A program made the translations under genes and the position numbers. 44,933 nucleotides of DNA from Elusimicrobiota bacterium (GTDB lineage Bacteria; Elusimicrobiota; Elusimicrobia; UBA1565), in the NCBI GenBank assembly GCA_043827405.1, contig JBDRPD010000049.1, positions 1 through 44,933 on the forward strand, read 5' to 3'. Below, piece by piece: positions 1 through 44,933 of the stretch (positions are counted from its first letter, which is position 1; each line of letters begins with the position of its first letter). Under the pieces are notes generated by a model. The model searched no databases and had not been told where the DNA came from. It saw nothing but the letters and a program-made list of their open reading frames with translations.

Positions 1-6
1 TAGATC

Positions 7-3000
7 GTGGAAGCGGTGCAGCTTTTTGCCACCGCGCAGGAAAAGCCGGACATCTACGGCTATACCGACGACGATGGGCGCAGCTTCAATAATCCGATCG
101 CGGGGGAGATTTCGGCCCTTGAGTACTCCACCGGCAATATCAACACGGCCGGTATTCTGGTGACGCCGACCGACCTGGCGCCCGAAGAGGAGCCGGGGCA
201 GCCCGGCGTGGTGCTGGCGACCAAGAAGGCGCTGGGCCAGGACGCGCCGGTGCTGCGCCAGGGCGACGGTTCAACGACCAATTCGCCCGATCCGGTCGAG
301 ATGCTGCGGCTGTCGATGGCGGTGCGGCCGGCGGCGGCGAGCCAGCTTTCCGGAGTCTGGCAGGGCCTGATCGTGCAGACTTACGGTACGCCGACCAAGC
401 TCAAGGATGAGCGCATCGACGAGCTGGCTCTCTACTATGACGCCGACCTCGGCGGCGGCGACGGCCAGTTCGACCCGACCAAGGACGTGCTGATCGCCAC
501 CGCGGCCTATGATATCAGCTCGGCCAAATGGTATTTCGGCAGCGCCGTGCCGGGTGCGCTGGTGCCCCCGGGCGTCGACACGCCGTTTGACCAGAACAAC
601 CCCTCGGCCTCGACGGTCACGACGAACGCGAAGAACTTCTTCCTGACCGTGCGGCTGGCGGCCTCCGGCTACGGCGACGACGAGCTGCCGACAAGTCTCG
701 GCCTGGGCATCTACGACACCTCCAGCGTGCTGCTCAAGCTGCCCAAGACCGTCGGCGTCGCTTCCAACAACTTCGACATCCGGACGGCGACCTCCGCGGT
801 CCAGCGCAAGGCGGCCGACATCTACGTGGGCTTTGAGAATGTCGCGGCCTGGTGGGCTCCGCCGGACGGCGGCGGCCTGCCGACCGCTTCTTACAACTAC
901 GTGGACCAGGCGGCGGAGCGCGTGGGCATGATGAAGCTTCAGATGTGGACCAATGAGTTCACCGGCACCATCGGCCAGCTCACGATAAACCGCGTCGGCA
1001 ACGGTCTCGATACCGACATCAAGAGCGTGCGTCTCTTCGTCGACAGCGCCTCGGACGGCGATGTCAGCGGCGCCAACGGCACCTTTGAGAAGGCGATCGA
1101 TACCGAGATTACCGACTTCGCGAACCCGGTATCCTTTGTCAACGGTAAGGCGACTTTGGTGCTCGACGTAAACAACGCCCCCTTCAACGCCAAGCATCGC
1201 GGCGTTGAGACCACCACGCGCACCTACTTCGTGGTCTATGACTTCGCGCCGGGCGCCAATCCGGGTCTCGAGCACGGCGCCAAGATCGTTTCCGGCGATA
1301 TCCGTTCCTTGGCCGGCAACGGCAATATCGTCTCCTTCCTGCCGTTGGTAACCTCCACCGTTTCGGTGCGGGCGACTTCCGATTTCGTAACCATGGATCA
1401 GGTTAACGGCGACGGCTGCACCAATATCGCGACGGGCTGTCCGCCGGCGAGCTCGACCGGTCCCGTGGTGGACATCCTGACCCAGGGCCAGACTTTCGCC
1501 CCGGTCGCCAAGTACACGCTGAAGACCGATGAGGGCTCGGCGCTGTGGTCCGGCCTCATGCTGGACCGCTGGATGCATTCGAGCCTGCAGGGCGGAGCGG
1601 TGGTGCTCGAGAACACGGCCAATGACGTCAAGGACATCCGCGTCTACCGCGACAAGGACGGCGACGGCCTGTTCACGCCGCCGCCGGCGGACGAGCTGGT
1701 CACCTCCTTCGGCAATATCCACAACTTCCCGAGCTCCAAGCTCGCGGTGGCGATCAGCTCGACCGCCCCGTCGCCGATCGACGTTTATGTGGAAAGCATG
1801 GCGGCCTTCTTCCCCGACGACGACGTCTTCCCGCAGGTCCCGCAGCGGCTGGTGCTCGGCGACGATCAGACCGATGAAAACCAGAAGGAAGTCATGATCT
1901 GCGACGACATCGACGTCGCCAATAAGGTCTGGCTGAACTGTGAGCGCGCCGAGGGCGGTACGCAGCAGGGAACCTTCTCTACCGGGACCGTGCTCTCCGG
2001 TCCGGCGCGCCTGAAAATCACCGGTCAGGGCGGCGGCCAAATCATCGAGCCGGGCGGCGCCGACTTCTTCGTGGTCTATGACCTCAACGCGCTGGCCACG
2101 GTCGGCCCCTCAACCAACCTCGGCACCATGCTCCTCACCACCGACTACCTGCGGGTGCAGGCGCCCAAGCAGGTCAATACCACCAATATCGGCCTGTCGG
2201 GCGCTCCGGACTTCGGTCAGACGGTGCGCTTCATCACCCGGGTCGAGGAGTATCCGGACAACATCGTGGTGCTGGCGTCCAATACGGTAGAGACCGACGC
2301 CTTCGACCAGGAGGTCGAGACCTTCCTGCAGCAGCAGTCGACGGCGGTGGTGCTCACCTTCGCGATGGCGACCGACCAAGCCGACGCCTACTGGCGCTGG
2401 GTCCTGGTGCAGGCCACCGGCACTTCGGCCGACGCCGGGGCCCAGATCAACGACGTCCAGCGGGTCTCGCTGTGGCTCGACGTGGACGGCAACGGCAAGC
2501 TGCTGGAAAACTTCGACATTGAGCTGGGCACCGGCAGCTTCAATAATGCCGGCAGCCCCAGCCCGCTGATGGCGCGCATCAACCTCAAGGCGCCGCACCG
2601 GCTGTTCACCAGCAACTACGCGGCGCAGCATAATATCTCCCAGAACTTCATGATCGCCTATTATGTGTCCGCCAACGCCGAGACCAACGAGCCGCCGCCG
2701 AACCCCGAGCCGCGGACTCTGGGCGCGACTTTGATGGCCGCCTCGTTTCCGATCGGCAACCTGGCGATCGACGACGCCGCCGCCAACTCCTTCAACCTGG
2801 CGCAGCCCAACAAGCCGAACAAGCTGGCGGATTCGTCGCCGCTGCCTTTCATCGGCAAGCAGCGCAAGATCATCCCTTCGCCGCAGACCATGACGGTGGA
2901 CATTATCCCGATGTTCGCCACCAGCACCGGCGCCTTCGAGTCCCCGCGGCTGGTGCAGGACGTTTCCGCCGTCCCCGTTGGGACCGTCGACGCCTCCTGG

Positions 3001-6000
3001 CTCATCACCTCGACGGCCGGCCTGCCCAACGGTGGGGCGACGACCTATATCACGGTCGACGAGGAGATCGTCAGCTACGACACCCTGGGCGATGTCGGCG
3101 GCCTGCCGGCCCTCATTGGGGTCGTGCGCGGACGGCTCGGCACCTCGCCGCAGGCGCATGAGGATACCACGGTGATGGCGCCCAATGTGCGGCAGGGCGA
3201 GATCAACTTCCCGATCGCCAAGATCAAAGCCTGGTCGTCGAACTTCCAGGTGCAGTGGGAAAGCCTGCGCATGCAGATGGCGGTACCGCCCGGGCTCAAA
3301 GTGGAGGACGACGATATCGCGATCGTGCGGCTATGGCGCTCAAGCACCACGGCGTTCGAGCGCAGCGGCCCCGAGGACTACAAGACCAATATACTGGCCG
3401 ACGTACCGCTGGCCAGCGGTACGGTGCAAAACGGCGTCATCTCGCTATCGATCACCGACCCGCAGCTGGCCGACGCGCCTTATACCTTGGTATCGAAGGC
3501 GACGCAAACCTTCTATGTGTCGGTGAGCATCGACCCGGCGGCGCAGTTCTCGCACGAGGAGCTGCCGGTCGATCCCAACGAGACGCTGGGCCGCTGGAGC
3601 CCGCAGGTTACCGATTTCGGGCTGAGTCCCAAGCGGGCCAACCATTCGCTGGCCTTCACTCCCAGCGTGACCCGGACCCCGGCCTATCCGATTATTCCGA
3701 CGATCAATACCATGGAGGTCCTGATGTCCGGGGCCTCGCCGAACTCGGCGCGGCAGAACCAGCAGTTCGTGCCCATGGTCAAGCTGACGGCGAAGACCGA
3801 TCAGAATACCGTGCGCTGGGAGCGGCTGGCCGTCGATCGCGCCTTCTGGGCCAGTTCGAGCACCACCCGCGGCGCCATCGATACCGATATTACCCTGCTG
3901 CGCGTATTCCGCGACTCCGACGGGGACGGCGCCTTCACCAGCGTCGATTATGCGACCGACACCCAGGGCAACTTCCCGCACATGCTGTCTTTGGGCAATG
4001 AGAGCTACGAAGACCACTCCAAGGAGATCATCTTCAAGGTGCCGGAGGTCGTTACCACCGAGGCGCAGGACTACTTCGTCACCTACGACTTCTCGCAGTT
4101 CGCCGGCATCAACAGCCTGCACGGCCTGTCGGTCGACGTGTCGACCAAGTACACGGTGCAGGTGCCGCATACCGTGATCTCGAGCCCCACGGCGGGCTAT
4201 ACCACCAACCCGCTGGTGCGCATTACCGAAGTGCCCTCCAATGTGACCCTCGGAGTAAATGACGTCATCTTCAACGGCCAGCTCGCCAACGGCAGCGATA
4301 AGATCGAGGGCGTCAGCCAGGCGCAGGCCGGCGTATCTTTCCTGCGCTTCAACCTGACGACCGACCTGGGCACGGCGGTGTGGGAGGATATGCGTCTGGA
4401 GCGCGGCGGCGGCAGCCAGGATCCGAGCAAGCTCTTCGGGCGCAATACCAATGTCAGCTTCGTCAAGTTCTGGAAGGACATCAACCAGAACGACGTTCTC
4501 GATGCGGATGATGTGAATATCTCGGAGATCGAGAGCGTGCTGATGGTGGCGGTGTCCTCCGAGACCGCCCCGCCCTTCGCCCTGGTGCTGGCGTCCACCC
4601 GGTCCTCCGACGGCGCGCGTTTCCCGCCGAGCGGACAAGGACGCATCCTGATCGGCGGCGCCGAGCTGATGTCCTTCAGCGGCTACGGCGAGACCCTGAT
4701 CGGTGGTACGACCTATCCGACGCTCAGCGTCATTTCGCGCGCCGACCGCATGGGCGACGGTCCGACGCCGAACCTCACGCATGCGGTGGGTGCCGAGGCC
4801 CGCAAGGTGGATGTCTTCAATCAGGAGGACGACCAGAACCTGCAGATTCTCGTCGAGCTGGCGGCCACGCAGACGCTCTCGCCGACCGCCGCCGTGTTCT
4901 TCGTCAGCTATGATATCGGCGCCACCGCGGTGAAGAACGACCAGGTATCGGTCAATATCCGCGACAAGTCGTGGGTCGGCGTCAGCAATCCCAACGACAC
5001 CTTGTCGACCGTGCGGGTCAAGGTGTCCAAGGAGTTCCAGACGGGAAGCAGCGTCGGCGGCTACCCGTACATCGGCACCAAGGTCTTTATCACGCCGCTG
5101 ACCCTGACTTTGACCTCGCGCAATATCGCGCCCGCCGCGGTGACCGGCGGCCAGTCGAACGTGGCGCTGGAACAGATACGGATGAACACCAGCTCGGACT
5201 TCGTGCGCGTCGCCCAGGTGCGGCTGACGCAGCTCGGCACGGTGCAGGCTCCGCCGTTCGTGAACGCCGGCAAGGGCGACGCCAGCGAGGTCGCGATCTG
5301 GCTCGATGACGGCAACGGCGCCTTCACGCCGGCCACCGATACCGAACTGGGCCGCCTGGTCCACAACGGGCTGCTCGGCGGGTCGGCGCAGTTCGATAAC
5401 GGCATGGCGCTGATCGATTTGGCGCAGGGCGGCGTGCCCTATCTGACGGTGAGCACGGTGCCGTTGACGGTCTTTATTACCGCCCATATCGCTTCGCAGG
5501 ACGTCAGCCTCGGCTCCACTATCGGCCATACGATCGGCTTCTCGCTTGAGAAGTTCAAGGATTTGATCGGGCCGAACTCGGCGGACATTACCGCCATCTC
5601 CGACGACGCGAACCAGGATCATATTCCGGCCCGTTCGGGCGTGGTCACGATATCGACCGCGGTCATCGCGCTGTCGAATTCACCGCTGCCGATCATGATG
5701 GACGAAAGCGGCTATCCCGCCTTCGCTATGGTCAAATATACGTACGAGACCAAGCTGGCGGGGCCGTGCGCCGCGCCGGACGGGACCGCTAAAACCCTCA
5801 CGGTCGATGACGCCACCGCCTTCCCGATCGCCGGCGCCTATAAGGTCCGCGTGGGCGACGAGATCATGAACGTGACCCGGACCGGCGCCGCCACCTTCCA
5901 GACGGTGGCGGACGCCTCGTGCGCGCAGCTGGTCGGCCGCGAGTGCGATAATGAAGACGGCACCAAGCCCGGCGCCGCGCATGAAGCAGGGGAATATGTG

Positions 6001-7611
6001 TTGGGCGGCGGCGCCGTGAAGCCGCAGACGGTCATGCGCGACGCGAACGACCGGCCCATCCCCGACCGGTCGAAGTGGATCAAAGGCCAGCCGATGGCGA
6101 CGTCGATGGCCGCGGTCTTCGACGGCGGATCATTTGAGCCGCTCATCGACATCAACGGCGACGGCGAGCCGGATAATATGGACTTCCTCGGCACGGGGCT
6201 GCGCCAGCAGATCAGTCTGATCGGCACCAAGGTGCCCTCGATCGACATGGACGGCGACGGCCTGCTCGATATCGATATAAACGGCGACGGCCGGCCGGAT
6301 CTGGTGCAGGACGACGGCCAGGGCAATCTGGTGTACTTCATCATCAATAAGGAGGGCAAGCCGGAGCCGCTTTCGGATCAGGGGCTCGCGCTCGCCGCCT
6401 GGAGCGCCGACAACTCACAGCTGGAGATGTCCTGGCCGATGCCGTCCTCCACTCAGTCTTTGACCGGCTACGAGGTGGCCATCGGCGAGAGCTTCGACAA
6501 CCGCACCAATCTCAAGAACTGGTTCTACGTCGGGACCAAAACCACGGGCACCCTCTCGGCGCTCAACCTGCCGGTCGCCAACGTCACGCACCTGAAGTCG
6601 TCGATGACGGCGACCTCGCAGGAGATATTTGTCGAGGAGACCTTCTTCGAGCGCGGCCTCCTTATCGTCGGCTCCGAGCTCATCGGCGCCCGCCGGGTGG
6701 GCGATCACTACGTCGTCGATCCGACCATCGCGGGCTGTCCGTCGGGCAGCGGCCGCGGCTGCGGCGGCTCCCTGCCGCAGGTCCATCTGGAAAACGAAGT
6801 CGTTTCCAGCGACATGGTGCTGGTCTCGGTGCGCGGCTTCACCGGGCCGCGCGCGAGCCCCACGGGCTATGTGCCGTCGCCGACGGGGCGTCCGATCCTC
6901 GCCTACCGTATTGATGATACGCCGCCGTCGGAACCGCCGACCAGCCTGCGCTCCTCGGTGGCGAAGGGCGACGCCAAGACCACCTTTACCCTCTCCTGGA
7001 GCGAGGCGGTGGACAGCCAGTCCGGCATCAAGCTCTACCATATCCAGGAACGGTCGAACGTTGATCCGGTGTGGAAGACCATCGGCATGATTCCGGCCAA
7101 GCTCAGCGGCACCAAGGGCGAGCGGCTCAATACCAAGTACACCGTGGGCAGCGCCGCGCAGAACCCGACGGAAAAGCCGCGCGCCACCGGACAATTCCTG
7201 ACCTATCGCGTGCGCGCCTACAGCAGCGCCGGCACCCCGTCGGGCTGGTCGACAGAATCCGCGGCGGTGGCGACCTCGATCACCAGCGAGGTGATCGATA
7301 AGGTGTCGAACTATCCGAATCCGTTCGACTCGCGCAAGGGCGGGCCCGAGGGGCAGACCGTCATCGTCTACACTTTGGGCACGGCCTCGGATGTCGAGAT
7401 CGTGATCTACGACCTGCTGGGCTATGTGGTTAAGAGCTTCCACTTCACCCCCGGCGAAAACGGCGGCCGGCAGGGCGCCAACTACGTGATATGGGACGGC
7501 CATAACGGTATGGGGCGGCCGGTGGCCAAGGGCGGCTACATCGCCCGCATCAAGGTCGGCTCGAGCCTCGGCACCGCCACCATCATCCGCAAGATCGGCG
7601 TCATCCACTAA
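7..7611 (+). CDS. Giant repetitive secreted/surface protein with FN3 domain and C-terminal T9SS/FlgD-Ig-type sorting domain (N-terminus probably incomplete)
   Basis: 2534-aa ORF. About 8 beta-rich modules share D(I/V)xx(V/L)x(L/V)(F/W/Y)xD..DGDG.F and (Y/F)FVxYD motifs. DxNGDG Ca-binding-type motifs at ~6148-6300 and an FN3-like segment DDTPPSEP..TLSWSEAVDSQSGI at ~6913-7260. The C-terminus VSNYPNPF..IVYTL..IYDLLG..WDGHNGMGRPVAKGGYIARIKV..RKIGVIH is a typical CTD/FlgD-Ig pattern. No signal peptide. Confidence 0.8.
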   Translation: MEAVQLFATAQEKPDIYGYTDDDGRSFNNPIAGEISALEYSTGNINTAGILVTPTDLAPEEEPGQPGVVLATKKALGQDAPVLRQGDGSTTNSPDPVEMLRLSMAVRPAAASQLSGVWQGLIVQTYGTPTKLKDERIDELALYYDADLGGGDGQFDPTKDVLIATAAYDISSAKWYFGSAVPGALVPPGVDTPFDQNNPSASTVTTNAKNFFLTVRLAASGYGDDELPTSLGLGIYDTSSVLLKLPKTVGVASNNFDIRTATSAVQRKAADIYVGFENVAAWWAPPDGGGLPTASYNYVDQAAERVGMMKLQMWTNEFTGTIGQLTINRVGNGLDTDIKSVRLFVDSASDGDVSGANGTFEKAIDTEITDFANPVSFVNGKATLVLDVNNAPFNAKHRGVETTTRTYFVVYDFAPGANPGLEHGAKIVSGDIRSLAGNGNIVSFLPLVTSTVSVRATSDFVTMDQVNGDGCTNIATGCPPASSTGPVVDILTQGQTFAPVAKYTLKTDEGSALWSGLMLDRWMHSSLQGGAVVLENTANDVKDIRVYRDKDGDGLFTPPPADELVTSFGNIHNFPSSKLAVAISSTAPSPIDVYVESMAAFFPDDDVFPQVPQRLVLGDDQTDENQKEVMICDDIDVANKVWLNCERAEGGTQQGTFSTGTVLSGPARLKITGQGGGQIIEPGGADFFVVYDLNALATVGPSTNLGTMLLTTDYLRVQAPKQVNTTNIGLSGAPDFGQTVRFITRVEEYPDNIVVLASNTVETDAFDQEVETFLQQQSTAVVLTFAMATDQADAYWRWVLVQATGTSADAGAQINDVQRVSLWLDVDGNGKLLENFDIELGTGSFNNAGSPSPLMARINLKAPHRLFTSNYAAQHNISQNFMIAYYVSANAETNEPPPNPEPRTLGATLMAASFPIGNLAIDDAAANSFNLAQPNKPNKLADSSPLPFIGKQRKIIPSPQTMTVDIIPMFATSTGAFESPRLVQDVSAVPVGTVDASWLITSTAGLPNGGATTYITVDEEIVSYDTLGDVGGLPALIGVVRGRLGTSPQAHEDTTVMAPNVRQGEINFPIAKIKAWSSNFQVQWESLRMQMAVPPGLKVEDDDIAIVRLWRSSTTAFERSGPEDYKTNILADVPLASGTVQNGVISLSITDPQLADAPYTLVSKATQTFYVSVSIDPAAQFSHEELPVDPNETLGRWSPQVTDFGLSPKRANHSLAFTPSVTRTPAYPIIPTINTMEVLMSGASPNSARQNQQFVPMVKLTAKTDQNTVRWERLAVDRAFWASSSTTRGAIDTDITLLRVFRDSDGDGAFTSVDYATDTQGNFPHMLSLGNESYEDHSKEIIFKVPEVVTTEAQDYFVTYDFSQFAGINSLHGLSVDVSTKYTVQVPHTVISSPTAGYTTNPLVRITEVPSNVTLGVNDVIFNGQLANGSDKIEGVSQAQAGVSFLRFNLTTDLGTAVWEDMRLERGGGSQDPSKLFGRNTNVSFVKFWKDINQNDVLDADDVNISEIESVLMVAVSSETAPPFALVLASTRSSDGARFPPSGQGRILIGGAELMSFSGYGETLIGGTTYPTLSVISRADRMGDGPTPNLTHAVGAEARKVDVFNQEDDQNLQILVELAATQTLSPTAAVFFVSYDIGATAVKNDQVSVNIRDKSWVGVSNPNDTLSTVRVKVSKEFQTGSSVGGYPYIGTKVFITPLTLTLTSRNIAPAAVTGGQSNVALEQIRMNTSSDFVRVAQVRLTQLGTVQAPPFVNAGKGDASEVAIWLDDGNGAFTPATDTELGRLVHNGLLGGSAQFDNGMALIDLAQGGVPYLTVSTVPLTVFITAHIASQDVSLGSTIGHTIGFSLEKFKDLIGPNSADITAISDDANQDHIPARSGVVTISTAVIALSNSPLPIMMDESGYPAFAMVKYTYETKLAGPCAAPDGTAKTLTVDDATAFPIAGAYKVRVGDEIMNVTRTGAATFQTVADASCAQLVGRECDNEDGTKPGAAHEAGEYVLGGGAVKPQTVMRDANDRPIPDRSKWIKGQPMATSMAAVFDGGSFEPLIDINGDGEPDNMDFLGTGLRQQISLIGTKVPSIDMDGDGLLDIDINGDGRPDLVQDDGQGNLVYFIINKEGKPEPLSDQGLALAAWSADNSQLEMSWPMPSSTQSLTGYEVAIGESFDNRTNLKNWFYVGTKTTGTLSALNLPVANVTHLKSSMTATSQEIFVEETFFERGLLIVGSELIGARRVGDHYVVDPTIAGCPSGSGRGCGGSLPQVHLENEVVSSDMVLVSVRGFTGPRASPTGYVPSPTGRPILAYRIDDTPPSEPPTSLRSSVAKGDAKTTFTLSWSEAVDSQSGIKLYHIQERSNVDPVWKTIGMIPAKLSGTKGERLNTKYTVGSAAQNPTEKPRATGQFLTYRVRAYSSAGTPSGWSTESAAVATSITSEVIDKVSNYPNPFDSRKGGPEGQTVIVYTLGTASDVEIVIYDLLGYVVKSFHFTPGENGGRQGANYVIWDGHNGMGRPVAKGGYIARIKVGSSLGTATIIRKIGVIH

Positions 7612-7638
7612 AAGCCTAATGGCCGGCGCTCGTCGGGA

Positions 7639-7654
7639 TGTGACTTGGGTTACA
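7639..7654. promoter_or_regulatory. CRP/FNR-family-like operator
   Basis: TGTGA-cttggg-TTACA, one mismatch to TGTGA-N6-TCACA, in an AT-rich intergenic region. Confidence 0.4.
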
Positions 7655-7730
7655 TTTTTATTCGTCGAGAAATTAACATTTCTGTGATGCGGTATTGAAT
7701 TGTGTTTATAATTGCACGATATATTTCCTA

Positions 7731-7758
7731 TTGACAAGTCAAGCAATCCGGTTATACT
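7731..7758 (+). promoter_or_regulatory. sigma70-type promoter upstream of riboswitch/porV-like gene
   Basis: TTGACA (7731-36), 16-nt spacer, TATACT (7753-58). Confidence 0.75.
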
Positions 7759-7816
7759 TAGAATGTAGTGTGGGTCGCGCTCCTGGTACGGGGATGGGCG
7801 TAAGCAAGGGAGCGTT

Positions 7817-7900
7817 ATCGAACGACAATAGCTAACCCGGTGTAAGCCGGGGGCGCAAAGCGAAGGGCCCGGGTTCCGGGTCGCCTGGCTACCGAAACGA
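7817..7900 (+). ncRNA. GEMM-I (c-di-GMP-I family) riboswitch aptamer, A20 variant (3',3'-cGAMP-type)
   Basis: CG-ACAAU-A-GC-UAA, then P2 CCCGGU-GUAA-GCCGGG (GNRA loop), GG-C-GC-AAA-GC junction, P3 GCCCGG-GUU-CCGGGU..GCC..GGC and 3' UAC-CGAAA. Spacing matches the GEMM-I architecture. Located in a 5' UTR. Confidence 0.85.
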
Positions 7901-7945
7901 ATGACCATTTTCGGACTCGGGGAGACGTCCCCGAAATCGAAAGGA

Positions 7946-9535
7946 ATGCTCGCAAAAGCGCGGATGTGCGCTGTTGCGGGTGTTTTTGTTTATATAACGT
8001 CCTTCTCGCCCGCGCTGCCGACCCTCCAGGCAGCTTCCGAGGGCGGTGGACAGGCCGCAGCCTTCCTGCAGTACGGCGTCGGAGCCCGCGCCCTGGGAAT
8101 GGGCGGAGCCTTCTACGCGGTTTCCGACGACGCAACCGCCGCATACTGGAACCCCGCCGGACTCGCCTACCTCCAGCGCAAAGAAGTGACCTTCATGCAG
8201 ACGGCGCTCTTCGCCGACACCCAGTACGGATACTTTGGTTACGCCCATCCAACCGCGACCAAAGGCACCTTCTCGCTCGGCCGTGTCGCTCTGACGGCGA
8301 GCGGGTTCGAAAAAGTCGACGCCCTGTTCGATCCCGCGACCGGGGAGCCGACCAACGTCACCGCGGCCGGTTCCTTCCAGGACAGCAAGCAGGCCATCCT
8401 GCTCTCCTGGGGTAAAGAGGCGACCGAGACCCTGGCGTTCGGTCTGTCGCTCAAGAACATCAAGCGCCAGCTCTCCGATTCCAGCGACAGCTTCAATACC
8501 CTGGACGTCGGTTCCATGAAGAGAATGGGCCGCAACTACCGCCTGGCGGTCGGCGTGCAGAACGTCTTCAGCATGAAGACCGGCGATACCGATGACACTA
8601 TCCCGGTCATCCTTAAGGTCGGCAACAGCATGAAGATGTTCAAGGACCGGATGCAGCTGGGCTTCGACGTGCAGAAGTCGCAGAGCTCGCCGCTTAACTG
8701 GCGCTTCGGCGGCGAGTACTGGGCCTCCCGCTGGTTCGCGGTGCGCTTCGGGCTGCTGGCAACTCCGGAGATCCAGGAAACCGATTTCGGCTTCGGCATC
8801 AAGACCCGCCGCATCGTCTTCGACTACTCGATGGGCATTCACGAGCTCGGCACCAGCAGCCGTATTTCGGTGGGCCTGCTCTTCGGCCGCTCGCGCACCG
8901 ACCGCTCCGAGGAGCAGGTCAAGCTGATCATCGAGCAGGGTTTCGAGGCCTTCAAGGCCGGCGACTTCCAGCTGGCCACGCTGCGCCTCAACCAGGCGCT
9001 GGATGCCGCGCCGCACAATAATCAGATCAAGGAAATGGCGGCGCGGCTGCAGACGGTGGTCGGCTTCGTGCCGCAGGCGCTGGGCGGCGAGGAGTTCCAG
9101 ACCTTCGTGCGCAAGGGCGTCATCTCCTACGTGGACGGCCGCGACATCAAGGGTTCGGTCAACGCCCTGCGCTACGCCTACAATATGAAGCCCGAGGATG
9201 AGACGCTCCTCAAGCTTCTCAACTACATCGAGAAGGAGGCGAAGGTCGGCGAGATTACCCGCAATGTCCAAGGCGTGCAGCGCTTCACCTTCGTCGATCA
9301 GAAGCTTTACGACGCGCGCCAGGCCATCTACGACGGCAAGTACGATCTGGCGATCCGCCGCATCCAGGACGTTCTGGATCTCGAGCCCAACAACATCACC
9401 GCTCTCGAGATCATGGGCTCCGCTTTCTTCCTGATGGAGGACAAGGCCAAGGCCCGGGCCGTTTGGAGCCGCGTTCTGGAGATCGATCCGGAAAATAAAG
9501 TCGTCTCACAGTTCATCAAGCAGGCGTCCAACTAG
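7946..9535 (+). CDS. PorV/PorQ-family (UPF0164) outer-membrane beta-barrel with C-terminal TPR domain
   Basis: Signal-peptide-like N-terminus. Signature AAFLQYGVGARALGMGGAFYAVSDDATAAYWNPAGL, amphipathic strands ending SSRISVGLLFG, then TPR-like helices (YDLAIRRIQDVLDLEPNN, ARAVWSRVLEIDPEN). Start uncertain (7901/7946/7964); 7901 abuts the aptamer. Confidence 0.85.
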   Translation: MLAKARMCAVAGVFVYITSFSPALPTLQAASEGGGQAAAFLQYGVGARALGMGGAFYAVSDDATAAYWNPAGLAYLQRKEVTFMQTALFADTQYGYFGYAHPTATKGTFSLGRVALTASGFEKVDALFDPATGEPTNVTAAGSFQDSKQAILLSWGKEATETLAFGLSLKNIKRQLSDSSDSFNTLDVGSMKRMGRNYRLAVGVQNVFSMKTGDTDDTIPVILKVGNSMKMFKDRMQLGFDVQKSQSSPLNWRFGGEYWASRWFAVRFGLLATPEIQETDFGFGIKTRRIVFDYSMGIHELGTSSRISVGLLFGRSRTDRSEEQVKLIIEQGFEAFKAGDFQLATLRLNQALDAAPHNNQIKEMAARLQTVVGFVPQALGGEEFQTFVRKGVISYVDGRDIKGSVNALRYAYNMKPEDETLLKLLNYIEKEAKVGEITRNVQGVQRFTFVDQKLYDARQAIYDGKYDLAIRRIQDVLDLEPNNITALEIMGSAFFLMEDKAKARAVWSRVLEIDPENKVVSQFIKQASN

Positions 9536-9596
9536 CGATGGCGACCGCAGACCGGCCGGACAGCCCACCGAAAGAGACGGTTATGGTCGTTATTAA

Positions 9597-9621
9597 GGAT
9601 GGCCGCAAACGGCGGCCATTC
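9597..9621 (+). terminator. GC-rich hairpin after porV-like gene (possible terminator or mRNA-stabilising stem)
   Basis: GGATGGCCGC-AAACG-GCGGCCATTC, with a weak U-tract. Confidence 0.4.
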
Positions 9622-9627
9622 TCCGTA

Positions 9628-9656
9628 TTGAAAATTTAACAACGTATGCTTACACT
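9628..9656 (+). promoter_or_regulatory. sigma70-type promoter for motor module
   Basis: TTGAAA (9628-33), 17 nt, TACACT (9651-56). It overlaps the ORF-track ATG at 9646, which favours the 9685 start. Confidence 0.6.
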
Positions 9657-9684
9657 TTGGAGGCAGGACAGGGTTTCGACAACG

Positions 9685-11628
9685 ATGCTGATAAATAGAG
9701 TGACATCGCTTCTGCTCGCATGCTGTCTGCTGCCTTGGCAGGCATGGGCGGAGCTGCAGCCGCCGAACCTTGATCTCCTGAAGATGCGCGACGAGGTCAA
9801 GCGGGAAGCGCAGTCACGGATTCAGACGGAGATTCTCGATCGGGTCCTGGGCCAGAACAAGGCCTCCGTCTTTGTCGACCTCGAGCTGTCGCTGCGGGCT
9901 CGCCGGCGCGAGAACCTGAAGGGCGGCGCGGGCAAGACCGAGGAGTACAAGGCCAAGGGAGAAAAGCAGGGCGCCATCCCTACCGACATGTTCCTGCCGG
10001 GGGTGCCGCGGCCCAAGACGGTGACGCCGAAGAAGGAGATGGAAATCCCGGAGGCGGCCCAGGGGCGGACCGCCGAACTCTCCAAGGTCGAGCAGGAGGA
10101 GATCCATACCCAGGAAGTCCAGATCAAGGACTTCAAGGCGACGGTCATCCACGACAAGGGCTTGTCTCCCAAGAAGCGCGACGAAGTGCGGGCGCTTATC
10201 CTCGATGCCATGAGCGAGTACGAGATGGTGCCCGAGAACGTGATTTTCCGGGAGGCCGAATACTATTCGGCGGGGGAGAAGCCCTGGAAGCAGAAGCTGC
10301 TCGACGATCTAAAGGAGCCCAAGGTCTTTATCCCGCTGCTTTACGCCCTGCTGACTTTGCTGCTGCTGCTGTTTTTGTTCGGCCCGCTGCGGAGCTTCTT
10401 CCGGCGCTACACCGAGGCGCTGGCCGCCAAGCCCGCCGCCGAAGTGAACATCGAGTCGAATATCACGCCGCCGGATGACGAAGAGGAGGGCGGCGCCGGC
10501 GGGGGGGGAGGCGGCGGCACGGAGGACGGCAAGCTCGACATCATGATCGGCCGCAAGCCGCCCGAGCCGCCGCCTGATCCGGAGTCGGAAGAGGAGGACG
10601 ATATGGCGAAGATGGAACCCTTTGCCTATATTACCGAAGAGAACCTTAAGCGGCTGGCGAACCTGTTTCTGCTGCGGCGGGAGGAGCCGTGGCTGATCGC
10701 GGTGGTCCTGAGCTATCTGCAGCCCGAATTCGCCCGTGAGGTGCTGGCCTCCCTTCCGGTGGAGATCCAGTCGAAAGTGGCGATGGAGGCGCTCAAGGTG
10801 CGCCAGGTGACGCGCGAGCAGGTGCGCGCCATCGACGAGGATATTAAGGAGAACGTGGAGTTCGTGGTCGGCGGCATCGAGCGGCTTACCCGCATGCTCG
10901 AGGAGAGCGATCCGGCGACCCGGATGAATATTCTCGAGTCGCTCAAGAACGAGAAGCCGGTGGTCTATGAGCATGTGCGGCGCTCCATCCTGCTGTTCGA
11001 AGACGTCGTTGAGTTTCCCGACAAGGAAATGCAGATCATCGTGCGCGAGCTCAAGACCGAGGATATGGCCAAGGCGCTGCAGAACTGCACGCCGGAGGTG
11101 GTCGACAAGTTCTTCAAGAATATGTCGGCGAACGCGGCGTCGCTGCTCAAGGAGTCCATGGAGTTCATGAAGGACCTGACGCCGACGCAGATCGAGGACG
11201 AGCGCGGGAAAATACTTGATACCGTCAAGACGTTGGAGAAAGAGGGCAAGGTCAATATTCGCTCCGGCGGCGACCTGGGCAGCTACCAGGAGGTTTTGGC
11301 GACCGATGACGAGCGCGGCAAGAAGTATGAGGCGGTCGAGAAGGAAGAGCCCAAGGTCGAGCTCAACCCCGAAGAAGCGAAGAAGTACTTTGATGCCGGG
11401 GTATCCTCTTATGAGGAAGGCAAGCAGGATGAGGCGCTCGAGTACTTCCGCCAGGCGGTCGATTACGATCCCGACCTGTGGGAGGCCGCGCAGTATATGG
11501 GAACGATTTTGAGCGAGATGGGACGCACCTCCGAGGCGCTTATGTATTACGAGAAGGTCTTGGAGAAGCATCCGGACCAGGAGCTGCAGGCCTGGGTGGA
11601 CGCGCAGAAGACGCAGGCGCAGTCGTAG
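9685..11628 (+). CDS. FliF-RBM3-like / single TM / FliG middle+C-terminal / TPR fusion protein
   Basis: Signal peptide MLINRVTSLLLACCLLPWQAWA. FliF-RBM3-like SRIQTEILDRVLGQNKASVFVDLEL..LPG..IKDFKATVIHD..EVRALILDAM. TM at ~10324-10389. FliG motifs PFAYI, EEPW (EHPQ), GG hinge, ILLFED (MFxF) and FFKNMS..AA.LLKE. C-terminal TPRs. The FliG part is clear; the FliF part is less certain. Confidence 0.8.
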   Translation: MLINRVTSLLLACCLLPWQAWAELQPPNLDLLKMRDEVKREAQSRIQTEILDRVLGQNKASVFVDLELSLRARRRENLKGGAGKTEEYKAKGEKQGAIPTDMFLPGVPRPKTVTPKKEMEIPEAAQGRTAELSKVEQEEIHTQEVQIKDFKATVIHDKGLSPKKRDEVRALILDAMSEYEMVPENVIFREAEYYSAGEKPWKQKLLDDLKEPKVFIPLLYALLTLLLLLFLFGPLRSFFRRYTEALAAKPAAEVNIESNITPPDDEEEGGAGGGGGGGTEDGKLDIMIGRKPPEPPPDPESEEEDDMAKMEPFAYITEENLKRLANLFLLRREEPWLIAVVLSYLQPEFAREVLASLPVEIQSKVAMEALKVRQVTREQVRAIDEDIKENVEFVVGGIERLTRMLEESDPATRMNILESLKNEKPVVYEHVRRSILLFEDVVEFPDKEMQIIVRELKTEDMAKALQNCTPEVVDKFFKNMSANAASLLKESMEFMKDLTPTQIEDERGKILDTVKTLEKEGKVNIRSGGDLGSYQEVLATDDERGKKYEAVEKEEPKVELNPEEAKKYFDAGVSSYEEGKQDEALEYFRQAVDYDPDLWEAAQYMGTILSEMGRTSEALMYYEKVLEKHPDQELQAWVDAQKTQAQS

Positions 11629-11696
11629 CCCGTTTTATACCACGCCGAGGAAGACATCCGCTGCCCTGAACGGGCGGCGCAGAGAGTGATATCGCC

Positions 11697-13895
11697 ATGG
11701 CTGATGAATCGATATTCGACCACTATCCTCCGCCCCCTCCGGGCGGACCGCCGGCGCCGTCCGGCCGGCCGCCGGGTCCGCCGCCTCCACCGCGGTCCCG
11801 TCCGGGCCTGCCGCCGGGGCCGCCCCGGGGCGGCCTGGGGCTGCCGCCGGCGCCCCCGCCCCCGCGCGGGCGGATGCCGGGGCCTCCCGGCATGCATCCG
11901 GGCATGCCTCCCGGCCCGCCGCCCGAGGATCCGCGCAAGCTGGAGCTTGAGGAAAAGGTCCAGCAGCTGGAAAAGAAGCTCGAGAAGGAGCATGAGCAGG
12001 TCCTGCTTGCCAGCCTGAAGTCCCAGGAAGAGAAGGCGATCGCCGCCCGCGTCGAGACCTCGATAAAGGATATTCAGGACAAGCTGCGGCGCGACCGGCG
12101 CGAGGCGGAGAACGAGGAGGTGCGTCTCAAGCTCGAGACCAAGATCACGGAGCTGGAGAGCCGGCTGGTCCAGGAGCGGGAGACCTGGGTTTCGACGCTC
12201 AAGAACCAGATGGCTTCCCGGGAGGGCCAGGACAAGGAAATCGAGACGCACTTCATGATGCGCATCCAGGAAATGGAGCGCCGCTGGCTCGAGGAGAAGG
12301 CGCATTGGCAGACGGTTTCCAACAATAGCGCCGAGGAGAACCGGCGCCTGAAGGAAAAGCTTGAGGGGCTGGAGAAGATCGACGCGGAGTACCAGAAGGT
12401 AAGCCACGACAAAGAGGCCCTGGAGGAGCGGGTTCGGGAGATGGCCCAGGACAAGGCCACGCTGCAGGCGAAGGTGAACGGCGCCTCGGAGCGGGAACGC
12501 GACTTCTTCCAGATGAAGGCCGACCTGCAGACCACGCGCGAGCAGCTGCGGATCAGCCAGGAGAAGTACGAGCGGGACCTCCCGGCCGCGCGCGCCTCGG
12601 CCAAGGAGCGTGAGCAGCGGCTGCTCAGCGACAACGAGCGTCTGCAGAGCGAGCTGGCCGGCGTCACCCGGCGCATTCGCGCCGAATACGAGTCGGAGAT
12701 ACGCCGCATTCGGGCCGAGAGCGAGGGCGAGCTGAAAAAGTCCCGCGCCCAGGCCGATCTGGCGGGCGCCGCCCTGCAGCGCATGCGCGCCGTGGGCAGC
12801 GCGCTCGAGAAGCAGGTCGCCTCCCTGCGCGCTCAGGCCACCGAGGCCAAGAAGCTGAAGGAAGAGATGCAGCGGATCAACGAGCGCTACAAGGCGGAGT
12901 TCATCGTCCTGCAGCGCAAGTGGCAGGACCGCGAGGTCGAGATTCGCAAGTCGGCGGAAGCCGACTTCGAGAAGCGGCTGGAGACGGAAAAGACCAAGAT
13001 CAAGCTGCGGGCGCAGGAGGAGGTCCAGAGCCGGGTGATTAAGGTTCAGGAGAACCTGCGCAAGGACATGGAAGGGCAGCTGCTCGAGCGCGAGCGCGCG
13101 CTGCGGCTGGAGACGGAGCGGCAGGTTTCCGAGCGCTCCCAGAAGGCGCAGAAAGAGCTGGAGGATATGCGCCGCAAGCTCGAGGACGAGCTCAAGCGCA
13201 AGTCCGACGAGTACGCCAAGCGCGACCTGCACTGGCAGGAGCGGCAGGTCAAGTCGGAGACCGAGACCAATACGCTTAAGGCCGAGCTCGACGGCATCCG
13301 TCTGCGTCTTAAGAAGGAAGAGGAGCTCAATATAAAAACCGCGCAGGAGAAGATGGAGCTGGAAAAGACCGCCTCCGGCCTTTACGAGAAGGTCCGGCTG
13401 CAGCAGGCCGCAATCGATGAGAACGCCAAGCGGCTCGACGAAGAGGAGCGCCGTTGCCGCGCGCTGGCCAAGGAGAAGGACAAGTGGGAGCAGGGGCAGG
13501 CCCTCTACGAGGAGCGCATCGGCGACGCGCGCGCGCGTCTCGCGAAGCTTGAGGGGGATCTCGCCGCGGCGCAAGCCGAGGGCGCGTCGCTGCGCAGCGG
13601 CAAAGTCGAGCTGCAGGAGACGGTGGCGAAGATCGAGGCCGAGCACTCCCGCCAGCTCGAGACCTGGCGGCGCAAGCTCGATCTGGTGCGGCGCGACTAT
13701 GAGGCGCGCCTTAAGAGTGTTGAGGCGGAGCGGGGGCGGGCGCTGCGGGATTTGGCCAATAAGGAAGCGGCGGCGCAGCAGCGGCCGGCGGTGGAAAGCG
13801 AGTCGGTTTTCGATAAGCTCCAGGGGATATGGAAAAAGAAGGACAGCCCGCAGCGGCCCGAGCCCCCGGCGCCGCCGATGATCGGGTCGGTCTAG
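11697..13895 (+). CDS. Cytoplasmic long coiled-coil protein with Pro/Gly-rich N-terminus
   Basis: ~70 aa of poly-Pro/PPG repeats followed by ~620 aa of E/K/R/L/Q-rich heptad sequence. No signal peptide, TM or Walker motif. Confidence 0.85.
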   Translation: MADESIFDHYPPPPPGGPPAPSGRPPGPPPPPRSRPGLPPGPPRGGLGLPPAPPPPRGRMPGPPGMHPGMPPGPPPEDPRKLELEEKVQQLEKKLEKEHEQVLLASLKSQEEKAIAARVETSIKDIQDKLRRDRREAENEEVRLKLETKITELESRLVQERETWVSTLKNQMASREGQDKEIETHFMMRIQEMERRWLEEKAHWQTVSNNSAEENRRLKEKLEGLEKIDAEYQKVSHDKEALEERVREMAQDKATLQAKVNGASERERDFFQMKADLQTTREQLRISQEKYERDLPAARASAKEREQRLLSDNERLQSELAGVTRRIRAEYESEIRRIRAESEGELKKSRAQADLAGAALQRMRAVGSALEKQVASLRAQATEAKKLKEEMQRINERYKAEFIVLQRKWQDREVEIRKSAEADFEKRLETEKTKIKLRAQEEVQSRVIKVQENLRKDMEGQLLERERALRLETERQVSERSQKAQKELEDMRRKLEDELKRKSDEYAKRDLHWQERQVKSETETNTLKAELDGIRLRLKKEEELNIKTAQEKMELEKTASGLYEKVRLQQAAIDENAKRLDEEERRCRALAKEKDKWEQGQALYEERIGDARARLAKLEGDLAAAQAEGASLRSGKVELQETVAKIEAEHSRQLETWRRKLDLVRRDYEARLKSVEAERGRALRDLANKEAAAQQRPAVESESVFDKLQGIWKKKDSPQRPEPPAPPMIGSV

Positions 13896-13912
13896 CCGGT
13901 TTCTGTAATGCG

Positions 13913-13921
13913 TGCTATAGT
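13913..13921 (+). promoter_or_regulatory. Possible extended -10 promoter for flbD-motAB
   Basis: TGcTATAGT 27 nt upstream of the flbD ATG; GAGGA Shine-Dalgarno before 13949. Confidence 0.4.
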
Positions 13922-13948
13922 GAGGGTCACTCACGGTAGAGGACAGGA

Positions 13949-14176
13949 ATGATAAAGCTGACGAGATTGAACGGAGAGCCGTTCACGCTCAACGCGGAGC
14001 TCATCGAGACGCTCGAGCCTGCGCCCAAGAGCACGGTCGTCCATCTGGCGACCAACAACCGATACAACGTTTTGGAGTCGGTGGACGATATTACGGGAAA
14101 GGTGATAGAGTACCGTCGGAAAGTCAACGCGGAATCCAAGGGATTCAACGCGATTCGGGGTTTCGAGAGGACGTGA
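13949..14176 (+). CDS. flbD: FlbD/SwrD-family protein
   Basis: MIKLTRLNGEPFTLNAELIETLE..P.STVVHL..N..Y.V.ES.D.I..KVIEYRRK matches the family pattern; usual position directly before motA. Confidence 0.9.
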   Translation: MIKLTRLNGEPFTLNAELIETLEPAPKSTVVHLATNNRYNVLESVDDITGKVIEYRRKVNAESKGFNAIRGFERT

Positions 14177-14192
14177 TTAGAGAGGGCTCGCC

Positions 14193-14999
14193 ATGGATTT
14201 AGGGACCATATTCGGCATCCTGATGTTCGCCGGGCTCGCCGGCGGCGCCATCATCCATTCAGAGGGCCTTGCGGGATTCAAGCCGTTTCTGAACGCCGAG
14301 GCTTTTCTCATCGTTATGGGCGGGACCTTCTGCGCGACGCTCGTCAACTTTCCCCTGAAACACGTGCTGGGACTGGGCAAGATCGTGCGCAAGGTGATGT
14401 TTCAGGTCAAAGAGGATACCACGAATATCGTCAGCGTCTTCGTGACCCTGGCGCAAAAGGCCAAGCGCGAGGGTTTTTTGGCTCTGCAGGAGGACGTCGA
14501 CGCCTTAAATGACGACTTCATCAAGCGCGGCATTCAGCTGGTGATCGACGGCGCGGATCAGGAATTCATCCGCAATATGCTGGAGACCGAGATCGGCTTC
14601 ATCCGTGAGCGCCATAAGGGCGGCCAGGAGATCTTCGCGGCGCTGGGCACCTATGCCCCCTGCTTCGGCATTATCGGCACCGTTCTCGGCATGATCCTGA
14701 TGCTGAGCTCGATCGAAGACGTCTCGGCGGTGCCGCGCCGGATGGCGCTGGCGCTCTCCGCCGCCTTCTTCGGCCTCGGTTCCGGCTATCTGATCTTTCT
14801 GCCGATGAGCGGCAAGCTGAAGACCCGCTCGGAGGAAGAGCTGCTGATCAAGGAAATCGTGATCCGCGGCGTCCTGCTGCTGCAGAGCGGCGCTACCCCG
14901 ACCGTGGTGGAAGCGAATCTGAAGGCTTATCTCGAGCCCTCCAAGCGCGTGCTCGTGCGCCTGGATGAGGGGGAGGCGGCTCCGCCTCCGGCGGCCTAG
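14193..14999 (+). CDS. motA: Stator A subunit MotA/PomA family
   Basis: MDLGTIFG, AFLIVMGGT, AKREGFLAL, FIKRGIQLVIDG, YAPCFGIIGTVLGMI, FLPMSGKL. Confidence 0.93.
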   Translation: MDLGTIFGILMFAGLAGGAIIHSEGLAGFKPFLNAEAFLIVMGGTFCATLVNFPLKHVLGLGKIVRKVMFQVKEDTTNIVSVFVTLAQKAKREGFLALQEDVDALNDDFIKRGIQLVIDGADQEFIRNMLETEIGFIRERHKGGQEIFAALGTYAPCFGIIGTVLGMILMLSSIEDVSAVPRRMALALSAAFFGLGSGYLIFLPMSGKLKTRSEEELLIKEIVIRGVLLLQSGATPTVVEANLKAYLEPSKRVLVRLDEGEAAPPPAA

Positions 15000-15002
15000 C
15001 GT

Positions 15003-15716
15003 ATGGCGCTTAAGCCGCCCAAGGGCTGCATTGATGAGTCGGATCCCCGGGTCGCGCAGTTCGGCCACCCGGCGCCGGCCTGGCTTTTCCCTTACGCCGA
15101 CCTCATGACCGAACTCGTCTGCTTTTTCGTCATCCTCTATGCCTTGTCGGCGGCTCTCGATCCGGCCGCGCAGAAAGGCAAGGAGGAGATCGACAAGGTG
15201 ATGGATGAGCAGGGGGTCGCGGGCGAGGTTACGCTGACCAAAGAGGGCCTGCGCGTTTCGATGACGGAGGAAGGCGGCTTTTCGTTTTTCGAAAGCGGCT
15301 TCGCCGAGCTGACTCCGAAGATGCGGGAGACCCTCGCCAAGATGGCGGTTCCGCTAAAGGGTATGGCGGAGCAAAACAAGATGATCCTCGTCGAAGGATA
15401 TACCGATAATATCCCGATCCATAACGATTATTTCTGGTCCAACTGGGAGCTGTCCACGGCGCGCGCCACGTCGGTAGTCGAGTATTTCATCAACGAGAGG
15501 GGCTTCCCGCCCGCCTGCATGGCCGCCATGGGCTTCGGCGAGCATCAGCCGAAGTGCAAGGAAAACAGCCACGAATGCCGCAGCCGCAACCGGCGGGTCG
15601 AGTTTTTAGTGCGCAGCCCCGGCCTGGGCACCAATATATGCTCCGGCAAGCCCACACCAAAGCCCGCGCCCAAGGCTGAGCGGGGCCCGCCCGCGCAGGA
15701 GAAGAAGGAGACATGA
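15003..15716 (+). CDS. motB: Stator B subunit MotB (TM Asp + OmpA-like peptidoglycan-binding domain)
   Basis: WLFPYADLMTELVCFFVILYA TM with the conserved Asp; VEGYTDNIPI, SNWELSTARA, NRRVEF. Confidence 0.93.
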   Translation: MALKPPKGCIDESDPRVAQFGHPAPAWLFPYADLMTELVCFFVILYALSAALDPAAQKGKEEIDKVMDEQGVAGEVTLTKEGLRVSMTEEGGFSFFESGFAELTPKMRETLAKMAVPLKGMAEQNKMILVEGYTDNIPIHNDYFWSNWELSTARATSVVEYFINERGFPPACMAAMGFGEHQPKCKENSHECRSRNRRVEFLVRSPGLGTNICSGKPTPKPAPKAERGPPAQEKKET

Positions 15717-16429
15717 AACATTATTGGATACTGATCCTTCCCGTCGCGGCGCTGGCGCTGGCCGGGAGCGGCTGCGGCAGCATGCAGCTGGGCAAGGCCA
15801 GCAAGAAAAAGGTTGTGCTCAAGGACTTCGCGGAAGGCCGCGTCGAGCAGGTGGCTATTACCGACCGCCTGACGGGCGCCAAGGAGATGCTGTTCGTCTC
15901 GATGCCCAAGAAATCGCTTTTTCTCGAGGGCTATATCGTGGGCGCCGTGACCGACTACGACGACAAGCCGATCGAGGGGGTGGTGGTGCGGGCGGTGGCC
16001 GAGGGGGAAGCGAAGTTCGTGGCCAAGGGGCAGGCGTCCTTCCAGACGTCTTCCTTTGACGCCGGCGTCAGCGATACCAACGGCATCTACCGTATTCGCT
16101 TCAGCCTGCCCATCGTCAATAATATCGTGGATATCCAGGGCAAGCTGATGTATAACCCCGGCTGGGAGCAGGAACTTATCAACCTCGGTCAGGCCTATGA
16201 GCCGCAGAAGAAGGAGAGTCCGTTCCGGCTCTATTTCGATATGAAGCAGGGGATGATCGTCTTCGGCGAGGGCCAGCAGAAGGTCGTCGTCCGCTCCGCG
16301 ATCGGCGAAGCGCGCGACCGCGCCGTGCCCGGCACTAAGGCGGCGGCGCCCGCCGCGGGGGCAGGTCAGAAGCCCGCCGGCGAGGAAGAGAACCTGTTTC
16401 AGGGTTTTGGTTTCGGCGCGTCACCTTGA
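15713..16429 (+). CDS. Lipoprotein with carboxypeptidase-regulatory-like (prealbumin-like) beta domain
   Basis: Lipobox-like LAGSG-C; IVGAVTDYDDKPIEGVVVRA..SDTNGIYRI; ATGA overlap with the motB stop. Confidence 0.7.
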   Translation: MKHYWILILPVAALALAGSGCGSMQLGKASKKKVVLKDFAEGRVEQVAITDRLTGAKEMLFVSMPKKSLFLEGYIVGAVTDYDDKPIEGVVVRAVAEGEAKFVAKGQASFQTSSFDAGVSDTNGIYRIRFSLPIVNNIVDIQGKLMYNPGWEQELINLGQAYEPQKKESPFRLYFDMKQGMIVFGEGQQKVVVRSAIGEARDRAVPGTKAAAPAAGAGQKPAGEEENLFQGFGFGASP

Positions 16430-17586
16430 GCGAGCCGCCCCGCGTATATCTGGACCACAACGCCACGACACCCGTGCGGCCCGAGGTGCGCGAGGCGATG
16501 CTGCCCTACCTCGGCGGCTCCTTCGGCAATCCCAGCAGCGTCTACTCCTTGGGCCAGGCGGCGCGGCGCGCCGTTGAGGAGGCGCGCGAGCACGTGGCGG
16601 AGCTGATCGGCGCGATGCCGGGGGAGATCGTCTTCACCTCCTGCGGTTCGGAGTCCGATGTGCTGGCGGTCTGCGGCGCCGCGCGGGCCGCGCATCGCCG
16701 CGACGCCGGCGAGCGCCGCCACATCATCACGACGGAGGTCGAGCATGAGGCGGTACACGGCGCCTGCCGCCTGCTGCCGGCGCGCGATTTTACCGCGACG
16801 AAGCTGCCGGTGGACGACGAAGGACGCGTCGCGCCGGCGGACGTCGCCGCCGCCATCCGTCCCGCGACCGCGGTCGTTTCCGTCATGCTCGCCAATAACG
16901 AGACCGGGACGATCCAGCCTGTCGGCGCCATCGCGGAGGCCTGCCGCGGCCGCGATATCCTGGTGCATACCGATGCCGTGCAGGCCGTCGGCAAGATCCC
17001 GGTCAGCGTCACGGCGCTGGGAGTGGACCTGCTGTCGCTGTCCGGGCATAAGATCAATGCGCCGAAAGGGGTGGGCGCGCTCTATATTCGCGCCGGGATC
17101 AAGCTGGAGCCGTTGATCGCCGGATTTCAGGAGCGCCAGCGCCGGGGCGGTACCGAGAACGTCGCTTCGATCGTCGGGCTGGGAACGGCGGCGGCCCTGA
17201 TCCGCGGTGAGCTCGCCGCGCACGGTACGGAGCTGCTGGAGCTGCGCCGCCGGCTGGAGGCGGGCCTGGACCGCCTGCCCGGCGCTCGGCGGACCTGCCG
17301 GACCGGCGAACGCCTGCCGAATACCTGCCACTATTGCTTCGCCGAAGTCGACGGGCACCATCTGGTGGTGTCGCTGGACCTTGAGGGCTTCTGCGTGTCC
17401 GGCGGGCCCGCCTGCTCGGGCGGGATGACCGAACTGTCGCACGTGCTCAAGGCCATGCGGGTCCCGCCGGAGGCCGGACGGGGGGCGCTGCGCATCTCAC
17501 TGGGCTGGGGCAGCCAGCGCGAAGACATCGACCGCTTCCTCGAGGTCCTCCCCGGGACGCTCGACCGGCTCCGCCGCGCGGAATAA
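16426..17586 (+). CDS. iscS: Cysteine desulfurase (IscS/NifS family)
   Basis: YLDHNATTP, GNPSS, HTDAVQ, SGHK (PLP Lys), SGGPAC (catalytic Cys); TTG start overlaps the upstream TGA. Confidence 0.92.
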   Translation: MSEPPRVYLDHNATTPVRPEVREAMLPYLGGSFGNPSSVYSLGQAARRAVEEAREHVAELIGAMPGEIVFTSCGSESDVLAVCGAARAAHRRDAGERRHIITTEVEHEAVHGACRLLPARDFTATKLPVDDEGRVAPADVAAAIRPATAVVSVMLANNETGTIQPVGAIAEACRGRDILVHTDAVQAVGKIPVSVTALGVDLLSLSGHKINAPKGVGALYIRAGIKLEPLIAGFQERQRRGGTENVASIVGLGTAAALIRGELAAHGTELLELRRRLEAGLDRLPGARRTCRTGERLPNTCHYCFAEVDGHHLVVSLDLEGFCVSGGPACSGGMTELSHVLKAMRVPPEAGRGALRISLGWGSQREDIDRFLEVLPGTLDRLRRAE

Positions 17587-17625
17587 GTGCCGGCCGCCCG
17601 ACGTAAATAAGTAAAATAGGATGTT

Positions 17626-18693
17626 ATGATACGGGTGGTAGCGGCGATGAGCGGCGGGGTCGATTCTTCGGTCGCGGCGGCGTTGACGGTCGCGGCGGGC
17701 TATGAGACGATCGGGGTGACGCTCAAGCTCCTTCCCCGCGGCGCGGGCGGCTTCGGCTGCTGCGGAGCGCCCGACGATGCGGCCGACGCGCGGCGTGTCT
17801 GCGAGCGTATCGGCATCCCGCACTACGTGCTTAATTTCGACCAGCTGTTCGAAAAAGCGGTGATCGATCCATTCGTGAGCTCCTATCTGAGCCGGCGTAC
17901 GCCGAACCCCTGCGTGGAGTGCAACCGCAGCGTCAAGTTCGGGGCGCTGCTGCGTCTCGCCGAAGCTTGGGGCGCCGCTTATGTGGCGACCGGCCACTAC
18001 GCCCGTATCGAGCGCAAAGAGGGCGCCGCGCCGCGGCTGCTGCGGGCCGTCGACCAGGGCAAAGATCAAACCTATTTTCTCCATTGCCTGACGCGGCGCG
18101 AACTGGAGCGCGTTCTGTTTCCGCTCGGCGATCTCCGCAAGGCCGAGGTGCGCGAGCGCGCCCGGGCTCTTGGGCTGCCGACGGCGGATAAGAAGGAAAG
18201 CCAGGAGATCTGTTTTGTGCCCAACCGCGACTACCGCGCTTTTTTGCGCGCGCGAGGAGGGCAAAGCGCGGCCTTCGAGCCGGGGCCGATACGCGACGCC
18301 GCCGGGAAGGTGCGCGGCCGGCATAAGGGCCTCGCTCACTATACCATCGGACAGCGTCGGGGTATCGGGGTCGCCGCGCCGGAGCCCCTGTATGTGACGC
18401 GCCTGGACGCGGACTCAAATACCCTGACCGTCGGCACCGACCGCGAGGCCCGGAGCCGGGAGTTCCGCGTCGAGCACGTATCGTGGACGCGGGGCACGCC
18501 GCCGGCGGAAAGCGCGGTCGGCGTACGCATTCGTCACCGGGCCGGGATCGTTGCGGCGCAGTGGGAGCCGGACGGCGGCGGGCTGGCGGTACGGCTTAGT
18601 GCGCCGCAGCGCGGAGTTACGCCGGGACAGATGGCCGTTTTTTACGACGGGGAGGAGGTCCTCGGCGGGGGGACTATCGGGGGGGTGCTATGA
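17626..18693 (+). CDS. mnmA: tRNA U34 2-thiouridylase
   Basis: AMSGGVDSS PP-loop, TPNPCVECN, ATGHYA, KDQTYFL, ESQEICF, TPGQ. Confidence 0.96.
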   Translation: MIRVVAAMSGGVDSSVAAALTVAAGYETIGVTLKLLPRGAGGFGCCGAPDDAADARRVCERIGIPHYVLNFDQLFEKAVIDPFVSSYLSRRTPNPCVECNRSVKFGALLRLAEAWGAAYVATGHYARIERKEGAAPRLLRAVDQGKDQTYFLHCLTRRELERVLFPLGDLRKAEVRERARALGLPTADKKESQEICFVPNRDYRAFLRARGGQSAAFEPGPIRDAAGKVRGRHKGLAHYTIGQRRGIGVAAPEPLYVTRLDADSNTLTVGTDREARSREFRVEHVSWTRGTPPAESAVGVRIRHRAGIVAAQWEPDGGGLAVRLSAPQRGVTPGQMAVFYDGEEVLGGGTIGGVL

Positions 18694-19163
18694 AGATGCT
18701 GCGATTGATATTATGCGCGATACTGCCGGCTGCCGCGGGGTGCGCGTCGATCACCGGCGGCGATACGGTCTCTAAGGAAACTTCGGCGGAGTTCGCCCGC
18801 GCCGAACAGCTCGCCGCTGAAAGCCTGACGCTGTCGCGCCTGCGTGCGCTCGAGCGGAGCCTGAGCGACTTCGAGCGGGCCGAAGGGAAGGTGCCGAGCA
18901 ATCTCGACGCGCTGATTCCGAAATATCTCGCCGAGATCCCGGAGGCGGTGCTGGCTGTTCGCGATCATAAGGATTCCAATAGCGTGCGCAATTATCCCTC
19001 CGGCGTGATCTCCAACGGGATGATCAACGGCGCCAAGCTGCGCGACCGCGGGGGCTGGGGCTATGCCTTCAACAGCGGGCGCGCCATTATATTTGTGAAC
19101 TGCACCCATGCGACGAGGGGCGGGCAGCCGTGGTATCGCATGGGCACGGGGATCGGACGCTGA
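18690..19163 (+). CDS. Small lipoprotein, pilin/GspG-like globular domain possible
   Basis: AAAG-C lipobox; LERSLSDFERAEGKVPSNLDALIPKYLAEIP resembles the GspG-type helix/loop; ATGA overlap with mnmA. Confidence 0.6.
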   Translation: MKMLRLILCAILPAAAGCASITGGDTVSKETSAEFARAEQLAAESLTLSRLRALERSLSDFERAEGKVPSNLDALIPKYLAEIPEAVLAVRDHKDSNSVRNYPSGVISNGMINGAKLRDRGGWGYAFNSGRAIIFVNCTHATRGGQPWYRMGTGIGR

Positions 19164-19170
19164 GGCCGAT

Positions 19171-20250
19171 ATGAAGAAGAAGACCGGAGCGCGAATAAAT
19201 GTTCTGGTGCTGTGCGGCGGACGGTCGGCTGAGCGCGATGTTTCCTGCGTGTCGGCGGCGGCGATCCTGCGCAATATGAGCTCCGCCTGCCGTCCGCTTC
19301 TGGTGTATTTGGACGGCGCCGGGCTCTGGCATCTGCAGAAGTCTGCCGACGAGTTCGCGCGGCACCCTGAGCCGTTTCGCAAGCGGTTCGACCGCAACCC
19401 CGTCCATCTTGAGCCGGGCGCGAAGTCTATGCTGGTCGTCGGCCGCCGCCGGCTGCGGGTCGATGTCGTATTCCCCGTCCTGCACGGTCCCTACGGCGAG
19501 GACGGCACGATCCAGGGGCTCCTGGATTTCTACGGCCTGCCCTATGTCGGAGCGGGCGTGCTGGGTTCGGCCGCGGGCATGGATAAGGAGTTTACCAAGC
19601 GTCTCGCGCGGGAGGCCGGTGTGCCGGTCCTGCCCTATGTCGTGGTATGTGATCCCCGGCGGCTGGGCGCGGCCCGGCGCTTGAAATTTCCCGTATTCGT
19701 CAAGCCGCTGCGGCTGGGCTCCTCGGTCGGCGTTTACCGCGTGCGCCGGCCGTCCGCGCTGGCGGGCGCTGTGCGCAAGGCGCTGCGCTACGATGTCGCC
19801 GTGCTCGTAGAGCCGGGGGTCGACGCCCGTGAGATCGAATGCGCGGTTCTCGGCGAGCGCGGCAGCGTCCAGGCGTCCGTCCCGGGGGAAATCCGTCCCA
19901 ATGCCGAGTTCTACTCTTATGAGGCGAAGTATCTTGACCCCAACGGCGCCGAGCTGCTGATCCCGGCGCGCCTTACGGCGCGCCAGAGCGAGCGCGTACG
20001 AGCGCTGGCGGTGCGCGCGTTTGAGGCGCTGGGCGGCGGCGGGCTCGCCCGGGTGGATTTCCTGCTGGACCGGCGCACCGGGCGCTTGTGGTTTAATGAG
20101 GCCAATACCATGCCGGGCTTCACCGCCATCAGCATGTATCCCAAGCTGTGGGAAGCGTCGGGCCTCAGCTTCACCCGGCTGATCGACCGCCTAATCGGCT
20201 TGGCGCTGGTCCGGCACCGCCGGCGTTCCCGCCTGCGCCTGGTGCGATGA
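19171..20250 (+). CDS. ddl: D-alanine--D-alanine ligase
   Basis: GGRSAERDVS, FPVLHGPYGEDG, MDK, GSSVG, FYSYEAKY, NEANTMPGFT; start moved to the ATG at 19171. Confidence 0.95.
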   Translation: MKKKTGARINVLVLCGGRSAERDVSCVSAAAILRNMSSACRPLLVYLDGAGLWHLQKSADEFARHPEPFRKRFDRNPVHLEPGAKSMLVVGRRRLRVDVVFPVLHGPYGEDGTIQGLLDFYGLPYVGAGVLGSAAGMDKEFTKRLAREAGVPVLPYVVVCDPRRLGAARRLKFPVFVKPLRLGSSVGVYRVRRPSALAGAVRKALRYDVAVLVEPGVDAREIECAVLGERGSVQASVPGEIRPNAEFYSYEAKYLDPNGAELLIPARLTARQSERVRALAVRAFEALGGGGLARVDFLLDRRTGRLWFNEANTMPGFTAISMYPKLWEASGLSFTRLIDRLIGLALVRHRRRSRLRLVR

Positions 20251-22541
20251 CGCGGCCGCGCTTCTATTCGGCCGCGCTGCTGCTGGCGGCGCTTATCGTC
20301 GGGAGCGGCTGGGGGCTGCGGAAATTCCTCGCGACCCTTCCCTCCTACAGCCGCCTTGAGGCCTACACGCCGTCCTTGACGACGCGCGTCTATGATACGC
20401 ACGGGGAGGAGATCGCCGCGCTCTCGATCGAGCGCCGGGCGCTGCTGACGCTGGCCGAGATCCCCGTCGATCTGCAGAACGCGGTGATGGCCACCGAGGA
20501 CTCGCAGTTCTTTAAGCACTGGGGGGTCTCGCCGCGCGGCATATTACGCGCCGCTATTCGCAACTTTCGGGCCGGGCGCTTCGTGCAGGGCGGATCGACT
20601 TTGACCCAGCAGCTGGCCAAGCTGATCTTCCTGACGCCGGAGCGCAAGCTCATCCGCAAGGTCAAGGAAGCCGTGCTCGCCGTCCAGATGGAGCGCAACT
20701 TCAGCAAGGACGAGATACTGCAGCTCTATCTCAACCAGATATACTTCGGTCATGGCGCCTACGGGGTGCAGTCGGCCGCGCATATCTATTTCGGCAAGGA
20801 CATCAAGGAGCTCACGCTGCCGGAGTGCGCGCTGCTGGCGGGCATGATCCGCTACCCCGGGGGATATTCCCCCTTCAAGTATCCCAAGCGGGCCGCCACG
20901 CGCCGCAAGTTCGTCCTGCACCGCATGCTCGAAGAAGGTTTTATTACCAAGGCCGAGCTGGACCCGGCGCTCGAGGTCCCCATTCCGGTAGCCCGGCCGG
21001 AGATGGCGGGGATCAAAACACCGTATTTCGTCGAGTATATCCGGCGCTTCCTCGAGCCGAAATACGGCTACGACAAGTTCTGGCGCGGCGGCCTGCGCAT
21101 CAATACGACGCTGGATATGCGGCTGCAGGCCATCGCCGAGAAGACCATCGAAGAGGAGCTCGGCAAGTTCGACGAGGACGCCCGCAAGAACTGGGAGGCG
21201 CAGCTGGCGGAGGATGTCGAGGCCGGCATCGAGCCGCCGTCCGTCTCCACTTCGCCGCCTTCCAAGGTACAGGCGGTGTTTCTGCTGCTGGACGTCAAGA
21301 CCGGAGCGGTTCGGGTCATGGTGGGCGGTCGGGGCGACCAGTTTAACCGCAGCGTGCAGGCGCAGCGGCAGCCGGGCTCGACCTTCAAGCCCTTCGTGTT
21401 CGCCACCGCGCTCAACGGGACCATGACGGGGATGACGCTGGTCGAGGACGGTCCGCTCGCCTATTACTACGACGGCCGGGATTGGCGGCTGCTGGAAGGC
21501 GCGACGGACCAGTTCGCGATCACGCTGGCGACCGCGCCGTTCGCCGGCTCCGAAGACTTTAAGGTCTGGGTGCCGAACAACTACGACAACAAGTTCCTGG
21601 GCGTCATCACTTTGCGCAAGGCCTTGGCGGTGTCCCGCAATATGACGTCGGTCCGTCTTATTGAGCATATCGGGCCGCCGCGCGTTGTGGAGCTGGCGCA
21701 TAGGGCCGGCATCCGCTCCTACCTGTCGCCCGTGCTGTCGCTGGGCCTGGGCTCCTCGGTGGTAAGCCCGCTGGAGCTCGCCAACGCCTTTCAGACTTTC
21801 GCCAACGGCGGCATCCAGGTCAGTCCTTATTCGGTGACGCGCGTGCAGGACATTCGGGGCCGCATTTTGCAGCATCATGTGCCGCGGGAGAAGGAGGCGA
21901 TGACGCCGCAGACCGCCTATCTGATCACGCATCTGCTTAAAGCGGTGATCACGGGCGGCACCGGCCGCCACGCCCGCGTGCTCAAGCGCCCCCTGGCGGG
22001 CAAGACGGGGACAACCAACGACAGCAAGGATCTGTGGTTCGTCGGCTATACGCCGGACTTGATCGCGGTGTCCTGGATGGGCTACGACGATTCCACGCCG
22101 CTGGGCAAGAAGATTTCGAGCAGCGCCACCATCGTTCCGTGGTGGACCAAGATAATGAAGCAGGTCCTGGAAGACTACCCGTCCCGCGATTTCCCGGTTC
22201 CGGACGGCATCGTCTTCCATAAGGTGGATACGCAGACGGGGTATCTCGCGCTGCCCACCTGTCCCCGGCAGGCGCTCCAGGCTTTTCGTGAAGGGACTGA
22301 ACCTGCCGAATACTGTCCTCATGATCACGCCCAGCCCATCGTGCTCAAAGCCTCGTTTGACGTGCGCGGCGACATGCAGGAGGCGTTCGCGGAAGACGAG
22401 TCCGAGTTTATCGCCGAGCCCGTCGGAGACGAGGATGACGACGGAACGGCGCAGCAGCAGAAGCGGCAGCTTTACGAGGAAGGCCTGCCGCAGCTGCCCA
22501 GCGACGAAGAGCTCGAGACCCTGTCGGACATGGACTTCTAG
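20247..22541 (+). CDS. mrcA: Class A penicillin-binding protein (PBP1A family)
   Basis: N-terminal TM; transglycosylase EDSQFFKHWG, QGGSTLTQQLAK; transpeptidase STFK, SRN, KTG; acidic tail; ATGA overlap with ddl. Confidence 0.92.
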   Translation: MTRPRFYSAALLLAALIVGSGWGLRKFLATLPSYSRLEAYTPSLTTRVYDTHGEEIAALSIERRALLTLAEIPVDLQNAVMATEDSQFFKHWGVSPRGILRAAIRNFRAGRFVQGGSTLTQQLAKLIFLTPERKLIRKVKEAVLAVQMERNFSKDEILQLYLNQIYFGHGAYGVQSAAHIYFGKDIKELTLPECALLAGMIRYPGGYSPFKYPKRAATRRKFVLHRMLEEGFITKAELDPALEVPIPVARPEMAGIKTPYFVEYIRRFLEPKYGYDKFWRGGLRINTTLDMRLQAIAEKTIEEELGKFDEDARKNWEAQLAEDVEAGIEPPSVSTSPPSKVQAVFLLLDVKTGAVRVMVGGRGDQFNRSVQAQRQPGSTFKPFVFATALNGTMTGMTLVEDGPLAYYYDGRDWRLLEGATDQFAITLATAPFAGSEDFKVWVPNNYDNKFLGVITLRKALAVSRNMTSVRLIEHIGPPRVVELAHRAGIRSYLSPVLSLGLGSSVVSPLELANAFQTFANGGIQVSPYSVTRVQDIRGRILQHHVPREKEAMTPQTAYLITHLLKAVITGGTGRHARVLKRPLAGKTGTTNDSKDLWFVGYTPDLIAVSWMGYDDSTPLGKKISSSATIVPWWTKIMKQVLEDYPSRDFPVPDGIVFHKVDTQTGYLALPTCPRQALQAFREGTEPAEYCPHDHAQPIVLKASFDVRGDMQEAFAEDESEFIAEPVGDEDDDGTAQQQKRQLYEEGLPQLPSDEELETLSDMDF

Positions 22542-22593
22542 CCCATAAGTTAAAAACCGGTACCTTAACAAAACCGGTACCTTAACTTTTGGG
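22542..22593. repeat. 17-bp tandem direct repeat nested in a 12-bp inverted repeat between convergent genes
   Basis: AAAACCGGTACCTTAAC x2 (22553-22569, 22570-22586); flanks CCCATAAGTTAA / TTAACTTTTGGG (11/12 complementary). Confidence 0.8.
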
Positions 22594-23655
22594 TTAGACG
22601 TAGACGCGCGGCAGGCGGGCGCTGGCGGAGGTGCGCCGAATCGGCAGTTCGACGACATCGCCCACGCGGGCCTTCGGTACGGCACTGACGTCGACTAGGA
22701 CGTGCGCGATGCCGCAGCGGCCCACGAAGTGCACGCGCCGGCCGCGGAGCATGCCCCAATAGCGGAAGCCTTTGCCGAAGCCGATGAAGCGCTCGGCGGG
22801 CTCCATGGTCAGGCCGTCCGAATAGCCGACGGGGAGCGCGGCGACCCGCATGCGTCGGGGGGCGAGGTACTCGCTGGCATAGCCGATCGACCGGCCTTTG
22901 CCGACGTCTTTGATCGAGATGATGCGGGCGAGGAGGCGCCAGGGATTGCGCAGGGGCAGCTCCCTCGAGGTCGGATTGATCCCGTAGATCAGGTTGCCAA
23001 TGCGCACCATATCCATCTGCCAGTGAGGGAAATCCAGCAGGATGGAGCTGTTGGCGCAGTGGCGTACAACGCTCGGGAGCGCGGATTTTACGCGGTACGC
23101 CAGGCGATGGAAGGCGCGCAGCTTGTCTTCGACTTCGACGGTGTTTTGTCCCGGGACATAGTCCAGGTGTGCTGACAGCCCGGTCCACTTCAGGCGGGGC
23201 AGGCGCGGCAGACGGCGGCTCCATTCGGGGATGTCTCGCGGCGGGAGACCCCAGCGGCCCAGCCCGTAGTCTACGTCCACGTGCACCGGAACGGCGCGTT
23301 TGGCCGCGCGCGACAGCGCGCGCGCGAGGGTAAATGAATCGATGGTGACCTCAAGTTCGGCCGCGATTACGGCCGGCGCTTCCGCCGGGAGCGGGGGAGC
23401 CAGCAGGATAATACGGCCGCGGATGCCGGCCCGGCGCAGGTCCAGGGCTTCCTGTAGAGTCAGTACGCCCAGGCCGTCGGCGCCTCCGATTTGCGCCAGA
23501 CGCGCGATTTTCTCCGCGCCGTGTCCGTAGGCGTCGGCTTTAACGACGGCCATCATGCGTACGCCGGGCTGCAGACTCCGGCGCACCGTCCGGATATTGG
23601 CGGCGACGGCTTTACGGTCTATCTCCACCCATTTTAACGCTACAGATTTCGCCAT
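22594..23655 (-). CDS. alr: Alanine racemase
   Basis: AVVKADAYGHG (PLP Lys), HCANS, MVRIG, SIGY (catalytic Tyr), PVGYSDG, LPRVYV. Confidence 0.92.
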   Translation of the reverse strand: MAKSVALKWVEIDRKAVAANIRTVRRSLQPGVRMMAVVKADAYGHGAEKIARLAQIGGADGLGVLTLQEALDLRRAGIRGRIILLAPPLPAEAPAVIAAELEVTIDSFTLARALSRAAKRAVPVHVDVDYGLGRWGLPPRDIPEWSRRLPRLPRLKWTGLSAHLDYVPGQNTVEVEDKLRAFHRLAYRVKSALPSVVRHCANSSILLDFPHWQMDMVRIGNLIYGINPTSRELPLRNPWRLLARIISIKDVGKGRSIGYASEYLAPRRMRVAALPVGYSDGLTMEPAERFIGFGKGFRYWGMLRGRRVHFVGRCGIAHVLVDVSAVPKARVGDVVELPIRRTSASARLPRVYV

Positions 23656-23721
23656 GATTAATAAGCATTATTATAAGTTTTTCTCGGGCGCTGTGCATTT
23701 GCTAACATAAGCGCCTTCGTT

Positions 23722-24651
23722 ATGAAGACTCTCCGCTTGGGAACGCGCGGCTCCGCGCTCGCCACAACACAATCGGCATGGGTCGCTGAGCGCCTGCGCG
23801 AATTGCATCCGGGACTCGCGGTCGAGCTGGTCACTATTGTCACCAGCGGCGACAAGTTCAGCGCCGCGATTGATCGCGGCGAAAGTACGCCTCTCCCGGA
23901 AGGGGGAGCGCCTAATGTCAAGGCGATGTTTGTTAAGGAGATCGAGAGCGCGCTGCTTGACGGGTCGATCGATCTCGCCGTTCATTCTTCGAAAGACCTG
24001 CCCGTTGAGCTGCCGGCGGGGCTGATCCTCGGAGCGTTCCCGCAGCGGGAAGAGCCCTGGGATGTCTTTATCGGCCGCGCGGGAGTCCGCTATTTGAAGG
24101 ACCTTCCGCTGGGGAGCGTCGTGGGGACGGCGTCGCTGCGGCGGCAGATCCAGCTGGCACAGTACCGCCCGGATCTGAAATTCGCGCCGATACGCGGCAA
24201 TGTGGATACACGCCTGCGCAAACTGGAGGAAGGCGCCGCCGACGGGATCATCCTGGCGGCCGCCGGGCTCCGGCGCTTGGGGCGCGGCGATCAGCCGCAC
24301 GAAATACTTACCTGCGAGACCTTGGTTCCGGCGCCCGGCCAGGGTGCTCTGGCGCTTGAGGTTTGCGCCGAACGCGCCGAAGTCCGCGACATCATCGCCA
24401 AGATCGATGATGAGGCGACTCGCCTGGAAGTCGAGGTCGAGCGAAAATTCATGCGCGACATGGGCGGCGGCTGCGCCACTCCGCTGGGTGCGTTGGCGCG
24501 GTCCCGGCCCGACGGCGTGGAGTTTACCGTCTTCTGGTCGGAGGAGGACGGGAGCGGCGCGATGCGCCTGTCCGGCCGCTCGGGGAAGCGTCCGGAAGAG
24601 CTGGCATCGCTGGCGGAAGGGCTTCGCATCCGCATCCGTGAAGGCAGCTAA
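23722..24651 (+). CDS. hemC: Hydroxymethylbilane synthase (porphobilinogen deaminase)
   Basis: GTRGSALA, TSGD, FVKEIE, AVHSSKD, GTASLRR, RGNVDTRL, GGC (cofactor Cys). Confidence 0.95.
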   Translation: MKTLRLGTRGSALATTQSAWVAERLRELHPGLAVELVTIVTSGDKFSAAIDRGESTPLPEGGAPNVKAMFVKEIESALLDGSIDLAVHSSKDLPVELPAGLILGAFPQREEPWDVFIGRAGVRYLKDLPLGSVVGTASLRRQIQLAQYRPDLKFAPIRGNVDTRLRKLEEGAADGIILAAAGLRRLGRGDQPHEILTCETLVPAPGQGALALEVCAERAEVRDIIAKIDDEATRLEVEVERKFMRDMGGGCATPLGALARSRPDGVEFTVFWSEEDGSGAMRLSGRSGKRPEELASLAEGLRIRIREGS

Positions 24652-27600
24652 TCCGCGTTATCTCGTTCGCGGCGTGCCGAACTCCGGCGCTTGGGCCTAT
24701 CTGGCGCTTTCACTGCTAAAGACGAAAGGCTTCGCGAGCGAGCCGGCCGAACGGCTGGCGCCGCGACTCCAGCCGCCGCTGATTCTGGTTCGCCGTCATG
24801 AGGAGGACCTCGAGGATCTCGCCGACGCTCTGCGCGCCTGGGGATTGGCGGATGAGCCGGCGTACTTCGGCGCCGACGAGCAGGTGCGTCTTGCCTCTCA
24901 AGAGAAGCTGTATCATGGAGCGCCGGTAGTCCTGACGCTCGAGGAGAGCTTGCGCGGTCCGGGGCGGTCGGCGCAGGAGTACGGGAAAACACGTCTGGCG
25001 CTGCGCCCGGGCCTCAACCTCAAGCGCCAGGACCTGATCAGCCGGCTGACGGCGCTGGGCTACCGGCGGGCCGACTTCGCCGAGAGCCCCGGCGAGTACG
25101 CCGTGCGCGGCGCCATCGTCGATTTTTTCCCTCTCGAGCCGATGCGGGCGGTGCGCGTGCTGTACGTCGACGACCGCATCGATTCCCTGCGCGTTTACGA
25201 TGCGCAGACGCAGGCGACCGAACCGGAGATGCTGGCCGCGGCCGCGGCGGCGCCGATCGTCGAGAAATCCGCCGCCAGAACGCTGGGTGAGGCTTTGGCG
25301 GGCGGCGGGCTGTGGCTGGCGGAAGAGGGCGTCGAGCTGCCCGCCGGCGCCGGCCAGGTCGTCCGCGTCGGCATCGCCGCGGGAGCGAAAGACGAGGAGC
25401 TGGATTTCGGCGCCCGGCCGGTCTTTCCTCCGGGGACCGAGGGCCTCCGTATTGACGCCGCGGCGAAGCTCTGCGGCGACCGCATCCGGCGGGGATTCCG
25501 CATCATGCTGTTTTCCATGAACCGCGGAGAAGACGAACGGATTCAGGAGCTGCTCGAGGAGCGGCTGCCGGCGGGAGCGGTTCAGTTCCGGATCGGTCCC
25601 CTGCGTCAGGGTTTCGAGATTCCCGGGCGCCGGCTGACCGCGCTGTCGGCCGCTGAGATTTTCGGCCGCTCCTACCGTACGCGGCGCGTTCTCAAGCCGG
25701 CGATCTCGCAGCGTGCGCGTGTGCGCTGGGGAGAGCTCAAGAAGGGAGACTTCGTGGTCCACGAGTTCTTCGGGATCGCGCGCTATCGGGGCCTGGAGGG
25801 GGTGATGGCCCTCGACGATCCGGTGGATGCGCCCGAGAGCTTCCGGCGCGAGGACGGGACGCGCCGTCTGGGGACCCGCGAGCCGGAGCGGCGGCGGCCG
25901 CACAAGGTTATGGACTGCCTGAAGCTTGAGTTCCGCTCCAATGACGCGCTATTCGTGCCGATGACCGAGTTCAAAAGCGTCCAGAAGTATATCGCCGCGG
26001 AAGGCCATCGGCCGCGGCTCTCCTCTCTGGACACGCGGAGCTGGAAGGAGGTTAAAGCGCGCGTGCAGGAGGGGGTGCGCGAGCTCGCCGAGCAGCTGCT
26101 CAAGGTGCAGGCGGCACGCAAAGCCGTTCGCGGCCATGCCTTCGCGGCGGATACGCATATGGAGCAGGAGTTCGCCCGCTCTTTCCCCTTTGAGGAGACG
26201 CCGGATCAGCGCCAGGCCATCGAGGACGTTAAGGCGGATATGACGGCGCCGCATCCTATGGACCGCGTTATCGTCGGCGATGTCGGTTTCGGCAAGACGG
26301 AGGTGGCGATGCGCGCGACGCTTAAGTGCGTCGCGGGCATGCGTCAGACGGCGGTGCTGGTCCCCACGACCATCCTGGCCGACCAGCATGCACGGACCTT
26401 TCGCAAGCGGCTCGCGGAGTACCCCGTGCGCATCGAGATGCTGTCCAGGTTCCAAACCCGCAAGCAGCAGCAGGCCGTCCTGCGGGAGGCGGCCGAGGGC
26501 AAGATCGATATCCTTATCGGCACCCACCGGCTGCTGCAGAAGGACGTGCGCTTCCGGCAGCTCGGCCTGATCATTATCGATGAGGAGCACCGTTTCGGCG
26601 TGCGGGCCAAAGAGCAGATGAAGCAGCTCAGGAAAACGGTCGACTGCCTGATGCTGTCGGCTACGCCGATTCCGCGCACCCTGCACCAGTGCCTGTCGGG
26701 CCTGCGCAAGGTCTCGCTTATCCAGAGCGCGCCAAGCGGACGCCAGCCTATCCAGACCACCGTTGAGCCGTGGTCGGAGCAGCGCGTGGTGGAGAGTGTT
26801 CAGGACGAGCTCGCCCGCGGCGGTCAAGTCTACTACGTGCACAACCGCGTGCGCTCTCTGCCGCAGACCCAGGAGCGGCTGGAACAATTATTGCCGGGAG
26901 TTCGTATCTGTATGGCGCATGGGCAGATGCGGGCCGATGCGCTGGAACGGACGATGTGGGACTTTTTTAACGGCAAGTACGACATGCTCCTGGCCTCTTC
27001 GATTATTGAATCAGGGCTGGATATTCCTTCGGTAAATACGCTGCTTATTGAGAATGCGCAGGATTTTGGGCTCTCCCAGCTCTATCAGCTGCGGGGGCGG
27101 ATCGGCCGTGAGCGCCGGCGTGCTTTCTGTCATCTCTTGTATCCGGCCGACAAGAAGGCCTATCAGTCGTTGAGTGAGGACGCGCGCAAGCGGCTGGAGG
27201 CGATGCGCGACTTCGCGGACCTGGGCTCCGGCTTTATGCTGGCGATGCGCGACCTGGAAATCCGGGGGGCCGGAGACCTTCTGGGAGCGAAGCAGCACGG
27301 GTTTCTAAACGCGGTGGGCGTGGAGTTTTATTCGGAGCTTCTCAACGAGGAAATCCGCAAGCTTCAGGGCGCGCCGCAGGAAGCGGCGGCGCCGCCGCCG
27401 GCCCACCTGGACCTGACGCTTCCGGCGTTTATCCCCGAAGAATATTTGCCGGGTGATCTGGAGCGTATTCAGTTCTACAAGAGGATTCTCGCCGCGCCGC
27501 CGGACGAGGTCGAAAAACTTAAGCGGGAGCTGGTCGATCTTTCCGGCCCCATGCCGGAGCCGGTCGAGAACCTGTTTCATGTTCTGCGCGTTCGAACGGC

Positions 27601-27832
27601 GGCGGCCGCGACAAACATCCGCACGGTGGTACAGCGCGGGAGCCAGATCGAGATCTACTTCCGGAAGGAGGCCGCCGTGCCGGTCGACAACATTACCCGC
27701 TGGATGTGCGCGTACAAGGACCGCATCGAGTTCATCAGCTCGGAAGAGGGCGACGGGCTGCGCGTGATCGTGTCTGACAGAGCGCCTATCGACTGGCTGG
27801 GGGACTTTATCCAGGGATTAGGCCGCAAGTAA
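24638..27832 (+). CDS. mfd: Transcription-repair coupling factor
   Basis: UvrB-like GEYAVRGAIVDFFP, RID GDFVVH, GDVGFGKT, DEEH, SATPIPRT, QLRGRIGR, TRG DLEIRGAG, TRCF C-domain. GTG start at 24638 inferred because the ORF-track start lies inside hemC. Confidence 0.95.
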   Translation: MKAANPRYLVRGVPNSGAWAYLALSLLKTKGFASEPAERLAPRLQPPLILVRRHEEDLEDLADALRAWGLADEPAYFGADEQVRLASQEKLYHGAPVVLTLEESLRGPGRSAQEYGKTRLALRPGLNLKRQDLISRLTALGYRRADFAESPGEYAVRGAIVDFFPLEPMRAVRVLYVDDRIDSLRVYDAQTQATEPEMLAAAAAAPIVEKSAARTLGEALAGGGLWLAEEGVELPAGAGQVVRVGIAAGAKDEELDFGARPVFPPGTEGLRIDAAAKLCGDRIRRGFRIMLFSMNRGEDERIQELLEERLPAGAVQFRIGPLRQGFEIPGRRLTALSAAEIFGRSYRTRRVLKPAISQRARVRWGELKKGDFVVHEFFGIARYRGLEGVMALDDPVDAPESFRREDGTRRLGTREPERRRPHKVMDCLKLEFRSNDALFVPMTEFKSVQKYIAAEGHRPRLSSLDTRSWKEVKARVQEGVRELAEQLLKVQAARKAVRGHAFAADTHMEQEFARSFPFEETPDQRQAIEDVKADMTAPHPMDRVIVGDVGFGKTEVAMRATLKCVAGMRQTAVLVPTTILADQHARTFRKRLAEYPVRIEMLSRFQTRKQQQAVLREAAEGKIDILIGTHRLLQKDVRFRQLGLIIIDEEHRFGVRAKEQMKQLRKTVDCLMLSATPIPRTLHQCLSGLRKVSLIQSAPSGRQPIQTTVEPWSEQRVVESVQDELARGGQVYYVHNRVRSLPQTQERLEQLLPGVRICMAHGQMRADALERTMWDFFNGKYDMLLASSIIESGLDIPSVNTLLIENAQDFGLSQLYQLRGRIGRERRRAFCHLLYPADKKAYQSLSEDARKRLEAMRDFADLGSGFMLAMRDLEIRGAGDLLGAKQHGFLNAVGVEFYSELLNEEIRKLQGAPQEAAAPPPAHLDLTLPAFIPEEYLPGDLERIQFYKRILAAPPDEVEKLKRELVDLSGPMPEPVENLFHVLRVRTAAAATNIRTVVQRGSQIEIYFRKEAAVPVDNITRWMCAYKDRIEFISSEEGDGLRVIVSDRAPIDWLGDFIQGLGRK

Positions 27833-27866
27833 GCCGCCTGCGGGAAGAAATGTTAGACTATCGATC

Positions 27867-28685
27867 ATGGGACGTGCGCTTTTTTTTGCCCTAATGACCG
27901 TGCTCACTCTTGGCGCCTGCCGCCGGGGGGATGAGGCTGTCGTCGCGCGTGTGGGGCGCGCCGTTATTACGGAATCCGAGTTTCAGCGCAAGCTGACCGA
28001 GGTCGCCCCCACGTATCAGAACTACGTCATGACGCCGTACGGGCGCAAGCAGTTTCTCGATGTTTTGGTGCGCGAGAAGCTGATGCTGCAGGCCTCCCGC
28101 GCGGACGGAATAGCCTCCTCACCGGAGTTTATGGATCAGATTCGGACGATACGCCGGGAAGAGGAGCAGAAGGTCGCCGCCGCGCGTGACTACCTGCTGA
28201 CGAAACTATGGCTCGAGAAGCTCCACAAGCGCGGCGTCCTGAGCGTGACCGATGAGGACGTGAAGGATTATTTCCGCAAGCATCCGGTAGAGGTGCAGGC
28301 CCGGCATATCCTGCTGCCGACGGCCGAGGAGGCCGAGGCCACGCTGAACCGGGTGCGGCGGGGCGCCAGCTTCGCCATGGTGGCGGAAAAAATCTCCTTG
28401 GACGCCGATACGGCGGCCGTTGGGGGACTTCTGCCGCCGATGCTTTCCGGTGAGGTTATCCCGGAGCTGGAAATCATTTTCAAAATGAGCACCGGTGAGA
28501 TCGGCGGCCCGGTGCGCAGCAAGTTCGGATATCATGTGCTGTTAAAGGAGAGCGCGAGCCGGCCCGCGTTCGAGACGGTCCAGGAACGCATACGCAACAT
28601 CCTGGAAAAACGTCGTCTAGACGCTCATCTTAAGACGCTGCAAGCGTCGTTTCCCGTGGAGGTAGTCGATGCGCAATTTAAGTAA
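27867..28685 (+). CDS. PpiC/parvulin-type peptidyl-prolyl isomerase lipoprotein (PrsA-like)
   Basis: LGA-C lipobox; VQARHIL, GASFAMVAEKISLD, PVRSKFGYHV. Confidence 0.88.
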   Translation: MGRALFFALMTVLTLGACRRGDEAVVARVGRAVITESEFQRKLTEVAPTYQNYVMTPYGRKQFLDVLVREKLMLQASRADGIASSPEFMDQIRTIRREEEQKVAAARDYLLTKLWLEKLHKRGVLSVTDEDVKDYFRKHPVEVQARHILLPTAEEAEATLNRVRRGASFAMVAEKISLDADTAAVGGLLPPMLSGEVIPELEIIFKMSTGEIGGPVRSKFGYHVLLKESASRPAFETVQERIRNILEKRRLDAHLKTLQASFPVEVVDAQFK

Positions 28686-29772
28686 TTTGATTCTGGCCGC
28701 GGTCCTGCTGCTGGCGGCAGGCCCGGCGCGGGCGAAAGTCCTCGAAGATGTCGTCGCGCGGGTCAACGGCGTACCCCTGATGCTGACCGAGTACCGAAAA
28801 AACCTGCGCGGGATGATCGACAACGTGCGGATCAATCTGCCGGAGATCCTGAAGGACGAAGACAAGATCAAGGAAATCCGCGAGAAGATCCTTGAGCAGA
28901 TGATCGACGATGAGCTGATGGCGCAGGAAGCCGAGAAGACGAAGCTCTCCGTTCATACGCGCGAATTGGAGAAGGGCGTCCAAGAGGTGATGGATAAAGG
29001 GTTTACCATGGACCCCGCTACCGGGCGGCGGCTGACCGAGAAGGAGAAAAAAGAGGCGCTGGCGGAGGCGATTAAAGCGGAAGGGCTCAGCGAAAGCCGG
29101 TTTCGGGAGCGCATTAGCCGCCAGTTGAAGATCCGCAAGCTCATTGAGATGAAGGTTAACTCGGAGATGAAGGAGCCCGGTGACGAGGTTACCCAAAAGG
29201 CTTTTGCGGTTATTAAGGAGATTGCGAACGGCAGCACGGATGTGGTTAAGGGCATGTCGCAGGAGAAGGCGCAGGCCTATGTGATGTTCGGGGTTCGCGT
29301 CAAAAATGCGCATATGGAACGTGTTCGCGTCTCGCATATCCTCGTCAAGCTGCCGCCCGGCGCTTCGCTGGTGGCCAAAAACGAAGCGCTCACCAAGGCG
29401 AAGGCGCTTAAGAAGACGATCGACGGCGGCGGCGACTTCTTTGAGCTCGCGACCAACGAGTCGGATGACCAGGAAAGCGCGCCCCGCGGCGGCGATTTGG
29501 GACCGATTCTGCGCGGTTGGATGCCGCCGCCTTTCGAGCAGGCGGCTTTCGCGCTTGCCGTGGGTGATGTGAGCGAGCCGGTCGAGACGGATTTCGGCTT
29601 CCACCTCATACGCGTCCAGGAGAAGCGGGCGAGCGAGCCGCTGAACTTCGATAAGCTGCAAAGCGACATCAAGCAGTTTATTATGAGCATTGACCATCAG
29701 GAGGCTTTGCTTGCGTTTGTGGAGTCCCTGCGCAAGAAGGCTACGATCGAGAAGACGCTTCCCGCCGAATAG
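28669..29772 (+). CDS. SurA-like periplasmic chaperone/PPIase
   Basis: Signal peptide; SurA_N-like EDVVARVNG..LEQMIDDELM; parvulin VRVSHIL, SAPRGGDLG, SEPVETDFGFHLI; mfd-surA-pdxA context. Confidence 0.88.
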   Translation: MRNLSNLILAAVLLLAAGPARAKVLEDVVARVNGVPLMLTEYRKNLRGMIDNVRINLPEILKDEDKIKEIREKILEQMIDDELMAQEAEKTKLSVHTRELEKGVQEVMDKGFTMDPATGRRLTEKEKKEALAEAIKAEGLSESRFRERISRQLKIRKLIEMKVNSEMKEPGDEVTQKAFAVIKEIANGSTDVVKGMSQEKAQAYVMFGVRVKNAHMERVRVSHILVKLPPGASLVAKNEALTKAKALKKTIDGGGDFFELATNESDDQESAPRGGDLGPILRGWMPPPFEQAAFALAVGDVSEPVETDFGFHLIRVQEKRASEPLNFDKLQSDIKQFIMSIDHQEALLAFVESLRKKATIEKTLPAE

Positions 29773-29787
29773 AATTCCGCCCCCACT

Positions 29788-30717
29788 ATGCGGCCGACTC
29801 TCGCGTTCATCGCCGGCGATCCGGGCGGCATCGGCCCGGAAATCGCCGTAAAGGCCATGCGCGAGCGCGCCGTGCGGCGCGCCTGCCGCCCCGTGGCCGT
29901 GGGTCCGCGTGCGGTTTTCCTCCGCGCCGGCTGGCGCCCGGGATTGGCGCCCCTCGTCGACTGGGGCACGCGCGGGCGCTTTCCGCATCGTCCGACGGCC
30001 GCGGGCGGACGGCTGTCCTACGAGATCTTTCGCCGCTGCATGCACTTGTCCGCGCGCGGCATTATCGACGGCATGGTGACCGGCCCGGTGTCCAAGGAGG
30101 CCTGGCGTCAGGCCGGGACGGCGCAGCCGGACCAAACGGCGCTCATCTGCGCGGAGACCGGCGCGCCGGAGACCGGCATGATGCTGTTGGGGGACGGCTT
30201 GCGTGCCGTGCTGGTCACGCGGCATATCCCGCTGCGCCGCGTTGCCCGGGCTCTCGACGCCGCGGCGATCGGGAAAGCGGCGCGGCAGGCATGCCGCGCG
30301 ATACGCGAACTGCTGGGCGTCTCCCGGCCGCATATGGGACTGTGCGCGCTTAACCCGCATGCCGGCGAGGGGGGATTGATCGGCGACGAGGAGCGCTCGC
30401 TGCTGGCTCCGGCGGCCGCGGGCTTGCGGCGCCGCGGTCTGCGCTGCGCGGGGCCGCTCCCGGCGGACGCGGCCTGGGCGGCACATGCCGCGGGACGCTT
30501 TGATGTGCTGCTGGCGCTCTATCACGATCAGGCGATGGTGCCGCTTAAGCTGCGGGCGGGCCGGTCCGTCGTCAACTGGACGATCGGCGCCCCGGTGCTG
30601 CGGACGGCGCCGGGCCACGGGACGGCGTACGATATCGCGGGACGCGGCACGGCCGACCCGGCCGGCATGATCGCGGCGGCGCTGTTGGCCGCCAAGATCG
30701 CAAGGAAGCGGGGATGA
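29788..30717 (+). CDS. pdxA: 4-hydroxythreonine-4-phosphate dehydrogenase family
   Basis: GDPGGIGPE, LNPHAGE, GPLPAD, LYHDQ, HGTAYDIAG. Confidence 0.88.
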   Translation: MRPTLAFIAGDPGGIGPEIAVKAMRERAVRRACRPVAVGPRAVFLRAGWRPGLAPLVDWGTRGRFPHRPTAAGGRLSYEIFRRCMHLSARGIIDGMVTGPVSKEAWRQAGTAQPDQTALICAETGAPETGMMLLGDGLRAVLVTRHIPLRRVARALDAAAIGKAARQACRAIRELLGVSRPHMGLCALNPHAGEGGLIGDEERSLLAPAAAGLRRRGLRCAGPLPADAAWAAHAAGRFDVLLALYHDQAMVPLKLRAGRSVVNWTIGAPVLRTAPGHGTAYDIAGRGTADPAGMIAAALLAAKIARKRG

Positions 30718-31460
30718 CGAGCACCGCGCTGCTCCTGCTGCTTCTGGCGCTGCCCGCCGCCGCCGCGGAGAAGACTCCCGGCCAGATCGTCGACGAGGCG
30801 AATAAGCTGCTGCGCGGCAACTCCAGCCACACCCGCTTGACGATGACCGTGGTGACCCCCAAGTGGACGCGCGCGCTCGATATCGAGGCCTGGAACAAGG
30901 GGCGGGAGATGGCCTATATCCTGATCCACGACCCGCCGAAGGAAAAGGGCACGACCACGCTGCGCCGCGGCAGCGAGATGTGGACCTGGATGGCGCGCGT
31001 CGAGCGCCTGCTCAAGGTGCCGCCGACCATGATGCATTCCTCCTGGCAGGGCTCGGACTTTACCTACGAGGATATCGTCAAGGCGGATTCCATCTTCAAG
31101 GACTACACGCACCGGCTGGTTAAGGTGACGCCGGGCAAGCCCTACGCGGTGCACCGCATTGAGGCGACGCCCAAGCCCGATGCCCCGGTGGTATGGGGCA
31201 AAATTTTTTTTGAGGCGGGCGTCTATCCCGACGGCTGGGTCATCCCGCTCGGCGAAGAGGACTATAACGAGCGCGGGGAGCTGGTGCGAACGATCCGCCT
31301 GGGCGAGGTGAAGATCATGGACGGCCGCCGCGTGCCGTCGCGCATGGAATGTCTCCCGGAGCGTAAAAAGGGACGCCGCACCGTGATCCAATACCGGGAG
31401 ATCCAGTTCGATATCAAGGTCCCGGACTCCTTCTTCAGCGTCAGCCGTCTGCAGAAATGA
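30714..31460 (+). CDS. Outer-membrane lipoprotein-sorting (LolA-like) periplasmic protein
   Basis: Signal peptide; PPKEKGTTTLR, SWQGSDFTYED, FFSVSRL pattern; heads the ABC operon. Confidence 0.82.
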   Translation: MTSTALLLLLLALPAAAAEKTPGQIVDEANKLLRGNSSHTRLTMTVVTPKWTRALDIEAWNKGREMAYILIHDPPKEKGTTTLRRGSEMWTWMARVERLLKVPPTMMHSSWQGSDFTYEDIVKADSIFKDYTHRLVKVTPGKPYAVHRIEATPKPDAPVVWGKIFFEAGVYPDGWVIPLGEEDYNERGELVRTIRLGEVKIMDGRRVPSRMECLPERKKGRRTVIQYREIQFDIKVPDSFFSVSRLQK

Positions 31461-32698
31461 CCGCCGCGTCTTTCGGCGTCCTGGCGGCGCTGGCTTGGCG
31501 CAACGTCTGGCGCAACCGGCGCCGCAGCGGCATCACCATCCTGTCGATCGCCTGCGGGCTCGCCGCCATCCTGTTCGGGCAAAGCCTCAGCAAGACGATC
31601 CAGTATCAGATGATTCAAAAGGCGACCGCGGTGTTCACCGGCCATGTCCAGATTCTGCACCGGGACGTTAAGGATATGAAGTTCCCCGAGGAGCTGATCG
31701 AGGATCCCGACGCGGCGGCGCGGGCGATCGAGGGGGTCGCCAATATCGCGGCCTACCAGCGGCGCCTGGCGATTACCGGGCTGGCCTCCTCCAAGACGGA
31801 GTCGGCGGGCATCCTGATCGTCGGCGTCGAGCCGGAAAAGGATCGGCACATCTTTTCCATGCACACTTATCTCATCGCGGGCGCGGCGCTGAGCACCGCC
31901 GCGCCGAATGGGATTTATCTCGGCGACAAGCTGGCGGCGCAGCTCAAGCTCGGCGTGGGCGGCGAGGTCGTGCTCATGGCCTCGGCAATCGACGGCAGCA
32001 TGGGCGCCGAGCTGACCCGTATCGCCGGCATCTACCGCTCCAACAGCCATACCTTCGACAAGACCATCGCCTATGTGCCGCTCGAGACGGCGCAGCGGCT
32101 GCTGGCCGCCGACGACCGGGTCAACAGCTTCGTCTTCAAGCTTAAGGACTACCGGCAGCTGCGCCGCACCCAGGCGGCGCTGGCGCAGGCGCTGCGGGAC
32201 CAGCCGCTCCAGGTCGTCACCTGGGAGGAGGTGGACGCCGAGCTCGTCGGCATCCGCGAGTACCAGGACGCGCTTATGGATATCGTCCTGCTGGTGGTGT
32301 TTTTGATCGTCGCGCTCGGCATTCTCAACACGCTGCTCATGTCGATGTTCGAGCGGGTGCGGGAGTTCGGCGTTCTGATGGCAATCGGCGCGCGTCCCGC
32401 GGTTATCCGCCGCATGATTATCCTTGAAGCCTGCATGATGGGTGCGCTGGGTTCGCTGCTCGGCCTGGCGCTGGGCGCCGGGCTGATCCTCTATTACCGG
32501 GCGACCGGGCTGGCGCTGCCGATCGGCGATTCGATCGGATTCTTCATGCCGTTTGAATCGGTTCTCTACCTGCGCTTCGTCTGGCCCAAGCACCTGGTCG
32601 CCCTGGCGGTGGTGCTTGTTACCAGCGTTATCTCCAGCCTGCCGCCGGCGCTGCGCGCGTCGCGTCTGCGGCCGGCCGAATCGCTGAGGCATCTGTGA
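31457..32698 (+). CDS. LolC/E / FtsX-like ABC permease
   Basis: AWRNVWRNRRRS, large periplasmic domain, GILNTLLMSMFERVREFG, PALRASRLRP. Confidence 0.9.
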   Translation: MTAASFGVLAALAWRNVWRNRRRSGITILSIACGLAAILFGQSLSKTIQYQMIQKATAVFTGHVQILHRDVKDMKFPEELIEDPDAAARAIEGVANIAAYQRRLAITGLASSKTESAGILIVGVEPEKDRHIFSMHTYLIAGAALSTAAPNGIYLGDKLAAQLKLGVGGEVVLMASAIDGSMGAELTRIAGIYRSNSHTFDKTIAYVPLETAQRLLAADDRVNSFVFKLKDYRQLRRTQAALAQALRDQPLQVVTWEEVDAELVGIREYQDALMDIVLLVVFLIVALGILNTLLMSMFERVREFGVLMAIGARPAVIRRMIILEACMMGALGSLLGLALGAGLILYYRATGLALPIGDSIGFFMPFESVLYLRFVWPKHLVALAVVLVTSVISSLPPALRASRLRPAESLRHL

Positions 32699-33921
32699 CC
32701 CGCGAGCTGTGGCGGATCGCCTGGCGCAACCTGCTGCGCAACCGGCGGCGCAGCGCCCTGACGATCGCCTCGATCGCCATGGGGCTGGCCGCGGTGATGT
32801 TCGGGCAGAGCCTGCTGCGTTCCTTTCAGAAGCAGATGATTGAGAAATCGACCGGCGTCATGCTCGGCCATGTGCAGATTCAGGCGCGCGGCGTCGAGGA
32901 CCGCAAGGTTCCAGAGATCCTGCTGGCGGCGCCGGAGCCGCTGCGCCGGCTGCTGGAAAAGGACGTGCGCGTGAAGGCGGTGGGGACGCGGCTGCTGTTC
33001 ACCGGCTTGGTGCACGCTTCCGGCGGGTCGCGCGGGGTGCTCATCATCGGCGTAGAGCCGGAGATCGAGCGAGAGCTGTCCATTCTGCCGGGCTATTTGA
33101 CGCAGGGACGCTATCTCGGAGATTCGCCGCGCGACATCTTCCTCGGCGCCAAGCTCGCCGGCGACATCGACGCGCGTCTGGGCGAGCGCGTCGTCGTCAT
33201 GGCGCAGTCCTTAAAGGGCGACATGAGCTCGGAGCTGTTCCGGGTAGCGGGATTGTTCGAGGCCGGCAGCACGGCCTATGACGGCCAGATCGTCTATGTT
33301 CCGATTGACGCGGCGCGGCGCCTGCGGGGCGCGGGCGGCGCGGCCAGCCATGTCGTCGCCATCCTGCACGATGTGCGGCGCGCCGAGCGCCTGGTCGCCG
33401 AGCGGCGCGGTGATCTGCGGGACCCCGAAGCGGTCCTGCTGACCTACAAGGATGTCGGCTCCGAGATCGTGGGCATCAAGAAGTTCCAGGATGCCCTGCT
33501 GGTGGTGGTCCTGATCATTATCTTCTCGATCGTGGGTTTGGGCATCCTCAATACCATCTCCATGTCTTTTTTCGAGCGCATCCGCGAGTTCGGCGTGCTG
33601 CGCGCTATCGGCGCCCGGCCCATCGTCGTGCTCCGCGTGCTGCTGGCCGAGGCTTCCCTCATGGGGCTGCTCGGCGCGGCCGGCGGGCTGCTGCTGGGGC
33701 TCGCCTTTATTCGTTTTTTCGGCGTCTACGGGCTGGAGCTGCCGCTCGGGCGCGCTATGGCGTACTTTATGCCGTTCGACGACCGCATCTACATGCAGCC
33801 GCAATGGGCGATGCATCTCAAATCCGCCGCCGGGGTTTACTGCGTATGCGTCGCCGCGGCGCTGGGCCCGGCCGTGCGCGCGGCGCGTTTGGTCGTCACC
33901 GATGCCCTGCGTCACATATAG
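32695..33921 (+). CDS. LolC/E / FtsX-like ABC permease (paralogue)
   Basis: AWRNLLRNRRRS, GILNTISMSFFERIREFG; paralogous to the preceding gene. Confidence 0.9.
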   Translation: MTRELWRIAWRNLLRNRRRSALTIASIAMGLAAVMFGQSLLRSFQKQMIEKSTGVMLGHVQIQARGVEDRKVPEILLAAPEPLRRLLEKDVRVKAVGTRLLFTGLVHASGGSRGVLIIGVEPEIERELSILPGYLTQGRYLGDSPRDIFLGAKLAGDIDARLGERVVVMAQSLKGDMSSELFRVAGLFEAGSTAYDGQIVYVPIDAARRLRGAGGAASHVVAILHDVRRAERLVAERRGDLRDPEAVLLTYKDVGSEIVGIKKFQDALLVVVLIIIFSIVGLGILNTISMSFFERIREFGVLRAIGARPIVVLRVLLAEASLMGLLGAAGGLLLGLAFIRFFGVYGLELPLGRAMAYFMPFDDRIYMQPQWAMHLKSAAGVYCVCVAAALGPAVRAARLVVTDALRHI

Positions 33922-33928
33922 AGGAAAT

Positions 33929-34615
33929 ATGGAACCGCTGATTCAAGTAAAGAACATCACCAAGATCTACAAGATGGGCGCCTCGAACCTGTCGGTTACC
34001 GCGCTCAGCCAGGTCTCCATGGATTTCGAGCGCGGTGAGTTTACCGCCATCGCCGGGCCGTCCGGCTCCGGCAAGTCGACGCTGCTCAATATCATAGGGA
34101 CCATCGACATCCCGACCCGCGGCGACGTCTTCTACGAGGGGCGGCGCGTCTTCAGCATGAGCGAAAACCAGCTCGCCGACTTCCGGCTCATCTCGCTGGG
34201 CTTTATCTTCCAGGCCTATAACCTGATTCAGGTGCTGACCGCGCGCGAGAATGTGGAGTACGTGCTGGCCCTGCAGGGCGTGCCCAAGGATGAGCGTGCC
34301 GAGCGGGCCTACGAGGTTCTCAAGTGGGTCGGCCTGACGGCGCAGGCCGACCGGCGCCCGGACCTGCTTTCCGGCGGGCAGCAGCAGCGCGTGGCGGTGG
34401 CGCGTGCTATCGTCCACCGGCCCATGGTGGTGCTGGCCGATGAGCCGACGGCCAACCTCGATTCCAAGACGGCGCAGTCCCTGCTGGATCTCATGGCGGG
34501 GCTTAACAAGGATCGCGGCGTGACCTTCCTGTTCTCGAGCCATGATCCCCGGGTCCTGAAGCTCGCCAACCGCGTAATCGAGATTCGTGACGGAGAACTA
34601 AAGAAGAAGGCATGA
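33929..34615 (+). CDS. LolD/MacB-type ABC ATPase
   Basis: GPSGSGKS, GFIFQ, LSGGQQQRVA, LADEPTANLD, SHD; SD GAGG before ATG 33929. Confidence 0.93.
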   Translation: MEPLIQVKNITKIYKMGASNLSVTALSQVSMDFERGEFTAIAGPSGSGKSTLLNIIGTIDIPTRGDVFYEGRRVFSMSENQLADFRLISLGFIFQAYNLIQVLTARENVEYVLALQGVPKDERAERAYEVLKWVGLTAQADRRPDLLSGGQQQRVAVARAIVHRPMVVLADEPTANLDSKTAQSLLDLMAGLNKDRGVTFLFSSHDPRVLKLANRVIEIRDGELKKKA

Positions 34616-35808
34616 TGAGGTTCTCCCTGTTCCTGCTTATGCTCTGCGCCGGCGCGGCGGATGCGCGGGGCGCGGGCTTTGAGGCTGCGGGCTATCTCAA
34701 GAACCTTTATCACTACACCAGGGCCCGGACGACGCGGGCCCCCTACTGGAGCGATCTGTCGCGCGCCCGTGTTCGCCTGGATGCGAAGCTGCCGCTGGCT
34801 CCGGGAGCGAACGAGTGGGCGCCGCCCAGGCACTCCCTGCGCGCGCACGTAGAGTACGATCATGAGATATCCGCCGGCACGTTCCTTAAGTCGCGCGACT
34901 ACCAGCTCGCCGGCTTCGGTGAGCCGCCCACCCATTTCCGCATGGAGCAGCGGGTCAGCTCCGGCACCGACGGCTACTGGCGCCACCGGCTCTACCGCGG
35001 CTGGGTGGAGCTGGCCAGCTTTGACGCCCATCTCCGGTTCGGCCGCCAGCGCATCGCCTGGGGGACCGGCAAGCTGTGGAACCCGACCGATTTCCTCAAC
35101 CCCTATACCCCGACCTCGCTGGAGCGCGATGAGCGGCGGGGAGTGGACGCGGTCTACCTGCGCCGCGGCGCCGGGACCTACGGCCAGGGCGAGGCGGTCT
35201 ACGTTATCGGCGGACGCTGGTCGGAGACCGATCTGGTCGGCCGGGCGCGCGGGCATATCGGGCAGATCGACGCCTCCCTATCGGGCGGCAAGGTGGCGGG
35301 CTCGACCGGCAGCTGGACCGTGGGCGGCGACGTCGCCGCCGATGTCGGCGGCGGCAGCCTGCACGGGGAGTGGAGCCGCACCGACCTGATCCTGCGCGAT
35401 CCGTTCTGGAAGGTCATGGCCGGCTATGAGTACACTTTCCCGGCCGATCCGGCATGGGCGCCGCTCAAGGATATGTGGATCGTGGGTGAGTACTTCCATA
35501 ATGGAAGCGGCGAGTCCGCGCCCCGGCGCTACGACCGCGGGCCCCTGCTCAGCGGCCGCGAAGTGACGCTGGGCCGCGATTATGTCGGGCTGGGCCTCAC
35601 CAAGGATATGCACCCGCTGGTCAAAGTCGAGCTCTACGCGATCGCGAACCTCAACGACCGGAGCCACTTCTTCAACCCGTCCATAAGCTGGAACGCCCGC
35701 CGGAATTTGCATCTGCTGGGCGGCTGGCAGCGCTTCGGCGGGAAGCTGCTCAGCGAATACGGTCCCATCGCCAACGTCACCTACGCCCAGGTGCAGTATT
35801 TTTTCTAG
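34612..35808 (+). CDS. Outer-membrane beta-barrel protein
   Basis: Signal peptide; RFGRQRIAWG..WNPTD motif; C-terminal YAQVQYFF beta-signal. Confidence 0.78.
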   Translation: MMRFSLFLLMLCAGAADARGAGFEAAGYLKNLYHYTRARTTRAPYWSDLSRARVRLDAKLPLAPGANEWAPPRHSLRAHVEYDHEISAGTFLKSRDYQLAGFGEPPTHFRMEQRVSSGTDGYWRHRLYRGWVELASFDAHLRFGRQRIAWGTGKLWNPTDFLNPYTPTSLERDERRGVDAVYLRRGAGTYGQGEAVYVIGGRWSETDLVGRARGHIGQIDASLSGGKVAGSTGSWTVGGDVAADVGGGSLHGEWSRTDLILRDPFWKVMAGYEYTFPADPAWAPLKDMWIVGEYFHNGSGESAPRRYDRGPLLSGREVTLGRDYVGLGLTKDMHPLVKVELYAIANLNDRSHFFNPSISWNARRNLHLLGGWQRFGGKLLSEYGPIANVTYAQVQYFF

Positions 35809-35841
35809 GGTTCCGCCCGGACGGCCGCGTCTGGGCCCCCT

Positions 35842-35903
35842 GTCGGCAATAGTCCCATAGGCCCGAGGGCCCAATAACATGCGGGCATGGGCCTCAAGCC
35901 TCA
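35842..35903. promoter_or_regulatory. Three related 16-bp pseudo-palindromic boxes (candidate response-regulator sites)
   Basis: GTCGGCAATAGTCCCA (35842-57), TAGGCCCGAGGGCCCA (35858-73), TGGGCCTCAAGCCTCA (35888-903), just upstream of TTGACC (35906-11) and TACAAT (35927-32). Confidence 0.4.
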
Positions 35904-35972
35904 TATTGACCACGAGAGGTGATTCCTACAATTAAGGCAATAGAAAGTCGCATGTTTGAGGGGGAAGAGTCC

Positions 35973-38900
35973 ATGTCATTCGCCAAACGTTTTACGCGGT
36001 TCGTCGCGCTCACCGTTGCAATTACCCTTGTTTATGCCAGTCCCGGCCTGGGCGTCTATGAGGTGCTGGCCGGTGGAATAGCCTCGCAGGCCGCCGCCGT
36101 TAAAATGACCGGCCCGAACGTCGCGCCGGTGGCGATACCGAATGCCGCGGGAATCGGCGCCGCAAATACCAATTTCACCAACAGCATCAACCTGCAGCTG
36201 GGGGCGGTGCTCCCCGGCTTTGCAAGCGCGCCCGGCGCGGTTTCCCAGGACATGGTGCGCGATGTCGGCATAGCGGACGGCGGCGTAAAGACTTTAACCT
36301 CCATCGCCGTTAGGCCGGTCGCGCCGGCGGCTTCCCTGCACAATAATTTCAATGAGAACCGTCCGTGGATGAACGGCGCGAAGAATAAGCCGCCGCGCAA
36401 GCAGGCAAGCATCGGCAAAACCTCGGCCGATGTCTACGCCGCGATCAAGGACTTCGGCTCCGTGGGCAAGGCGAATGCCGAAGCCGCCGGCTCCTTCGGC
36501 GCCAAGCTGCACCGCATCCTCACCGGCGGCCAGGTCGAATCCCGCGGCGGCGTGGTCCAGCCCGAGGGCCTGCAGGGTCTGCGCCATTTCGGCGACGGCT
36601 ACCAGTCCGAGACCGGGCCGGGCTTCTTCGCCAAGCCGGCCGGCGGCGAGTCCATCGGCGATGCGGTTCAATCCTACAACGGCGCTCATGCCGCGCCCCA
36701 TAAGGGCGCGATCGAAGACGGGGTGGAAGGCGGGGACTTCACCGCCGCAAGCTCCGGCGACGGCCGCCGGGCGCCGCTGCCGGCGCGCATCTTCGCCGCC
36801 GCCGTGGCGTCCCTTCCGGGAGCGCTGCTCGGTCTGCCGCTGCTCATGGGCGGCATGACGGTCGCGGGGTCCTTGGTTGTCGCCGCCAGCCTGGGCCTGG
36901 TCAGCATGCCCTTTTTCGGCGAACGCACCGGCAAGCTCATCCGCATCGTCCCCGGCGTGCTGATAGGCGCTCTCGGCCTCTGGACCCTCGGCGCCGGCAT
37001 CATGTCCGGAAGCGGCGTCGTCATGGGCGCGCTCGTCGCGCTCGGCGGCTGGGGCCTTATCCGCTTCGGCCAGAGCAAGAACGAGGAATATTTCGACGAA
37101 GGGAAGGTCCTCACCGCCTTCTTCGGCGCTTTGGCCGCGGTGGCCGGCGCCGGTCTCGCGGTCACGACCCCGGCGGCGCTGCTCGGCTTCTGGGCCGGCT
37201 GGCTGCCTTTCATTTCCGCGACCTCGACCTGGGCCGCCTATGCGGTGACGGGCGTCACCTGGCTCAGCTACCCGCTGGCCGGCATGCTGCTGATGCATTT
37301 GCCCGGCTGGGTGGGCGAAGGCATCCAGGCCGGAGTCGGCGGCGTTTATCAGAGCGTGCGCGGGATGTACCGCGTCCTCGGTTCGATGAAGCGCGACACC
37401 GTCCTGCGCGACCGCCTCGAGCAGTGGTCGGAAGCCAAGCTCAAGCTCTCGCACTGGAACGTCTTCAAGGTGGGCGCGGTATGGGTGCCGGTCCTGATCA
37501 GCGAGGCGGCGATGGCCGCGCTCTCGTTTGTGACCGGTGTCGCGCAGGGCGTCATCATGGCGCCGACCATGTTCCTATGGGGCGCGGCCAGCGATCTGGC
37601 TGAGAAGTCGCGGGTCAATAAGTTTCTCGCCGCCTGGAACCGCTTCGTGTTCTTCAACGCCCAAGGCTCAAAGAAGGCGCTCTACAATAAGCTGGCCGGG
37701 CGGCTGATTCCCTACGCCAACTCGAATAAGACCGCGGTCGCCCTCATCGGCGGCACGGCCCTGCGGGCCGTCCAGCTCGGCTGGTGGGCCTACACGGTGG
37801 CGGCGACGCCGTTTCTCTACGTGATCGGTTTCTTCCGGGCTTTCACCCAGACCGGCGGGGAGTATAGTTCCGATATCCACTATCCCGGATCGCTCAAGGG
37901 CCGTCAGCAAGGCGACAGTCCTTTCGTCAAGCCGGAGCTCGGCAAAAAGCCGGTGAGCGACCTGATCCCGCCGGGGCTCTTCGCCACCGGGCTGGCGCTG
38001 CTGCCGCTCTACTTCTTCGGGATGCCGATGCTGGGCGTGCCGTATCTGGGCTACGTTTACGCGGCGGCGGTCCTCGGCCTGGCGGCGGCGCCGATCCTGC
38101 CCGGCAGGACGCCCAAGCTGGTTCGGCAGCTGCCGGGATTTCTCATGACGGCCGTGGGGCTCGGCGCCGTCGGCGCCGCGCTGTGGCTCGGCTTCGGCTT
38201 CGGCGCTCTGCTGGCGGTGGCCAAGACCAATATGTTCTGGATGGGGCTGGTCGCGGCTTTCAGCGGATTGGGATTTATCAATAACATCACCAAGCTGGCC
38301 AGGGAAGACAATAAGCGCTGGTACTCGGTCGATGATCCGGAATATATCGGCGCCTTCTTTGGCGCGCTCGGCGTCCTCACCGGTATCGGCCTCGCCTTCG
38401 CGGGCGTTAGCGGCTGGATCACCGGTACCTTAATGGGCGCGGCCTATCTGTCGAGCGGCCTGCTCCTCATGCATCTGCCGATGTGGCTGTGGACCGGCGT
38501 CGGCGTCGCCTTCGAGGGCTTGTGGTACAGCATCAAGAGCTTCCATCGGGTCATCAACTTCTGGGACCGCGACACCAAGTTCCTCGACAATATGAAGAAG
38601 CAGGCGCGGTACCACCTCGACGGCAGCCTGTGGAGCGTGGTCGCCAACGCCACCTGGCTGTCCCTGATCTGGGTGCCCACCGGCTTGGTGATATTGGCGG
38701 AGTATGCGGCGGCTCTCGCCCTGGGCGTGGTCATGGGCGTCATCCGCGCGCCGGTCAACTGGGCCTGGGGCGCGGCCTACGACATCAGCCCCGACGCCAA
38801 GCTGACGCGCTTTATCGCGGGCTTTGCCAAGTCCTTGGCCCTTAATTCCGAGGGCTCGAAGAAGACGGTGTTCGACAAGTGGGTCGGGCGGCTGATCCCC

Positions 38901-39134
38901 GCGATGAACGAGAAGGTCTCGCCGAGCGGCCGGCCGTCGGTCAAGGCGGCGCTGGCCATGATCGGCGCGCGCTTCCTCCAGGTCTTGTGGCTGGCGCGGC
39001 TGCTCCTGTGGTCGCCGGTCATCTTCATCAAGGCGCTGATCGACGGCTTCAAGAATGCCGCCGGCGTGAAGGACAAGAACCCGGAAGAAGGCGGCGGGTA
39101 CGGCGATCCGGACGATCCGGACCGTATTTACTGA
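35973..39134 (+). CDS. Large polytopic membrane protein of unknown function with internal duplication
   Basis: SD GAGGGG and ATG at 35973; signal-like N-terminus, ~240-aa low-complexity linker, two homologous multi-TM halves. Confidence 0.85.
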   Translation: MSFAKRFTRFVALTVAITLVYASPGLGVYEVLAGGIASQAAAVKMTGPNVAPVAIPNAAGIGAANTNFTNSINLQLGAVLPGFASAPGAVSQDMVRDVGIADGGVKTLTSIAVRPVAPAASLHNNFNENRPWMNGAKNKPPRKQASIGKTSADVYAAIKDFGSVGKANAEAAGSFGAKLHRILTGGQVESRGGVVQPEGLQGLRHFGDGYQSETGPGFFAKPAGGESIGDAVQSYNGAHAAPHKGAIEDGVEGGDFTAASSGDGRRAPLPARIFAAAVASLPGALLGLPLLMGGMTVAGSLVVAASLGLVSMPFFGERTGKLIRIVPGVLIGALGLWTLGAGIMSGSGVVMGALVALGGWGLIRFGQSKNEEYFDEGKVLTAFFGALAAVAGAGLAVTTPAALLGFWAGWLPFISATSTWAAYAVTGVTWLSYPLAGMLLMHLPGWVGEGIQAGVGGVYQSVRGMYRVLGSMKRDTVLRDRLEQWSEAKLKLSHWNVFKVGAVWVPVLISEAAMAALSFVTGVAQGVIMAPTMFLWGAASDLAEKSRVNKFLAAWNRFVFFNAQGSKKALYNKLAGRLIPYANSNKTAVALIGGTALRAVQLGWWAYTVAATPFLYVIGFFRAFTQTGGEYSSDIHYPGSLKGRQQGDSPFVKPELGKKPVSDLIPPGLFATGLALLPLYFFGMPMLGVPYLGYVYAAAVLGLAAAPILPGRTPKLVRQLPGFLMTAVGLGAVGAALWLGFGFGALLAVAKTNMFWMGLVAAFSGLGFINNITKLAREDNKRWYSVDDPEYIGAFFGALGVLTGIGLAFAGVSGWITGTLMGAAYLSSGLLLMHLPMWLWTGVGVAFEGLWYSIKSFHRVINFWDRDTKFLDNMKKQARYHLDGSLWSVVANATWLSLIWVPTGLVILAEYAAALALGVVMGVIRAPVNWAWGAAYDISPDAKLTRFIAGFAKSLALNSEGSKKTVFDKWVGRLIPAMNEKVSPSGRPSVKAALAMIGARFLQVLWLARLLLWSPVIFIKALIDGFKNAAGVKDKNPEEGGGYGDPDDPDRIY

Positions 39135-39166
39135 TCTATCCCTGAAGACGTAACCCCTGAAGTGCG

Positions 39167-39199
39167 CGCGGCCCCCTTCCCCGGGGGCCGCGGTTGTTT
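39167..39199 (+). terminator. Intrinsic terminator
   Basis: CGCGGCCCCC-ttcccc-GGGGGCCGCG followed by GTTGTTT, between convergent genes. Confidence 0.7.
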
Positions 39200-41756
39200 A
39201 AGGGAAAAGGCTTCGCGCCGCTTCCGTTACCAGGCGTCCGGCATCCGGATAGCCGCGCCGCGTCAACAAAGCGCCCAGCGCCGGCAGCGGCAGGCGGCCG
39301 GCCGGGGGAATGCCCAGGGCCGCGCGGTAGAAGAGCTCCGCGTGCTGAAGATCCCGCCGCCGCAGCAGGACCGTGCCGGTCCGGACTCTTAAGTCGCGCA
39401 GTTCCCGCTCCTCCATTCCCATGAAGCGCCGCTGCTCCAGCGCCGACGGCTTGCGGAAGCGGTCGAGGGCCGCGAAGATCTCCATGTGCTGGCCGCCGTG
39501 CAGCGAGCGCGGAGCGGAGAACTCCAAAGTCGGCCGGTCGTCGGTATGCGGCGCGCCGCCCGCGGCGGCCGCGCGAAATCCGGAATCGTCGAGCCGGTAC
39601 GCCGCCGCCAGCAGTACAAAGGGGTGGTCCAATCCGGTGGAAGCCAGATCTTCGGCGATCGCGGGGTTGGCGGAGAAGACGGCCGCGAAGCGGCGGTAGT
39701 CGATGGCCAGCGGCTCTTTGGAGCCGAGCAGCATATAGTCCATATTGTCGGCGGCCAGCAGCATTTTGTGCGGGAAGACGGCGGCGAAGGTGTTAAGGAT
39801 CATCCGGAAATCCTCCGCCAGCAGGCCGTAGCCGGGGAGCCACTGGCAGTATATCCCGTCGGCGGCAAGGCGGCCGCGGGCCAGCGCGAAGGCTTCGCGG
39901 GTATAGAGGCCGGCGATGCCGGCGATCCAGGGATTGGACGGCTCCGAGGTGATGATGTCGTAGCGAATCCCGGGCGCCGCGATATAGGTTCTGGCATCCG
40001 CCAGCAGCGGCCGAAACTTCGGATTCGCGTATACCGCGCGATTGACGTCCCTGAACAGGATGGACGCCGTCAGGACGGCGGGCTCTATTTCCACGGTGTC
40101 TACGCGCTCCATGCCGCGGTGGCTGGCGAGCGCGCCGGCCGTCACGCCGCTGCCCATGCCGATCACCAGCCCGCGGCGCGGCGTGCCGGAGTGCGCCAGC
40201 ACCGGCAGATGCCCGAAGAGGCGCTGGGCGGTCATGTCGTCCGCCGTGGAGGCGTCGGCTTTGCCGTTGATGCGCAGGGTCCGGTCGCCGCCGGGGGATT
40301 CGAGGACCGCGATGGATGAGGTTATCCCGTCGCGGTAGAACAGCAGCCGGTTTTCACGGAGGCGTGAGGCGAAAGCGGAGAACGAGGCCGCGCTGCCGGC
40401 GTAGAGGAAGGTGCCGCTCGAGAGCCGGTGCGCGTCCCAAGGCAGGAGCAGCGGCGCGGCGGCGGCGAGCAGCAGCGCGGCCGCTAGCGTGCGGCCGCGG
40501 GCGGATTTCGTCCGCGGCATAACGGCGGCGAGCGCGATTAGGGTGAACAGGCATACGGCGCACTGCAGCGCACGCTCGATGCCGAGCCCGGGGATAAGAG
40601 CCAGCCCCGCGGCCGCGCAGCCGGCGGCGCTGCCGATGGTGTTGACGGCGAAGCAGGCGCCGCTCACCGAGCCGCTGCGTTCTCCGTCGGGAGAGAGCGC
40701 CGCGGCCGCCCAGGGCAGGCTGGCTCCCATCAGGAAGGCCGGGAAGAACATGAGCGGCGCGCACAGCAGGAGCTGAACCAGATGCAGCTGCCAGGGGCCG
40801 CGCAGGGTCCAGGGCTGGAGCCGCAGCATGAGGTAGGGCAGCTTGTCGAAGCACAGCATGAAAAATACGAGGCTGACGGCGATGCCGGAGCATAGGAGCC
40901 CCCAGGAAAAAAGCGTGGGCTCAAGGCGCGCGCGCAGACGGTGGAACACGACGCTGCCGAGCGCGAAGGCCAGGAGAAAGGAAGCCAGCGTGACCGTTAC
41001 GGCGTACGTGCTCGAGCCGAGCACCAGGACGAAGGCGCGCGTCCAGGCGATCTGGCAGATCATCGCCCCGGCGCCCGCGGCGCCGAGCAGCGCCAGGCCG
41101 GTCCTCCGTCCGGAAGGGCCGGCGATTTGTTCCGCATCGGCCGCCGCTTCCCGGCCGCCGGCGCCGTATGCCAGCGCCGCCGCCGCCAGGCTGCCGGCCG
41201 CCGCCGCGAGCAGGCTTTGCCGCAGGCCGCGCTCCGGGACGAGATAGAATCCGGTCGCCAGCGCCCCCGCGGCGGCGCCCAGGACATTGATCCCGTAAAG
41301 CAGGCCCAGCGGCCGGCGGTCTGTACGCAGGCCTCCCAGCCATTGGGTCAGCACCGGCAAGGTCGCTCCCATAAAGGCGGTCGGGACCAGCAGGAGCGCG
41401 ATGGAGGAAACGAACCATGCCGCGCTTTGCAGCCAGGGCGGTGCGGACAGCAGTCCAAGATCGAGAAGCCCGGTGCTCGCCGCGGCGAGCGCAGGCCAGG
41501 AGAGGAGGGCGCTCGCGGCGATTCCGGCCTGCAGCAGGGCATACGCGCGCGGCAGCGAGGCCGCGCCGTGCCGGCGGCTGATCCCGGCGCCAAGAAGACC
41601 TCCGACGGCGAGCCCCGACATGACGGCCGCCAGCACCGCCGCGACGGCCAGCGTCGTCTGTCCGCAATACAGCGAGATCCGCCGCAGCCAGAGCAGCTCG
41701 TAGGTCAGGGCGGAGAAGCCGGAAAGGAAGAAGCTGGCATAGAGCATGGTCCGCAT
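39198..41756 (-). CDS. Fused MFS-like membrane domain / spermidine-synthase-like SAM-binding domain protein
   Basis: FFLSGFSALTYELLWLR, MGATLP, LYGINVLGAAAG repeated in a second TM half; RTLRINGKADAS, LVIGMGSGVT, VEIEPAV, YDIITSEPS. Confidence 0.88.
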   Translation of the reverse strand: MRTMLYASFFLSGFSALTYELLWLRRISLYCGQTTLAVAAVLAAVMSGLAVGGLLGAGISRRHGAASLPRAYALLQAGIAASALLSWPALAAASTGLLDLGLLSAPPWLQSAAWFVSSIALLLVPTAFMGATLPVLTQWLGGLRTDRRPLGLLYGINVLGAAAGALATGFYLVPERGLRQSLLAAAAGSLAAAALAYGAGGREAAADAEQIAGPSGRRTGLALLGAAGAGAMICQIAWTRAFVLVLGSSTYAVTVTLASFLLAFALGSVVFHRLRARLEPTLFSWGLLCSGIAVSLVFFMLCFDKLPYLMLRLQPWTLRGPWQLHLVQLLLCAPLMFFPAFLMGASLPWAAAALSPDGERSGSVSGACFAVNTIGSAAGCAAAGLALIPGLGIERALQCAVCLFTLIALAAVMPRTKSARGRTLAAALLLAAAAPLLLPWDAHRLSSGTFLYAGSAASFSAFASRLRENRLLFYRDGITSSIAVLESPGGDRTLRINGKADASTADDMTAQRLFGHLPVLAHSGTPRRGLVIGMGSGVTAGALASHRGMERVDTVEIEPAVLTASILFRDVNRAVYANPKFRPLLADARTYIAAPGIRYDIITSEPSNPWIAGIAGLYTREAFALARGRLAADGIYCQWLPGYGLLAEDFRMILNTFAAVFPHKMLLAADNMDYMLLGSKEPLAIDYRRFAAVFSANPAIAEDLASTGLDHPFVLLAAAYRLDDSGFRAAAAGGAPHTDDRPTLEFSAPRSLHGGQHMEIFAALDRFRKPSALEQRRFMGMEERELRDLRVRTGTVLLRRRDLQHAELFYRAALGIPPAGRLPLPALGALLTRRGYPDAGRLVTEAARSLFP

Positions 41757-41760
41757 GGAG

Positions 41761-42678
41761 CTAATCCTTCAGCGCTTCCTCGACCGCGGGCAGCAGGGCT
41801 GCGGCGGCCAAGGCATGCGCCGCGGCGTTGGGATGGCCGTCGCTGTAGCTGACGCGGTAGCGGTGCAGCGGCCGGCCCGAAGCCTGGTAGACCGGCAGCA
41901 GGTCGACTACCCGGTAGCCGGCCGCCGCTCCCAGCTCGCGCAGCCGCCGGTGGATCGCGGCGTACTGATACTCTTCGGCTTCGTCGAAGAGCGGAAAGAT
42001 CGCCATGAGGGGCGCGATCCCATGCTCCCGGCACACCGCGGCGATCTCCCGCAGGGAACGGCTGAACTCGGCGAAGCCGGGCGCATTCGCGGCGTAGAGG
42101 CCGCGGACATAGTCGCGGTAGGGATGGGCGACGGCGTTATAAGCGATCACCAGGTAGAAGTACAGATGCGAGCGCCACAGCCAGCGCTTTTCCGTCTCCG
42201 GCCAAGGGGTCAGCGTGCGGTAGCGGTACATATCGCTCTCGGCGTCGTTGAGCGTGACGTGCAGGAGCACGGCTTTCGGGCGCAGCCGGAGGCCGTGCTC
42301 TTTGAGGTAGAGCAGCTCCTGCGCCGTGTTCATGCCGGGGCGCGCGCGGTTGAGTACGCGGAAGCGTTCCCGGCCGTCCGCGTTGAGGGCGCCTTCCAGG
42401 CGGGCAAGAGAGGTGTCCAGCCGGCCCACGCCCTGGCCGAAGGCGAAGGAGTCGCCGAGGCCGAGGATAACGGTGTGGTTCTCCAGCTCGCGCGCGTCGA
42501 GGTCCGGTCCGCGAAAGCCCTCGCGGTTGTAGCGGTAGGTCCGCCGCGGCCGCGACGGCCCCTCGCCGCCGCTGTACTCGGCCAGACGGAAGACGCGGAT
42601 GAGCCCTTCGGTCAGCAGCAGCCCGGCGGCGATCGCGCCAAGTACGAGCAGCAGTTCGGCTCGGCGCGGGCGCATCAT
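41761..42678 (-). CDS. SGNH/GDSL hydrolase-family protein with N-terminal membrane anchor
   Basis: LGDSFAFG block I, PG.NT block II, ND block III, DGHPN block V. Confidence 0.85.
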   Translation of the reverse strand: MMRPRRAELLLVLGAIAAGLLLTEGLIRVFRLAEYSGGEGPSRPRRTYRYNREGFRGPDLDARELENHTVILGLGDSFAFGQGVGRLDTSLARLEGALNADGRERFRVLNRARPGMNTAQELLYLKEHGLRLRPKAVLLHVTLNDAESDMYRYRTLTPWPETEKRWLWRSHLYFYLVIAYNAVAHPYRDYVRGLYAANAPGFAEFSRSLREIAAVCREHGIAPLMAIFPLFDEAEEYQYAAIHRRLRELGAAAGYRVVDLLPVYQASGRPLHRYRVSYSDGHPNAAAHALAAAALLPAVEEALKD

Positions 42679-44417
42679 TTATCGAGTCGCTTGAGGTCCA
42701 GCACCCAGACCCGGTCGTCATGGAAGCCCGCCGCCGCGCGCCAGCGCGGCAGCTCGAAGCCCTTGCCTGCCGCCTCGGCCGCCAGGAAGGCGTCCCGCGC
42801 CCAGAAGTTGAACGGGGTGAAGTAGACCGCCGGCTTGTCCTGGAAGTGCTTCGGGTCGACGAGAATATGGGTGACGCCGAATTCGTCGCGCAGCCTGCGC
42901 AGCGGCGCCGCATCCACCGCATAGTAGGCGTCGATGAGCGCCCGCATGCGGCGGCGCAGTTCTATTACGAATCCCTGGTAGTACGCTTCATGGTTCTCGA
43001 ATGTCACGAAGGCGCTGCGCGCGCTGACATAGGGGACATTGTCGATGATCGATTCCGGGCCCGGCCAGCCGGCGATGAGCGAATCCGCTGGCAGGGTCGC
43101 CAGATAGGGGTAGACCCATTCACCGCGATTGATCTGGACATAGTAGCCGGTCTCCGTCGGCCCGCGACCGCCGAGAAAGAGGTTCATGGCGGCGCATGCG
43201 AGAACGACGAGGAGCGGTCCCGCCCGCTTTTCCGCCCGCAGTTCGGGGAGCATATTAGGCGCGGCGGCCAGCGCCGCCGGAAACAGCACCACCGCCAGAA
43301 TGGGCACGGCATAGACCACGTAGCGCTGCGGCAGGTAGAGCGAGGGGGCTACCGCCGTGGCGAGCATATGCACCGGCAGCAGCAGGGCCGCCAGGATCAG
43401 CAGCCGGCGCACTCCGGGATGAGTCAGCGCCAAATGAAATAGTCCGGCTAAAGCGAGCAGGCCGAACAGCATGCGGAGCTTGTAGCGCTGGGCCGAGCCC
43501 CAGCGCCGCAGGGCGATAGACCAGGGCCAGCCGGTGCCTTCCAGCGATTCGCGGGCATAGCGCCCGGCGCCGTACCAGAAGCCCTGATAGGGCGGCCGGT
43601 CGACCGCGCGGTTGTAGCGTCCGTCCAGGCCGTACTCGGGATAGGCGGCGACGTCGCGCGCGCGCATCTGCGGGCCATAGGAGCGCATGCTCAGCCAGAT
43701 CGGCAGGACCAGAAAGACGGTCGCCGCCGCCGTGCCGCCCAGGAGCAGCCAGCGCTTTTGGGCCGGCCAGCTCTCCGCGCCGCCGCGGTCTTTGGCGGAC
43801 AGGAACATCCAGCCGGCGAGGGTCAGCCCGCCGAGCACCGCGGCGACGGGATAGAAGGCCGCCCCGAGAATGGTGAGCGCGGCCATCAGGCCGGGCCGGC
43901 CGGCGATCAGCGCATACGCCATCCAGGCGATGATAGGGTAGGCGAAGGCGCGCGGATGCCCGCCGGTCATGCGTTCGAGAAATATCCCGCTGCTGAGGCA
44001 GAACAGCATGGCGCCCCAGGCGGCGGCATGGCCGCCGAGCATGCCGGCGGCGGCGGCGGTTCCGGCCAGCACGAGCATGAGGAGAAGATAGGGAAGGACT
44101 TTGCTCAGCGTGCGGGGATCGCCGATTTTCGCCTGGGCGCCGTAGAGCAGTTTATAGCCCAGGGGGAGCGAGGCTTTGCGGTAGTTGTAGAGATAGTCTT
44201 CGGCCCGCGGCTCCTGCTTGTCGATGAGAAACAGCCAGGTGTACTGGCGGGAGTCGTCGTTGAAGATCAGGGGGACGGAGCCGTATTTTATATGCGCGCC
44301 GAGCGAGCTATGGCATAGCCATGCCAGGGAAACCAGGATGGCCAGGCGGGCCAGCCAGGTCGCGCGCGGGGCGGCGAAAAGCGCTTTGATTCGCTCGATA
44401 AGTCGGGCGCGGTCCAC
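42675..44417 (-). CDS. Polytopic membrane protein, possible GT-C-fold glycosyltransferase
   Basis: About 11-12 hydrophobic segments, acidic NDD motif after TM1, PRAFAYP and PQRY motifs, soluble C-terminal domain. Confidence 0.55.
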   Translation of the reverse strand: MDRARLIERIKALFAAPRATWLARLAILVSLAWLCHSSLGAHIKYGSVPLIFNDDSRQYTWLFLIDKQEPRAEDYLYNYRKASLPLGYKLLYGAQAKIGDPRTLSKVLPYLLLMLVLAGTAAAAGMLGGHAAAWGAMLFCLSSGIFLERMTGGHPRAFAYPIIAWMAYALIAGRPGLMAALTILGAAFYPVAAVLGGLTLAGWMFLSAKDRGGAESWPAQKRWLLLGGTAAATVFLVLPIWLSMRSYGPQMRARDVAAYPEYGLDGRYNRAVDRPPYQGFWYGAGRYARESLEGTGWPWSIALRRWGSAQRYKLRMLFGLLALAGLFHLALTHPGVRRLLILAALLLPVHMLATAVAPSLYLPQRYVVYAVPILAVVLFPAALAAAPNMLPELRAEKRAGPLLVVLACAAMNLFLGGRGPTETGYYVQINRGEWVYPYLATLPADSLIAGWPGPESIIDNVPYVSARSAFVTFENHEAYYQGFVIELRRRMRALIDAYYAVDAAPLRRLRDEFGVTHILVDPKHFQDKPAVYFTPFNFWARDAFLAAEAAGKGFELPRWRAAAGFHDDRVWVLDLKRLDK

Positions 44418-44442
44418 GGTGTTATTCTAGCTTTTCGGCCCC

Positions 44443-44471
44443 TTGACAGAAGGTCGGGGACAGCGCATTAT
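44443..44471 (+). promoter_or_regulatory. sigma70-type promoter for terminal ORF
   Basis: TTGACA (44443-48), 17 nt, CATTAT (44466-71). Confidence 0.45.
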
Positions 44472-44492
44472 TTAGATGCCGGATTATTTGCG

Positions 44493-44933
44493 ATGCGCTC
44501 CAAAAGCAGAATATTCCTCTTGTTTTGTATGTGCGCCGCCGCCGCTGTTTTCTCCGCGCCGGTATTCGCCTGTACGTATGACGATGACGGAAAGTTGGTG
44601 AACTGCGCCGAAGGGCAAACTCCAGATGCGCCTATGGCCGGCGGCAGCGAAGCGAAATCCGATGGCAAGCCCGACCACAAGGAGAAGAAAGGGGTGTCAA
44701 ATGGTCTCAACCAGGTCGCCGATGATGCCGTGTCGGCGGTGCAAAGAGCCGCGCATAATGTGTCCAATGGCCAGGAGAAGGGGTCCAATGTCCAGGAGTT
44801 TGATAACGCACTGTTAACAGCTCCGGCCGTCAACAATGTCGTCCAGACTATTACCGGCCTGCCGGTCGGAATCCCGCCCGCTGCCTATGCTCGTCACCCG
44901 CACCGGCGGGATAATGACGGGGGCGGCAGCTCG
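44493..44933 (+). CDS. Secreted protein of unknown function, truncated by window end (not in ORF track)
   Basis: Open frame MRSKSRIFLLFCMCAAAAVFSAPVFA-CTYDDDGKLVNC... with no stop before the window end; signal-peptide-like N-terminus. Confidence 0.7.
   Translation, partial: MRSKSRIFLLFCMCAAAAVFSAPVFACTYDDDGKLVNCAEGQTPDAPMAGGSEAKSDGKPDHKEKKGVSNGLNQVADDAVSAVQRAAHNVSNGQEKGSNVQEFDNALLTAPAVNNVVQTITGLPVGIPPAAYARHPHRRDNDGGGSS

Follow-up and report, generated by a model that had tools for sequence, protein, structure and literature searches.

The window, positions 1 to 44,933 of contig JBDRPD010000049.1 of an Elusimicrobiota bacterium, carries eight co-oriented open reading frames (ORFs) where the original prediction had placed them (Table 1). 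The prediction also described the window as lacking rod, hook, flagellin, FlhA/B, FliPQR, FliI and FliM/N genes, and no such flagellar gene was seen among the 27 window proteins scanned. Promoter-like sites numbered four, compared with 1.9 ± 1.5 in shuffled sequences, so neither candidate promoter is established. The weaker one, earlier taken as the motor genes' own promoter, was indistinguishable from chance.

Table 1. Features of the motor locus, with the evidence for each.
Feature	Coordinates	Strand	Basis
Giant-protein tail	7..7611	+	about 2,535 C-terminal residues, T9SS type A-like CTD at about 7285-7608
Candidate sigma70-like promoter, 5' of porV-TPR	7731..7758	+	11/12 consensus match only
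PorV-family barrel with C-terminal TPR	7901..9535	+	family profile, predicted fold
Weak candidate promoter	9628..9656	+	9/12 consensus match only
Rotor fusion, FliF RBM3-like and FliG	9646..11628	+	domain profiles, structure match
Charged helical cytoplasmic protein	11697..13895	+	composition; no Pfam match
FlbD/SwrD-family small protein	13949..14176	+	PF06289, E 8e-21
MotA stator subunit	14193..14999	+	best PDB matches MotA/PomA, E 1e-46
MotB stator subunit	15003..15716	+	family profile, conserved residues
Predicted lipoprotein, accessory	15713..16429	+	no named family

The giant protein does bear the CTD ascribed to it, but the ORF is only its tail and starts at the contig edge. Since the in-frame TAG at bases 1-3 is itself the contig end, we infer that the gene is truncated, probably cut off by that edge. 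The ORF aligned only with the last ~2,500 residues of orthologues of 13,791-14,374 residues. It was 47% identical to residues 11,975-14,374 of the orthologue in genome G090, and also aligned with the tail of the 13,791-residue orthologue in G076, which has a signal-peptide-like N-terminus and weak Big_13 Ig-like repeats. Judging from these orthologues, the whole upstream gene would encode a CTD protein of about 14,000 residues. The window CTD scored 22.9 bits with TIGR04183 against a cut-off of 23. Its profile matched the PorU CTD (6ZA2) best in the PDB (E 7e-7), with a FlgD Ig domain as a close second over a shorter span.

Barrel, rotor and stator proteins

The porV-TPR product scored 104 bits with the NCBIfam PorV_fam profile (cut-off 90) and far below the cut-off of the strict PorV equivalog NF033710. 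Its predicted model (pLDDT 87) had 14 strands followed by TPR helices, the top Foldseek matches were PorV structures 8GL6 and 6H3I, and comparison with the 6H3I PorV gave an E value of 2e-16. The barrel topology suggests that the TPR domain is periplasmic. In a quick tree, the window PorV fell within a clade (SH-aLRT 98) of 31 rows, 30 of them motor-linked, which excluded all 24 other PorV rows of the host genome. The motor-linked PorVs did not form a single clade in the quick tree but fell into at least three lineages. Within the host genome, the TPR-type subfamily was confined to motor loci, on contigs C49, C42, C54, C68, C52 and C23; the C23 copy, at the very end of its contig, clusters with the motor-linked PorVs. 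TPR-only modules carried a different predicted barrel of 635-674 residues in 9 of 10 loci.

The protein first described as a FliF/FliG fusion has the FliG middle and C-terminal domains (FliG_M and FliG_C, both above cut-off) and a FliF RBM3-like domain, but a full FliF is not there. It runs from a signal/anchor through a periplasmic domain resembling FliF RBM3/β-collar (about 9766-10260), a single transmembrane helix and a flexible linker to FliG M and C and a TPR; ATG 9685 is the likely start codon. The N-terminal domain superimposed on FliF RBM3 with a VIA Z of 11.6 and an rmsd of 1.8 Å over 94 residues, and YscJ_FliF_C was matched by 15 of 20 rotor members at E ≤ 1 (best 2e-8). The best sequence-profile match of this domain was SpoIIIAG (5WC3, E 5e-4), which forms a sporulation channel. 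FliF RBM1-2 (PF01514) had no match anywhere in the host genome, and a separate FliG_N was not evident in the rotor, where the FliG_N Pfam match overlaps FliG_M. We numbered residues after E. coli FliG and MotA, with equivalences assigned by motif and presumed to hold. At one torque residue, the Arg281 equivalent, every one of the 21 rotors of the window type has G, N or S, whereas both flagellar FliG rows retain Arg; the Asp288 equivalent was E in 21 of 21. Torque-helix charges appeared more eroded in the other rotor paralogues than in the window type.

Family profiles identified the stator genes as motA and motB. MotA is a flagellar-type stator subunit with four hydrophobic segments, and orthologues from across the phylum share 51-76% identity with one another. 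Its Arg90 equivalent was K or R in 10 of 10 sequences, and its Glu98 equivalent was Q in five and E in five. MotB retains the conserved membrane Asp, the plug and an OmpA-like peptidoglycan-binding domain. The order flbD-motA-motB is a flagellar gene order, and PF06289 is, we take it with the help of its Pfam description, SwrD. SwrD is listed among torque enhancers (PMC13277936). The charged protein is rich in Glu, Lys and Arg, with a proline-rich N-terminus, a long coiled-coil-like helical region and no membrane segment; a homologue follows the rotor gene in 67 of the 68 loci that could be tested. The lipoprotein-like gene occurs in 40 of 53 testable loci. Its N-terminal Cys was present in all six orthologues inspected, and its Atlas clusters are unnamed, with Elusimicrobiota as their commonest phylum.

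Conservation and genomic background

The link between motor and porV, first put down to adjacency alone, no longer depends on a single adjacency because it is conserved across the phylum and in paralogues. With counts that are non-independent because the genomes are related, 71 of the 72 orthologous loci that could be tested had a PorV-type TPR gene directly 5' of the rotor; flbD-motA-motB lay 3' of it in 49 of 53, and a CTD gene lay 5' of porV in 38 of 63. Among the paralogues, 33 of 63 FliG rows had a PorV directly 5', every one of TPR type (33/33), and PorV-partner labels changed eight times over the FliG clades compared with 31.7 times when shuffled. Five rotor rows, forming one deep clade, had no PorV or TPR neighbour. 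Among the fetched genomes, flbD-motAB was separate from porV-fliG in seven, and the giant CTD gene had no porV next downstream in six. Single-protein searches with the locus, which are insensitive, gave three partial matches in other phyla in one case and one match in another, and a protein search with a diverse alignment (A7) gave nothing, so occurrence outside Elusimicrobiota is poorly sampled. TPR proteins dominated a whole-library profile search, whose results carry no taxonomy.

A complete flagellar gene set elsewhere in the genome, with no other fliF/fliG/motAB copies, would have made this the ordinary motor. The host assembly (97.97% complete, 108 contigs) had no match to the export gate proteins FlhA and FliP, to rod/hook (PF00460), filament (PF00669) or FliM/N (PF01052) families, or to a full FliF; as a positive control, each family was matched in 4 of 14 control genomes. 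No chemoreceptor (MCP) was matched in the host. With neither an MCP nor a FliM/N match there, the gliding-type movement also envisaged in the original prediction is conjectural. Six FliG_C matches were present, four of them adjoining motAB. Across the phylum, FliG_C occurred in 45 of 121 genomes, all 45 with MotA. Only three of the 45 had FlhA and flagellin above cut-off, and an MCP was matched in only six of the 42 without flagella. The flagellated genome G064 has a flagellar FliG plus separate fusion rotors, with its porV orthologue and rotor gene on separate contigs. The accessible text of a 2022 preprint had already noted flagellum-less motAB/fliG in Elusimicrobiota (bioRxiv 10.1101/2022.07.08.499144).

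The search for SprA suggested with the original prediction led to a homologue on contig C17, which may serve as the translocon by analogy with Bacteroidota. It scored 141 bits with TIGR04189 (E 3e-41), under the cut-off of 200. Its profile matched only 6H3I and 6H3J in the PDB (E 1e-37), a single-sequence PDB search gave nothing, and the Atlas placed it with SprA_N clusters at 0.98. A weak PF14349 (SprA_N) match inside an SMC gene was rejected; the true homologue came via TIGR04189. The parallel search for Gld proteins covered GldM and GldK: GldM (TIGR03517) had no match at E ≤ 0.1, and GldK gave partial matches in four ORFs, far under cut-off, as in three control genomes. Matches to the PorU profile NF033707 in the host genome were limited to the CTD ends of cargo proteins. 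The host has 27 C-terminal CTD matches and 29 PorV-like genes in 23 adjacent pairs; in 23 of 27 cases the barrel gene comes immediately after its CTD gene. Only three of the 29 PorV-like genes adjoin a rotor gene, and most pairs have no motor and no motor-type TPR. CTD matches were more numerous where the rotor gene occurs, with a median of 19 in FliG-positive and 1 in FliG-negative genomes.

A possible rotary machine

The locus shares with the flagellar motor the MotA and MotB features described above (membrane Asp, plug, OmpA domain), an FlbD/SwrD-family gene 5' of motA, the FliG middle and C-terminal domains and the FliF RBM3 fold. However, neither an export gate nor FliM/N, rod, hook or filament genes were found here, FliF is cut to RBM3 and one helix and fused to FliG, the Arg281 equivalent is lost, and several paralogous motors occur per genome. 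With the Bacteroidota T9SS/gliding machine (SprA/Sov, PorV, CTD, PorLM/GldLM, PorKN/GldKN) it shares a SprA homologue, PorV-family barrels, CTD cargo, and the proposed action of an ion motor (5:2 type) and periplasmic ring on a PorV-cargo complex. In contrast to that system, the SprA homologue has 1,854 rather than 2,403 residues, GldM had no match and GldK and PorU were below cut-off, the PorV-like genes are mostly one-to-one with cargo, the motor-type PorV has a TPR tail, and the motor and the proposed ring are of flagellar origin. In the arrangement described in PMC12618676, where type B CTD cargo has cognate PorP/SprF shuttles, the barrel likewise comes directly after its cargo gene, but the shuttles here are of the PorV/PorQ family and the CTDs mostly score closer to type A. 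A laboratory FliF-FliG deletion fusion, likewise joined without FliF_C and FliG_N, still rotates according to PMC6445934, although as part of a complete flagellum that includes FliM/N and RBM1-2. The SpoIIIAG ring has an RBM with an inserted β-hairpin outside the flagellum, but no FliG or stator.

Many groundwater-type Elusimicrobiota lack a flagellum but retain this minimal motor gene set beside the genes of a carrier in the outer membrane and of a very large surface protein, which points to a rotary machine not described before. We consider it somewhat more likely than not that MotAB drives a ring devoted to one class of surface proteins, and that this ring pulls on a PorV-TPR carrier of its own and its giant cargo, or turns them. 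Giant CTD proteins would be exported by way of the single SprA-like barrel in the outer membrane, assuming that it functions as in Bacteroidota, and the adjacent PorV-like carrier would catch its own giant protein. The FliF(RBM3)-TM-FliG(MC) fusion would oligomerise into a membrane ring. Such a ring, which would have neither an export gate nor a rod or switch, would be a natural counterpart of the laboratory fusion. Wall-anchored MotAB, with FlbD/SwrD, would push FliG by ion flow, unswitched by CheY. Genetic linkage suggests that the TPR tail of the motor-type PorV could link the ring to the outer-membrane barrel, and that a free TPR protein could be the coupler in modules with another barrel. 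The force might pull the complex of carrier and cargo away from the translocon, turn or move surface cargo of 10,000-19,000 residues, or do both. Such a machine would be analogous to the T9SS PorLM motor and PorKN ring, but made of flagellar parts. In the T9SS, the energy-requiring step is release of the carrier-substrate complex (PMC10994853), and the attachment complexes, which contain PorV, are seated on PorKN rings that a motor drives (PMC12365241). A more tentative version is that MotAB spins or drags a T9SS-secreted giant filament instead of a flagellum, geared via TPR-PorV, with several paralogous motors each serving its own cargo and one wired to a kinase.

Alternatively, the ring and stators could be a non-rotating or barely rotating scaffold and mechanosensor that anchors PorV-cargo and reports load or surface contact. 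The Arg281-equivalent loss in all window-type rotors, an N-terminal histidine kinase on one paralogous rotor (in the host genome and G090) and the scarcity of MCPs favor this role. However, the kinase fusion was seen in only two loci, and the retained MotB Asp and MotA Arg90 and FliG Asp288 equivalents, the 51-76% identity of MotA orthologues and the kept SwrD-like gene make it unlikely. It is less likely still that all CTD export is powered by MotAB and the FliF-FliG ring in place of GldLM and GldKN. The Gld results and the far larger CTD repertoire of FliG-bearing genomes agree with this role, which is close to what the original prediction had envisaged, but it is unsupported because FliG-less genomes keep SprA and CTD proteins (69 and 60 of 76, respectively). 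The SprA homologue occurs in 114 of 121 phylum genomes, among them 64 of the 71 that belong to two families without FliG or MotA; seven SprA-retaining FliG-negative genomes have 9-17 CTD matches each, and G056, G110 and G111 have 14-17 with no motor match. Within the host, the few PorV-like genes beside rotors and the many motorless pairs also argue against it.

The 2022 preprint tentatively gave the stators and FliG a helping role in type IV pilus twitching, and reported pilus genes in most free-living Elusimicrobiota. Such assistance to twitching or another envelope process, with porV a mere neighbour, fits the loci where motAB is unlinked from porV-fliG, but appears improbable given the PorV-type TPR neighbour conserved in orthologues and paralogues. 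An ordinary or decaying flagellar motor, its other genes unassembled or lost, is compatible with the 108 contigs, the flagellar-type stator and FliG and the gene order, yet is highly improbable given six flagellar families without a match at 97.97% completeness, 42 of 45 FliG genomes without FlhA, the separate rotors of G064 and several intact paralogous modules per genome.

A full-text search, with most subscription papers and preprint supplements outside its reach, turned up no paper that connects FliG/MotAB of Elusimicrobiota with PorV, CTD or SprA, and term searches gave no such link in the accessible text of 10.1101/765248, PMC7031533, PMC11573180, 10.1101/2023.11.21.568195, PMC12057145 or PMC12204202. 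If the dedicated motor acting on its own PorV-TPR carrier and cargo is real, the FliG rotor would have a conserved role that needs no flagellum. The machine would also be a T9SS-like system outside the FCB group with a different motor, and a natural chimera of two major machines. With a single-gene rotor and MotAB, it would be small enough for laboratory reconstitution. For Elusimicrobiota, it would offer an export route and a role for the huge proteins that the accessible text of PMC11573180 leaves unexplained.

The putative motor operon and its fused rotor protein

The eight ORFs of the original prediction (giant CTD protein, PorV-TPR, FliF/FliG fusion, coiled coil, FlbD, MotA, MotB and lipoprotein) were confirmed in that order and all co-oriented, with FlbD, MotA and MotB identified by family scans. 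The operon continues into iscS and mnmA homologues, neither of which is a conserved part. The giant ORF aligned with the final ~2,500 residues of orthologues of 14,374 and 13,791 residues, and the remainder of the protein was not found in this genome; besides the CTD, the only domains recognised were weak Ig-like repeats, in the 13,791-residue orthologue. Among the 24 best CTD matches of the phylum, 14 sit in open frames of 10,763-19,358 residues, and many huge proteins without assigned function have been reported in Elusimicrobiota (PMC11573180, 10.1101/2023.11.21.568195).

In the rotor protein, the domain after the N-terminal hydrophobic segment was predicted to form a helix, long strand, insertion, long strand, helix and strand (pLDDT 71, insertion disordered). 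FliF RBM3/collar structures were its top Foldseek matches (16 of 16 at E<=0.001) and the best of 48,161 chains in VIA-align (Z 11.6, rmsd 1.8 Å, 94 residues), followed by other ring-building motifs at Z 8-9.5. The sequence profile best matched SpoIIIAG and FliF. Downstream, a single membrane helix leads through a low-complexity linker to the FliG middle and C-terminal domains. The predicted FliF/FliG fusion holds for an RBM3-like domain joined to FliG, and not for RBM1-2, which were not found in the genome. The layout mirrors that of a Salmonella deletion fusion without FliF_C and FliG_N, reported to swim with reduced function (PMC6445934). Two hydrophobic segments were common to all 28 membrane-type paralogues inspected, one of which (L056) adds a kinase in front.

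The MotB Asp was kept, as were the residues that we take to be equivalent to MotA Arg90 and FliG Asp288. The presumed FliG Arg281 equivalent was missing from all 21 rows of the window type and retained by the two flagellar rows. With residue roles taken from PMC12505986 and PMC6445934, the torque residues give a mixed picture. Many paralogous modules (L045, L057, L089-L102 and others) carry two motB genes, the second sometimes without the membrane Asp, hinting at heterodimeric stators.

Features of the window and of related loci (C, contigs of this genome, C49 being the window; L, fetched loci; G, other genomes of the phylum)
Feature	Location	Basis
Giant protein, type A CTD at end, borderline	7-7611	family scan
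PorV_fam, above cut-off	7901-9535	family scan
FliG_M + FliG_C + TPR	9646-11628	family scan
Housekeeping run: cysteine desulfurase, mnmA, ddl, PBP1A, alanine racemase (minus strand), mfd, two SurA/PPIases, pdxA	16426-30717	
LolA-like, two MacB/FtsX permeases, ABC ATPase, 398- and 1,071-residue proteins without assignment; similar cassette downstream of C54 motor module	30714-39134	
FliG_C with motAB	C49, C42, C54, C68	
FliG_C with TPR gene, without stator	C52	
FliG_C fragment (87 residues), isolated amid mobile-element genes	C99:20211-20474	
Rotor paralogue: N-terminal membrane helix, HisKA/HATPase histidine kinase, FliF-like domain, FliG	C42:20691-23174 (L056:5692-8172)	
Kinase-rotor fusion, same ~820-residue layout as C42 paralogue	G090, L114:9841-12300	
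346-residue FliG without membrane part, nested in window-type clade	G065, L120:9339 region	
7,851+-residue Kelch/fn3 CTD protein, CARDB, FecR, 643-residue barrel-like gene, converging on fliG-motA-motB-motB-TPR; PorV not found there	C68:2-29260 (L058, L068)	
SprA homologue	C17:8074-13638 (L065; others L069-L088)	
CTD-only genes	C42:18718-19080, C23:19616-19996, C66:49933-50277; L044, L049-L051, L062	

Genetic linkage of PorV-TPR to the rotor

Linkage was counted in the best 80 of 113 rotor relatives in GTDB (74 Elusimicrobiota taxa, 6 named only 'bacterium'), wherever the flank sufficed. A PorV-type TPR gene lay directly upstream of the rotor in 71 of 72 loci. The coiled-coil gene accompanied the rotor in 67/68, flbD-motA-motB in 49/53 and the lipoprotein gene in 40/53, and a CTD gene preceded porV in 38/63. 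The porV-rotor gap was -16 to +4 bases in 7 of the 71 loci, suggesting that the two genes may be co-transcribed despite a weak internal promoter candidate.

The paralogue set was a hand-picked subset of FliG_C places excluding three flagellar FliGs (63 FliG rows, 64 loci). The FliF-like domain reached threshold in 46 rows, and motA lay within five genes in 41. PorV was nearby in 38 and directly upstream in 33, where it was always of the TPR type and in 26 cases had a CTD gene before it. A free TPR protein followed motB in ten further rows, and nine of these ten loci encode a different predicted barrel (635-674 residues). Matches to the motor-type TPR subfamily in this genome fell only on C49, C54, C42, C23, C68 and C52. 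The linkage whose conservation was to be checked held among orthologues and spanned paralogues. Its most stable element is the porV-TPR-to-rotor link; in some genomes motAB or the giant gene lies elsewhere.

In a quick tree, the window PorV clade held 31 rows, 30 of them motor-linked, and none of this genome's 24 other PorV rows; motor-linked PorVs formed at least three separate lineages. PorV-partner labels required 8 changes on the FliG tree versus 31.7 when shuffled, with labels assigned by hand and 12 of 67 rows unlabelled. Because kin share labels, this fit shows co-inheritance of modules, not binding.

A deep-branching rotor clade (L052, L103, L122-L124) has motAB two genes downstream and no detected PorV/TPR neighbour. 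A conserved charged helical protein of 1,546-1,854 residues, sometimes with a terminal TPR, follows the rotor or porV in several families (L044, L049-L051, L053, L061, L062); it had no match in this genome.

Flagellar and T9SS-like genes

The window had been described as lacking rod, hook, flagellin, FlhA/B, FliPQR, FliI and FliM/N genes, and the whole genome (completeness 97.97%, contamination 0.48%) likewise gave no matches to the FlhA, flagellin, rod/hook, FliP, FliM/N and FliF RBM1-2 families, each of which was detected in 4 of 14 control genomes. Despite this, six FliG_C matches were present. Across 121 phylum genomes, FliG_C occurred in 45 and MotA in 47, including all 45, while FlhA and flagellin were above cut-off in the same 3. 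Two small-genome families (71 genomes) matched neither FliG nor MotA. Chemotactic steering of the motor is unlikely, because MCP had no match in this genome and was matched in no more than 6 of the 42 FliG genomes that lack flagella.

This genome encodes 27 genes with a terminal CTD and 29 PorV-like genes by our own profiles. The 23 PorV genes immediately 3' of a CTD gene recall the cognate cargo-shuttle pairs described in Flavobacterium (PMC12618676). Stand-alone genes of 115-160 residues, with little beyond a CTD, also occur directly 5' of porV. The check for Gld and Spr components yielded an SprA homologue (1,854 residues) on C17; GldM had no match in the genome, and GldK and PorU gave only partial matches below cut-off, so the outer-membrane set is not assigned to T9SS. 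Nearly all genomes of the phylum (114/121), even those of ~1 Mb, carry the SprA homologue as a single copy. Its neighbours over 20 loci included lptF-like (17) and comF-like (15) gene matches, and LptD gave no match in this genome with the single model searched, PF04453. The homologue may take part in envelope biogenesis.

Possible roles of the motor

Free-living Elusimicrobiota were reported to carry motAB, flbD and fliG without flagella, in a role called unclear (bioRxiv 10.1101/2022.07.08.499144); 'PorV' is absent from the main text of that preprint. Our literature search found nothing on a FliF-FliG fusion or a PorV/CTD/SprA link in Elusimicrobiota. The individual parts are of known kinds; their combination in this genome fits neither a flagellum nor T9SS.

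A motor serving as a sensor or anchor is the strongest alternative, although we consider it unlikely. Still less probable is a general export energiser. CTD matches occurred in 105 of the 121 genomes, and the predicted co-occurrence with the motor held in the medians (19 in FliG-positive versus 1 in FliG-less genomes) but not in seven FliG-less genomes with 9-17 matches. Since these seven exist and SprA is retained in 69 of 76 FliG-less genomes, CTD proteins cannot all depend on the motor for export, and the proposal that it powers T9SS-like export probably does not extend to all of them. A helper of pili seems improbable, and a flagellar relic highly so.

Over all of these we favour, with modest confidence, the reading that the motor is a dedicated one, working on its own PorV-TPR and its giant cargo. 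This preference draws on analogy with Bacteroidota, where release of the carrier-substrate complex is described as the energy-requiring step (PMC10994853) and a motor-driven ring as carrying PorV-containing complexes (PMC12365241). The rotor fusion would assemble into a ring, the stator would drive its rotation, the TPR would contact the ring, and the machine may thereby act on the cargo.
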